Assembly (NCBI GenBank): GCA_051362555.1 | Contig: CM120647.1 | Coordinates: 19,320,651-19,384,650, forward strand | Direction: 5' to 3' | Source of the DNA: Lingula anatina | Lineage: Eukaryota; Animalia; Brachiopoda | Length of the DNA stretch: 64,000 nucleotides | Shown here: positions 1 to 64,000 of the stretch, piece after piece | Layout: the number at the start of each line of letters is the position of its first letter | Position numbering within the stretch: the first letter of the stretch is position 1 | Program-made: the position numbers and the translations under genes | The notes under the pieces: model-generated | What the model saw: only the letters and a program-made list of their open reading frames with translations | Database searches by the model: none | Told to the model about the DNA's origin: nothing

Positions 1-468
1 CTTCATACAACTTCACAAATATTTATACTCAATTTCTCCGTACTGATCACGCACTTACTTGTTTTCTTTTCCATTGTCTTTGCGTGATTACAAAATATTT
101 TCCATTCGCATGTTGCAAGTCACCATGCAACATTTCCTTATTAGGTAATCCCTTAGATACTTGTTTTCAATTAAAGATATCTAAAATATTATTTGGATTA
201 CTCATGCTTGGACCTTATCCAAAACTCAGCTATCATGTGATAAATAGATGATCAAAATTATTATATGTTATGAAATTAACCAATCACATTAACTGTTACT
301 GACTTTGACCTTTTCCATCTTTTTCTGACACTAAAAACATGTTCTACACTTGTTGACTCTTGGAGAAACTTAACTTACACTCAATAACTCTCTGTCCTTT
401 TACTCTTTTGATTCCGCTTTAATTGTTATCTGTGATTAGTGAAAGTGTAAGTAATTTGCTTTACAACA
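1..468 (-). repeat. 3' LTR (partial; about 62 bp should lie before the window)
   Basis: Matches 9331-9798; the only mismatch I noticed is at position 8 (c vs t). Ends ...ttacaaca, i.e. begins TGTTGTAA on the minus strand. Confidence 0.95.
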
Positions 469-482
469 TACACCCCTTCTTC
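469..482 (-). promoter_or_regulatory. Polypurine tract
   Basis: Minus-strand GAAGAAGGGGTGTA lies directly before the TG of the 3' LTR. Confidence 0.8.
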
Positions 483-2380
483 AAAAGAATTCGTCCTCGA
501 ATTCTAAAACTTTACAACATACGCTCCTTTTTCATTTTTTCTAAAGCAAAGCAAATACTAAATAACACAAAATACATAAATTTTCAAAAAGATTAAATGA
601 TAAGGTCACATATATGTCATCAATTTAAATGTTATACGCAAGTTCGTCAATTTCTGCAAAATGAAATAAAATAATAAGGAAAGAAAATAATGATTATCTT
701 CCTTAAATACTTCATTTCTACCACAGAGTTAGGCAAAAATATAACTAAGAAAAGTAATTCTATATAATTAACTTATACATATAATTAGAAACACAGTCAA
801 CATGAAACAAAAAATATAACATGAAGGAAGATACATCAAATTTATTTCACATTGTCATGTACACTTTTTTATGTGTGGCCTAAGAGCTCAGATACTTTTT
901 GTTTGTTTTCTCACGCGGATATTGAAATATATTGCTCTCTTATTATGGATATGACACACTTTATTATACAGTTTTCTCTTTCGGTTGCCATTTAAGACAT
1001 AGTATTTAGGAATGCACTACATGAGACAATAGGGCCGATCGCTCCCTGTCCAATGAACAGCACTCACCACAACGTTGCGACCAGCGCATCGCTCATGATG
1101 AAGTACATATTCATCTTCATATTTGTCCACATTGTAGCTCTCCCCTGTGATGACTATAAGATAAATATTTTGTTCATGATACTTCAATCCACGGATTTTA
1201 TAAAATCATACTGATAAATAATTAAATAGCAAAATGTAAAAATCTTCCTTAATGCATATCATCAGTTTCATGTCATCATTATTAAAAAATCAAATACACT
1301 TTTTAAATAACAAAAATCATCTGTTCAAATATTGATAACCAACAATCATAAGATCAATATGTAATATGTTTTTAACATGCAGTTACATTGTAAAGTAATT
1401 AAAATAAAGCATGTTAACAAATGATCATGGTTAAGACACAATAAAATGCTCATCATTATATATGATAGTACATATTGATTAAAAAAAATCATAATATTTG
1501 TCAAGACTTACAAGTGTCATGTTAATTCCGTGCATTTCGCACACTCTCAATAATAATAATCTGAAATGTCTGAAATCATTGAAGTAACAATAAGAATGAA
1601 TCATAAAGTCATTAATATGTTGTGATCGTATACACACTTCTTATACCAAAAGTTCACTCGCAAAGATTAATCCGTTATGTTAATTATAGACACGTGTAAC
1701 AAGTCAAGTCAAATTCAGATTGGATTAAAATTAATCTGCATTGTGATTATATGTTTCGAACTGAATATAGAAAAGTGCACAAGCATGTTTAATGCGCCAA
1801 CATGTACAATATTCGTTCTTGAATAATTTTCTGGGATAACTCATTCTAAAATAACGTTTTTTGTTTATCATAATGTTTATATTTGTCAAGCCATGCCAAT
1901 GTTTTGACAGATGTAGTCTGTAGATACAAATACTTAAATGAACTTTTCTAAATTATTATAGTTATTACTTCACTTCGTAATATGAATGAATCTGTGGTTC
2001 TAAGTTTCTTCGGCTTATTAATTTATTTTGTTGCGAAGTTTTATAATCACTACGGTAAAGTAAGCACTATATCGTTTACGTATACTTCTTTAAGTAAAGC
2101 CACTATTAGTACCAATTGCCTGACCTTGACAAACAGACCAAATTTCATCACGAGCAATAAGCTCTGTATCCCGAATAAATATTTGAGGTGAATCATCTGT
2201 AGGAAATATTTCGTCTGCTAGAATAACATCTGCCATACAAGTATAGGTTTGCTCTTAATTGTCTCTTGCTGTTTGAGCCATGTTTAGCAATCTCAAATGA
2301 TAACATATCTTTGGCAAAAAAAATGAGAAAAAAATTGTGAATATAACTGAAGAAGAGCTGATTCTGAATTTAAAGGTTCA

Positions 2381-3529
2381 CTAAATAAACCATTGTGTTT
2401 CATTGGTCGTTTTATTGTCATTTGATTTGCTGTCTTGCTCATTATTACTTTCATTCAGCCTTTCGTATTTATTGTAATCTTTAGGGTCATAATACATTTT
2501 CAATCTATTTGCATGAACAGGCGGTTTATGTTCCTTGTGTGTTTTACAATCTCTCAAATAATACGTGCACCCTGTTGATAAGATCTTTGTAATGTAATAT
2601 GGTCCTTTGTATTTAATGTACAATTTAGAACTTAATCCTTTAGGTGTCATTGGAGTATATATCCAAACTCTATCACCTACTTTATAAATCGGTTGCTTTG
2701 ATTTAAGGTCATACCTTTCTTTATACTGTTTCTGAGTTGCTTCCCTATTCTTTGTTGCAATTTCTTTTGCTGTTTCAAGGGTGTCTTTCAATTCTTTAAT
2801 GTACTGAGGTAGATTTTTATTCTCATGAGATTCAGGTATCAAGTCACTATCTAATGGCGTACGCATTTCTCGTCCAAATACTAAATAATAAGGAGAAAAC
2901 TTTGTGGACTGCGTACAAGGAGTTGCACGTAATGCCATCATTACTCCTGGAAGTATATCAGGCCAATTAGTTTGATCTTTCTCACAATATGCTCTCAAAG
3001 TTTGAGCAATTATTGAATTAGTTCTTTCACAGGCTGTGTTACTTTGTGGATGCCATGCACTAGTATGATAGCGCTTTATGTGGAATAATTTACATAACGA
3101 TTGAATAATTTGAGATAAAAAATTCTTTCCTCGATCAGAAACGAGATATGACGGACAACCATATCTTATAAACATTTCTCTGTAAAGAGTCTTGGCTATT
3201 TCTCCGGCTTCCTGAGTTTTCAAAGGTATTGCTTCAGCAAAATTAGAAAAAGAACACGTTACCAACAAAATGTACTTATATCCTTCTTTTGATTTGATTA
3301 AGGGACCTAATATATCCATGTGCATTCTTTCAAACACGCCTGCGATGGGTAAAGGATTCAAAGGTGCTGGAGCATCTCTGCGTAAATGCTTAACCTTTTG
3401 ACACACTTCACATGATTTGACGTACTCCATGACGTCTTTGTAAAGTGACTTCCAAAAATACTTATTCCTAATGGAGGCAAAAGTTCTATCACAACCTTGA
3501 TGACCACCGGCCAGTATTGGTGGTGACAT
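2381..3529 (-). CDS. pol: Gypsy integrase (part of H2C2 zinc domain, rve DDE core, GPY/F module)
   Basis: GGHQG...YFW...CEVCQ, HMDILGP, VSDRGKNF, HPQSN..CER and YKGPY motifs. The N-terminal SPPILA comes from the duplicated segment. Confidence 0.93.
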   Translation of the reverse strand: MSPPILAGGHQGCDRTFASIRNKYFWKSLYKDVMEYVKSCEVCQKVKHLRRDAPAPLNPLPIAGVFERMHMDILGPLIKSKEGYKYILLVTCSFSNFAEAIPLKTQEAGEIAKTLYREMFIRYGCPSYLVSDRGKNFLSQIIQSLCKLFHIKRYHTSAWHPQSNTACERTNSIIAQTLRAYCEKDQTNWPDILPGVMMALRATPCTQSTKFSPYYLVFGREMRTPLDSDLIPESHENKNLPQYIKELKDTLETAKEIATKNREATQKQYKERYDLKSKQPIYKVGDRVWIYTPMTPKGLSSKLYIKYKGPYYITKILSTGCTYYLRDCKTHKEHKPPVHANRLKMYYDPKDYNKYERLNESNNEQDSKSNDNKTTNETQWFI

Positions 3530-3899
3530 TAACGCTTCTTTTAGTGTTTGAAATGACGCTTCACATTCAGGACTCCATAAGAATTGTACATCTTTCCTTA
3601 AAAGTTTATTTAAGGGATCTGCTATTTTACTGAATCCTTGTTTAAAGATCTACCTCCATACGCAATAACTCTATCATGGTTGTTGTCATTCTTTTGACCT
3701 AAAATATAACCTATAGCTGTAGTAGATGCGTCCGTCGTTAGTGTAAACTCGCGCGACATATCTGGATAAGCCAGTATTGGTGGTGACATTAACGCTTCTT
3801 TTAGTGTTTGAAATGACGCTTCATATTCAGGACTCCATAAGAATTGTACATCTTTCCTTAAAAAATTATTTAAGGGATCTGCTATTTTACTGAAGCCTT
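3510..3899. repeat. 130 bp internal direct duplication (3510-3639 = 3770-3899) replacing the RNase H core
   Basis: gccagtattggtggtgacatt...gctattttactgaa occurs twice 260 bp apart with about 4 mismatches. Confidence 0.9.
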
Positions 3900-3927
3900 T
3901 TATAAATTTTCTGTAGAAGTTACACAA
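3622..3927 (-). pseudogene. pol: RT thumb/connection and RNase H N-terminus, frameshifted from the RT ORF and truncated
   Basis: NFYRKFIKGFSKIADPL, PILAYPD, LTTDAS..AIGYIL.Q and VIAYGGRSL; the frame stops before the rest of RNase H. Confidence 0.9.
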
Positions 3928-6394
3928 CCCTAAAAAAACTCCTGACGTCTCTTACAGCTTTTGGCATTGGAAATGATTTTATGGCTTCAAGATTTTTCTC
4001 ATCTGGTCTTATTCCATTTTTATCTATTACATGGCCTAAATATTTAGCTTTTGGTGTTGCAAACATACATTTTGATAGTTTAAGTCTGAGATTTGCAGAT
4101 CTTAGTTTTTGGAATACTTGATTTAAATGTTTTAAGTGCTCGTCAAACGTCTTACTCATGACCAAAATATCATCGATGTATATCAGTATTGTTTTCCAAT
4201 TCATGTCTCTAAAAATGTGACTCATTAAGGCTTGGAAGGTAACACCAGCATTACGAAGGCCATACGCTAAACGTAAGAATTGAAAGTGACCGTGGTGTGT
4301 GATAAACGCAGTCTTGTGTTTAGTTTCAGGGTCAAGAGGTAATTGCCAGTATGCACCTGCCATATCTAAACTTGAGAAATATCTAGCACCTGACGTACCT
4401 ATCGTTTCAAAAACATCTTCTAAACGTGGGAGTGGCCAATGCATAGGTTTTGTAACTTTATTTAACTTTCGGTAATCAATTGCAAATCTGTATTCTCCAT
4501 TTTTCTTTTTTACAAGTACTACTGGACTACTGTACTCACTCATGCTTTCTTCGAATATACCGTGTTGTAACATTTCGTCTACTTGTATGACAATTTCATC
4601 TTTCAGCTTCGGTGACGTACGATAAAACGTTTGTTTGACAGGGATATCATTAATTGTGTCAATCCTATGTTGATACATATTTGCTGAACCTAATTCTGAT
4701 AGATTGGTAGCAAAAACTTCACGATTACGTCCTAACAACATTTTTAATTGTTGTTTCTGATTTTCACTCATGTCTGAATCGGCAAATTTTATATTTAATT
4801 CATCTGCATTCCGCAATGCTTCTTGATCTGATAACCTATCACCTTTTTGTGCTGTATCTCCCTTTGACATTTCATTTAAAGCACTGACGCTTGCCAGACT
4901 CACTGAACTTGCAACAGCTAATATTGTTCTTTTGGAAACGAAAATACTTTCATCGCTAGGGTTCATTATTCTATAAGCGGATTTGTTTTTATCAATTGAA
5001 ACCAAACATTTTGCTCCGATAAGTTTTTTCTTTGACTCAAGCTTTCGTACTGGTTCTAGTAAAGCTACTGAAATAGAGGAAGAATGTGATATTTTCACTG
5101 GTAGTAAGCATTCACATCTGGGTGGAATAAATTCTGATTTAAAGTTACGCACTAAACCTAATACATGTGGACTATACAAAGGTAAGAGCAAATTATAATC
5201 AGGCAATGCTATGCTATCAGACGATAAATCAATTTTTACATTGTGTTTTCTTAAGAAATCTGTGCCTAATATCAAACCTCTTGGCAACTGACTAAATACG
5301 TGGACTTTATGTTTTATGATTACATCACCAAAGCAAAGAGGTAGCTCTACTTTTCCTAGAACTTTAATCACAGATCCATCAACAACTGAAACTTCTTTTA
5401 ATGACGGTTTTTCGTATGAATTTCGATCCTTTTTCCCTAATTTTGATAAGAAAGATTCCGATACACAAGATATGACTGCACCTGTGTCAACCAAAGCATT
5501 GACATGTTGTTTGTCGATTTGGATTGATACTAGATTATTAGCTTGGTAATCGGAAATAATAGAAATTGGCACTTTTCTATCTTCAATCTTGTTATAAAAC
5601 CTTTTTCTTTTTCTTAGCCGTTTGTTTACACGTGCAGAATGACAGACTTTTGCTATGTGTCCTATTTTACCACAACAATAAGAGTTAAAATTGCGAGCAA
5701 AACAATTAGTTCTAAGATGCGTGTACTCACCACATCCCTGACACATCAGCCATTTTCTTATCGGATTTCGTTGTTGAGGATAGTTCGTATGTCCAGCTAA
5801 TGTTAATTTGTACTCTGAGCGTCGCAGATACCTGCGTTGTGTCATACTTCTGGGACCTATGGTGTTGGGAGTGAATTTTCCTGGATACTCTATAGGGCTC
5901 GATCTTGGGGTTTCAAAGTTTGTTTCATTTCTGGTTTCGCTTGGTTCTTGCAATATATGGATTGCAGACTGCGCATTGGCGATGTCCTTAATTGAACTCT
6001 GAAGAGTGTCTATTTTCTCTGTTATCATTTTTATGTCATTTCGTTGACCTCTTCTCGTCGGCTGAACTGCGTTTTCTGCAATGCGCGCGTTGTGCATAAG
6101 AGAATCAAAGTCTGTGGGCTCCCTCTGCAGTACAAATGGGCGGATTTCGGGGAGTAACCCATTCATTACCACTGTAAATGCCGTCCCCTCATCTAAACGC
6201 GCACGTTTGGCGTCGTGACGCATCGACTCAATGTAACTCTGTACTGGTTCTTCTGGCAGATGTTGACGTCTGAAAAAATCTGAGGCTTTCTCCCAAGTTT
6301 CTCCGGATTTCAGTTCATATCGCTGTCGGAACTCGCGGACTAGCGATTTCCAGTCTTTTTGTACTTCCACTGTTAAACAATCGTACCAGTTTAA
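3920..6394 (-). CDS. gag-pol: Gypsy gag C-terminal part, aspartic protease and reverse transcriptase in one frame
   Basis: Zinc knuckles CQGCGEYTHLRTNC and CGKIGHIAKVC, protease LVDTGA, and RT motifs RFAIDYRKLN, YGLRNA and YIDD. Confidence 0.95.
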   Translation of the reverse strand, partial: LNWYDCLTVEVQKDWKSLVREFRQRYELKSGETWEKASDFFRRQHLPEEPVQSYIESMRHDAKRARLDEGTAFTVVMNGLLPEIRPFVLQREPTDFDSLMHNARIAENAVQPTRRGQRNDIKMITEKIDTLQSSIKDIANAQSAIHILQEPSETRNETNFETPRSSPIEYPGKFTPNTIGPRSMTQRRYLRRSEYKLTLAGHTNYPQQRNPIRKWLMCQGCGEYTHLRTNCFARNFNSYCCGKIGHIAKVCHSARVNKRLRKRKRFYNKIEDRKVPISIISDYQANNLVSIQIDKQHVNALVDTGAVISCVSESFLSKLGKKDRNSYEKPSLKEVSVVDGSVIKVLGKVELPLCFGDVIIKHKVHVFSQLPRGLILGTDFLRKHNVKIDLSSDSIALPDYNLLLPLYSPHVLGLVRNFKSEFIPPRCECLLPVKISHSSSISVALLEPVRKLESKKKLIGAKCLVSIDKNKSAYRIMNPSDESIFVSKRTILAVASSVSLASVSALNEMSKGDTAQKGDRLSDQEALRNADELNIKFADSDMSENQKQQLKMLLGRNREVFATNLSELGSANMYQHRIDTINDIPVKQTFYRTSPKLKDEIVIQVDEMLQHGIFEESMSEYSSPVVLVKKKNGEYRFAIDYRKLNKVTKPMHWPLPRLEDVFETIGTSGARYFSSLDMAGAYWQLPLDPETKHKTAFITHHGHFQFLRLAYGLRNAGVTFQALMSHIFRDMNWKTILIYIDDILVMSKTFDEHLKHLNQVFQKLRSANLRLKLSKCMFATPKAKYLGHVIDKNGIRPDEKNLEAIKSFPMPKAVRDVRSFFRVV

Positions 6395-8878
6395 AGGGTT
6401 TGCTTCATGCCGTCAGAATGGCCTGAACGGAACATATTCTTCAGAAAACATGCCCAACTAACGATATCTTAATCCAAATACACAAATTAAAAGCTCATTT
6501 TGTAAATTTTCGGCTTTAAAAAACGTCCTATTTGCTCGGCCTGGGAGTTAATGAGCTACGTGGTCACGTGGTCCAATGACGACAATCGAGCCACTGGAGA
6601 ACAGAGCGTGCTTAGCTGTCAAATTGAGCTGCATTGTCTACCTGTAAGATGACTTCTCTATCTGGCTTCTGATAAAAGTTTATACTCATTCAAATCTCTT
6701 ACCCGAGGGGTCTAAATCCTCGTGAAGCTGTGTAAAACCATTTCCCTTCTAGTCATTTCTTTAACAAGCATTTCATTATGGTTATCCCAAGTTGTATAAA
6801 ACACTGCATTTGAATGAGTTAAGGGAAATGTTGATTATTGCATATGAGGTCCATGTTATTTGTGAAATTCAATTTATTTTATTAAACCGCTGACACTCCG
6901 TCTTGCATACTTTTATTAAACTGAGGTAAACAATGCCCGTTACCTTGACAAGTCCTATCTTAATCATCCATCTAACTGGAACTTCCTTTACCTCTTAATT
7001 AGAGGGTTAAATGGCATTCAATTTGTCTTGCTTGTATCGAACGCACTCTCTATCTAAGCTTTACTCCAGTTATCTCAGGTAAAAATCTACCTGTGCGTTA
7101 GTTACAAAGCGCAGCTCCCGTAGACCTGGGGGTACTAGATAAAATCTGAACACCAGGTTTATCGAGGAGCTAGAGAAAGAAAGGAAGAATTTTTCCTGCA
7201 CAACTTCATAGGAATTTTAACACGGACTTGATCCAGCTTAGACCTCCAAACTAACAGGGTGACATGGGCAATTTTCACAAACAAATCATAAAACTATATT
7301 TCAGTTAACCGCCTTTAAAATAAATATACCGTTCTGGGTAAATTAAAATAGTTATTAAATCGCAAGAATATTTTTGACTTAAATGATGATTTTATTATTA
7401 ATGGAAATTAAGCTACTATATGAGGTACATTTGCTGTGATTATGGTACGCTGTCCTTCATGTTTTGCGTTAGTCTACATTTTGCTGTATGTGCTTGTAAT
7501 CTTTTTAAATATGTGCGTACAATTTTTGCAGGTCTGGTTACCCCCCTGTTATGTGATGAGAGTATTAATTTGGCAATTAGTTCCTTAGCTTATTTGAATA
7601 GAATTGCAGTGTAAAATTTTCAACAAGATGTTGGCGAAATAGCCCATTACTCTTTGTAGGTATTTCCCCCGTCAAAGTTTGTCTAAAATTATCTTTCAAT
7701 CTTTACTCTTTCAAAGACTGTATAAAGTTACCTGACATATTTTCGTGTAAACTTAATGACAAGCCAAGTGTCTCCAGTTCATTCCGTACTCAATTTTACC
7801 CAAGCAAATTTTTTTCTTGAGTAGATCTTTATAATAGCACGGTGTTATAAGCTTACAAATTTGCAAAAAAAAAAAAAAAAAAAAAAAATTGCGTACTGAC
7901 GCAGAATTTGCGTTTCAAGTTATAAAATGATCAATCTTTTAAATTATTTAATATTTCAGATGAAATAATCTTCAGAAACAAATCCTCAAAGCATAAACGA
8001 ATTAGGATAACGAACCATTTTATTATAGCAGTTCCCATTTTTTCTTTAATATAACGCTCTTTTTCCTGTTTTTCCTCAACACGTTTTCTTCCACGGAAGC
8101 TTCAAGATACCCTGAGAGCAATTTCTTTTATTAATGTTCGCGACCGTGTTTGAACTTAATTGTTTAAGTATTGATATTTAACGTCATTTACAAATACCAA
8201 TAAAATAACCCCATGAAATAAATGAGATATATTGAAAAATATGAAAGCCCACCAAGACGAGTTTCATACCTGTTATTACCTGGCTTGGGAATTGCAGCGG
8301 TGCATAATTAACAGGTTTGTTGTAAACGAGCTTTTGGTCAACTACAATGCATTTAAAATGCATCAGCAATCAGTAAGTTTGCCAACTGATGACAGTTAAT
8401 CTGAAAGACTACCAGCTCTTGATATGATCTAAACCACCTGAGGTGACCATGATCTAGAGCATCGCAACTATTGTCACCGAAGTTAGTAAGTAAGTCACGG
8501 AAGACCGTCACAGACAAAGAAAGATTGTCAACGAGAGCTGCAATTTTGATGAATCCCACGGCAACACACCGAGGCATAACGAAAATTCCTCAACTCCGTT
8601 CTACACAACTTTCCTTAACTTCTCCGTCTGTATGCAACATGCAGCTCAGAGTCTCATAGACCTTTATCGTGATTGTCGTCACAGTACCACGTGACCCAGA
8701 TCTGTTGCTTCATTTTTGCATATTGAGGTGAGGTTTACTAAAACGCTTTTTTTTCTACTAATAGATTGTTTTTATAATTTTTAAATGGCGGGGATCGATT
8801 AAAACATACCTCTAGTGTATAGATTGAGTGCTGTATCTTCAAAATTCGAGAAATGGATTTTTACATGAACATTGTCCT
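6395..8878. mobile_element. Non-autonomous Kolobok-like DNA transposon inserted in gag
   Basis: TTAA TSD at 6391-6394 and 8879-8882. Termini are AGG...CCT with imperfect TIRs (agggtttgcttcatg / aggacaatgttcatg). Removing it restores the gag frame (PTVL-NWYDCL). A THAP-like start, MPRCVAVG, begins at 8577 on the minus strand. Confidence 0.8.
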
Positions 8879-9131
8879 TTAACACTGTTGGATTCAGTAA
8901 GAGAGGAAATAAGGCGGTGATTTGTTCATCTTCTAGTTTTTTATACTGGGTGTAGTTTTCAAATGGATTTAACCACCTTTCTACATCTTCGTTTGCGTTA
9001 CCAGTAAACTCTTCTGGCGCTAAAGTCAAATCTGACAACATTTTCATTTTTTTTTTTTCAGTTATTAATTGTTGCTTGGGTAATGACTTTTGGCGATTTT
9101 CAATACCCAGCATACTCAGTTTTCGCTGCAC
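8879..9131 (-). CDS. gag: Gypsy gag N-terminal fragment
   Basis: PEEFTGNANEDVERWL..FE.Y...FPLLL is a typical retrotransposon capsid N-terminus and joins 6390 in frame after excision. The true start is uncertain. Confidence 0.85.
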
Positions 9132-9248
9132 TGGGGCACTGACGATGTTTGCCCTTGGGTGGATGGCATGAACCCATCGGTGTCTACGCTCCTGCTGCCG
9201 TTATCACCATAACTGTATCGCCGTTCCGCTTGCCTCTGTAGAGCGGGG

Positions 9249-9266
9249 ATCGATTTTCCTCCACCA
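9249..9266 (-). promoter_or_regulatory. Primer binding site
   Basis: TGGTGGAGG... begins 2 nt inside the 5' LTR and is complementary to a tRNA ending ...CUCCACCA (Ala-like; identity not verified). Confidence 0.75.
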
Positions 9267-9268
9267 CT

Positions 9269-9798
9269 TGTTATAGTGAGGAATGACGACAGCAGTTTGG
9301 AGCTTTCGAACGTTTATTCACCGACTCTCTCTTCATATAACTTCACAAATATTTATACTCAATTTCTCCGTACTGATCACGCACTTACTTGTTTTCTTTT
9401 CCATTGTCTTTGCGTGATTACAAAATATTTTCCATTCGCATGTTGCAAGTCACCATGCAACATTTCCTTATTAGGTAATCCCTTAGATACTTGTTTTCAA
9501 TTAAAGATATCTAAAATATTATTTGGATTACTCATGCTTGGACCTTATCCAAAACTCAGCTATCATGTGATAAATAGATGATCAAAATTATTATATGTTA
9601 TGAAATTAACCAATCACATTAACTGTTACTGACTTTGACCTTTTCCATCTTTTTCTGACACTAAAAACATGTTCTACACTTGTTGACTCTTGGAGAAACT
9701 TAACTTACACTCAATAACTCTCTGTCCTTTTACTCTTTTGATTCCGCTTTAATTGTTATCTGTGATTAGTGAAAGTGTAAGTAATTTGCTTTACAACA
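9269..9798 (-). repeat. 5' LTR, 530 bp
   Basis: tgttatag...ttacaaca, TG..CA ends with a short TGTT/AACA inverted repeat; matches 1-468. Confidence 0.95.
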
Positions 9799-10700
9799 GT
9801 ATCAAGGGAGATATGCATAGGCACTTAGGAATTTATGTGTGATTGGGGGTAGAGCTGTACCTGGTGGGTGGATGATTCTAATTTAACGTTGTCATTCCTG
9901 CCATCTCATTCTAGACCGTTTGATCGTGGAACTTAAAACTTGAGTGACTGAACGACCTAACATCATGGATGTTAATAAGCAATTCGGAATATTAATGGGA
10001 TTGGGATTGGGCTGTCCTGGGGTGAGGGATGATTCTTATTTTGCACAAAAATTCCAAATATATATCCATGTATATCCCCGATGGGGAAATGAGGAAATAT
10101 ATGATACAGTGTAGCTACCCGTCGGCATCATCTACATCTTATTGCAAAAGATACAGACTGAAAGAGTGATAAATATATGGACTGCTAATGATTTCCATAT
10201 ACATTCTCAGAGAAGTGTATCGGGCAATGTATGCATCAGTTTAATTACCTAAATATATCGTATTTGGTACAGGTTCTTGCATGATAATACTTAATAATTA
10301 TTAGGCTCTCTTTTAATACAATTATTACCAAAGATCAAGTTTTTTTACTTTCCTGAAGTTGGCTTGTCGGCATGCTGCTATGCTTCAGTCATGACAAAAC
10401 GTTTGAGCTTTTTTTAAATTTTCTGTGAGAGCTACCATAATTGCATGAGCAAATTAAACATACTTTGCATATGTCAAGGCATCGACAGGCGGACAGATTT
10501 TAATGCTATTTTGAACATTTTCTAGAACGTCTTAGAAATGAATAAACTTTACAGACTGCTCTTTCAGTTTTCACAAGGATCATTTTTGTAAAATACCTGG
10601 CATATTCACTAAATAAAATAGTTATGATATATAAAAGAGTAAATTGCTAGATTTATCTCAAGGCGGGTAAATTGGGTAAAAAGGAGAAAATCGTGTTTTG

Positions 10701-10744
<44 letters not shown>

Positions 10745-11030
10745 ATGTTAATAATTATCAAAAACGTATCTAAACACTGGATGAAATCATACTTTTTGTG
10801 TCTAGACCAAAAGCCGTGTCTTTTGATGAGTATTTCAACTGCACGTGCCCCAGGCAGACTAACTTGTAAACCACGCCCCCGTTGTTAAGGTCTTTGTTAT
10901 GAGGGGGCGGAGCAAAGTTACAGAGACCGCATTTAGATTCAGACATCAAACCAGCTGGGTCGATCCAGCTCTGCGAGGGATTCTCTCTAAGTGCTCTCAG
11001 TGAAACAAGTTTAATTGTCCGACCGAAAAT
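9799..11030. repeat. Segmental-duplication block paralogous to ~19116-20240 (downstream flank of the exonuclease gene)
   Basis: Long shared stretches, e.g. gtatcaagggaga, gcatcgacaggcg.acagattttaatgctattttgaacattttctagaacgtc and ggatgaaatcatactttttgtgtcta. Confidence 0.85.
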
Positions 11031-12049
11031 TACCGACACACTTGGCGTTTATCTTCATATGTCAGAGTGGTTATTATTTATAGAATAGCATCTGATAGCT
11101 TGTGAAATGTCGGAAGTACAGTAGTTTATTCTGGAAAATATTTGTACATCACACGTCTTATTCTAAGGTATTAGTGAAAAACCAGTCTTTCCACAAGCGA
11201 GAATCTGTAGAACTAAACAAAAACATCACTACTTACATGTGTATATACTGTATATCAAAATGTACAACTATCGGTAAGTAACAAATAATGATTATTAATG
11301 AACTTAACTCATTGATAAAGACTACATGTAGGCCTAAATGTAACCACAAAATAAAAAAAAAACATGCTACAGTGAAAAGGGTAGGTAAAGATAAAAAAGA
11401 ATACAAAGGGAGAAAATTTGACTAAGAAAACTTGAAATGGAAAGGAATTTAGAAAGAGTTAATGCTACCTAGAAATACAATTTAATCTTATTATATAGGA
11501 CTTCTGTGAGGCAGGGCCAACTACAAACGTAGCACACACATGGCTTATCTCCGGGCAAGAAAAGTGAAAGAGAAAATAAAGACCAAAAGTTTAAAGAAAT
11601 ATAATAAGAAATAAGCCTATCACTTATACTATATTTACTTACTCACTTACTTACTTGATCATTCGGGTGATTAAAAATATATTACCTTACACGGTATTTC
11701 ACGCCTTTTGATATTTCAATCACAGTTAATTACGAATAAGCTAAATCCTGCAGGAAAATCTTTAAAACCTGCATTTGTTTTGAGACAGACGAGAAGGAAA
11801 AAATGTAAGGGATGGTTATTCCGAAGCTAAAGGGGTGGGGCAGAGTCACGTGACCCATCGCCCCCAACCCTGATCCTCCATAGTTGTGTAGGTGAATAAT
11901 GGTACAGGTTAAATGTGATAGTTTTCTTCAATTTGTTTAAAATGTGTACCTGAGTATTTTTTTAATAAAGGCTGTCAAGTGTTGTACACTGAATCATAAA
12001 TGCGTTATCCACGAAAACACATTCGGAACAAAGGCTACAAGCGCTGTTA

Positions 12050-12360
12050 CTCCCTAACTACTTGTTTACGTTCGAAGAAAGCTGAGTTAATGGAACTTAC
12101 GCGGAAACGTAAATCGAAAGTAAGTACTTAGGTCAATCTATTGTATTTTATGAAGCGATCATTATTGCATTCATGCCTTCATAATTAAACCAATGGAATT
12201 ATCAATAGACGTCAACCTTTTTCGGAGAATTGATCAAAAGCCAACAAACCTTTATAATCGGTGGCACTTAAGTCAGGTAACAGTCATAGACCTTGCTTTT
12301 CCGTCATAAACCAGTTACGATTTCAGGGACATTCGTATATACTGGTATATTGCTAGGTAA
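12050..12360 (+). promoter_or_regulatory. Conserved upstream block (putative promoter and non-coding first exon) of the exonuclease paralogues
   Basis: Repeated at ~16685-17012, ~20355-20680 and, more diverged, ~30720-31040 plus 33327-33385. It contains GGAACTTACGCGGAAACG and ends in AG|GTAAGA donors (12357, 17009, 20678, 33379). TTCCAG acceptors precede each ATG (12776, 17752, 21305, 34110). Confidence 0.55.
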
Positions 12361-12793
12361 GACAGCGTTACAGAATTTGTTATACGAAATATTCCGATTG
12401 AATATTGATAATATTTACGCCTTTCAAGCTATTTGATTACTGGACTCCCGTGAAGCTTTTGATACTGGGATAGATCAAATTTGCTTGATCCTTGTACATT
12501 TGCCAACAGGTAACGATAAGTTATGGTTTCAAAGTGAACAGTTTTCTTAAGTATGGTGTTGACGCTTGTGTCAAGAGTTTAAGTTTGATATTCGTGAAAT
12601 TTTGTGAGAGAATTAATTCTTGATAAGACGCAGCTTCCATTATCGAAAAGATATTCTGTACACACGGTCGCCCCTCTGATATGCTAGTACGTTCAGTAAT
12701 AACACACATTTAGATTGATCGCATCAAACATAAATTCGCCACCTTGCATCATAAGTACAATTATTTTCCCTTCCAGAGGGAATCATTGAAACT

Positions 12794-13753
12794 ATGTCAG
12801 AAACTAGACACTCGGCAATGGTTGGCTCCAAACCTTACACTTTGGTTGACACCAACGATGGCCTTGAAACTGCTCTCAAATCCCTGAAAAGTGAGAGTAA
12901 AGAAGGACAAAATCTTGCCGTCGATGGCGAAGGCGATAATTATACCAGAAGAGGGACGATGTCTTTGCTTGCTATCGCAACAAGAAACCACGTGTTCCTG
13001 TTTGATATCATCAAGCTCGGAAAGCTCGTTTTTGATCGCGGGCTCCGCGAGATTCTGGAGGACCCCACACGCGAAAAGCTCATGTTCGACTGCCGTGAAG
13101 ACTCTGATATCCTTTGGCATCAGTTCCAAGTGAAGCTCGACGGCGTCCTGGATTTGCAGCTTTTGCAAATAATACATAGTAAGAGGGACAACTCGGATTT
13201 CTCGCCAATCGGTCGAAAGCGAGGTGCAGTAGCATTCTGCGAAAAGGTATTTGGTCTAATGCGTTGCCTTGAGGTTTATACCAACGATTTTGCCTCTATT
13301 CAAACAAAGAAATCTATTGGCTCAACCTTTCCGCTATCAACAAAGCAGTGGATGATCAGACCTTTACCCAGCAACATGATCAAGTACGCATGCGTCGACG
13401 TATCAACCCTGTTTGTTCTTTACGAAAAAATGAAAATAGGCGATCAAGACATGAGGCGGTTAAAGGTGGCATCGGCTCGTTACGTCGATTTAAAGCGTTC
13501 GATAATCGCACGCCGTTACGACAGTTATGAGAAAAATGGGTACCTGCCATTGAATATAATACCTCCAAAGGGATGTGTTGGTTTTTCGGCCTCTCAGTCC
13601 AATGAAGGCCCCACGTGTACCGGTTGTCAACGGCGCTTTCCGCGGGGAGCATTTAACGACACGGATCTTAGCAAAGGAGAGCAAAAATGTAAAGTTTGCT
13701 TGAGGGTAAAAATGGAAACAAGTGACTGGAAGATAAGAGGGAGGAGATTGTAA
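12794..13753 (+). CDS. DEDDy 3'-5' exonuclease (EXD1/Egalitarian-like) with C-terminal Stc1-like zinc finger, copy 1
   Basis: ExoI AVDGEG, ExoII FDCREDSDIL, DLQL, W..RP and ExoIII YACVD; then CTGC...FPR.AF...CKVC. Confidence 0.9.
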   Translation: MSETRHSAMVGSKPYTLVDTNDGLETALKSLKSESKEGQNLAVDGEGDNYTRRGTMSLLAIATRNHVFLFDIIKLGKLVFDRGLREILEDPTREKLMFDCREDSDILWHQFQVKLDGVLDLQLLQIIHSKRDNSDFSPIGRKRGAVAFCEKVFGLMRCLEVYTNDFASIQTKKSIGSTFPLSTKQWMIRPLPSNMIKYACVDVSTLFVLYEKMKIGDQDMRRLKVASARYVDLKRSIIARRYDSYEKNGYLPLNIIPPKGCVGFSASQSNEGPTCTGCQRRFPRGAFNDTDLSKGEQKCKVCLRVKMETSDWKIRGRRL

Positions 13754-14628
13754 CGTGCCGAAGATAACGCGAACAGTCTGCTACATTGATTTTTCTAAAT
13801 TTTGGTGATGATGACACTAAACCTCCGTACCTCCGTCAGTGAGGATTTGTTTTCACCTCTGTTTGTTAATTCGTCACCATCATATCTCAGTATAATTATA
13901 GATTCATGAAGTTTTCAGAAAATACTAAATGTAGGCAGTATTTTATAATCACGTTAGAACTAACCACACCCGTTTATAACCATTTTACTAGTACCACATT
14001 ACAGATGTTTGGTGTCAGTATAATTAAAGGATAAAACAACTCTTCACTTTGGCGGGATAGTTGCCATAAAACGGATTTTCCTTGGGTAACCAATGGATTG
14101 ACATTTAAAGTTAATAGTTTTTTGTAGTAATCTCTGAACGGGATGACAAATCTTTATTCAAAGTTAGTTGATTGTTTTCTTAAAGCGATTTTCTGTAATA
14201 AACCCTCAAGGCATAATAATTCTTCATTTTAAGATTGAAATATTAAAAATATTAAGGAGGATAGCCATCTATGAAGGTCCACATCGTCGAATGGCAAGCA
14301 AAGATGTCAGTATAATTGCTATAACCACCGTTTTGGTGGTAAAATGGAATTAATAATATTTCTGTGTGTTGTTTACAGTTTATTTAATAAAGTAGTTTGA
14401 ATCGCAAATGAAAAGTTGTTATCCATTTTATGTGTAAATATAATTGATTCATGTTTTGTCGGTTTTTGCTTTAAAATGTCTGCAATATTTGGTTGTATGC
14501 TTGGCCTTTTGTTAAAAAGGATTTGAAAATCATTATATATGTGCTTTTTAGCATAAACACATTTTCAATTAAGAGTTTTAGAAATATTTTAGAAAAACAT
14601 TGATATCATTCATGAATTAAAACTACTC

Positions 14629-14725
14629 CTACAGCTCATCCCTGGTGCATGGTTCCTCTTGTATAGAGCTACCCTCTCGTGGCAGGTTGAGAATGTTTGC
14701 AACTTTCTGCAGTTTATTCTTTTCA
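14629..14725 (-). pseudogene. Duplicated fragment of the RDEL terminal exon (see 60625-60810)
   Basis: Translates as KNKLQKVANILNLPREGSSIQEEPCTRDEL*. Confidence 0.85.
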
Positions 14726-15583
14726 CTTTTTGCTGGGAAAAGGTCCACTGTGGGTAAATCTGATCAAGGTAAACTTAGGTCTCATGACAAAAGGTCCACA
14801 TTTTCAGAAAAAGAAACCCTCCATTTGCATTTGCTATCTACGGGCCTGGTATCTTCTTAGTTCTGCTCGGCTTGCATTAATGGTCGTTGATCTTTGAACC
14901 CCTAGTGCCCACTTGCACATTTTTAGATGAATCTGTTCAAAGAGTAACTTATTAATTAATTAAGAAGTTGAATAACATTTTCTTTTGCTTAAATACTTCT
15001 TGGGACTATACCTCACACCTGTAGGTTAGAATTGGTTTCATAAATTTATCGAAAAGTCTCATTGTTAATACGGGGTGTGCTATGTTTTGTGATTTTCAGG
15101 TTGTTTTGAGGGAAAATAATAACCTGGTACCTTTTAGCTTAAAGTTTTCCATGACCTTTTTAAGTGAGCCTCAGCTTGTAAATGTGTTTCAAACGTAATC
15201 AAATTCGTTTACTATTCCAACAGTGCTTCCGTTTATTGTGAACTTTAGAAATGGATGGAAAATAGAAATAAAAAAGTTTAAGCCAAATATAGAACAGCCC
15301 ATATTTGTTTTCCTATAGAATTCTCGAAAATGGAATGTAAATGTCGTTCGAGATCGTGACCTCCATTTAAGGCTGTCAGAGGGGGGAATGGGGAGGGGAT
15401 GTCACCATTCACAGTCTCACGATAAATACAGTGTAAATAAAATCAAATATCACCGATAACAAATAATAAATCGATTAACAAGAATAAACAATCAAATGAG
15501 TGCTGATTCACAGCGTCATGGTCAATAATCTGACGTGTCTGGGATAGTGTGGAATAGATTTGATCAATCATTGATCACTGATT

Positions 15584-15875
15584 TCACCCATCCCCATCCT
15601 CCCGTCACTTGGTGGGTTTTGGGGAAATACATTCTTGTTTGTGATATCAATTATTTACGCATTCTTGTCTTTATAAAGGAGTTGAGATATCAATTCCCGA
15701 CAGTCTTTTTCGAAGAACTGATCAAAAGGTCACCCATCCCCATCCTCCCGTCACTTGGTGGGTTTTGGGGAAATACATTCTTGTTTGTGATATCAATTAT
15801 TTACGCATTCTTGTCTTTATAAGGGAGTTGAGATATCAATTCCCGACAGTCGTTTTCGAAGAACTGATCAAAAGG
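15584..15875. repeat. 146 bp tandem duplication (2 copies)
   Basis: tcacccatccccatcctccc...gaactgatcaaaagg at 15584 and 15730, nearly identical. Confidence 0.93.
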
Positions 15876-17364
15876 CAGTAGTTTCCTGTAGTCCACGGGC
15901 AGTCAAGCGATAGTCATAGGCGTCGACGTAGCATCGTAAAACAAGTTTTAGGGACACTGGTCTACATTTGTTATAAGGTGAATAAGGGTCATAAACTTTG
16001 TGTACGCAAGTATAAGCAGAGCAGTAAAAACAACAAAAAAAAATTTTTTTTGAGCTATACTTACTTATTAACTTATTTGATCATTTGGGAGATTTAAAAT
16101 ATATTTCCTTATTTCACGCATTTAGATATTTCAATTACAGTTAATTATGAATAAGCTAAATCCCGAGGGAAATCTTTAAAATCTACATTTGTTCTGAGAC
16201 AGACGAGAAGGTAAAAATGTGAGGGTTAGTTATTTCGAAGCTGAAAGGGTGAGGCAGAGGTACGTGACCCCCCCCCCCCCTCCCCGATCCTCCATAGCTG
16301 TGAATAATGGTACAAGTTATATTTGATAGTTTTCTACAACTTGATTTAAATGTGTACCTGAGGAGTTTTTAAATAAAGGCTGTCAAGTGTTTTACAATGA
16401 ATCATAAGTGTGTTGATATGATTTTGAGCTTATAAACTGATCAAATTAAGGGGGGCAAAAATGCATATTCATATTACCTGCATATTTCACGTCATATTGG
16501 TGTAAGAAATGATTTGTCATCATCTAAGGTATATCAACAGAGATTAATGAAAAAATATCAACCCAAAACATTTTTTAAAACATATTTTCAACTGAATTTA
16601 CATTTTATTCTCGTTATTCGAGTCAGATTTATCCAGTATATCCATGGAACACATATTCGGTATATAGGCTACAGGTACTGTTTATCCCTAGTTACTTGTT
16701 TACGTTCGAAGAAAGCTGGAGTTAATGGAACTTACGCGGAAACGTTAATCAAAATCTATGTCAACCTATTGTACTTTATAAAACCTATCAATAAAGCAGT
16801 AATGTCTTAACAATTAAAGCAAATACAATTATCAATAGACGTTAAATGTTTTCGGAGAACTGACCAAAAGCCAACCAACCTTTTTAATCGGTGTCTATGT
16901 CAAACTTTGAAGTATACACGGGAAGTCTAGTACAGTCATAGACCTTGCCTTAGCGTTATAAACTAGTTACAGTTTTAGGGACATTGGTGTGTACTCGTAC
17001 ATTGTTAGGTAAGATGGCGTTACAGAATTTGTAATACGAAATATTCTGTTAGGATATTGGTGATATTTTACGTTTTTCAAGCTATTTCATTGCTGGACTC
17101 CCGTTAATCCATTGATATTGGGAAAGATCTATACTTGATCGTTGTACATATTAACGATATTGAGTTATGGCTACAAAGAAAACAGTAGATATTCTTACGT
17201 AAAATTTTGTGAGAGAATTAATTCTTGATACGTAGCTTCCATTTTCGTATAATACTCTGTACACAAGGTCGTCCCTCTGATATACCAGTACGTGCAGTAA
17301 TGACGTACATTTAGATCTATCGCATCAAACATAAATTTGCACCTTGCGTCATAAGTACAATGAT

Positions 17365-17606
17365 CAGGACTACCCAACTACCAGACTCGGCACATAAGGA
17401 TCCTGAATTAACCGGTATATCGGACCACACTACTCGTTTTTAATCCCAGAACAAATTTTGTAGGACGACCCCGGGCTCATCCTGTCGGTGTTCTGACTGA
17501 TACTCCGAAATGCGATCTGTCACACACCTTGGAAAGGGGTAGTGTGGTCCGATATACCGGTTAATTCAGATCCGTATGTGCCGAGTCTGGTAGTTTGGTA
17601 GGCCTG
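17365..17606. mobile_element. MITE with ~70 bp TIRs (CAGG...CCTG)
   Basis: Near-perfect inverted arms (actaccagactcggcacata...ggaccacactac). ATGAT is duplicated on both sides, and the empty site is visible in paralogues at ~12760 and ~21293. Confidence 0.85.
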
Positions 17607-17776
17607 ATGATTTTCCCTTCCGAGATTTAACGAGTTCCCCGGGTAAGCAACATTTTCCCTCGATTTTACAACCTTAAATCTTCCTTTCCTGACACTAACT
17701 TTCACTCTGCAACAATTTTTCTTGCAATGTTTCTATTTTGTTTCTATTCCAGATCGACGGGTGATCTCAGAAATCC

Positions 17777-18856
17777 ATGATGTCCAAAAGTAAGGGACCA
17801 TCGGCCAGTTCACTTGGTGCACGTGGACCGAGGGCACATCGTGCAAAAGAGTACATGTACACTTTGGTTAACACCAAAGAGCGCTTAGATTCAGCCCTTG
17901 AAACCTTGAGAAGCGTGAGTGAAGAAGGTCCGAATCTAGCTGTCGATGGCGAAGGTGTTAATTATTCCAGAAGAGGAACGCTGTCTTTAATTGTCATCGC
18001 AACAAGAGATCACGTTTTCCTGTTTGATATCCTCAAGCTAGGGAAGCGTGTTTTTGATCGCGGGCTTCGCGAGATTCTCGAGGATCCTACACGTGAAAAG
18101 CTGATGTTTGACTGCCGTGAAGATTCTGATATCCTCTGGCATCAGTACCACGTGAAACTCGACGGTGTCCTGGATTTGCAGCTTTTGCAAATTATGTTTT
18201 GTAAGAGAGACAACTCGGATCTCTCGCCGTTTGGTCGAAACAGAGCTGCCCTTGCACCCTGCGTAAAGGTGCTTAGTTTGTTGCGTTGTCTTGAGCTTTA
18301 CACCGACGATGTTACGTGTATTGAAATAAAAAAATCTGTTGGCTCAACCTTCGTGCAATCACCAGAGCAGTGGATGGTCAGACCTATTCCCAGCGACATG
18401 ATCAAGTACGCATGTGTCGACGTATCAACCCTGTTTATTCTCTACGAGAAAATGAAAATGGGCGATCTAGACATGAGGCGGCTGAAAGTTGCATCAACGC
18501 GCTACGTCAGTCTGAAGCGTTCGATAAAAAAACGCCGTTATGACAATTTTGAGAAAAACGGGTACCTTCCACTTAATGTAATACCAGAAAAAGGATATGT
18601 CAATTTTTCATCCTATCAATCCTCTAAAGGCCCCGAGTGTGTGGGCTGTCAAAGACGCTTTCCGCGAGAAGCATTCACTAAAACACAGCTTAGAAATGGA
18701 GAACAAAAATGCAAAGTTTGCAGGAAGGTGAAACACAATATAGATGTCCAGAGAAACAAAGAAGAAAACTGCAAAAGTGATAGCTCTGAAGATGATAGTG
18801 ATACCCCCGAAGATGATACTTCCCTTTTGACCTCGGACGATGATTATTATGTTTAA
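17777..18856 (+). CDS. DEDDy exonuclease with Stc1-like zinc finger, copy 2
   Basis: Same intact Exo I/II/III motifs as copy 1, CVGCQRRFPREAFTKTQLRNGEQKCKVC and an acidic tail. Confidence 0.92.
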   Translation: MMSKSKGPSASSLGARGPRAHRAKEYMYTLVNTKERLDSALETLRSVSEEGPNLAVDGEGVNYSRRGTLSLIVIATRDHVFLFDILKLGKRVFDRGLREILEDPTREKLMFDCREDSDILWHQYHVKLDGVLDLQLLQIMFCKRDNSDLSPFGRNRAALAPCVKVLSLLRCLELYTDDVTCIEIKKSVGSTFVQSPEQWMVRPIPSDMIKYACVDVSTLFILYEKMKMGDLDMRRLKVASTRYVSLKRSIKKRRYDNFEKNGYLPLNVIPEKGYVNFSSYQSSKGPECVGCQRRFPREAFTKTQLRNGEQKCKVCRKVKHNIDVQRNKEENCKSDSSEDDSDTPEDDTSLLTSDDDYYV

Positions 18857-20824
18857 TTGGGATGCCAATGAATTTTCTTCGAAATATTAGTGGTTCTGGG
18901 GGTTTGGCTGGCCCTGTGGGAATGGGCGATTTTTTCTCAATATAAATTCTGCTATCTCCTCCTAGATCATTGGAATGAGGAGGAGGTTTTTGGGCTTGAT
19001 TGAATAGTGCTACTGGAGGTTTGGCTATCTCCGTGGGAGAATGTTTCTTTTCAACACTGCCATTGCTTTTATCTCCACCTAGGTTGTTAACGTAAAAACC
19101 TGGGGGGTATTAAGAGTATCAAGGGAGACATGCATAGACACTTTGAAATTTTAGTGTGGTTGGGGATAAGTTGTACCTGGTAGGTGGATGATTCTAATTT
19201 AACATTGTCCGTTCTGACATCTCCTGGACTGCTACATGTACGTGGAGGAACTTGAAATTTAAATGATTGAAAGAACTATCATCATCAGCATTTCGGAATA
19301 TTTTAAATGAACTTAGGATTGGGCGGTCTTGGGTGATGGATGACTCTTTTGAGGTTATATCTACCCACCGGCACCATCTACATCTGGAAATTGGGAAATA
19401 TAAACTGGAAGAGCGATAAGTATATATGTGAAGATGATACTGTTTTCCAATTATGAATTCTGAGAGAAAAGTATTGGACAATATATGTATCCGTTTAATT
19501 TCTTGAATATTTCCTATCGGTACATGTACTTGCAGGGTAATACTGAAAAACTATTAGGCCCTCTTTTAATACAGATATTACCAAAGAACAAGTTTTCTTA
19601 CTTTGCTGAGGTTGGTTCGTTGGCCGCTATGCTTGAGTCATGAAAAATAGTTTGAGCTTTTTAATTTTCTGTGAGAGCTTCCATGATTGAACAACATTGG
19701 ACATACTTTGCATATGTCAAGGTTTTCTCTTTAAGCATCGACAGGCGTACAGATTTTAATGCTATTTTGAACATTTTCTAGAACGTCTTAGAAGTGAATA
19801 AACTTTACAGACTGCTCTTTCGGTTTTCACAAGAAGGATAATTTTTTGTAAATGTTCTGGTATATTCACTTAAATATAATAGCTATGAAATATGAAAGAC
19901 TGAATTGACTAGATTTATCTCAAGGCGGGTAAATTTGGTGAAAAGGAGAAAATCATTCTTTTAGTATTTTTGGGATATAATAATTATCAAAAACGTATCT
20001 TAACACTGGATGAAATCATACTTTTTGTGTCTATTTTAACCGCACGTGCCGCAGGCAGACAGACTTTTAAACCACGCCTCCGTTGTTAAGGTCTTTGTTA
20101 TGAAGGAGCGGAGCAAAGTTACAAAGACGGCATATAGACTGGGTTCCCACAGATTTAGATCTATCCATAGGGATCAACCTAACTCCCTGGGGGTTCACGC
20201 CAAATTGCTAAATTGCGGAGGATTCTCACTAAGTGCTCTAAGTTATTTACAGTTTTTCAACTGATTTTACGTTATATTCTCATTATTCGGATCAGATTTA
20301 TCCAGTATATCCATGAAAAAAACATATTCAGTACATAGGCTACAAGCACTGTTTGTCCCTAGCTACTTGTTTACGTTCGAAGAAAGCTGGAGTTAATGGA
20401 ACTTACGCAGAAAGCTAAATCAAAATCTAGGTCAACCTATTATACTTTATAAAACCTATCAATAAAGCAATTATGGCTTAACAATTAAAGCAATACAATT
20501 ATCAATAGACGTTAAACTTTTTCGGAGAACTGATCAAAAGCCAACAAACCTTTTAATCGGTGACTTTGCCAAACTTTGAAGTATACACGGGAAGTCTAGT
20601 ACAGTCATAGACCTTGTCTTAGCGTCATAAACCAGTTACAATTTCAGGGACATTGGTGTGTACTCGTACATTGTTAGGTAAGATGGCGTTACAAAATTTG
20701 TTATACGATTGAATATTGGTTACACTAGTATTTTATGCATTTAATGCTATTTGACTACTGGACTCCCGTGAAGCCTTTGATATTGAGATAGATCAGATTC
20801 GCTTGATCGTTGTGCATTTGCCTA

Positions 20825-21032
20825 GATTACATTTCTATACGCCCCCGCACCAACACTCCCCCGCACCGATACTCCCCCGCAGTATTGATGCGGGGAAGCA
20901 ATGATGTGGGGAAGTATCGGTGTGGGGGAGTAACGGTGCGGGGATGTACAGGTGCGGGGAGTATCGTTGCGTATATAATACAAAAAATAGCTAAGGGGAG
21001 TAACGGTGCGGGGGAGTATCGACATGACTCCC
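20825..21032. mobile_element. MITE-like insertion with internal ~15-16 bp minisatellite (ggggagtatcggtgc) in both orientations
   Basis: 8 bp TSD tttgccta at 20817-20824 and 21033-21040, with imperfect TIRs. The paralogous empty site is at ~12499. Confidence 0.8.
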
Positions 21033-21319
21033 TTTGCCTACAGGTAACGATAATAAGTTATGGTTTCAAAGTGAACAGTTAATTTTCTTACGTATAGTGT
21101 TGACGCTTGTGTCAAGAGTTTCAGTTTGATATTTCGTGATATTTTGTGAGAGAGAGAGTGAATTCTTGATACGTAGCTCCCATAATCGTATAGATACACT
21201 GTACAAATGGTCGCCCTTTTGATATACCAGTACGTACAGTAATGACATACAATTAGATCAAACATAATTTCGCCACTTCGCGTTATAAGTACAATGATTT
21301 TCCAGATCGAGAGGAAACC

Positions 21320-21437
21320 ATGGCAGAAATTAAACACTCGGAAATAACCAAGGAAGCGCCAAGGACGCCGAATGTTGAAGTTAAAGGGTCCGCTCTGGGA
21401 GACACCAAGAGCAGCGTTGCAGAGAGTGTGAAAAAAG
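21320..21437 (+). CDS. Exonuclease copy 3, first coding exon (MAEIKHSEITKEAP...VKK)
   Basis: Its position matches the copy 1 ATG (MSETRHS vs MAEIKHS). It ends at a phase-1 AAG|GTAGGG donor that joins the TTTCAG acceptor at 27538 in frame. Confidence 0.7.
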
Positions 21438-21917
21438 GTAGGGATCTACGGCACACGTATCAATACTAGAGGTGGGCAAATGACAAATTTTTTTCAAACA
21501 AGATTCTGTGGCCATTTTGGCTGCTAAGCACAAATCCGACAATAATTTTTACTAAGGTTAAATATTTATATTGGTTTCTGCAATTTGTTTGTGAAAAAAG
21601 GCGGGAATGGCTTTTTAACAATATTTTCACGGAAAATATGCATAAAAAATTATGTGTAATACGTCTCTCCATATGTTTTGGGAGTTGCAGAGTTCAAATA
21701 TTAGCATATTCAAGACAATAACATTTGTAGGGTGATATCTTTAAAATATGTTATTTAAAACAAACATATACAGAAAATATACACTTCGAGTCAAAGATAA
21801 ATGCAAATAATGGCCATTTTGTACATACTGAATTTATGGATAACAGTTTGGTTTTAAAAACAATGCTGAAAATACCTTCATGCATGTGTACCAACTTATG
21901 TCATGCTGTATAAGGGA

Positions 21918-22165
21918 ACATTCCCGCAGATATTTGGATCGAACTATCTCTTTTGGGAGTCTCACTAAATTGCTATCAACTAAACCGGCTTAAATGTCTG
22001 TCACGCCTAGTAAAGATGTTAGGAGGTAATTATCTTTACCCCCTAGCTGACTCGGTAGCCGTGACAGACATTTAAGACGGTTTAGTTGACAGCAATTTAG
22101 TGATCGGTCCAACCCAGAGAGTTAGACCGAACCAGATGGATCGATCTAGGTATGGGAACCCAGTT
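21918..22165. mobile_element. Palindromic MITE, related to 35363-35547
   Basis: Inverted arms cactaaattgctatcaactaaaccggcttaaatgtctgtcacg / cgtgacagacatttaagacggtttagttgacagcaatttagtg. Confidence 0.65.
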
Positions 22166-22334
22166 TAATTTTCCTTTTCTTTGGAACAGGTAAAACTTTG
22201 TCAGGTGGCATCAACTTTTAACAACCTCTAACCTCTTGACATTAGTACTTAGTTTCAGTTGCGTAGTTTAAGAGAATCTCACCACCACCATGGAAGCACC
22301 AGTAAGAGATACACTGAGACCAGAAAACACTGTA

Positions 22335-22819
22335 AAGCCCCCGTCACGCTTGTGTCAAGAGTTTAAGTTTGATATTTATTCGGAATCAGCAGTAATCACG
22401 CAGAACGAGTCGGAATGAACAATTTTCAAAATTGGCTCCACATACGGTGGGAAATTTCAAATTGACCATAAAATCTTGTGAACCTGCCTGGAATGATTTG
22501 TGCACATTTTGGGTGTATTAACTCTCAAATGCAGCTCGAATGTACTTGACACACATTAGGAATGCCGAAAGAATATTAAGAATGTGACTCATAGTGCAGT
22601 TATAATACACTTCGAATGCCATTCGATATTTCTCCACTTGGAATGCACTTCGAAAGTTTTGAGCACGAGCAAAACATTTGGACGGGACGCAAGAATGGGC
22701 CCATACATTTGGAATATGCTCAGAATTTTTAGAACGCACTTCGAATATCCAGGAATAAACAAAAAATTTTCATTCCGACGACATTCTAGCTCATTTCGCC
22801 TCTAGTGTGACTAGGGTAT
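22335..22819. mobile_element. Harbinger-like non-autonomous element rich in GAATG/CATTC motifs
   Basis: Ends aagcccccgtcacg / gtgtgactagggtat between TAA triplets; the TIR is imperfect. Confidence 0.45.
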
Positions 22820-22834
22820 AAATGAAGACATTAA

Positions 22835-23498
22835 GGATATTGTCACCCTTCGCCTAAAACTCCTTATTTATTGCCTTACATACATTATTTTGGGTAATAA
22901 ATAAAGCTTCGGTATTCAGTGATTATATAAATTAACATTTACACGCGTCATCTTACTGGTGACGTTATAATTGCGATTTTGGGGTAAAAACTGAAATTTG
23001 TTTTACCCAGAACACCCATGATAACCGCCAATTTAATGATATCATTAAGTACTCCAAAACGCTGCCAGCGATTTTTCTTAGTTTAGATTTTATCGTTGAT
23101 AAAGCAAAATAATACCTTTGTTTAATGAAAATCTGCAATTACAAGCTCATAACTCCATAACAAAAGCATTTAAACCAAAACGCTGGCACAGGATTGTAGC
23201 TCATGCCCCTGCGGACCACTATGTCTTTTTTGTGATAAAATCGTGTTTAGGGATGAAATTACGCCCCATACAGATTACTATCTCACCTCATAAAAGAAAG
23301 GTGTCAAATAGACGATTAAAGCTTTGAGTTGCCTATGCTTATACATTGCACCGAAAAATATAAATGCCGATATTTCATATTTTCGAGAGTTTTTTCATTG
23401 TTTTGAATTAGCACAAAGATAGATACATTTTTGAATAATTAGATGAAGGAAAAAACTCATCTTCGGCATCTGGATGATAATAAAGGGTTATAATGTCC
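22835..23498. mobile_element. TTAA-flanked Kolobok-like MITE, copy A
   Basis: TTAA on both sides and TIRs GGATATTGTCACCCTT / GGACATTATAACCCTT. An inverted homologue lies at 36400-37025. Confidence 0.8.
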
Positions 23499-24209
23499 TT
23501 AATGTTCTGCTACTGAGTGTACTTCTATAAATATTCCTGTATGTAACTAACATTATGACTACTCTACATGGCAAGACTGTACACTTCATGAGAACCTTGA
23601 ATAATATACCATATTTGTTATATTATTGTTTTTCCCAATTTAAAAAACCTTAGTTGCATAAAAATTAGTATTTTGCACATAAAAATGGTGATTTAGGGTG
23701 GTTTTTACCTCAAAATGACCAAAAATTCCTCTTTTTAAATAATTTTACCCAAATTGAAATAACCCAACATAAGTGATTTATCTATTTTACGCTCATTGAT
23801 CATAAAATCATATGGTTAGACATATAACAAGCCATATTTGAACTGATATTTAAAGATTTACATGAGAACTCTATGATTTGATGGGGAGCCATTTTGAAAA
23901 AATCGCTTGATACCAATATAAGATGTAATCTGAAACAAAAAAACTTATTAGATTTGTATAGCCAAATTTGTATAGCCAAAATAACCACAGAATCCACTTG
24001 TTTGAAATCCCCCCCCCCCCAAAAAAAAAAAAAAAGAAGCTTTCATTTGCCCATCCCTATCAATACTGCACCATACAATAGTTTATTTCATGTGATCAGG
24101 CTTGAAAATATAACATTTTCTGCCCTTACCTAATTTCCTTTACGGCCCTAAAGGAAATTGACCCAATACCCCGTATACGATCCTATAGGACAAAAGTTTC
24201 TATCAGGAT

Positions 24210-27200
24210 CATCATCATCATCATCATCATTTAGAGCCTATAGTGTTCCACTGTTGGACAAAGGCCTCAGCATGCTTTTTCCATTGTTTCCTATCCTGAG
24301 CCTCAGATTTCCAGTTTGGCCAAGGTTTCTTCTTCCAAGACTTCCAGTAGTCATCTAATTCATCCCTCCATCGTTTGACCGACCTTCCTCTTTTTCTTTC
24401 TCCATACCTTGGGGTCCATTCTGTAAGCCTGATTGTCCACCTATTGTCCTTCATTCTTTTGACATGTCCTGCCCACCTCCATTTCATTTCTTTAACTGTG
24501 AGTAGTACGTCCTTGACTTTGGTCTGTTCACGTAACCATACATTCGTTTTCCACTCTCTTGGATTGATGTTCAACATAATTCTTTCCATCTTTCTCTGAG
24601 ATACTTGTAGCTTGTGTTCCATGGAGGCATTCAGAGCCCAGGTCTCTGAACCATAGGTGATTGCCGGCAGCACACAAGCATTGAACACTTTCTTTTTCAG
24701 GCAGGTAGGAAGGTTGCTCTTGAAGATGTCATTGTGCTTCCCATATGCTGCCCATCCTGCTTTTATCCTTCGTTGGATTTCTTTCTCCAGTGTTCGATCA
24801 CTAAGGCTGAACCGTTGCCCAAGGTATATATACTCTTCCACTGCTTCTATCTCTTTGGTGTTGACTTTCACTGTGCAAGGGGTGGTTAGTGGTCCAAACA
24901 TCACCTTTGTCTTGCTGGTGTTCATCTTTAGCCCACTTTTTGCGCTTTCATCTGCTAACGCCTGTAGCATTTCTTCTAGGTCTTTTGCAAACCGTCTGCA
25001 AACCTAAGGTGATTGAGCCTGGTACCGTCTATGTTTATGCCCTTGTCTTGCCAGTCTAGATCCCTGAATATACGTTCCAATGCTGCTGTGAACAGTTTAG
25101 GAGAGATTGTATCTCCTTGGCGTACACCTTTCTTGATCCTGATCTTATTGGAGGTCTTGTGTAGTTTGACTGTTACAGAGCTATTGGTGTATATGTCTCT
25201 GAGGACGTCTACGTATCTATCTTCGATCCCTAGATCTTGCAGGGATGCCAGTATATACTGGGTTTCTACTGAGTCGAAGGCTTTTTCATAATCAACGAAT
25301 GCTACACATAGTGGAATGTTATACTCGAGACATTTCTCTTTGAGCTGGTTGACAGTGTGCATATGATCAGTAGTGGTGTACTGGCCTCTGAAACCTGCTT
25401 GCTCCTTTGGCTGCGCTTCATCTAGTTGTCTTGTTAGCCTTTCGGTCAATATTTTGGTGTAAATCTTGTACAGATTAGAAAGTAGGTAGATGGGTCTGTA
25501 ATTCTTGATGTCTTTCCTATTGCCCTTTTTGAACATTATGATCATGTTGGCGTTCTTCCATGCTACAGGAATTTCCTTCAGATGTAAGCACTTTGTGAAG
25601 AGCCTGGCTAATTCCTGAGATAGGATATCTCCTCCTGCTTTTACCATTTCTGCTTTGATGTTGTCATTTCCTGCTGCCTTTCCGTTCTTCATTTTCTGGA
25701 CTGCTGACTCTACTTCCCAAGCTGTTATGTCTGGTACATCGCATGCCTTTGTTGAGATTTCTATTCCCTTGTTGCTGTCATACAACTCTCCATAGAATTC
25801 TTCTACTCGTTCTAATATTTGGTCTTGTGTGGTGAGCTCATTTTCATCTTTGTCTAGAAGAGTCAGCATTCTATCCTGCCCTAGTTGAAAGGATCTCTTT
25901 GCTCTTTTCATGCTCTTTCCATTTTCGATGGTCTCTGCTATCTTCTTCATGTTCTGATTCCTGATGTCTTTCCTTGCCTTCTTCTTGATGGTCTTATCCA
26001 GTTCTGCATATTCGATGTTGTTTCTGATGTCCCTGTTGTTGTTTACCTCCGTTTTCTTCATCATCCGTCTTTTCTTCATGAGAATCCTCGTTTCTGTTGA
26101 GAGCTTTGAGTCCTTCATTTTACTGGCCGGTGCGACTTCTGATGCACATTCTAGGATGGTGGTCGTTATTCTATCGTTCATTTCATCTACTCCATCTTCA
26201 CCTTCTAGCTCTAGTGCACTGAATCTGTTCGTTAGGAGGATTTGGAACTCTTCTTTCTTTATGACCAGTTGCTCGATACTAGGTCTCTTTGATGGATTTG
26301 ACAGACATTTCTGTCTGTCCTTCCTGACATTGATCCTAATCACTCCCATAACTGCTCTGTGGTCACTTCCCGCATCCAGTCTGTTTAGCACTTTCACATC
26401 CGTGAAGATGTTCGGTCTGTTTGTCATGATGTAATCAATTTCGTTTCTTGTACATCCATCTGGGCTTTGCCATGTCCATCTTCTTGATATCTTCTTCTTG
26501 TAGACGGTATTCATGATCTTCAAGTTATTTGCTGTCGCCCATTCAATCAGTAAGTCTCCTCTTTCATTCCTCTGCCAAATTTCCCTGTGGCACGCTCTTG
26601 TTCGTCTGACTTTATCCCGATCTTGGCGTTGAAATCACCCATGACTATGTGGTAGTGGCAGTCTGTTGTCAACTGACGCTGTACTTCTTCATACAGTTGT
26701 TCTACTTCTTCATCTGGTCTGCTTGATGTTGGTGCATATACCTGAATGAGTTTCATTGAGAATCTCTGATTCACTTTGAGCTTGACTGTAGCCACCCTTG
26801 CGCTAATTTGCTTTACCTCGATGATGTTTTTGCTTAGCGCCTTGTGTATCAGAAATCCAACTCCTTGTTGGCCATTTGAAGCATTTGTATGGTGCAATAT
26901 ATGTCCGCTATTTAAGGTAATTAAGCGTTCTTCCGCTCGCCTAATTTCTGACAAGCCTGTCACATGCCATTTAACTCCGGTGTCCTGGAGTTCAGTTTCC
27001 AATTCTGCAAGTCTTTCATTGTTCTTCACAGTTCTAATTTTGTAAGTAATGATGTTGAAATTTTTCACTGGTCTTGATGTTCGGTGATCCTTGCTGCCCC
27101 AGAGATTCTTAGCACCTCCCGCACTCTGCTGGTCTGAACCAGGATCACCTCCTAAGTTCAGGGCGTTTGTGCGGCTGGGTACTGGAGGCCGTGTGTTTGT

Positions 27201-27215
27201 TGGTTGTTTCATGCT
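24210..27215 (-). mobile_element. RTE-clade non-LTR retrotransposon (APE + RT), nearly full coding length, two frameshifts
   Basis: APE motifs GLSEIRR, QVYAPTS, MGDFNAK, NEIDYI and GSDH; RT motifs GVRQGDTISP and LRFAD; C-terminal YGSETW and KWRWAGH. It has a (GAT)n tail and a 14 bp TSD gtttctatcaggat (24196-24209, 27216-27229). Confidence 0.95.
24227..27212 (-). pseudogene. RTE ORF (endonuclease-reverse transcriptase) split into ORFs 26547-27212, 24976-26523 and 24227-24970
   Basis: Consecutive ORFs are collinear parts of one APE-RT protein, with breaks near 26560 and in the FADD motif near 24990. Confidence 0.9.
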
Positions 27216-27538
27216 GTTTCTATCAGGATGTCTTACAGAATTCTTATGGAGTCCCATAAAGACCTGAAGCAGATTTATAGAGTCCTCTAGGAGTCCAGTA
27301 GCGTCCCACAGAGTCCATAGGACACCCTATAGTATATTTTAATAAGGGTGATGCCCATTCAAGCCAGTTGTCTAGCCAGCAATTTCAAAATATTGTATTT
27401 CATCTGAAAGAGTGGACCTTTTCGCTCCATTACCTAACTTGAGAAATGAAATAGGAACTAGATTAGAAGTTGGAAAGTTTAAAAATATAACATTAGCAGA
27501 AGCCACTCACTAGAAAATAATCAAATGCTCTATTTCAG

Positions 27539-28794
27539 AAAACGCCCTAGTTTTAAAGGAGGAAGCAGATGGCGCCAAACCATGCACTTTGGTTGACACT
27601 ACAGAGAGCCTACAGTCTGCAAGTGGAGCACTCAGAGGTATGGGTACAAAAGACCCAAATCTTGCCGTCGATGGGGAAGGCGGTGTCTCCGAGTCCTACA
27701 CTATGGTTGACACCAAAGAGGGCCTTGAAACTGCACTCAAAACCCTGAAAAGTGTGAGTAAAGAAGAACCAAATTTTGCCTTCGATGGGGAAGGCAGTGC
27801 CTCCGAGTCTTGCACTATGGTTGACACCAAAGAGGGCCTTGAAACTGCACTCAAAACCCTGAAAAGTGTGAGTAAAGAAGGCCCAAATCTTGCCGTTGAT
27901 GGGGAAGGTTCTGATTATTCCAGAATGGGGACGCTGTCTTTACTTGCCGTCGCAACAAGAGATCACGCGTTCCTGTTTGATGTAATCAAGCTCGGACAAC
28001 TCGTTTTTGATCGCGGACTCCGCGAGATTCTCGAGGATCCCACACGCAAAAAGCTGATGTTTGACTGCCGCGAAGATTCTGATATCCTCTGGCATAACCA
28101 CCAAGTGAAACTTGACGGTGTCCTAGATATACAGCTTTTACAAGTTATGTATAGTAATAGAGATAACTCGGATCTCTCGCCATTTGGTCAAAAACGATGT
28201 GCCATAGCACCTTGCGAAAACGTATTTGGCTTGCTGCATTGCCTTGAGCACTACACCGACGACGTTACATCCATTAGAATAAAGAAATCGGTTAGGTGGT
28301 CATTTTTTCTATCAACAGAGAAGTGGATGGACAGACCCCTACCTGCGGACATGATTAAGTACGCATGCGTCGACGTATCAACCTTATTTGGCCTCTACGA
28401 AAAAATGAAAATGACGAGCTATTTGGACATGAGACGGTTGGAGATTGCATCATCGCGCTACGCCGATCTGAAGCGTTCGCTCACCGTACGCCGTTTTGAC
28501 GATTTTGAAAAAAATGGGTACCTGCCACTACTTATAATACCTCCAAAAGGATCTGTTGGCTTTTCGGACTATCAGTCCAATAAAGGCACCGAGTGCACGG
28601 GTTGTAAAAGGCGTTTTCCGCGGGAAGCGTTCACTTACACACAGCTTAGAAAAGGAGAACAAAAATGCAGAGTTTGCAGGAAGGTGAAAAACGACAATGA
28701 TGTTGAGAGTAACAGAGAAGACAATTGGGCACGTGACTGCTCTGACGACAGTGCTGTATACTACTCCACGGATGAAAATGAGGATTATTATTAG
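27539..28794 (+). CDS. DEDDy exonuclease with Stc1-like zinc finger, copy 3 main exon, with triplicated N-terminal 38-aa segment
   Basis: Intact Exo motifs (AVDGEG, FDCREDSDIL, YACVD) and CTGC...CRVC. The frame is open back to the acceptor at 27538. Confidence 0.9.
27586..27910 (+). repeat. 114 bp in-frame tandem repeat x3
   Basis: T(L/M)VDT.E.L..A...L......PN(L/F)A(V/F)DGEG occurs three times. Confidence 0.9.
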
Positions 28795-29785
28795 GAGGAA
28801 CGGAAAAGTATTTTAATTTTCAGGGCCATTTGATTGACGCGCAGGTTGTACGTATATGTGTGGAAGCTTGAGTAAGCAAAAAAGCATAGTCTTCTTATAT
28901 ACAGATGATCCTCTACCATGGTCACAGATTGATTTTTTACGAGTTAAATATGTACCAAAACGAGCAGTGTATAAGTCTATACTAAATATATTCCGATTGC
29001 CGTTATTTTTTCCCTGAAAGACTTTGCTTGGCATAAATTCAGGGTGAGTTAAAAACAACAACAACATGATGTGACTATTTTACGGAACGTTATTGATATA
29101 GTTGTTTACTGCATGCACTTTGAACGTTCTCAGCATAATTTACTCGTTTCACTTTCAGTTTGCAGCGTTTTTTTTTTAATGATTTACAAGGAAACTACGG
29201 GGGGCAGTATGCACGACGGTAGGATGTTGACGTACTTCGTATTAGTATTTTTACAATGTTGTCCCCATTTTTGCCTCTTTGCAACCCCACAAATTGAAAT
29301 GTGTGCACTGTTTCTTTGGAAATTTTATTTTAAATGTAGATATTTCAGGCGCACACATTAATGTTAAATGTCAACACTATTCAGTGTTTATTATTAGTCT
29401 GCTTCATTTCTCTTAGTATTGGGACTTTCAATTAATGCGGCCGTCACCGGCCAAATTTCGAACATCATACTTGAGTTTGTCACATTACTTTATAAGCATG
29501 TCGTTATATTCAAATTAGTTAGGATCAAGTAGACATAAAAAAAACTATGCTTTGTTTAGTGAAAGGGCAGGTTGGCTTCAAAAATAAACATGAATGGACC
29601 CATGAATGAATAATTTCCACAAATATTGCGTCAATGAAGTATTCAACTTTTTATGTAAAATTGTAAATAGTGTCGGTCAAATGAGGCTTAATAGCAAATA
29701 AAATGCAGGTAACCAAAGGAAATCAATAACAAGATGATAGAAATATCGGTAAATGTCAACATATTGAATATGCATTTGTGGTGCT

Positions 29786-30220
29786 TTTGCCACATCGAAC
29801 AGAACAACAGGGTAGCCTCTTTTTAATTTTGTTTCTACCACTCAATAGTAATGTTTAAATTTGAAGAAATTATGATTTAAAAGGGCAGTATTGGTAAAAT
29901 TCCCTATTTTCTCCCATTTAAAACATTGGGTAGTTACCATATTTAATGCCACTTATACCGCTGAATGAATTCACAGACAGCTTCAGTGTTCTTCTTTACA
30001 TGTAACTATAAAATAATAACAAAATGAAATAAAACTGATTCAATAGATAAATGATATAAATTGTCTGTTTTATTGATATGAAATTTAATGGACTAATATA
30101 GTTTTAATACAAGACAAAAAATGGATGAAGTAAAATAATTATAAAACCTTTCACCATTTATTTCTATCTAAACATTTATAAATTACAAAAACGTACCACA
30201 TCATGTTTTCAAGTGTATCA
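29786..30220. repeat. Block paralogous to ~60055-60432 (3' flank of the RDEL gene)
   Basis: Shared gaacagaaca...gtagcct...ctaccactca and ttttattgatatgaaatttaatggactaatata. Confidence 0.8.
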
Positions 30221-31045
30221 TGCCAGTAACCATTCTAGAGTTACTGCACATCTCCATAATTTAAATGAAGATTTCCCTTTTATGTTCACTAACGAGTTCA
30301 AAGGTGAAAAAAGCAATAGCCCCATCGATAACGTAACCCCGAAGCATAATTTCATACTTTGTTTGAACAATAAAATTGACTCTATATTCTTCCATTGCAG
30401 ATGTTTTTATTAATTTCCTTGTGTTTCGTGGACAATTCAAAGATTTTCCGGTTGGATATTCTGATATCTTGATCCTCTTTGGGTGCTGAAAGTGCAGTTG
30501 CTTTTTCATCGGCAGAGCAGCTTTGTGCGTCCGCCATTTTGTTTGCGGTAAGATCAAAGTAACTAATTATCTGAATTCTCTTACGGCCATTTCTTACCAA
30601 AATTTGACAAATAAATAACTCATTTGAACCGAGAATTAGTTTTTAAAAATATCTAGGTAGGGGTTGCAGAATTCTAAAAACTCGTTAATCTAACTCTAAA
30701 ACACGATGTTTGCAAAAACTCACCGGAAACGTAAATCAAATTTAGGTCGATCTATTTTTCTATTGTTCTATAGCACCTTTTCGAGGAAGGGTTAAAAAGC
30801 GGTATAGTATGACGGCATGACTTCCATATAGGGCTGCATTTTAATGATTTTCGGTAAAAACCTATATTGCTTATGTGTAAAATCAATCATTAACACTTTC
30901 ATACCTCAAATAAAACAATGTAAAAAAGATGTGACGCCAATCTCGTTCAGAGAACAAATCAAAAGGCAACAGGAGCTATATTCTGGTAACTTTTTCTAAC
31001 CTTGTGATCCACGGGAAGTAAAGTGGCAGTCATAAACCTAGGGTT

Positions 31046-33326
31046 TAGTCGAGCAGCCAGAACGCTAACCCTGCAATGTTTTTTCCTGTAAACTTTTTTC
31101 GCTGAAATGCATTCTTTAGGTCGAGAGAAGTAAAATTAGCTTGGTTGCTATTTCCGAGTCGTTTTTTGAGCATTTTTCAATATGGCCGCCAATTTATGAG
31201 AAAAAATAGAAAAACGAGCAGAAGTTGCCGGGTAAACTTTATTGACAGCTTTTTCGAACGTGTATCCTATCAGGAAAGCACAACAGTACTAGTGAGTACA
31301 CTTAAGCCCGTTGCATATAGCAAAATAGCCAAAATGGACGTCAAAACATATGGCAGAAAGTAAAAACAGCTGCAAAATAAGTTCGTTTTTTGGAAATTAA
31401 GTCTTATTAAAAACATTTCCGCCTTTTCTATTTATGTCCATTATAATAATTTGTGAGTCGTGATCCTAAACTCTCAGAAACTGCTTATTTGACATTAATC
31501 AGATGGTGGCAGACGGTGCCATCTCCTGAGAGTCCATTTGCCACTCCGACGAGCCCCATAGTCAAAGCTTGCTATGTTATATCTTGCAAGCTTTTTTAAA
31601 AGAAATTGTTTCATCTGGGTTACAAACTTAGAGAAGCTTATATTACGAGATATTTACAATTTTTCAAAATTCAAGATGGCCGTCAATTTGTTATGTGAAT
31701 AGCGAGAGCCATACATTCAAATAAAAAAGTAATGATTCACTCCATTGTTCATCATTGCATATTTATATTTATATCCATGCAAAGTTTTTGTTCTGAAACT
31801 ATTCATGAAACTTAAGATTTTTGGTTCTGTATACCAATGTCTTAAACAAATGATTCGTATGAAAATAATCCAGTTTAGAGCTTCAAAATAACAATCACTT
31901 TGAAAAATATGGCCTCAAAGATTTTAATGGCTGTCAGTATACCTGTATAACCAAGAGATTTGTAAGATGTTTTACTTATTGACACTTTAAAATGTAAAGT
32001 GAAAAAGTCCAGTAATAAGAAAAACTAGAAATGTTGTTATATACTGATGAAATATTCTTACACGTGCCAATCTCAATAAAAAGAATGGGAAGTTTTAAAG
32101 CTTAATTTTATGTCCATACTGAAAAAGTTATGATAAAGATATAAAATTAAAATATTAAGGTATGATCAATATAAAAACAAAAACAAAAAAAAAATAAGGT
32201 TAATATTCTGACAAAAGTTAAATTAAATTACACTCATCCCCTCCCACCCCCCGTCCCCACCTTGGTTGGACTCCGTGTAAATATGAGAGTCCCGATTGCA
32301 GATTAACATTTTGGACTCCCTGTGCCCAAATTCCTGCAGAACCCCCTGTAGGCCCTTAATAAAATTTCTGTATTAAAAAGAGAACTTACAGTACGTAATG
32401 GTCAGTCCTATCAATGATCCTCTTTTATAGAGTCTTAGTATAACTGTACCTTACAAGTACACTTTGTCAATAAATAACAGGGTTGGATATATTTTATTAT
32501 ACGCCGAATTATCAGTTTAAAACGTAATTTAACTGCTTTTTTTACCTTTTTTGGGCATGTTTTAGCGGTCATTTGAAATGCGGAATACCATGCACTTTAA
32601 ACCCGACTCTTTGCTATGTTACATAATTATTCATTTATAATATAATATAATGATATCATAATATATTTTTATATTATTGACGGCCATCTTGAATTTTGAA
32701 AATTGATCAATGTTCCATATCTAGCTTCTGCCAAGAAGCCCAAATTAAATTGGCTTTTATACTCCCAAAGTGTTAAATTCTTTTTAAAAATTCAGGGAAT
32801 ATCATTTTAAGTATTTGACTATGGGACCCGGAGAAGTAGCAAACAGACTCTTGGGGGGTTATTGAACTGTCAGATAAGCTTAGTCCAAGAATTTCGGGTC
32901 ATGACTAACAAAATATTATAAGTAACATAAATATAAAAAGGGGATATGGTTTTAATAAAAATAAATATGCAAAAAACAAACTGATTCTGCAGCTTTTATC
33001 ATTTTCTGCCTTATGTTTTGACGGCCATTTTGGTTTGTTGCTAAGTGGTACGCACTTAAGCGTATTCAATAGTACTGTTGTGCTCTCCTGATAGGATACA
33101 CGTTCAAAAAAGCTGTCAATAAAGTTTACCCGGCGACTTCTGGTCGTTTTTCTATTTGTCCTCATAAATTGACGGCCATATTGAAAAATGCTCAAGGTCT
33201 CGGAAATAGCAACCAAGCTAATTTTGCTTCTCTCGGCCTGAAGAATGCATTTCAGCAAAAAAAAGTTTAGAGGAAAGAACATTGCAGGGTTCGACAATTG
33301 GGCCTATGGGAGTGGCGACTCGACTA
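31046..33326. mobile_element. Non-autonomous DNA transposon with ~400 bp TIRs, Academ-like
   Basis: TAGTCGAG...CTCGACTA termini and long diverged inverted repeats (~31066-31480 vs ~32880-33292), visible as mirror ORFs 31145+ and 33297-. The TSD is imperfect (gtt/ctt). Confidence 0.75.
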
Positions 33327-34118
33327 CTTGTCAACACAAAATATTCAGATTTTCCGGGACAGTGGTATACACTATAAGGTAAGACAGTGAACAAAATAAC
33401 GCATAGGCATTCCTATTAGATATTAGTGGGGCTACGACTTAGATTTTAAAAGACGTCGGTTTAGTTATGCACACCTTGGACATAATAATGAGTACACACG
33501 TTCTTATACCTTCCTTGGGATCTAACTGTTTCCTCTGGCCATTCCACAGTCATCGTTTTTCCTATCTAGGATTGTCGCTCCAAAAATTCACTAAGAAAAA
33601 AGGCTACTCACCAAACATTGCCCGGCCCAAACCGACATTTTAATTCGGTGTTTTATTTAATTTCTAATTAAATTATTCAGTTCTAATTGACTGGTTTCCA
33701 TGTTTTCCTGTGTATTTCAAAGGGAAATATCGACATCAAGTAGTAGAGGGGTTTTGTCGTTTTAAGGGACATAGAAGTAGCCTTACAGGATGTGTAAATG
33801 TGTTAGGGATCATGACTGTGGGGAAAATGCTCAGTGGATGGTGGATGGTGCTCAGTCTCATGGTACAGTGTATATTACACCGAGGAAGGTCACAGAGTAG
33901 CAAAGAGTTTTGTAATGTCTGGCTTCCATTTAGTGTAGAAAGTGAACATTTTAAACTAATGATTATTACCAACAGACTACACAGATGAATTTCCATCAGA
34001 ATACTTTATTGGAGACTCTATTACAAATGTTCATCTTTCATGTACACAAGCTTTTATACGTAATGCATAGTTTGTATCAATAACACATTTACAAGTAGCT
34101 TCTTTTCCAGACCTAATC

Positions 34119-35362
34119 ATGTCAGAAGTTAAGTACTCCGTAACGATCAAGAAAGAGAACACCGAGACCAGCCTTGCAGGGTGCGGGAGAGAAAGTAAGA
34201 GAGGCGCTGGGGCAAGCGTTTTCAGTGCTGAAGAAAAACCCGCCATTTCGGAAAAGATCAATGAATGCTTTATTGGAAGGAATGAATCAGAGAATAAAAG
34301 AAGAAAGAGACGAGATAAATAGTGTAGCGGGACCCTCTGGTATTGATAAACCCCCGCAAGATGGCGCCACACCTGTCATGTATACTTTAGTTGACACCAA
34401 AGAGCGCCTTGAACATGCTCTTAGAACACTGAGAAGCGTGAGTAAAGAAGGCCCAAATCTTGCCGTCGATGGCGAAGATTCTTCCAGAAAAGGAACGCTG
34501 TATTTAATTGCTATCGCAACAAGAGACCATGCGTTCGCGTTTGATGTCACTAAGCTCGGAGAGCTCATTTTCGATCGTGGGCGTCGAGAGATTCTCGAGG
34601 ACCCCACACGCGAAAAGCTGATGTACGACTGCCGTGAAGATTTATGATATCCTCTGGCATAACCACCACGTGAAACTTGACGGCGTCCTGGATCTGCAGC
34701 TTTTGCAAGTGATGCATAGCAAAAGGGACAGCTCAGTTCTGTCGCCAATCGGCCAAAAACGCGGTGATGTTGCAACCTGCGAAAGAGTGTATACTGTGGA
34801 GGATTGCCTTGAGCTTTATATCAACGATGCTAAGTCCCGTCAAAGAAGGAAATATATTGGCCTAGGTTATGTGCTATCAGCATGGCATTGGAGAAATAGA
34901 CATTGTTTCATCCCCGATGACAAGTTTGCGTGCATGGACGTACCAACTCTTTTTATCCTCTACGACAAAATGAAAATGGACGATCAAGACATGAGGCGGT
35001 TGAAAATTGCATCAGAGCGTTACGTTGATCTGAAGCGATCGATAACCGAACGCCGTTATGATTATTTTGAAAACAATGGATACCTGCCACTTAATGTAAT
35101 ACCTGAAAGACGATGTTTTGGTTTTTCAGCCTGTCAGTCCTCTGAAGGCTCTGAGTGTATGGGCTGTAAAAGGCGCTTTCCACGGGAGGCATTCACCAAG
35201 ACGCAACTCAGAAAAGGAGAACAAAAATGTAGAGTTTGTAGAAAGGTGAAAAACGACAAAGATGTCCAGATTAACAGGGAGAGAAACTGGGAAAGTGATG
35301 ACGAAGAGCGCTGGGTACCAGGACAGCGCTGGGCACCAGAAATATATATAGACGAACACTAA
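34119..35362 (+). pseudogene. Exonuclease-zinc finger copy 4, frameshifted
   Basis: Homology is spread over ORFs 34119, 34174 and 34634. There is a +1 insertion at ~34643 in ExoII, ExoIII Y is replaced by F (FACMD), and there is a deletion after DGE. Confidence 0.85.
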
Positions 35363-35547
35363 GACCCCATTTCCAGAGATTAGATCGATCTACTTTAGAT
35401 CGACTTAATTCCCTGGGCGGACACGAAAGTTAATTACCCCCTTACAGCTTGTAGTAGGCGGGACGGACATTTAAGCCGAATTATCTGACAGTAATCTATT
35501 GAGACTCCCCGCGGGGATAGATCGATCTAAAAGCTCTGGGAATACGG
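35363..35547. mobile_element. MITE directly after the copy 4 stop codon
   Basis: Imperfect TIRs ccccatttccagagattagatcgatcta / tagatcgatctaaaagctctgggaatacgg; the interior resembles 21918-22165. Confidence 0.65.
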
Positions 35548-36399
35548 CAAGATGTATGTGCATGTATTTTAAAAGATTAAACTTTCCTATTCAGAAAACA
35601 AGAAAAACGTAGCAATGGCGAATCCACCGGAGGAAGGGGAAACAATGGACATGTTACCCCCCCTCCCTAGCAAAAAAGTAAATAAGAAACAAACCAAGCC
35701 ATTGCACACCATATTTCACGCCTTAATTATTGATTATCGTTTTATATTAGCACGATGAAAGGAAGGAAAATATCCCACGATCCTGAGGCCGATGCAACTT
35801 TTCTTTGTTCTTCAAAACAACACATCGATCGAAAGCGATATCAATAATTGCCTTTTTTAATAATTCAAAACACTTATGTGAATTTATGCCCTCCAAGATG
35901 TAAAATATGCAGTGGGTTTTCGTTTTGTTATGTGAATATTATGATTGAATAATTTCTGCTTAATTGCTGTTTTCAGTGGTATCTTATCATTTCTTTTTGT
36001 TCGCTTCCTTTATGATAAATCTCTGTTGCATTATTTTAATTCATGATAGACTGCAACGGGTAATTTGAAGGTGTAGTCCAAAAACTATTTTTTTAATCTA
36101 AAGATAAAGAAATGATTGTCAACCTTTTTTCATGTTATCAGGATTATTGTCTTCGTGAAGGAGATCATTTATTTAATCAAAGTGATTTATGAGCTTGCTA
36201 ACTGAGAGCTCATTCAGAACAGGGGACTAACAGATCCGCGGATCAAATATGGCCGACCTACACTGTACTTGCATGCTTGCTGTGTAATCCCCGCAGGATA
36301 TCTGTTCAGTGTCTAATACTGAATTAAGCGGCAAGCTTTTTAGTGTTCTGAATGCGCTCTGAATTTAAGTCACTTCTCAGGTTTAGCATCCTTAATTAA

Positions 36400-37025
36400 G
36401 GATATTGTTACCCTTTATCATCCAGATACTGAAAATGAGTTTTTCCCGCATGTAATTATTCAATGATGCATCTATCTTTGTGCTGATTAAAAACAATAAA
36501 AACCTCTAAAATATGGTATATCGGCGTTTGTATTTTTCCGTTGCAATGTATAAGCATAGGCAACTCAAAGCTTTAATCGTCAATTTAACACCTTTCTATT
36601 TTAAAGTGAGATATTAATCAGTGTGGGGCGTAACTTCATCACTGAACAAGCCTTCATCAAGAAAATTGGCGGAGATGATCAGCAGAGTGTAAGTTACTAA
36701 CCCCTTATTACAGATTTTCGTTTTGCTTTATAAAAGATAAGATCTTAACAAAGACTTTTAAGAAAAATCCCTTGATCAGGAGTACTAAATGGTGTCATTA
36801 AATCTGCGTTAAAACGGTGATCGTGGGTGCCCAGCTAAAAAAGAAATTTGAGAAAATGATTTTTCAGTTTTTACCCCAATATCGTAATTATGACGTCACC
36901 CGTAAGATAACATATCTGTAAATGTAAATTAATTTTGTCAATGAGCACTGAAGTATCATTTATTACCAAAAAGAATGTATGTAAGGCAGTAAATATGGAG
37001 TTTTGGGCGAAGGGTGATAATATCC
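36400..37025. mobile_element. TTAA-flanked Kolobok-like MITE, copy B
   Basis: ttaa|ggatattgttaccctt ... aagggtgataatatcc|ttaa; reverse-complement homologue of 22835-23498. Confidence 0.8.
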
Positions 37026-37574
37026 TTAAGCGACACGTATTTCGCTTCTGGATATTAAATCTTTCGGTCAGTTATTGCAATCGTGGTGTTAGATCTAAAC
37101 ATCACTGGCGTTCTTCGAATATAACTAGGATTGATGTTTTCGAGAACATACTCTGAAACACATGCTTTTTTCTTCGTTACTTTATTTTAGTTTTATGATG
37201 ACCATAAATTAATTGATGCTCTTGGTGGTCGACTGCGGTCGATATGATTGACTGGTTGACGGAAAAAGATCACGACCAAATATTTCCACGGCCAGTAGCG
37301 CATCTGAAATCTTAAGCGTTGTGTAAAGAAAAAAAGACACACTTTACAAAAAAATAAATAAAAATAAAATAAAATAACATCGAAAGTTTCAACAGTGTTG
37401 CAATGCACCAATTGTTGTGTAATTAATGATGTTGCCTTCACCAGCTCTGTTAAGTCAAAAACCACAAATTGTGTCATGGGACAAATATATGTTTGATGAT
37501 TACGTCAGAGGTAAAGGTAGAGCTTTATCGGGTCTTCAGTGGCTGGATATAGACTTTTATTCTATGCTCATTTG

Positions 37575-37615
<41 letters not shown>

Positions 37616-37631
37616 CATTGCTATTATTATT
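37575..37631. repeat. (ATT)n microsatellite
   Basis: Seen directly in the sequence. Confidence 0.9.
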
Positions 37632-37840
37632 GAAAACATATTGAGCATGTTACTGTATTCCACCTCAAAGGCACACAATGCGCGTTACACATGACATGTA
37701 TACATAACATTTACTTTTCTTGATTTTCAGCAAGATTTACTTTATTAGTATGTACATTATAGCCGCCGTTGACGGTATAAAGACAAACAGTCCTCTATAA
37801 AAGTTGAAAAATATTTTATGCACCTAAACTGACGCTACCA

Positions 37841-37938
37841 CTACAGCTCATTCATGTGTGGTGGTTCCTTTCGGAACCCCCCCCCCCCCCCCCCCCCCCT
37901 TTTAGATTGAGAGTGTCCGCAACTTTTTGCAGTTTACT
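37841..37938 (-). pseudogene. Degenerate copy of the RDEL terminal exon, cut by the array boundary
   Basis: SKLQKVADTLNL..., a poly-G run, then ...PPHMNEL*. Confidence 0.7.
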
Positions 37939-38311
37939 TTATGTTTTATTCAAAATTTCCATCGATGCAATTGCTTTTATGGAAATCGCACCAGTTATTA
38001 CACATTTGAATGTTTTTTTCCTCTCTTCTAAGGGTCTCGCTAAAACTAAAACACGTCTGTTGTGAACCGCCTTTGATCCCATTGCACTCTTTAATGTCAT
38101 GGGTAAAGCCAAAATCAATCTTAGTTTAAAACAAACTCCGAGCTCCGTGTTGGGTTCTCAAACACTCATGGCTTCCTGTACATCATGAGTTTTACCGTTC
38201 ATGATAAACCATGGATTCTCGATTGGGATAGCAGATACACACATGTTCATCCAACCTGGCCCTCTCCGTGGCAAGGTTGAAAGTTCCCATCGAATCATTC
38301 CGCATCAACAA

Positions 38312-38401
38312 AGCTGACTTGGCTCCGTGGTAACTTTGCTGTCTCGTTTACCGACAGACACTGGTACGCTGGTTCGAGACCCAGCAAGTGTAGTACTTTT
38401 T
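38312..38401 (+). ncRNA. Vault-RNA-like Pol III gene, copy 1
   Basis: Box A TGGCTCCGTGGTAACTTTG (human vtRNA1-1, from memory: TAGCTCAGCGGTTACTTCG), box B GGTTCGAGACCC, terminal stem GCTGACTT/AAGT(G)TAGT and a T5 terminator; about 90 nt. Confidence 0.65.
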
Positions 38402-38470
38402 ATTTTCCAGAATTAAATTTTAGAAATTCCCATTGGTTACTATAAGAGGAAACTCGTAAGTACGGAGGGT

Positions 38471-38677
38471 GGGCGGTTCTCTCACGGTGCAGTCGGTAGC
38501 GTGCTTGGATGCAAATGAGATGCCCAAAGCGCCACCAACCATGGCAACGCAAAGTCACGAGTTCGAATCCCAGATGAGGCACGTCAGTCCATCACGACAA
38601 CGACCGGGCCCTTGAATCGGGACCCGGATGCCACGAGAACGAATCTGGGCTCTCCTGGGTCCTAGCAAATTACTTTT
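38471..38677 (+). ncRNA. Second Pol III-type RNA candidate (tRNA-like head with hairpin tail); present in all 16 units, starting ~70 bp after each vault-like gene
   Basis: TATAA at 38441 (-30), box A-like CGGTGCAGTCGG, box B GAGTTCGAATCCC, hairpins CCGGGCCC/GGGACCCGG and CTGGGCTC/GGGTCCTAG, then TTTT. Confidence 0.5.
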
Positions 38678-39722
38678 GCATAAAAATACGGTATACTTTA
38701 GAAAGTTTACATTAAATGATCGATTTAAAACGAACATATTGCTGGTCATTAGAATAAAGACTGCGTCGTCAATAATATTTCCTTTCTCTTCAGTTAAAAG
38801 TCCTTAGATTGGTGCCACAGATCTTGTACTTGTATTGAGCTACATCTAACTCCGTATGTTCTGCATTTCATCAAAATGTGCTATCTTCTAGGTGGGATTA
38901 TCAGAGAGAACATTTTTATTTATTTTTTTTTCTACAAAAGCCTCTATTGCTTTTCACAAGGACACATTTTGTCTTTTCATGCCCCTCCTTTCCATTCTTG
39001 CACCCTTGCTTCTTAAGACTGTTCATGTGTTCATACAGTACCCGGGGCAAGTTCGCAGTCGACATTCGAAAGAGTAAAGACTACTCAATACTAAAATCGC
39101 CCAGGTGCGAACAGCTGTGGGCCTCATCGCACTGTGTATCGTCAAAGGTAAAAGCAAACGTTATCTCAGTGCAAAACAAAATGAAAATAAAGGTATCTGA
39201 AGTTATCTGACTAGGAACGTTCCGAGCAGGCCTATCATTGAAAGCCAACGAACTTGAATCGATTCAGTAGCTTTCCCGGTATAACAGCACGTCACACTAC
39301 CGTTAACCGTGTTCAGCAGAAAAATGATATCTTTATTTATAATTGCAAAATATAATTTATTCAAAATTTCCATCGATGCAATTGCCTTTATGGAAATCGC
39401 ACCAGTTATTACACATTTGAATGTTTTTTTCCTCTCTTCTAAGGGTCTCGCTAAAACTAAAACACGTCTGTTGTGAACCGCCTTTGATCCCATTGCACTC
39501 TTTAATGTCATGGGTAAAGCCAAAATCAATCTTAGTTTAAAACAAACTCCGAGCTCCGTGTCGGGTTCTCAAACACTCATGGCTTCCTGTACATCATGAG
39601 TTTTACCGTTCATGATAACCCATGGATTCTCGATTGGGATAGCAGATACACACATGTTCATTCAACCTGGCCCTCTCCGTGACAAGGTTGAAAGTTCCCA
39701 TCGGATCATTCCATATCAACGA

Positions 39723-39812
39723 AGCTGACGTGGCTCCGTGGTAACTTTGCTGTCTCGTTTACCGACAGACACTGGTACGCTGGTTCGAGACCCAGCAAGT
39801 GTAGTACTTTTT
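39723..39812 (+). ncRNA. Vault-RNA-like gene, copy 2
   Basis: Box A, box B and T5 as in copy 1. Confidence 0.62.
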
Positions 39813-41135
39813 ATTTTCCAGAATTAAATTTTAGAAATTCCCATTGGTTACTATAAGAGGAAACTCGTAAGTACGGAGGGTGGGCGGTTCTCTCACGGTG
39901 CAGTCGGTAGCGTGCTTGGATGCAAATGAGATGCCCAAAGCGCCACCAACCATGGCAACGCAAAGTCACGAGTTCGAATCCCGGATGAGGCACGTCAGTC
40001 CATCACGACAACGACCGGGCCCTTGAATCGGGACCCGGATGCCACGAGAACGAATCTGGGCTCTCCTGGGTCCTAGCAAATTACCTTTTGCATAAAAATA
40101 CGGTATACTTTAGAAAGTTTACATTAAATGATCGATTTAAAACGAACATATTGCTGGTCATTAGAATAAAGTCTGCGTCGTCAATAATATTTCCTTTCTC
40201 TTCAGTTAAAAGTCCTTAGATTGGTGCCACAGATCTTGTACTTGAATTGAGCTACAGCTAACTCCGTATGTTCTGCATTTCATCAAAATGTGCTATCTTC
40301 TAGGTGGGATTATCAGAGAGAACATTTTTATTTATTATTTTTTTCTACAAAAGCCTCTATTGCTTTCACAAGGACACATTTTGTCTTTTCATGCCCCTCC
40401 TTTCCATTCTTGCACCCTTGCTTCTTAAGACTGTTCATGTGTTCATACAGTACCCGGGGCAAGTTCGCAGTCGACATTCGAAAGAGTAAAGACTACTCAA
40501 TACTAAAATCGCCCAGGTGCGAACAGCTGTGGGCCTCATCGCACTGTGTATCGTCAAAGGTGAAAGCAAACGTTATCTCAGTGCAAAACAAAATGAAAAT
40601 AAAGGCATCTGAAGTTATCTGACTAGGAACGTTCCGAGCAGGCCTATCAATGAAAGCCAACGAACTTGAATCGATTCAGTAGCTTTCCCGGTATAACAGC
40701 ACGTCATACCACCTGTTAACCGTGTTCAGCAGAAAAATGATATCTTTATTTATAATTGCAAAATATGTTTTTTTCAAAATTTCCATCGATGCAATTGCCT
40801 TTATGGAAATCGCACCAGTTATTACACATTTGAATGTTTTTTTCCTCTCTTCTAAGGGTCTCGCTAAAACTAAAACACGTCTGTTGTGAACCGCCTTTGA
40901 TCCCATTGCACTCTTTAATGTCATGGGTAAAGCCAAAATCAATCTTAGTTTAAAACAAACTCCGAGCTCCGTGTCGGGTTCTCAAACACTCATGGCTTCC
41001 TGTACATCATGAGTTTTACCGTTCATGATAACCCATGGATTCTCGATTGGGATAGCAGATACACACATGTTCATCCAACCTGGCCCTCTCCGTGACAAGG
41101 TTGAAAGTTCCCATCGGATCATTCCATATCAACGA

Positions 41136-41225
41136 AGCTGACGTGGCTCCGTGGTAACTTTGCTGTCTCGTTTACCGACAGACACTGGTACGCTGGTTCG
41201 AGACCCAGCAAGTGTAGTACTTTTT
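41136..41225 (+). ncRNA. Vault-RNA-like gene, copy 3
   Basis: Box A, box B and T5 as in copy 1. Confidence 0.62.
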
Positions 41226-42550
41226 ATTTTCCAGAATTAAATTTTAGAAATTCCCATTGGTTACTATAAGAGGAAACTCGTAAGTACGGAGGGTGGGCGG
41301 TTCTCTCACGGTGCAGTCGGTAGCGTGCTTGGATGCAAATGAGATGCCCAAAGCGCCACCAACCATGGCAACGCAAAGTCACGAGTTCGAATCCCGGATG
41401 AGGCACGTCAGTCCATCACGACAACGACCGGGCCCTTGAATCGGGACCCGGATGCCACGAGAACGAATCTGGGCTCTCCTGGGTCCTAGCAAATTACCTT
41501 TTGCATAAAAATACGGTATACTTTAGAAAGTTTACATTAAATGATCGATTTAAAACGAACATATTGCTGGTCATTAGAATAAAGTCTGCGTCGTCAATAA
41601 TATTTCCTTTCTCTTCAGTTAAAAGTCCTTAGATTGGTGCCACAGATCTTGTACTTGAATTGAGCTACAGCTAACTCCGTATGTTCTGCATTTCATCAAA
41701 ATGTGCTATCTTCTAGGTGGGATTATCAGAGAGAACATTTTTATTTATTATTTTTTTCTACAAAAGCCTCTATTGCTTTCACAAGGACACATTTTGTCTT
41801 TTCATGCCCCTCCTTTCCATTCTTGCACCCTTGCTTCTTAAGACTGTTCATGTGTTCATACAGTACCCGGGGCAAGTTCGCAGTCGACATTCGAAAGAGT
41901 AAAGACTACTCAATACTAAAATCGCCCAGGTGCGAACAGCTGTGGGCCTCATCGCACTGTGTATCGTCAAAGGTGAAAGCAAACGTTATCTCAGTGCAAA
42001 ACAAAATGAAAATAAAGGCATCTGAAGTTATCTGACTAGGAACGTTCCGAGCAGGCCTATCAATGAAAGCCAACGAACTTGAATCGATTCAGTAGCTTTC
42101 CCGGTATAACAGCACGTCATACCACCTGTTAACCGTGTTCAGCAGAAAAATGATATCTTTATTTATAATTGCAAAATATAATTTATTCAAAATTTCCATC
42201 GATGCAATTGCCTTTATGGAAATCGCACCAGTTATTACACATTTGAATGTTTTTTTTTCCTCTCTTCTAAGGGTCTCGCTAAAACTAAAACACGTCTGTT
42301 GTGAACCGCCTTTGATCCCATTGCACTCTTTAATGTCATGGGTAAAGCCAAAATCAATCTTAGTTTAAAACAAACTCCGAGCTCCGTGTCGGGTTCTCAA
42401 ACACTCATGGCTTCCTGTACATCATGAGTTTTACCGTTCATGATAACCCATGGATTCTCGATTGGGATAGCAGATACACACATGTTCATCCAACCTGGCC
42501 CTCTCCGTGACAAGGTTGAAAGTTCCCATCGGATCATTCCATATCAATGA

Positions 42551-42640
42551 AGCTGACGTGGCTCCGTGGTAACTTTGCTGTCTCGTTTACCGACAGACAC
42601 TGGTACGCTGGTTCGAGACCCAGCAAGTGTAGTACTTTTT
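42551..42640 (+). ncRNA. Vault-RNA-like gene, copy 4
   Basis: Box A, box B and T5 as in copy 1. Confidence 0.62.
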
Positions 42641-43963
42641 ATTTTCCAGAATTAAATTTTAGAAATTCCCATTGGTTACTATAAGAGGAAACTCGTAAGT
42701 ACGGAGGGTGGGCGGGTCTGTCACGGTGCAGTCGGTAGCGTGCTTGGATGCAAATGAGATGCCCAAAGCGCCACCAACCATGGCAACGCAAAGTCACGAG
42801 TTCGAATCCCGGATGAGGCACGTCAGTCCATCACGACAACGACCGGGCCCTTGAATCGGGACCCGGATGCCACGAGAACGAATCTGGGCTCTCCTGGGTC
42901 CTAGCAAATTACCTTTTGCATAAAAATACGGTATACTTTAGAAAGTTTACATTAAATGATCGATTTAAAACGAACATATTGCTGGTCATTAGAATAAAGA
43001 CTGCGTCGTCAATAATATTTCCTTTCTCTTCAGTTAAAAGTCCTTAGATTGGTGCCACAGATCTTGTACTTGTATTGAGATACATCTAACTCCGTATGTT
43101 CTGCATTTCATCAAAATGTGCTGTCTTCTAGGTGGGATTATCAGAGAGAACATTTTTATTTCTTTTTTTTTCTACAAAAGCCTCTATTGCTTTTCACAAG
43201 GACACATTTTGTCTTTTCATGCCCCTCCTTTCCATTCTTGCACCCTTGCTTCTTAAGACTGTTCATGTGTTCATACAGTACCCGGGGCAAGTTCGCAGTC
43301 GACATTCGAAAGAGTAAAGACTACTCAATACTAAAATCGCCCAGGTGCGAACAGCTGTGGGCCTCATCGCACTGTGTATCGTCAAAGGTGAAAGCAAACG
43401 TTATCTCAGTGCAAAACAAAATGAAAATAAAGGCATCTGAAGTTATCTGACTAGGAACGTTCCGAGCAGGCCTATCAATGAAAGCCAACGAACTTGAATC
43501 GATTCAGTAGCTTTCCCGGTATAACAGCACGTCATACCACCTGTTAACCGTGTTCAGCAGAAAAATGATATCTTTATTTATAATTGCAAAATATGTTTTA
43601 TTCAAAATTTCCATCGATGCAATTGCCTTTATGGAAATCGCACCAGTTATTACACATTTGAATGTTTTTTTCCTCTCTTCTAAGGGTCTCGCTAAAACTA
43701 AAACACGTCTGTTGTGAACCGCCTTTGATCCCATTGCACTCTTTAATGTCATGGGTAAAGCCAAAATCAATCTTAGTTTAAAACAAACTCCGAGCTCCGT
43801 GTCGGGTTCTCAAACACTCATGGCTTCCTGTACATCATGAGTTTTACCGTTCATGATAACCCATGGATTCTCGATTGGGATAGCAGATACACACATGTTC
43901 ATCCAACCTGGCCCTCTCCGTGACAAGGTTGAAAGTTCCCATCGGATCATTCCATATCAACGA

Positions 43964-44050
43964 AGCTGACGTGGCTCCGTCACTTTGCTGTCTCGTTTAC
44001 CGACAGACACTGGTACGCTGGTTCGAGACCCAGCAAGTGTAGTACTTTTT
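43964..44050 (+). ncRNA. Vault-RNA-like gene, copy 5 (box A damaged)
   Basis: ggctccgtcactttg replaces ggctccgtggtaactttg, so the box A GG is lost. Confidence 0.5.
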
Positions 44051-45374
44051 ATTTTCCAGAATTAAATTTTAGAAATTCCCATTGGTTACTATAAGAGGAA
44101 ACTCGTAAGTACGGAGGGTGGGCGGGTCTGTCACGGTGCAGTCGGTAGCGTGCTTGGATGCAAATGAGATGCCCAAAGCGCCACCAACCATGGCAACGCA
44201 AAGTCACGAGTTCGAATCCCGGATGAGGCACGTCAGTCCATCACGACAACGACCGGGCCCTTGAATCGGGACCCGGATGCCACGAGAACGAATCTGGGCT
44301 CTCCTGGGTCCTAGCAAATTACCTTTTGCATAAAAATACGGTATACTTTAGAAAGTTTACATTAAATGATCGATTTAAAACGAACATATTGCTGGTCATT
44401 AGAATAAAGTCTGCGTCGTCAATAATATTTCCTTTCTCTTCAGTTAAAAGTCCTTAGATTGGTGCCACAGATCTTGTACTTGAATTGAGCTACAGCTAAC
44501 TCCGTATGTTCTGCATTTCATCAAAATGTGCTATCTTCTAGGTGGGATTATCAGAGAGAACATTTTTATTTATTATTTTTTTCTACAAAAGCCTCTATTG
44601 CTTTCACAAGGACACATTTTGTCTTTTCATGCCCCTCCTTTCCATTCTTGCACCCTTGCTTCTTAAGACTGTTCATGTGTTCATACAGTACCCGGGGCAA
44701 GTTCGCAGTCGACATTCGAAAGAGTAAAGACTACTCAATACTAAAATCGCCCAGGTGCGAACAGCTGTGGGCCTCATCGCACTGTGTATCGTCAAAGGTG
44801 AAAGCAAACGTTATCTCAGTGCAAAACAAAATGAAAATAAAGGCATCTGAAGTTATCTGACTAGGAACGTTCCGAGCAGGCCTATCAATGAAAGCCAACG
44901 AACTTGAATCGATTCAGTAGCTTTCCCGGTATAACAGCACGTCATACCACCTGTTAACCGTGTTCAGCAGAAAAATGATATCTTTATTTATAATTGCAAA
45001 ATATGTTTTATTCAAAATTTCCATCGATGCAATTGCCTTTATGGAAATCGCACCAGTTATTACACATTTGAATGTTTTTTTTCCTCTCTTCTAAGGGTCT
45101 CGCTAAAACTAAAACACGTCTGTTGTGAACCGCCTTTGATCCCATTGCACTCTTTAATGTCATGGGTAAAGCCAAAATCAATCTTAGTTTAAAACAAACT
45201 CCGAGCTCCGTGTTGGGTTCTCAAACACTCATGGCTTCCTGTACATCATGAGTTTTACCGTTCATGATAACCCATGGATTCTCGATTGGGATAGCAGATA
45301 CACACATGTTCATCCAACCTGGCCCTCTCCGTGACAAGGTTGAAAGTTCCCATCGGATCATTCCATATCAATGA

Positions 45375-45464
45375 AGCTGACGTGGCTCCGTGGTAACTTT
45401 GCTGTCTCGTTTACCGACAGACACTGGTACGCTGGTTCGAGACCCAGCAAGTGTAGTACTTTTT
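45375..45464 (+). ncRNA. Vault-RNA-like gene, copy 6
   Basis: Box A, box B and T5 as in copy 1. Confidence 0.62.
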
Positions 45465-46788
45465 ATTTTCCAGAATTAAATTTTAGAAATTCCCATTGGT
45501 TACTATAAGAGGAAACTCGTAAGTACAGAGGGTGGGCGGTTCTCTCACGGTGCAGTCGGTAGCGTGCTTGGATGCAAATGAGATGCCCAAAGCGCCACCA
45601 ACCATGGCAACGCAAAGTCACGAGTTCGAATTCCGGATGAGGCACGTCAGTCCATCACGACAACGACCAGGCTCTTGAATCGGGACCCGGATGCCACGAG
45701 AACGAATCTGGGCTCTCCTGGGTCCTAGCAAATTACCTTTTGCATAAAAATACGGTATACTTTAGAAAGTTTACATTAAATGATCGATTTAAAACGAACA
45801 TATTGCTGGTCATTAGAATAAAGACTGCGTCGTCAATAATATTTCCTTTCTCTTCAGTTAAAAGTCCTTAGATTGGTGCCACAGATCTTGTACTTGAATT
45901 GAGCTACAGCTAACTCCGTATGTTCTGCATTTCATCAAAATGTGCTATCTTCTAGGTGGGATTATCAGAGAGAACATTTTTATTTATTATTTTTTTCTAC
46001 AAAAGCCTCTATTGCTTTCACAAGGACACATTTTGTCTTTTCATGCCCCTCCTTTCCATTCTTGCACCCTTGCTTCTTAAGACTGTTCATGTGTTCATAC
46101 AGTACCCGGGGCAAGTTCGCAGTCGACATTCGAAAGAGTAAAGACTACTCAATACTAAAATCGCCCAGGTGCGAACAGCTGTGGGCCTCATCGCACTGTG
46201 TATCGTCAAAGGTGAAAGCAAACGTTATCTCAGTGCAAAACAAAATGAAAATAAAGGCATCTGAAGTTATCTGACTAGGAACGTTCCGAGCAGGCCTATC
46301 AATGAAAGCCAACGAACTTGAATCGATTCAGTAGCTTTCCCGGTATAACAGCACGTCATACCACCTGTTAACCGTGTTCAGCAGAAAAATGATATCTTTA
46401 TTTATAATTGCAAAATATGTTTTATTCAAAATTTCCATCGATGCAATTGCCTTTATGGAAATCGCACCAGTTATTACACATTTGAATGTTTTTTTTCCTC
46501 TCTTCTAAGGGTCTCGCTAAAACTAAAACACGTCTGTTGTGAACCGCCTTTGATCCCATTGCACTCTTTAATGTCATGGGTAAAGCCAAAATCAATCTTA
46601 GTTTAAAACAAACTCCGAGCTCCGTGTTGGGTTCTCAAACACTCATGGCTTCCTGTACATCATGAGTTTTACCGTTCATGATAACCCATGGATTCTCGAT
46701 TGGGATAGCAGATACACACATGTTCATCCAACCTGGCCCTCTCCGTGACAAGGTTGAAAGTTCCCATCGGATCATTCCATATCAATGA

Positions 46789-46878
46789 AGCTGACGTGGC
46801 TCCGTGGTAACTTTGCTGTCTCGTTTACCGACAGACACTGGTACGCTGGTTCGAGACCCAGCAAGTGTAGTACTTTTT
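46789..46878 (+). ncRNA. Vault-RNA-like gene, copy 7
   Basis: Box A, box B and T5 as in copy 1. Confidence 0.62.
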
Positions 46879-48203
46879 ATTTTCCAGAATTAAATTTTAG
46901 AAATTCCCATTGGTTACTATAAGAGGAAACTCGTAAGTACGGAGGGTGGGCGGTTCTCTCACGGTGCAGTCGGTAGCGTGCTTGGATGCAAATGAGATGC
47001 CCAAAGCGCCACCAACCATGGCAACGCAAAGTCACGAGTTCGAATTCCGGATGAGGCACGTCAGTCCATCACGACAACGACCAGGCTCTTGAATCGGGAC
47101 CCGGATGCCACGAGAACGAATCTGGGCTCTCCTGGGTCCTAGCAAATTACCTTTTGCATAAAAATACGGTATACTTTAGAAAGTTTACATTAAATGATCG
47201 ATTTAAAACGAACATATTGCTGGTCATTAGAATAAAGACTGCGTCGTCAATAATATTTCCTTTCTCTTCAGTTAAAAGTCCTTAGATTGGTGCCACAGAT
47301 CTTGTACTTGTATTGAGATACATCTAACTCCGTATGTTCTGCATTTCATCAAAATGTGCTATCTTCTAGGTGGGATTATCAGAGAGAACATTTTTATTTA
47401 TTTTTTTTTTTCTACAAAAGCCTCTATTGCTTTTCACAAGGACACATTTTGTCTTTTCATGCCCCTCCTTTCCATTCTTGCACCCTTGCTTTTTAAGACT
47501 GTTCATGTGTTCATACAGTACCCGGGGCAAGTTCGCAGTCGACATTCGAAAGAGTAAAGACTACTCAATACTAAAATCGCCCAGGTGCGAACAGCTGTGG
47601 GCCTCATCGCACTGTGTATCGTCAAAGGTGAAAGCAAACGTTATCTCAGTGCAAAACAAAATGAAAATAAAGGCATCTGAAGTTATCTGACTAGGAACGT
47701 TCAGAGCAGGCCTATCAATGAAAGCCAACGAACTTGAATCGATTCAGTAGCTTTCCCGGTATAACAGCACGTCATACCACCTGTTAACCGTGTTCAGCAG
47801 AAAAATGATATCTTTATTTATAATTGCAAAATATGTTTTTTTCAAAATTTCCATCGATGCAATTGCCTTTATGGAAATCGCACCAGTTATTACACATTTG
47901 AATGTTTTTTTCCTCTCTTCTAAGGGTCTCGCTAAAACTAAAACACGTCTGTTGTGAACCGCCTTTGATCCCATTGCACTCTTTAATGTCATGGGTAAAG
48001 CCAAAATCAATCTTAGTTTAAAACAAACTCCGAGCTCCGTGTTGGGTTCTCAAACACTCATGGCTTCCTGTACATCATGAGTTTTACCGTTCATGATAAC
48101 CCATGGATTCTCGATTGGGATAGCAGATACACACATGTTCATCCAACCTGGCCCTCTCCGTGACAAGGTTGAAAGTTCCCATCGGATCATTCCATATCAA
48201 CGA

Positions 48204-48293
48204 AGCTGACGTGGCTCCGTGGTAACTTTGCTGTCTCGTTTACCGACAGACACTGGTACGCTGGTTCGAGACCCAGCAAGTGTAGTACTTTTT
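48204..48293 (+). ncRNA. Vault-RNA-like gene, copy 8
   Basis: Box A, box B and T5 as in copy 1. Confidence 0.62.
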
Positions 48294-49617
48294 ATTTTCC
48301 AGAATTAAATTTTAGAAATTCCCATTGGTTACTATAAGAGGAAACTCGTAAGTACGGAGGGTGGGCGGGTCTCTCACGGTGCAGTCGGTAGCGTGCTTGG
48401 ATGCAAATGAGATGCCCAAAGCGCCACCAACCATGGCAACGCAAAGTCACGAGTTCGAATCCCGGATGAGGCACGTCAGTCCATCACGACAACGACCGGG
48501 CCCTTGAATCGGGACCCGGATGCCACGAGAACGAATCTGGGCTCTCCTGGGTCCTAGCAAATTACCTTTTGCATAAAAATACGGTATACTTTAGAAAGTT
48601 TACATTAAATGATCGATTTAAAACGAACATATTGCTGGTCATTAGAATAAAGACTGCGTCGTCAATAATATTTCCTTTCTCTTCAGTTAAAAGTCCTTAG
48701 ATTGGTGCCACAGATCTTGTACTTGAATTGAGCTACAGCTAACTCCGTATGTTCTGCATTTCATCAAAATGTGCTATCTTCTAGGTGGGATTATCAGAGA
48801 GAACATTTTTATTTATTATTTTTTTCTACAAAAGCCTCTATTGCTTTCACAAGGACACATTTTGTCTTTTCATGCCCCTCCTTTCCATTCTTGCACCCTT
48901 GCTTCTTAAGACTGTTCATGTGTTCATACAGTACCCGGGGCAAGTTCGCAGTCGACATTCGAAAGAGTAAAGACTACTCAATACTAAAATCGCCCAGGTG
49001 CGAACAGCTGTGGGCCTCATCGCACTGTGTATCGTCAAAGGTGAAAGCAAACGTTATCTCAGTGCAAAACAAAATGAAAATAAAGGCATCTGAAGTTATC
49101 TGACTAGGAACGTTCCGAGCAGGCCTATCAATGAAAGCCAACGAACTTGAATCGATTCAGTAGCTTTCCCGGTATAACAGCACGTCATACCACCTGTTAA
49201 CCGTGTTCAGCAGAAAAATGATATCTTTATTTATAATTGCAAAATATGTTTTATTCAAAATTTCCATCGATGCAATTGCCTTTATGGAAATCGCACCAGT
49301 TATTACACATTTGAATGTTTTTTTTCCTCTCTTCTAAGGGTCTCGCTAAAACTAAAACACGTCTGTTGTGAACCGCCTTTGATCCCATTGCACTCTTTAA
49401 TGTCATGGGTAAAGCCAAAATCAATCTTAGTTTAAAACAAACTCCGAGCTCCGTGTTGGGTTCTCAAACACTCATGGCTTCCTGTACATCATGAGTTTTA
49501 CCGTTCATGATAACCCATGGATTCTCGATTGGGATAGCAGATACACACATGTTCATCCAACCTGGCCCTCTCCGTGACAAGGTTGAAAGTTCCCATCGGA
49601 TCATTCCATATCAATGA

Positions 49618-49707
49618 AGCTGACGTGGCTCCGTGGTAACTTTGCTGTCTCGTTTACCGACAGACACTGGTACGCTGGTTCGAGACCCAGCAAGTGTAGT
49701 ACTTTTT
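49618..49707 (+). ncRNA. Vault-RNA-like gene, copy 9
   Basis: Box A, box B and T5 as in copy 1. Confidence 0.62.
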
Positions 49708-51032
49708 ATTTTCCAGAATTAAATTTTAGAAATTCCCATTGGTTACTATAAGAGGAAACTCGTAAGTACGGAGGGTGGGCGGTTCTCTCACGGTGCAGTC
49801 GGTAGCGTGCTTGGATGCAAATGAGATGCCCAAAGCGCCACCAACCATGGCAACGCAAAGTCACGAGTTCGAATTCCGGATGAGGCACGTCAGTCCATCA
49901 CGACAACGACCAGGCTCTTGAATCGGGACCCGGATGCCACGAGAACGAATCTGGGCTCTCCTGGGTCCTAGCAAATTACCTTTTGCATAAAAATACGGTA
50001 TACTTTAGAAAGTTTACATTAAATGATCGATTTAAAACGAACATATTGCTGGTCATTAGAATAAAGACTGCGTCGTCAATAATATTTCCTTTCTCTTCAG
50101 TTAAAAGTCCTTAGATTGGTGCCACAGATCTTGTACTTGTATTGAGATACATCTAACTCCGTATGTTCTGCATTTCATCAAAATGTGCTATCTTCTAGGT
50201 GGGATTATCAGAGAGAACATTTTTATTTATTTTTTTTTTTCTACAAAAGCCTCTATTGCTTTTCACAAGGACACATTTTGTCTTTTCATGCCCCTCCTTT
50301 CCATTCTTGCACCCTTGCTTTTTAAGACTGTTCATGTGTTCATACAGTACCCGGGGCAAGTTCGCAGTCGACATTCGAAAGAGTAAAGACTACTCAATAC
50401 TAAAATCGCCCAGGTGCGAACAGCTGTGGGCCTCATCGCACTGTGTATCGTCAAAGGTGAAAGCAAACGTTATCTCAGTGCAAAACAAAATGAAAATAAA
50501 GGCATCTGAAGTTATCTGACTAGGAACGTTCAGAGCAGGCCTATCAATGAAAGCCAACGAACTTGAATCGATTCAGTAGCTTTCCCGGTATAACAGCACG
50601 TCATACCACCTGTTAACCGTGTTCAGCAGAAAAATGATATCTTTATTTATAATTGCAAAATATGTTTTTTTCAAAATTTCCATCGATGCAATTGCCTTTA
50701 TGGAAATCGCACCAGTTATTACACATTTGAATGTTTTTTTCCTCTCTTCTAAGGGTCTCGCTAAAACTAAAACACGTCTGTTGTGAACCGCCTTTGATCC
50801 CATTGCACTCTTTAATGTCATGGGTAAAGCCAAAATCAATCTTAGTTTAAAACAAACTCCGAGCTCCGTGTTGGGTTCTCAAACACTCATGGCTTCCTGT
50901 ACATCATGAGTTTTACCGTTCATGATAACCCATGGATTCTCGATTGGGATAGCAGATACACACATGTTCATCCAACCTGGCCCTCTCCGTGACAAGGTTG
51001 AAAGTTCCCATCGGATCATTCCATATCAACGA

Positions 51033-51122
51033 AGCTGACGTGGCTCCGTGGTAACTTTGCTGTCTCGTTTACCGACAGACACTGGTACGCTGGTTCGAGA
51101 CCCAGCAAGTGTAGTACTTTTT
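51033..51122 (+). ncRNA. Vault-RNA-like gene, copy 10
   Basis: Box A, box B and T5 as in copy 1. Confidence 0.62.
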
Positions 51123-52446
51123 ATTTTCCAGAATTAAATTTTAGAAATTCCCATTGGTTACTATAAGAGGAAACTCGTAAGTACGGAGGGTGGGCGGGTC
51201 TCTCACGGTGCAGTCGGTAGCGTGCTTGGATGCAAATGAGATGCCCAAAGCGCCACCAACCATGGCAACGCAAAGTCACGAGTTCGAATCCCGGATGAGG
51301 CACGTCAGTCCATCACGACAACGACCGGGCCCTTGAATCGGGACCCGGATGCCACGAGAACGAATCTGGGCTCTCCTGGGTCCTAGCAAATTACCTTTTG
51401 CATAAAAATACGGTATACTTTAGAAAGTTTACATTAAATGATCGATTTAAAACGAACATATTGCTGGTCATTAGAATAAAGACTGCGTCGTCAATAATAT
51501 TTCCTTTCTCTTCAGTTAAAAGTCCTTAGATTGGTGCCACAGATCTTGTACTTGAATTGAGCTACAGCTAACTCCGTATGTTCTGCATTTCATCAAAATG
51601 TGCTATCTTCTAGGTGGGATTATCAGAGAGAACATTTTTATTTATTATTTTTTTCTACAAAAGCCTCTATTGCTTTCACAAGGACACATTTTGTCTTTTC
51701 ATGCCCCTCCTTTCCATTCTTGCACCCTTGCTTCTTAAGACTGTTCATGTGTTCATACAGTACCCGGGGCAAGTTCGCAGTCGACATTCGAAAGAGTAAA
51801 GACTACTCAATACTAAAATCGCCCAGGTGCGAACAGCTGTGGGCCTCATCGCACTGTGTATCGTCAAAGGTGAAAGCAAACGTTATCTCAGTGCAAAACA
51901 AAATGAAAATAAAGGCATCTGAAGTTATCTGACTAGGAACGTTCCGAGCAGGCCTATCAATGAAAGCCAACGAACTTGAATCGATTCAGTAGCTTTCCCG
52001 GTATAACAGCACGTCATACCACCTGTTAACCGTGTTCAGCAGAAAAATGATATCTTTATTTATAATTGCAAAATATGTTTTATTCAAAATTTCCATCGAT
52101 GCAATTGCCTTTATGGAAATCGCACCAGTTATTACACATTTGAATGTTTTTTTTCCTCTCTTCTAAGGGTCTCGCTAAAACTAAAACACGTCTGTTGTGA
52201 ACCGCCTTTGATCCCATTGCACTCTTTAATGTCATGGGTAAAGCCAAAATCAATCTTAGTTTAAAACAAACTCCGAGCTCCGTGTTGGGTTCTCAAACAC
52301 TCATGGCTTCCTGTACATCATGAGTTTTACCGTTCATGATAACCCATGGATTCTCGATTGGGATAGCAGATACACACATGTTCATCCAACCTGGCCCTCT
52401 CCGTGACAAGGTTGAAAGTTCCCATCGGATCATTCCATATCAATGA

Positions 52447-52536
52447 AGCTGACGTGGCTCCGTGGTAACTTTGCTGTCTCGTTTACCGACAGACACTGGT
52501 ACGCTGGTTCGAGACCCAGCAAGTGTAGTACTTTTT
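52447..52536 (+). ncRNA. Vault-RNA-like gene, copy 11
   Basis: Box A, box B and T5 as in copy 1. Confidence 0.62.
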
Positions 52537-53860
52537 ATTTTCCAGAATTAAATTTTAGAAATTCCCATTGGTTACTATAAGAGGAAACTCGTAAGTACGG
52601 AGGGTGGGCGGTTCTCTCACGGTGCAGTCGGTAGCGTGCTTGGATGCAAATGAGATGCCCAAAGCGCCACCAACCATGGCAACGCAAAGTCACGAGTTCG
52701 AATTCCGGATGAGGCACGTCAGTCCATCACGACAACGACCAGGCTCTTGAATCGGGACCCGGATGCCACGAGAACGAATCTGGGCTCTCCTGGGTCCTAG
52801 CAAATTACCTTTTGCATAAAAATACGGTATACTTTAGAAAGTTTACATTAAATGATCGATTTAAAACGAACATATTGCTGGTCATTAGAATAAAGACTGC
52901 GTCGTCAATAATATTTCCTTTCTCTTCAGTTAAAAGTCCTTAGATTGGTGCCACAGATCTTGTACTTGTATTGAGATACATCTAACTCCGTATGTTCTGC
53001 ATTTCATCAAAATGTGCTATCTTCTAGGTGGGATTATCAGAGAGAACATTTTTATTTATTTTTTTTTTTCTACAAAAGCCTCTATTGCTTTTCACAAGGA
53101 CACATTTTGTCTTTTCATGCCCCTCCTTTCCATTCTTGCACCCTTGCTTCTTAAGACTGTTCATGTGTTCATACAGTACCCGGGGCAAGTTCGCAGTCGA
53201 CATTCGAAAGAGTAAAGACTACTCAATACTAAAATCGCCCAGGTGCGAACAGCTGTGGGCCTCATCGCACTGTGTATCGTCAAAGGTGAAAGCAAACGTT
53301 ATCTCAGTGCAAAACAAAATGAAAATAAAGGCATCTGAAGTTATCTGACTAGGAACGTTCAGAGCAGGCCTATCAATGAAAGCCAACGAACTTGAATCGA
53401 TTCAGTAGCTTTCCCGGTATAACAGCACGTCATACCACCTGTTAACCGTGTTCAGCAGAAAAATGATATCTTTATTTATAATTGCAAAATATGTTTTTTT
53501 CAAAATTTCCATCGATGCAATTGCCTTTATGGAAATCGCACCAGTTATTACACATTTGAATGTTTTTTCCTCTCTTCTAAGGGTCTCGCTAAAACTAAAA
53601 CACGTCTGTTGTGAACCGCCTTTGATCCCATTGCACTCTTTAATGTCATGGGTAAAGCCAAAATCAATCTTAGTTTAAAACAAACTCCGAGCTCCGTGTT
53701 GGGTTCTCAAACACTCATGGCTTCCTGTACATCATGAGTTTTACCGTTCATGATAACCCATGGATTCTCGATTGGGATAGCAGATACACACATGTTCATC
53801 CAACCTGGCCCTCTCCGTGACAAGGTTGAAAGTTCCCATCGGATCATTCCATATCAACGA

Positions 53861-53950
53861 AGCTGACGTGGCTCCGTGGTAACTTTGCTGTCTCGTTTAC
53901 CGACAGACACTGGTACGCTGGTTCGAGACCCAGCAAGTGTAGTACTTTTT
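53861..53950 (+). ncRNA. Vault-RNA-like gene, copy 12
   Basis: Box A, box B and T5 as in copy 1. Confidence 0.62.
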
Positions 53951-55275
53951 ATTTTCCAGAATTAAATTTTAGAAATTCCCATTGGTTACTATAAGAGGAA
54001 ACTCGTAAGTACGGAGGGTGGGCGGGTCTCTCACGGTGCAGTCGGTAGCGTGCTTGGATGCAAATGAGATGCCCAAAGCGCCACCAACCATGGCAACGCA
54101 AAGTCACGAGTTCGAATTCCGGATGAGGCACGTCAGTCCATCACGACAACGACCAGGCTCTTGAATCGGGACCCGGATGCCACGAGAACGAATCTGGGCT
54201 CTCCTGGGTCCTAGCAAATTACCTTTTGCATAAAAATACGGTATACTTTAGAAAGTTTACATTAAATGATCGATTTAAAACGAACATATTGCTGGTCATT
54301 AGAATAAAGACTGCGTCGTCAATAATATTTCCTTTCTCTTCAGTTAAAAGTCCTTAGATTGGTGCCACAGATCTTGTACTTGTATTGAGATACATCTAAC
54401 TCCGTATGTTCTGCATTTCATCAAAATGTGCTATCTTCTAGGTGGGATTATCAGAGAGAACATTTTTATTTATTTTTTTTTTTCTACAAAAGCCTCTATT
54501 GCTTTTCACAAGGACACATTTTGTCTTTTCATGCCCCTCCTTTCCATTCTTGCACCCTTGCTTCTTAAGACTGTTCATGTGTTCATACAGTACCCGGGGC
54601 AAGTTCGCAGTCGACATTCGAAAGAGTAAAGACTACTCAATACTAAAATCGCCCAGGTGCGAACAGCTGTGGGCCTCATCGCACTGTGTATCGTCAAAGG
54701 TGAAAGCAAACGTTATCTCAGTGCAAAACAAAATGAAAATAAAGGCATCTGAAGTTATCTGACTAGGAACGTTCAGAGCAGGCCTATCAATGAAAGCCAA
54801 CGAACTTGAATCGATTCAGTAGCTTTCCCGGTATAACAGCACGTCATACCACCTGTTAACCGTGTTCAGCAGAAAAATGATATCTTTATTTATAATTGCA
54901 AAATATGTTTTTTTCAAAATTTCCATCGATGCAATTGCCTTTATGGAAATCGCACCAGTTATTACACATTTGAATGTTTTTTTCCTCTCTTTTAAGGGTC
55001 TCGCTAAAACTAAAACACGTCTGTTGTGAACCGCCTTTGATCCCATTGCACTCTTTAATGTCATGGGTAAAGCCAAAATCAATCTTAGTTTAAAACAAAC
55101 TCCGAGCTCCGTGTTGGGTTCTCAAACACTCATGGCTTCCTGTACATCATGAGTTTTACCGTTCATGATAACCCATGGATTCTCGATTGGGATAGCAGAT
55201 ACACACATGTTCATCCAACCTGGCCCTCTCCCTGACAAGGTTGAAAGTTCCCATCGGATCATTCCATATCAACGA

Positions 55276-55365
55276 AGCTGACGTGGCTCCGTGGTAACTT
55301 TGCTGTCTCGTTTACCGACAGACACTGGTACGCTGGTTCGAGACCCAGCAAGTGTAGTACTTTTT
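55276..55365 (+). ncRNA. Vault-RNA-like gene, copy 13
   Basis: Box A, box B and T5 as in copy 1. Confidence 0.62.
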
Positions 55366-56691
55366 ATTTTCCAGAATTAAATTTTAGAAATTCCCATTGG
55401 TTACTATAAGAGGAAACTCGTAAGTACGGAGGGTGGGCGGGTCTCTCACGGTGCAGTCGGTAGCGTGCTTGGATGCAAATGAGATGCCCAAAGCGCCACC
55501 AACCATGGCAACGCAAAGTCACGAGTTCGAATCCCGGATGAGGCACGTCAGTCCATCACGACAACGACCGGGCCCTTGAATCGGGACCCGGATGCCACGA
55601 GAACGAATCTGGGCTCTCCTGGGTCCTAGCAAATTACCTTTTGCATAAAAATACGGTATACTTTAGAAAGTTTACATTAAATGATCGATTTAAAACGAAC
55701 ATATTGCTGGTCATTAGAATAAAGACTGCGTCGTCAATAATATTTCCTTTCTCTTCAGTTAAAAGTCCTTAGATTGGTGCCACAGATCTTGTACTTGTAT
55801 TGAGCTACAGCTAACTCCGTATGTTCTGCATTTCATCAAAATGTGCTATCTTCTAGGTGGGATTATCAGAGAGAACATTTTTATTTATTATTTTTTTTCT
55901 ACAAAAGCCTCTATTGCATTTCACAAGGACACATTTTGTCTTTTCATGCCCCTCCTTTCCATTCTTGCACCCTTGCTTCTTAAGACTGTTCATGTGTTCA
56001 TACAGTACCCGGGGCAAGTTCGCAGTCGACATTCGAAAGAGTAAAGACTACTCAATACTAAAATCGCCCAGGTGCGAACAGCTGTGGGCCTCATCGCACT
56101 GTGTATCGTCAAAGGTGAAAGCAAACGTTATCTCAGTGCAAAACAAAATGAAAATAAAGGCATCTGAAGTTATCTGACTAGGAACGTTCCGAGCAGGCCT
56201 ATCAATGAAAGCCAACGAACTTGAATCGATTCAGTAGCTTTCCCGGTATAACAGCACGTCATACCACCTGTTAACCGTGTTCAGCAGAAAAATGATATCT
56301 TTATTTATAATTGCAAAATATGTTTTTTTCAAAATTTCCATCGATGCAATTGCCTTTATGGAAATCGCACCAGTTATTACACATTTGAATGTTTTTTTTC
56401 CTCTCTTCTAAGGGTCTCGCTAAAACTAAAACACGTCTGTTGTGAACCGCCTTTGATCCCATTGCACTCTTTAATGTCATGGGTAAAGCCAAAATCAATC
56501 TTAGTTTAAAACAAACTCCGAGCTCCGTGTCGGGTTCTCAAACACTCATGGCTTCCTGTACATCATGAGTTTTACCGTTCATGATAACCCATGGATTCTC
56601 GATTGGGATAGCAGATACACACATGTTCATCCAACCTGGCCCTCTCCGTGACAAGGTTGAAAGTTCCCATCGGATCATTCCATATCAACGA

Positions 56692-56781
56692 AGCTGACGT
56701 GGCTCCGTGGTAACTTTGCTGTCTCGTTTACCGACAGACACTGGTACGCTGGTTCGAGACCCAGCAAGTGTAGTACTTTTT
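56692..56781 (+). ncRNA. Vault-RNA-like gene, copy 14
   Basis: Box A, box B and T5 as in copy 1. Confidence 0.62.
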
Positions 56782-58106
56782 ATTTTCCAGAATTAAATTT
56801 TAGAAATTCCCATTGGTTACTATAAGAGGAAACTCGTAAGTACGGAGGGTGGGCGGTTCTCTCACGGTGCAGTCGGTAGCGTGCTTGGATGCAAATGAGA
56901 TGCCCAAAGCGCCACCAACCATGGCAACGCAAAGTCACGAGTTCGAATCCCGGATGAGGCACGTCAGTCCATCACGACAACGACCGGGCCCTTGAATCGG
57001 GACCCGGATGCCACGAGAACGAATCTGGGCTCTCCTGGGTCCTAGCAAATTACCTTTTGCATAAAAATACGGTATACTTTAGAAAGTTTACATTAAATGA
57101 TCGATTTAAAACGAACATATTGCTGGTCATTAGAATAAAGACTGCGTCGTCAATAATATTTCCTTTCTCTTCAGTTAAAAGTCCTTAGATTGGTGCCACA
57201 GATCTTGTACTTGTATTGAGCTACATCTAACTCCGTATGTTCTGCATTTCATCAAAATGTGCTATCTTCTAGGTGGGATTATCAGAGAGAACATTTTTAT
57301 TTATTATTTTTTTCTACAAAAGCCTCTATTGCTTTTCACAAGGACACATTTTGTCTTTTCATGCCCCTCCTTTCCATTCTTGCACCCTTGCTTCTTAAGA
57401 CTGTTCATGTGTTCATACAGTACCCGGGGCAAGTTCGCAGTCGACATTCGAAAGAGTAAAGACTACTCAATACTAAAATCGCCCAGGTGCGAACAGCTGT
57501 GGGCCTCATCGCACTGTGTATCGTCAAAGGTGAAAGCAAACGTTATCTCAGTGCAAAACAAAATGAAAATAAAGGCATCTGAAGTTATCTGACTAGGAAC
57601 GTTCAGAGCAGGCCTATCAATGAAAGCCAACGAACTTGAATCGATTCAGTAGCTTTCCCGGTATAACAGCACGTCATACCACCTGTTAACCGTGTTCAGC
57701 AGAAAAATGATATCTTTATTTATAATTGCAAAATATGTTTTTTTCAAAATTTCCATCGATGCAATTGCCTTTATGGAAATCGCACCAGTTATTACACATT
57801 TGAATGTTTTTTTTCCTCTCTTCTAAGGGTCTCGCTAAAACTAAAACACGTCTGTTGTGAACCGCCTTTGATCCCATTGCACTCTTTAATGTCATGGGTA
57901 AAGCCAAAATCAATCTTAGTTTAAAACAAACTCCGAGCTCCGTGTCGGGTTCTCAAACACTCATGGCTTCCTGTACATCATGAGTTTTACCGTTCATGAT
58001 AACCCATGGATTCTCGATTGGGATAGCAGATACACACATGTTCATCCAACCTGGCCCTCTCCGTGACAAGGTTGAAAGTTCCCATCGGATCATTCCATAT
58101 CAACGA

Positions 58107-58196
58107 AGCTGACGTGGCTCCGTGGTAACTTTGCTGTCTCGTTTACCGACAGACACTGGTACGCTGGTTCGAGACCCAGCAAGTGTAGTACTTTTT
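58107..58196 (+). ncRNA. Vault-RNA-like gene, copy 15
   Basis: Box A, box B and T5 as in copy 1. Confidence 0.62.
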
Positions 58197-59504
58197 ATTT
58201 TCCAGAATTAAATTTTAGAAATTCCCATTGGTTACTATAAGAGGAAACTCGTAAGTACGGAGGGTGGGCGGGTCTCTCACGGTGCAGTCGGTAGCGTGCT
58301 TGGATGCAAATGAGATGCCCAAAGCGCCACCAACCATGGCAACGCAAAGTCACGAGTTCGAATCCCGGATGAGGCACGTCAGTCCATCACGACAACGACC
58401 GGGCCCTTGAATCGGGACCCGGATGCCACGAGAACGAATCTGGGCTCTCCTGGGTCCTAGCAAATTACCTTTTGCATAAAAATACGGTATACTTTAGAAA
58501 GTTTACATTAAATGATCGATTTAAAACGAACATATTGCTGGTCATTAGAATAAAGACTGCGTCGTCAATAATATTTCCTTTCTCTTCAGTTAAAAGTCCT
58601 TAGATTGGTGCCACAGATCTTGTACTTGTATTGAGCTACATCTAACTCCGTATGTTCTGCATTTCATCAAAATGTGCTATCTTCTAGGTGGGATTATCAG
58701 AGAGAACATTTTTATTTATTATTTTTTTCTACAAAAGCCTCTATTGCTTTTCACAAGGACACATTTTGTCTTTTCATGCCCCTCCTTTCCATTCTTGCAC
58801 CCTTGCTTCTTAAGACTGTTCATGTGTTCATACAGTACCCGGGGCAAGTTCGCAGTCGACATTCGAAAGAGTAAAGACTACTCAATACTAAAATCGCCCA
58901 GGTGCGAACAGCTGTGGGCCTCATCGCACTGTGTATCGTCAAAGGTGAAAGCAAACGTTATCTCAGTGCAAAACAAAATGAAAATAAAGGCATCTGGAGT
59001 TATCTGACTAGGAACGTTCCGAGCAGGCCTATCAATGAAAGCCAACGAACTTGAATCGATTATAACAGCACGTCATACCACCTGTTAACCGTGTTCAGCA
59101 GAAAAATGATATCTTTATTTATAATTGCAAAATATGTTTTATTCAAAATTTCCATCGATGCAATTGCCTTTATGGAAATCGCACCAGTTATTACACATTT
59201 GAATGTTTTTTTCCTCTCTTCTAAGGGTCTCGCTAAAACTAAAACACGTCTGTTGTGAACCGCCTTTGATCCCATTGCACTCTTTAATGTCATGGGTAAA
59301 GCCAAAATCAATCTTAGTTTAAAACAAACTCCGAGCTCCGTGTCGGGTTCTCAAACACTCATGGCTTCCTATACATCATGAGTTTTACCGTTCATGATAA
59401 CCCATGGATTCTCGATTGGGATAGCAGATACACACATGTTCATCCAACCTGGCCCTCTCCGTGACAAGGTTGAAAGTTCCCATCGGATCATTCCATATCA
59501 ACGA

Positions 59505-59594
59505 AGCTGACGTGGCTCCGTGGTAACTTTGCTGTCTCGTTTACCGACAGACACTGGTACGCTGGTTCGAGACCCAGCAAGTGTAGTACTTTTT
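59505..59594 (+). ncRNA. Vault-RNA-like gene, copy 16
   Basis: Box A, box B and T5 as in copy 1. Confidence 0.62.
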
Positions 59595-60624
59595 ATTTTC
59601 CAGAATTAAATTTTAGAAATTCCCATTGGTTACTATAAGAGGAAACTCGTAAGTACGGAGGGTGGGCGGGTCTGTCACGGTGCAGTAGGTAGCGTGCTTG
59701 GATGCAAATGAGATGCCCAAAGCGCCACCAACCATGGCAACGCAAAGTCACGAGTTCGAATCCCGGATGAGGCACGTCAGTCCATCACGACAACGACCGG
59801 GCCCTTGAATCGGGACCCTGATGCCACGAGAACGAATCTGGGCTCTCCTGGGTTCTAGCAAATTACCTTTTGCTTCTTAAGACTGTTCATGTGTTCATAC
59901 AGTACCCGGGGCAAGTTCGCAGTCGACATTCGAAAGAGTAAAGACTACTCAATACTAAAACCGCCAAGGTGCGAACAGCTGTGGGCCTCATCGCACTGTG
60001 TATCGTCAAAGGTGAAAGCAAACGTTATCTCAGTGCAAAACAAAATGTGTTTCTTTTGCTGCATAGAACAGAACAGTAGAGTAGCCTGCTTTTTAATTTT
60101 GTTCCTACCACTCAGTAATAATGTTTTAATTTGAAAATATTATGACTTAAAAGGAGAGTTTCATGCCACTGATACTGTTGAATGAATTCAAAGATAGCTT
60201 CAGTGTTCTTTTTCACATGTAACTATAAAATAACAAAATGAAATAAAAATGATTTTTAAATCAATATATAAAAATACTTAAAAGATATCAATTGTGTGTT
60301 TTATTGATATGAAATTTAATGGACTAATATAATTTTTAATACAAGACTTACATAACCTTTCAGCATGTATTTCTTTCTCAACATTTATGAATTACAAAAA
60401 TATACTCAAGCATGTTTTCAAGTTTATCATGAAAAAATACATGGCCATTCATAATAATCAATTTAATAGCCAGAGAGAAAAATATAAAATATACAGAGCA
60501 AATATTGATGGGATTTTTTTCTTCATAAATTAATTAACTTAAATATATCAACAGGGTCTTTCATAACAGTTGACTAACTTCTGAAATGTAAATAAATGAT
60601 ATGCTTCATGAATTCAAACTACAT

Positions 60625-60810
60625 CTACAGCTCATCCCTGGGACGTGGCTCCTCTTGGATTGTGCTGCTGCCTTGTGGCAGGTTGAGAATGTTTGCAACT
60701 TTTTGCAGTTTACTCTTCTCCATTTCTAAAAGTTCTTTTCTAGTAAGGTAACTTTTGTCACTTGAGTTAAGAATTTGAAACACTTCATCTGCATCTGGAA
60801 AATCGTCCAT
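60625..60810 (-). CDS. Terminal coding exon of a convergent gene encoding a probable ER-luminal protein (C-terminal RDEL, degenerate EF-hand-like segment)
   Basis: A TTTTCAG acceptor lies directly before 60810. The exon reads ...ADEVFQILNSSDKSYLTRKELL...PRPRDEL*. Two other copies in the window conserve the C-terminus. Confidence 0.7.
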   Translation of the reverse strand: MDDFPDADEVFQILNSSDKSYLTRKELLEMEKSKLQKVANILNLPQGSSTIQEEPRPRDEL

Positions 60811-61148
60811 CTGAAAATATCAAGAGGGGAAGACTAGAGTTGTCTGTATGTAGCTCTCTTTCACATGTCACTATTACTGAAAATAATAAACCTTAAAAAA
60901 CTAATAATTAAGAACAATGGAGTGATAATTGTCATCTGATTGTAAAAAGCTGATCAACTCAATAAAAAATCATACAAACAAACTAACAAATAAATAAATA
61001 ATAACCTGAGGCCTTTTCTTTCTCAGCAGTAACCCCCCGCCATTTCAACTTTTGAAGCAAATATTAATTTTGAAAATAAGAAAAACAGAGAGAAACAAGG
61101 CAGCAAAGCTGTCAAATGTACAGACAAAAAACAGATAATAAAGATGCA

Positions 61149-62630
61149 AAATAGGTCATTTTGTTAATTTTGATGCAATAATAAATAATGCTTATAATAA
61201 CACAGTCAGTAAACACTGAATTTTAATCATGCACAACAGGTAACATGGTCAATAACAGGAGCAGATCCAGAGATATTTTCTGACAGTATTCCAAAGTATC
61301 TTTGTTGATCCATCCTCCACTTTTGATGGTCTTCCAACAGAAAAAAATTGATACCAGTCAATGTAAACTTTAAAATCTGACCGTCATCTGAAAGACCCAG
61401 AAGACGGCCTCAATCCACCCCTGCAATAAGATTAGTTTCTGGACTATGAGAGTTCAAATTCACATAATGAAAATCCCAATATTTGAAAAATGTTGACAGT
61501 GCATAAAATAATATTACATAATGTTTAAAGACATAAAAACCTATGCAACTGCTTATGTGGAAATACAGAAAATCTGAAGAGCTTCAGGTGGATGGGAGTT
61601 GAAAATGCCAGTGTTTAGAAAAAAAATTAAAAAGGAAACACACACAAAAAAAAATTCCAATAAAGCTGCTATTCAAACTTTTAATCTTGCTGTATTAACA
61701 TGATATGAATAACCCCAACGTGTTTGAGGATAATAAGGCACTGTTATTCATCTATAGCATTAATGTTGGCATTACACAATTTTTTTTTCTTTTGTAAACT
61801 TATTTGCAATATTAAACAGCATTTACCTGCATAATTATCACCAATTTCTAATTATGTGACACAGTTAAGGAGGTTAACCTATAGAAAATGGGTCATTTTG
61901 TCAATTTTGATGCAATAATAAATAATGCTTATAATAGCACTGTCAATCAACACTGAATTTTAATCATGCACAACAGGTAACATGCTCAATAACTGGAGCA
62001 GATCCAGAGATATTTTCTGACAGTATTCCAAACTTTATTTGTTGATCCATCCTCCACTTTTGATGGTCTTCCAACAGAAAAAAACTGATACCAGTCAATG
62101 TAAACTTTAAAATCTGACCGTCATCTGAAAGACCCAGAAGACGGCCTCAATCCACCCCTGCAATAAGATTATAGTTTCTGGACCATGAGAGTTCAAATTC
62201 ACATAATGAAAATTCCAATATTTGAAAAATGTTGACAGTGCATAAAATAATATTACATAATGTTTAAAGACATAAAAACCTATGCAACTGCTTATGTGGA
62301 AATACAGAAAATCTGAAGAGCTTCAGGTGGATAGGAGTTGAAAATGCCAGTGTTTAGAAAAAAATTAAAAAGAAAACACAAAAAAAAAAAAAAAAAAATT
62401 CCAATAAAGCTGCTATTCAAACTTTTAATCTTGCTGTATTAACATGATATGAATAATCCCAATGTGTTTGAGGATAATAAGGCACTGTTATTCATCTATA
62501 GCATTAATGTTGGCATTACACAATTTTTTTTTTCTTTTGTAAACTTATTTGCAATATTAAACAACATTTACCTGCATAATTATCACCAATTCCTAATTAT
62601 GTGACACAGTTAAGAGAGCTTAACCTATAG
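61149..62630. repeat. ~737 bp tandem duplication (2 copies), intronic
   Basis: ggtcattttgt.aattttgatgcaataataaataatgc...ttaacctatag at ~61149 and ~61886, high identity. Confidence 0.93.
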
Positions 62631-62711
62631 GACTTGAATGGGAAATCTCAACGTGTGTTTTATGTAATCTTATTTAATGGGCACTTGAAAATCAATTAGG
62701 CAAGTAATTTT

Positions 62712-64000
62712 ATAATAATAATAATAATAATAATAAGTTTATTGAGCACTAAATGATGTGAATACATTTGCAGGCTCTCTAGACTACAATATTTACATAA
62801 TATATATATGGGTATACAATTATATATGTTTACATATGTAGTATGTTAAATCATACATGTGTTAATGCAAATTATGCTATAATATTAATTAATTAAGCTA
62901 TTCACAGCATTATTGACAATAAGTGGCTGTGATATACTAGATTTCAGGTGAACTATGTATTTTAACAGCAGTCTTTACAAATTCTGCTATTACTTTGAGA
63001 CTTTTATGACAGGGTGGATTAAGGAGAATTGACAATATCTGATCACTGTCATCTAGACCCACTACACTGATTTTCAGTAGTTCATCATGCATTCGTTGCC
63101 TCTCAACAGTGTATCTTGTGCATTCTGTGAGGAAATGTTTTTCATCCTCTACACAGTTGCAAGCTTTACATTTTCTCTCATCAAGTGGAGTTTTAGGGTT
63201 TGTGTATCGGCCCCTTTCTATTGCTAGGTCGTGGTCACTTAGTCTAATTTTTGCTAGTGTTTTGATATCTAAGGGTGAGACACTCATTTTGATGTAATTT
63301 TCACATTCATAAGATTTTTTAATTGTTTTGTATGTCCTTAATTTGTTTGAGGTCGAACTATTTAATTCCTGCCAAAAGAGTTTTTCGATTTTTATGTTCA
63401 ATTTTTCTACTAGGTTTTCTATTTGATGTAATTTCTTTGGTGGGTTGTTATCTTCTGAGAAACCCCAACAATTGTGAAAAGATTGGATGGATTCTGTCCA
63501 TGTGTTTCCCTTTGTGTCTTGCTCAAGATTGTACACCTGTTTTACAATTCTATTATCTGGTAGTTGTTCCAGTCTAAGACTATATCTTTGGACAAGTTTA
63601 GCTATAGTTGGAAAAATAGGGTACCTGCCGAGTTCGGCTCTAGACATGGTATTGCTAGCCTGCTTTCTTAGACCTAAAATCCATTTGCAAAATTTCAAGT
63701 GTACCTGTTCAAATGGCATTTTATTAATCTTTTTCAGAGACATGTTTTTCTGTTTTAGTATCTCCTGTGACCAGACCTCACTACCATAAAGCAAAATTGG
63801 TTTGATGAGTTTGTCAAATAAGTTCATGCACAAAAGAGGTTTGGAGATGTTTTGAGAGGCAAGTGCTCCTTTAAGGGAAAACAGGGCTTTTAGGGCCTTT
63901 TTCTTTAAATTTTCAATTGCTTCCTTTAATGAGCCAGTATTGGAGAAAACTATTCCCAAATATGGGTATTGTTTTACTTCTTCTATGGGTTCATCATTTA
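62712..64000 (-). mobile_element. 3' part of a non-LTR retrotransposon (RTEX-like), continuing beyond the window
   Basis: The RT C-terminal ORF is followed by a 3' UTR, AATAAA (~62740) and an (ATT)n tail at 62712-62736. Confidence 0.85.
62937..64000 (-). CDS. LINE ORF2 C-terminus (RT thumb and CCHC-type motif)
   Basis: YPYLGIVF, LFDKLIKPILLYGSEVW, ELGRYP, HDLAIERGRY and CKACNCVEDEKHFLTEC. Confidence 0.9.
   Translation of the reverse strand, partial: NDEPIEEVKQYPYLGIVFSNTGSLKEAIENLKKKALKALFSLKGALASQNISKPLLCMNLFDKLIKPILLYGSEVWSQEILKQKNMSLKKINKMPFEQVHLKFCKWILGLRKQASNTMSRAELGRYPIFPTIAKLVQRYSLRLEQLPDNRIVKQVYNLEQDTKGNTWTESIQSFHNCWGFSEDNNPPKKLHQIENLVEKLNIKIEKLFWQELNSSTSNKLRTYKTIKKSYECENYIKMSVSPLDIKTLAKIRLSDHDLAIERGRYTNPKTPLDERKCKACNCVEDEKHFLTECTRYTVERQRMHDELLKISVVGLDDSDQILSILLNPPCHKSLKVIAEFVKTAVKIHSSPEI

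What the first reader, a model, noticed from the sequence alone, without database searches (positions are those of the whole stretch)
12794..35362. Tandem family of catalytically intact EXD1/Egalitarian-like exonucleases fused to a Stc1-like zinc finger
Seen: four paralogues in the same orientation share a DEDDy domain, with all acidic residues and the ExoIII YxxxD intact in copies 1-3, followed by C-x2-C-x3-FP-x2-AF-x3-(Q/D)L-x6-C-x2-C. Known: EXD1 (piRNA biogenesis) and Egalitarian are nuclease-fold RNA-binding proteins; the insect and mouse EXD1 proteins studied are catalytically inactive. Fission yeast Stc1 uses a similar zinc finger to link Argonaute to the H3K9 methyltransferase complex. 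These ORFs show no EXD1-type N-terminal Lsm domain that I can recognise. Inference: a lineage-expanded, probably active exonuclease with a possible Argonaute-linking finger, possibly acting in small-RNA trimming or in anti-transposon/antiviral defence.
Basis: partly seen in the sequence, partly recalled or inferred. Interest (0 to 1): 0.75.

Follow-up and report, generated by a model that had tools for sequence, protein, structure and literature searches.

The report
Unnamed zinc-finger exonuclease gene array
Four side-by-side copies (three intact, one broken) of a gene in a lamp-shell genome encode a predicted RNA-degrading enzyme with a zinc finger; the same design occurs in corals, molluscs, starfish, a fungus and protists, and databases call it 'EXD1-like' although it lacks the features that define EXD1.

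Summary
Four same-strand paralogues encode a DEDDy exonuclease, a conserved linker and one C4 zinc finger. The window is Lingula-like: copy 2 is 96% identical to a L. anatina protein. Copies 1-3 keep all five catalytic residues and are under purifying selection (dN/dS about 0.29). Copy 4 is a likely pseudogene. Copy 3 has a missed first exon at 21320-21437.

The design is not lineage-specific. It occurs in cnidarians, molluscs, a nemertean, echinoderms, a basidiomycete, a pelagophyte and a diplonemid, with separate expansions in several animals. It is not EXD1 or Egalitarian: no Lsm or winged-helix domain, and AU tests reject grouping with the stand-ins I had. The best structural match is trypanosome RNase D, an active exoribonuclease whose fingers bind RNA.

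The finger resembles Stc1 finger 2 but is single, below the Pfam cutoff, and has Phe where Stc1's Ago1-binding K100 maps, so the Argonaute link is unsupported. Expression evidence is weak. Best reading: an apparently undescribed RNase D-type subfamily, likely active 3'-5' exoribonucleases evolving by birth and death, plausibly in RNA defence.

The parts
12794..13753 (+). Copy 1 CDS, 319 aa, one coding exon: DEDDy domain, GYLPL linker, C4 finger (13616-13699), short tail
   Evidence: nearest L. anatina protein is P0004 (77%; sister in the tree)
17777..18856 (+). Copy 2 CDS, 359 aa, one coding exon: DEDDy domain, linker, C4 finger (18638-18721), acidic tail
   Evidence: 96% identical to L. anatina P0001; AlphaFold2 model of its core has pLDDT 92
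21320..21437 (+).
   Evidence: its 39 aa are identical to the N-terminus of L. anatina P0003; splicing is predicted, no junction read was seen
21438..27538 (+). Predicted 6.1-kb intron of copy 3, holding a broken LINE (24227-27326, - strand)
   Evidence: GT..AG ends and frame continuity; RT and endonuclease Pfam hits
27539..28794 (+). Copy 3, main coding exon: 114-nt tandem repeats of the first exonuclease segment (27650-27908), intact DEDDy domain, C4 finger (28594-28677), acidic tail
34144..35362 (+). Copy 4, likely pseudogene: frameshift at 34641, further indels, ExoIII Y to F; finger still intact (35156-35239)
   Evidence: RNA depth 0-1.5 over the coding bins in 4 runs
9795..12819 (+). 5' non-coding block of copy 1, duplicated with the gene; homologous blocks lie upstream of copy 2 (16058-17364) and copy 3 (19112-21345); none was found for copy 4
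   Evidence: self-blastn, 75-87% identity: DNA-level tandem duplication of whole gene units

Best explanation
These are tandem duplicates of a stand-alone RNase D-type (DEDDy) gene with a single C4 zinc finger, and copies 1-3 likely encode active 3'-to-5' exoribonucleases whose basic linker and finger likely grip the RNA while the two-metal site removes nucleotides from its 3' end. Shown here: the domain order, intact catalytic residues, purifying selection, tandem duplication with upstream DNA, one decayed copy, and the same design across several eukaryote groups. Predicted: the RNase D fold and a treble-clef-like finger resembling Stc1 finger 2. Inferred: catalysis, an RNA substrate and an RNA-binding role for the finger, by analogy with T. 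brucei RNase D. Least certain (about one in three): that the substrates are viral, transposon or small RNAs. That step rests on repeated independent expansions, frequent decay of copies and one fusion into a MOV10-type helicase.
For: Catalytic residues are kept family-wide: ExoI D 76 of 85, E 79 of 85, ExoII D 85 of 85, Y 82 of 85, ExoIII D 78 of 85. All five are intact in 57 of the 71 finger-bearing representatives with those columns filled. dN/dS is 0.29 for each pair of copies 1-3 (bootstrap ranges within 0.21-0.48), and the median is 0.23 over 277 of 325 pairs of metagenome loci. The model (pLDDT 92) matches T. brucei RNase D best (Foldseek E 5.5e-13; VIA Z 21.5, rmsd 2.9 over 224 residues, tied within 1 with Egl at Z 20.6). 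In that enzyme the C-terminal zinc fingers raise RNA binding and cleavage (PMC7797062, passages). Linker and finger are net basic in copies 1-3 (+3 to +8). Several paralogues share a contig-length value in Montipora, Mya, Acanthaster, Patiria, Exaiptasia and Oculina (a proxy for the same scaffold), and several of these sets branch within their own lineage. Four of 37 close metagenome loci have broken frames, and L016 and L033 hold more than one copy. A Namystynia relative sits inside a MOV10-type helicase.
Against: No activity or substrate was measured. Drosophila Egl has the same intact motif and its residues are dispensable for RNA binding and function. DEDDy domains also act on ssDNA (WRN, polymerase proofreading domains appear among the matches). 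The TbRND fingers are CCHC knuckles, a different fold, so the analogy is functional only. No positive selection appears in the pairwise ratios (maximum 0.46), which does not favour an arms race. RNA support is thin: depth 1-5 in three unstranded runs of one study, about none in three other runs, no splice joints, and reads differ from the window and may come from other paralogues. 14 of 71 finger-bearing representatives have lost catalytic residues.
Confidence: 0.5

Rival explanations
1. The finger docks the nuclease on an Argonaute or PIWI protein, as Stc1 docks on Ago1, making it a small-RNA 3' trimmer.
For: The finger's top Foldseek match is Stc1 2LUY (E 0.63, prob 0.72, rmsd 1.6 over 35 columns), aligned to Stc1 residues 84-126, the stretch holding K100 and R116, which are needed for Ago1 association (PMC2875855, passages). 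32 of 58 members hit Pfam Stc1 at E up to 0.1, and multi-finger member P0318 passes the cutoff (51.2 bits). The R116 position is Lys in 131 of 146 homologues. The relatives EXD1 and Mut-7/Nibbler work in small-RNA pathways (EXD1; Mut-7: recalled).
Against: One finger, not the tandem pair. All window copies are below the Pfam cutoff. The K100 position is Phe in 144 of 146 (numbering inferred from the alignment). Among distant representatives the R116 position is K or R in only 35 of 82. VIA ranks IQUB first (Z 3.2) and Stc1 49th (Z 2.3), all within noise. The finger profile's best PDB sequence match is SIRT3 (E 0.11), and Stc1 is not listed.
Confidence: 0.12
2. As in Egalitarian, the intact active site is incidental and the protein works as an RNA-binding adaptor.
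For: Egl is the best PDB sequence match of the family profile (112.5 bits; EXD1 102, TbRND 97) and keeps all five residues without needing them. Catalytically altered paralogues recur in Lingula (P0003, P0005), Mya, Acanthaster and Patiria.
Against: The five residues are kept in most members from animals to fungi and protists (57 of 71). No Egl winged-helix or EXD1 Lsm partner-binding domain is present.
Confidence: 0.15
3. It is a 3'-5' exonuclease for single-stranded DNA that clears cytosolic or retroelement DNA.
For: The DEDDy fold includes DNA-acting enzymes (WRN Z 18.0, polymerase exonuclease domains), and treble-clef fingers can bind DNA (general knowledge; Rad14 appears among weak matches).
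Against: The closest sequence and structure matches all handle RNA (TbRND, Egl, EXD1, RNase D, Rrp6), and fusions in relatives are to RNA-processing domains (MOV10 helicase, CCCH and CCHC fingers, a TUTase-like domain).
Confidence: 0.12
4. The genes are passengers of a mobile element or virus, and the copies arose by transposition.
For: The conserved part is intronless in Lingula and in 26 of 37 close loci. DEDDy ORFs are carried by bdelloid retroelements (PMC5408684, passages). An LTR element and a LINE lie in the cluster. Giant-virus DEDDy proteins share the fold at 21-23% identity.
Against: The copies were duplicated with their upstream non-coding DNA, and copy 3 has a spliceosomal-type intron. 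The LTR element and the LINE are separate insertions. No relative was found in viral contigs or prokaryote genomes. The tree broadly groups copies by host lineage.
Confidence: 0.05

Closest known systems
Trypanosoma brucei RNase D (TbRND; PDB 7C42/7C45)
   Same: Stand-alone DEDDy domain with intact active site, a short linker and C-terminal zinc finger(s), of similar size; best structural match (Z 21.5, 25% identity).
   Different: Its fingers are four CCHC knuckles that read U-tails of mitochondrial guide RNAs; here there is one C4 finger. It was not in my trees.
Egalitarian (Drosophila; PDB 9UJU/9RVY)
   Same: Best PDB sequence match of the family profile; all five DEDDy residues kept.
   Different: Egl is about 1000 aa with N-terminal winged-helix/LOTUS-like domains and a dynein light chain site. 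No winged-helix domain is found here, and Egl is not described with a C4 finger in the passages read. AU test rejects an exclusive clade with a partial krill Egl (p 0.022).
EXD1 (mouse, Bombyx; PDB 5FIQ)
   Same: Related exonuclease core (59 bits single sequence, 102 bits profile; Z 19.0); source of the database name 'piRNA biogenesis protein EXD1-like'.
   Different: EXD1 lacks the DEDD residues, has an N-terminal Lsm domain that binds TDRD12, and a C-terminal dimer hook. The window proteins have the residues, no Lsm, and a finger. AU test rejects an exclusive clade with EXD1-like P0433 (p 0.007).
Stc1 (S. pombe; PDB 2LUY; Pfam PF12898)
   Same: The finger has a similar predicted fold and the F-[ST]-x-x-Q pattern of Stc1 finger 2.
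   Different: Stc1 is a non-enzymatic tandem-finger adaptor between Ago1 and CLRC. Here there is one finger, fused to a nuclease, below the Pfam cutoff, with Phe at the K100 position.

Membership tests
DEDDy / RNase D-type 3'-5' exonucleases | ExoI DxE, ExoII D and ExoIII YxxxD | tested here: met
   copies 1-3; copy 4 has F for Y and a frameshift
DEDDy / RNase D-type 3'-5' exonucleases | RNase D fold; PF01612 above cutoff | tested here: met
   (the fold is a prediction)
DEDDy / RNase D-type 3'-5' exonucleases | metal-dependent 3'-5' nuclease activity and substrate | not testable with these tools
   needs an in vitro assay
EXD1 orthologues | N-terminal Lsm domain | tested here: not met
   no Lsm hit at E up to 1 in the window ORFs; copies 1 and 2 have under 30 residues before the exonuclease domain; copy 3's extension is mostly repeats of the exonuclease start (its first exon was not scanned with Pfam)
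EXD1 orthologues | loss of the DEDD residues (mouse, Bombyx) | tested here: not met
   residues intact
EXD1 orthologues | exclusive clade with animal EXD1 | tested here: not met
   AU p 0.007 for 17 family rows plus P0433 among 43 rows. Caveats: P0433 is EXD1-like only by its best PDB match (93 bits against 77 for Egl), no vertebrate or insect EXD1 was in the tree, and the groups were named after the first tree
EXD1 orthologues | C-terminal dimerisation hook; TDRD12 binding | not tested
   the structural alignment to 5FIQ ends at model residue 201; no complex was predicted
Egalitarian | N-terminal winged-helix/LOTUS-like Egl domains | tested here: not met
   no WH_Egal hit in window ORFs or 58 members, whereas P0251 scores 179.5 bits
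Egalitarian | exclusive clade with Egl | tested here: not met
   AU p 0.022; one partial Egl sequence only, so weak
Egalitarian | helical exonuclease-adjacent domain | tested here: inconclusive
   VIA aligns model 1-282 to Egl 530-806 at rmsd 4.2; the helix after the exonuclease may correspond
Stc1 family (PF12898) | tandem pair of fingers (8 Cys); Pfam gathering score | tested here: not met
   one finger; 13-19 bits against 24.8; only multi-finger P0318 passes
Stc1 family (PF12898) | fold of a single Stc1 finger | tested here: inconclusive
   Foldseek rank 1 but E 0.63; VIA Z 2.3, rank 49
Stc1 family (PF12898) | Ago1-binding residues K100 and R116 | tested here: not met
   K100 position F in 144 of 146; R116 position K in 131 and R in 4 of 146; mapping inferred from one pairwise alignment
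Stc1 family (PF12898) | binds Argonaute and an H3K9 methyltransferase complex | not testable with these tools
TbRND-type RNase D | CCHC zinc knuckles after the exonuclease domain | tested here: not met
   the finger is C4; no zf-CCHC hit in the window copies

The most novel reading that the evidence does not exclude
This is an ancient, undescribed eukaryotic RNA-defence nuclease, not seen in vertebrates or insects in these searches and repeatedly amplified in marine invertebrates. It degrades viral or transposon RNA ends together with silencing machinery, using a Stc1-type finger as the docking module, with catalytically dead paralogues acting as decoys or adaptors.
Probability: 0.2. Interest if true: 0.75.

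Novelty: new variant of a known kind. Interest (0 to 1): 0.4.

Why it matters
Genes of this family are annotated as 'piRNA biogenesis protein EXD1-like' in coral, mollusc, echinoderm and brachiopod genomes, so a piRNA role can be read into expression data for what is a different, probably catalytic protein. Recognising it as its own subfamily gives a small, single-domain-plus-finger candidate RNase that is easy to express and assay and has members in the laboratory anemone Exaiptasia. Its repeated expansion and decay makes it a reasonable candidate effector in invertebrate antiviral or anti-transposon defence. No new chemistry or system is shown.

Tried and rejected
No whole genome is held, so Lingula's own EXD1, Egl and PIWI genes and the total copy number could not be searched. 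No RNA run was listed as a holder of the stretch; nine same-label raw-read runs were offered and six laid. Viral contigs: 18 and 12 pattern matches, none a relative. Prokaryote genomes: 13 matches, none a relative. The Atlas search with the finger alone gave no usable hit. The search for longer proteins (374-2000 aa; 125 hits, 120 listed) returned no protein with an Lsm annotation and one partial Egl. Rfam and tRNA scans of the window were empty. Earlier scan findings: none by sequence or words. The careful mixture-model tree did not finish and the quick one was returned. A single origin of the finger is not shown: the label needs 22-23 changes on the 167-row tree, partly because truncated proteins count as finger-less, and the finger-bearing branch has only 88/76 support. 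No complex prediction was run. The structural paper on Stc1 and a comparative review of RNAi proteins, both recalled, are not held; the review may mention this domain pairing. Supplements of the papers read were not opened. I rejected 'copy 4 frameshift is an assembly error' because it carries four separate indels and motif losses.
Full report
Observation. The window holds four same-strand ORFs of one family, at 12794-13753, 17777-18856, 27514-28794 and 34144-35362. Each has a PF01612 exonuclease domain above Pfam's cutoff, a GYLPL linker and a C-x2-C-x20-C-x2-C finger. ExoI DGE, ExoII DCRED and ExoIII YACVD are intact in copies 1-3. The source is Lingula or a very close brachiopod: copy 2 is 96% identical to L. 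anatina P0001, and the five best of 82 hits are Lingula proteins.

Gene anatomy. Copies 1-3 were duplicated with 1-3 kb of upstream non-coding DNA (75-87% identity), so they arose by DNA-level tandem duplication; no such block was found for copy 4. What looked like an orphan upstream block at 19112-21345 is the 5' end of copy 3. A coding exon at 21320-21437 matches the first 39 residues of P0003 exactly and joins in frame, through GT..AG, to 27539, giving a predicted 457 aa protein. The intron holds a broken LINE. Copy 3 also carries 114-nt tandem repeats of the exonuclease's first segment. Copy 4 has a 6-nt deletion, a +1 frameshift at 34641, a +1/-1 pair at 34916-34921 and ExoIII Y to F, so it is likely a pseudogene. 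dN/dS is 0.29 for each pair of copies 1-3 at dS 0.53-0.56, and 0.31-0.45 against copy 4. The duplications are therefore old, and the decay of copy 4 is relatively recent.

Family range. The architecture is not a Lingula invention. Named homologues with the finger come from anthozoans (Actinia, Exaiptasia, Montipora, Orbicella, Dendronephthya), bivalves (Mya, Pecten), asteroids (Acanthaster, Patiria), a nemertean (Lineus), a basidiomycete (Earliella), a pelagophyte (Chrysophaeum) and a diplonemid (Diplonema). Mytilus members lack the finger. A profile search of 1.84 billion representatives gave 439 hits at E up to 1e-30. Of the best 150, 83 carry the finger, and 57 of the 71 of those with all five catalytic columns filled are intact. 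The Atlas's three nearest clusters are eukaryotic, two mostly Basidiomycota and one mostly Echinodermata. No vertebrate or insect name appears among the named finger-bearing hits, but most hits are unnamed, so absence is not shown. Several paralogues share a contig-length value in six other named animals (a proxy for the same scaffold). Among 37 close metagenome loci, 26 hold one uninterrupted ORF, 4 have broken frames, and L016 and L033 hold more than one copy; the other loci are partial or finger-less. Pairwise dN/dS among the 26 has median 0.23 and maximum 0.46 (277 of 325 pairs kept). The pattern is birth-and-death under purifying selection, with no sign of positive selection at this resolution.

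Relation to EXD1 and Egalitarian. Against the PDB the family profile scores Egl 112.5 bits, EXD1 102 and T. brucei RNase D 97, with Rrp6, Nibbler, EXD2 and WRN at 42 or less. EXD1 is defined by an Lsm domain, a dimer hook and loss of DEDD (PMC4712191, passages). Egl is defined by N-terminal winged-helix domains (PMC13186709, passages). Neither domain is found here. On a tree of 167 of 185 exonuclease domains (18 dropped for under 80% coverage) the 8 Lingula rows form one branch (SH-aLRT 100), each window copy pairs with a L. anatina protein, and EXD1-like and Egl rows fall outside. On 43 rows the branch between the family and the EXD1-like rows has 97/89 support. AU tests reject an exclusive clade of 17 family rows with EXD1-like P0433 (p 0.007) or with partial krill Egl P0251 (p 0.022). 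These stand-ins are few: P0433 is EXD1-like by best PDB match only, and the groups were named after the first tree. The database name 'EXD1-like' therefore looks like a best-hit label.

Structure. The AlphaFold2 model of the copy 2 core has pLDDT 92. Its best matches are T. brucei RNase D (Z 21.5), Egl (20.6), 5ZO5 (19.1), EXD1 (19.0) and E. coli RNase D (18.7). TbRND is an active two-metal exoribonuclease whose C-terminal CCHC fingers raise RNA binding and cleavage (PMC7797062, passages); it is the best functional model. The caution is Egl, which keeps all five residues although they are dispensable for its known function (10.1101/2025.08.03.668247, passages).

The finger. Folded alone (pLDDT 83), its top Foldseek match is Stc1 (2LUY; E 0.63, rmsd 1.6 over 35 columns). 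VIA puts IQUB first and Stc1 49th, all at Z 3.2 or less. Pfam Stc1 is hit weakly by 32 of 58 members (best E 1.4e-4). Among the further proteins scanned (66, 61) only P0318, with six fingers, passes the cutoff. The finger is thus probably of Stc1 type. Stc1's association with Ago1 needs K100 and R116 (PMC2875855, passages). Mapping these by the alignment (offset inferred from C93), the K100 position is Phe in 144 of 146 homologues and the R116 position is Lys in 131 of 146, but K or R in only 35 of 82 distant representatives. A single finger lacking one of two key residues, with a look-alike in an axonemal protein, does not carry the Argonaute inference. The acidic tails of copies 2 and 3 recall Stc1's acidic C-terminus (recalled), but finger-less relatives have such tails too.

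Expression. Six raw RNA runs with the same species label were laid, 6-30% of each read. Runs X7 and X8 gave depth of about 1-5 over the coding parts of copies 1 and 2 with several flanking bins at zero; X1 and X4 gave none. X7-X9 gave about 1-5 over copy 3 and 0-1.5 over copy 4, X2 under 1, while repeat-rich intergenic bins were as deep or deeper. No splice joint was seen. Reads differ from the window, and 2 of 15 listed differences in copy 2 match only paralogue P0002. Low expression of the family in some samples is likely but not shown for each copy.

Mechanism. Most likely, copies 1-3 are active RNase D-type 3'-5' exoribonucleases whose basic linker and finger hold the RNA (confidence 0.5). 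A defence role is the best guess for why unrelated animals keep amplifying and losing copies, and one diplonemid-lineage relative is embedded in a MOV10-type helicase, but this step is inference from a single transcriptome record and a copy-number pattern. Rivals: RNA-binding adaptor (0.15), Argonaute-docked trimmer (0.12), DNase (0.12), mobile-element passenger (0.05; no relative in viral contigs or prokaryote genomes; only 21-23% identical giant-virus fold matches).

Novelty. Ten full-text searches listed no paper that describes this subfamily or the pairing of a DEDDy domain with a Stc1-type finger. 'Stc1 domain' with 'exonuclease' gave 0 papers. One coral genome paper mentions a down-regulated 'homolog of Exd1' without identifying it (PMC6385260, passages); I cannot tell whether it is this family. 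Also read as passages: PMC5408684, PMC8490990 and PMC12579938. Subscription papers, and a recalled comparative review of RNAi proteins that is not held, may cover it. Verdict: a real, apparently unnamed subfamily of a well-known nuclease class, a new variant of a known kind, interest 0.4.

Noticed in passing
window 1-9798: Ty3/gypsy-like LTR retrotransposon on the - strand (protease, RT, integrase) with 468-nt direct repeats 99.8% alike at 1-468 and 9331-9798, so probably recent; pol is interrupted near 3650-3920 beside a 137-nt internal duplication. It abuts the upstream block of copy 1.
   Followed up: partly
window 24227-27326: Frameshifted LINE (endonuclease plus RT) on the - strand inside the predicted intron of copy 3.
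   Followed up: partly
window 37940-59873: About 15.5 head-to-tail copies of a 1.41-kb unit, 98-99% identical, with no Rfam or tRNA hit and no Pfam hit in the three short ORFs tested; nature unexplained.
   Followed up: partly
window 17359-17612: MITE-like 250-nt foldback element inserted in the 5' region of copy 2, with many partly matching RNA reads from copies elsewhere.
   Followed up: no
window 31067-33291: Long inverted repeats (about 430 nt, 84%) spanning 2.2 kb between copies 3 and 4, probably a DNA transposon remnant.
   Followed up: no
protein P0253 (Namystynia karyoxenos): A family-type exonuclease with intact motifs and a degenerate finger is inserted between the beta-barrel and the ATPase domains of a MOV10-type helicase; two transcript isoforms of one record.
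   Followed up: partly
protein P0318 (unnamed, groups with Mya): Family member with six tandem fingers that passes the Pfam Stc1 cutoff, showing that the finger can be amplified as a module.
   Followed up: partly
proteins P0003, P0005, P0068, P0069, P0072, P0073, P0076: Paralogues in Lingula, Mya, Acanthaster and Patiria have lost catalytic residues separately while keeping the finger, suggesting repeated birth of pseudonucleases.
   Followed up: no
loci L039-L041, L046: Finger-less relatives in metagenome contigs carry a different conserved C-terminal domain (HNDWYT motif) and an acidic, aromatic tail.
   Followed up: no
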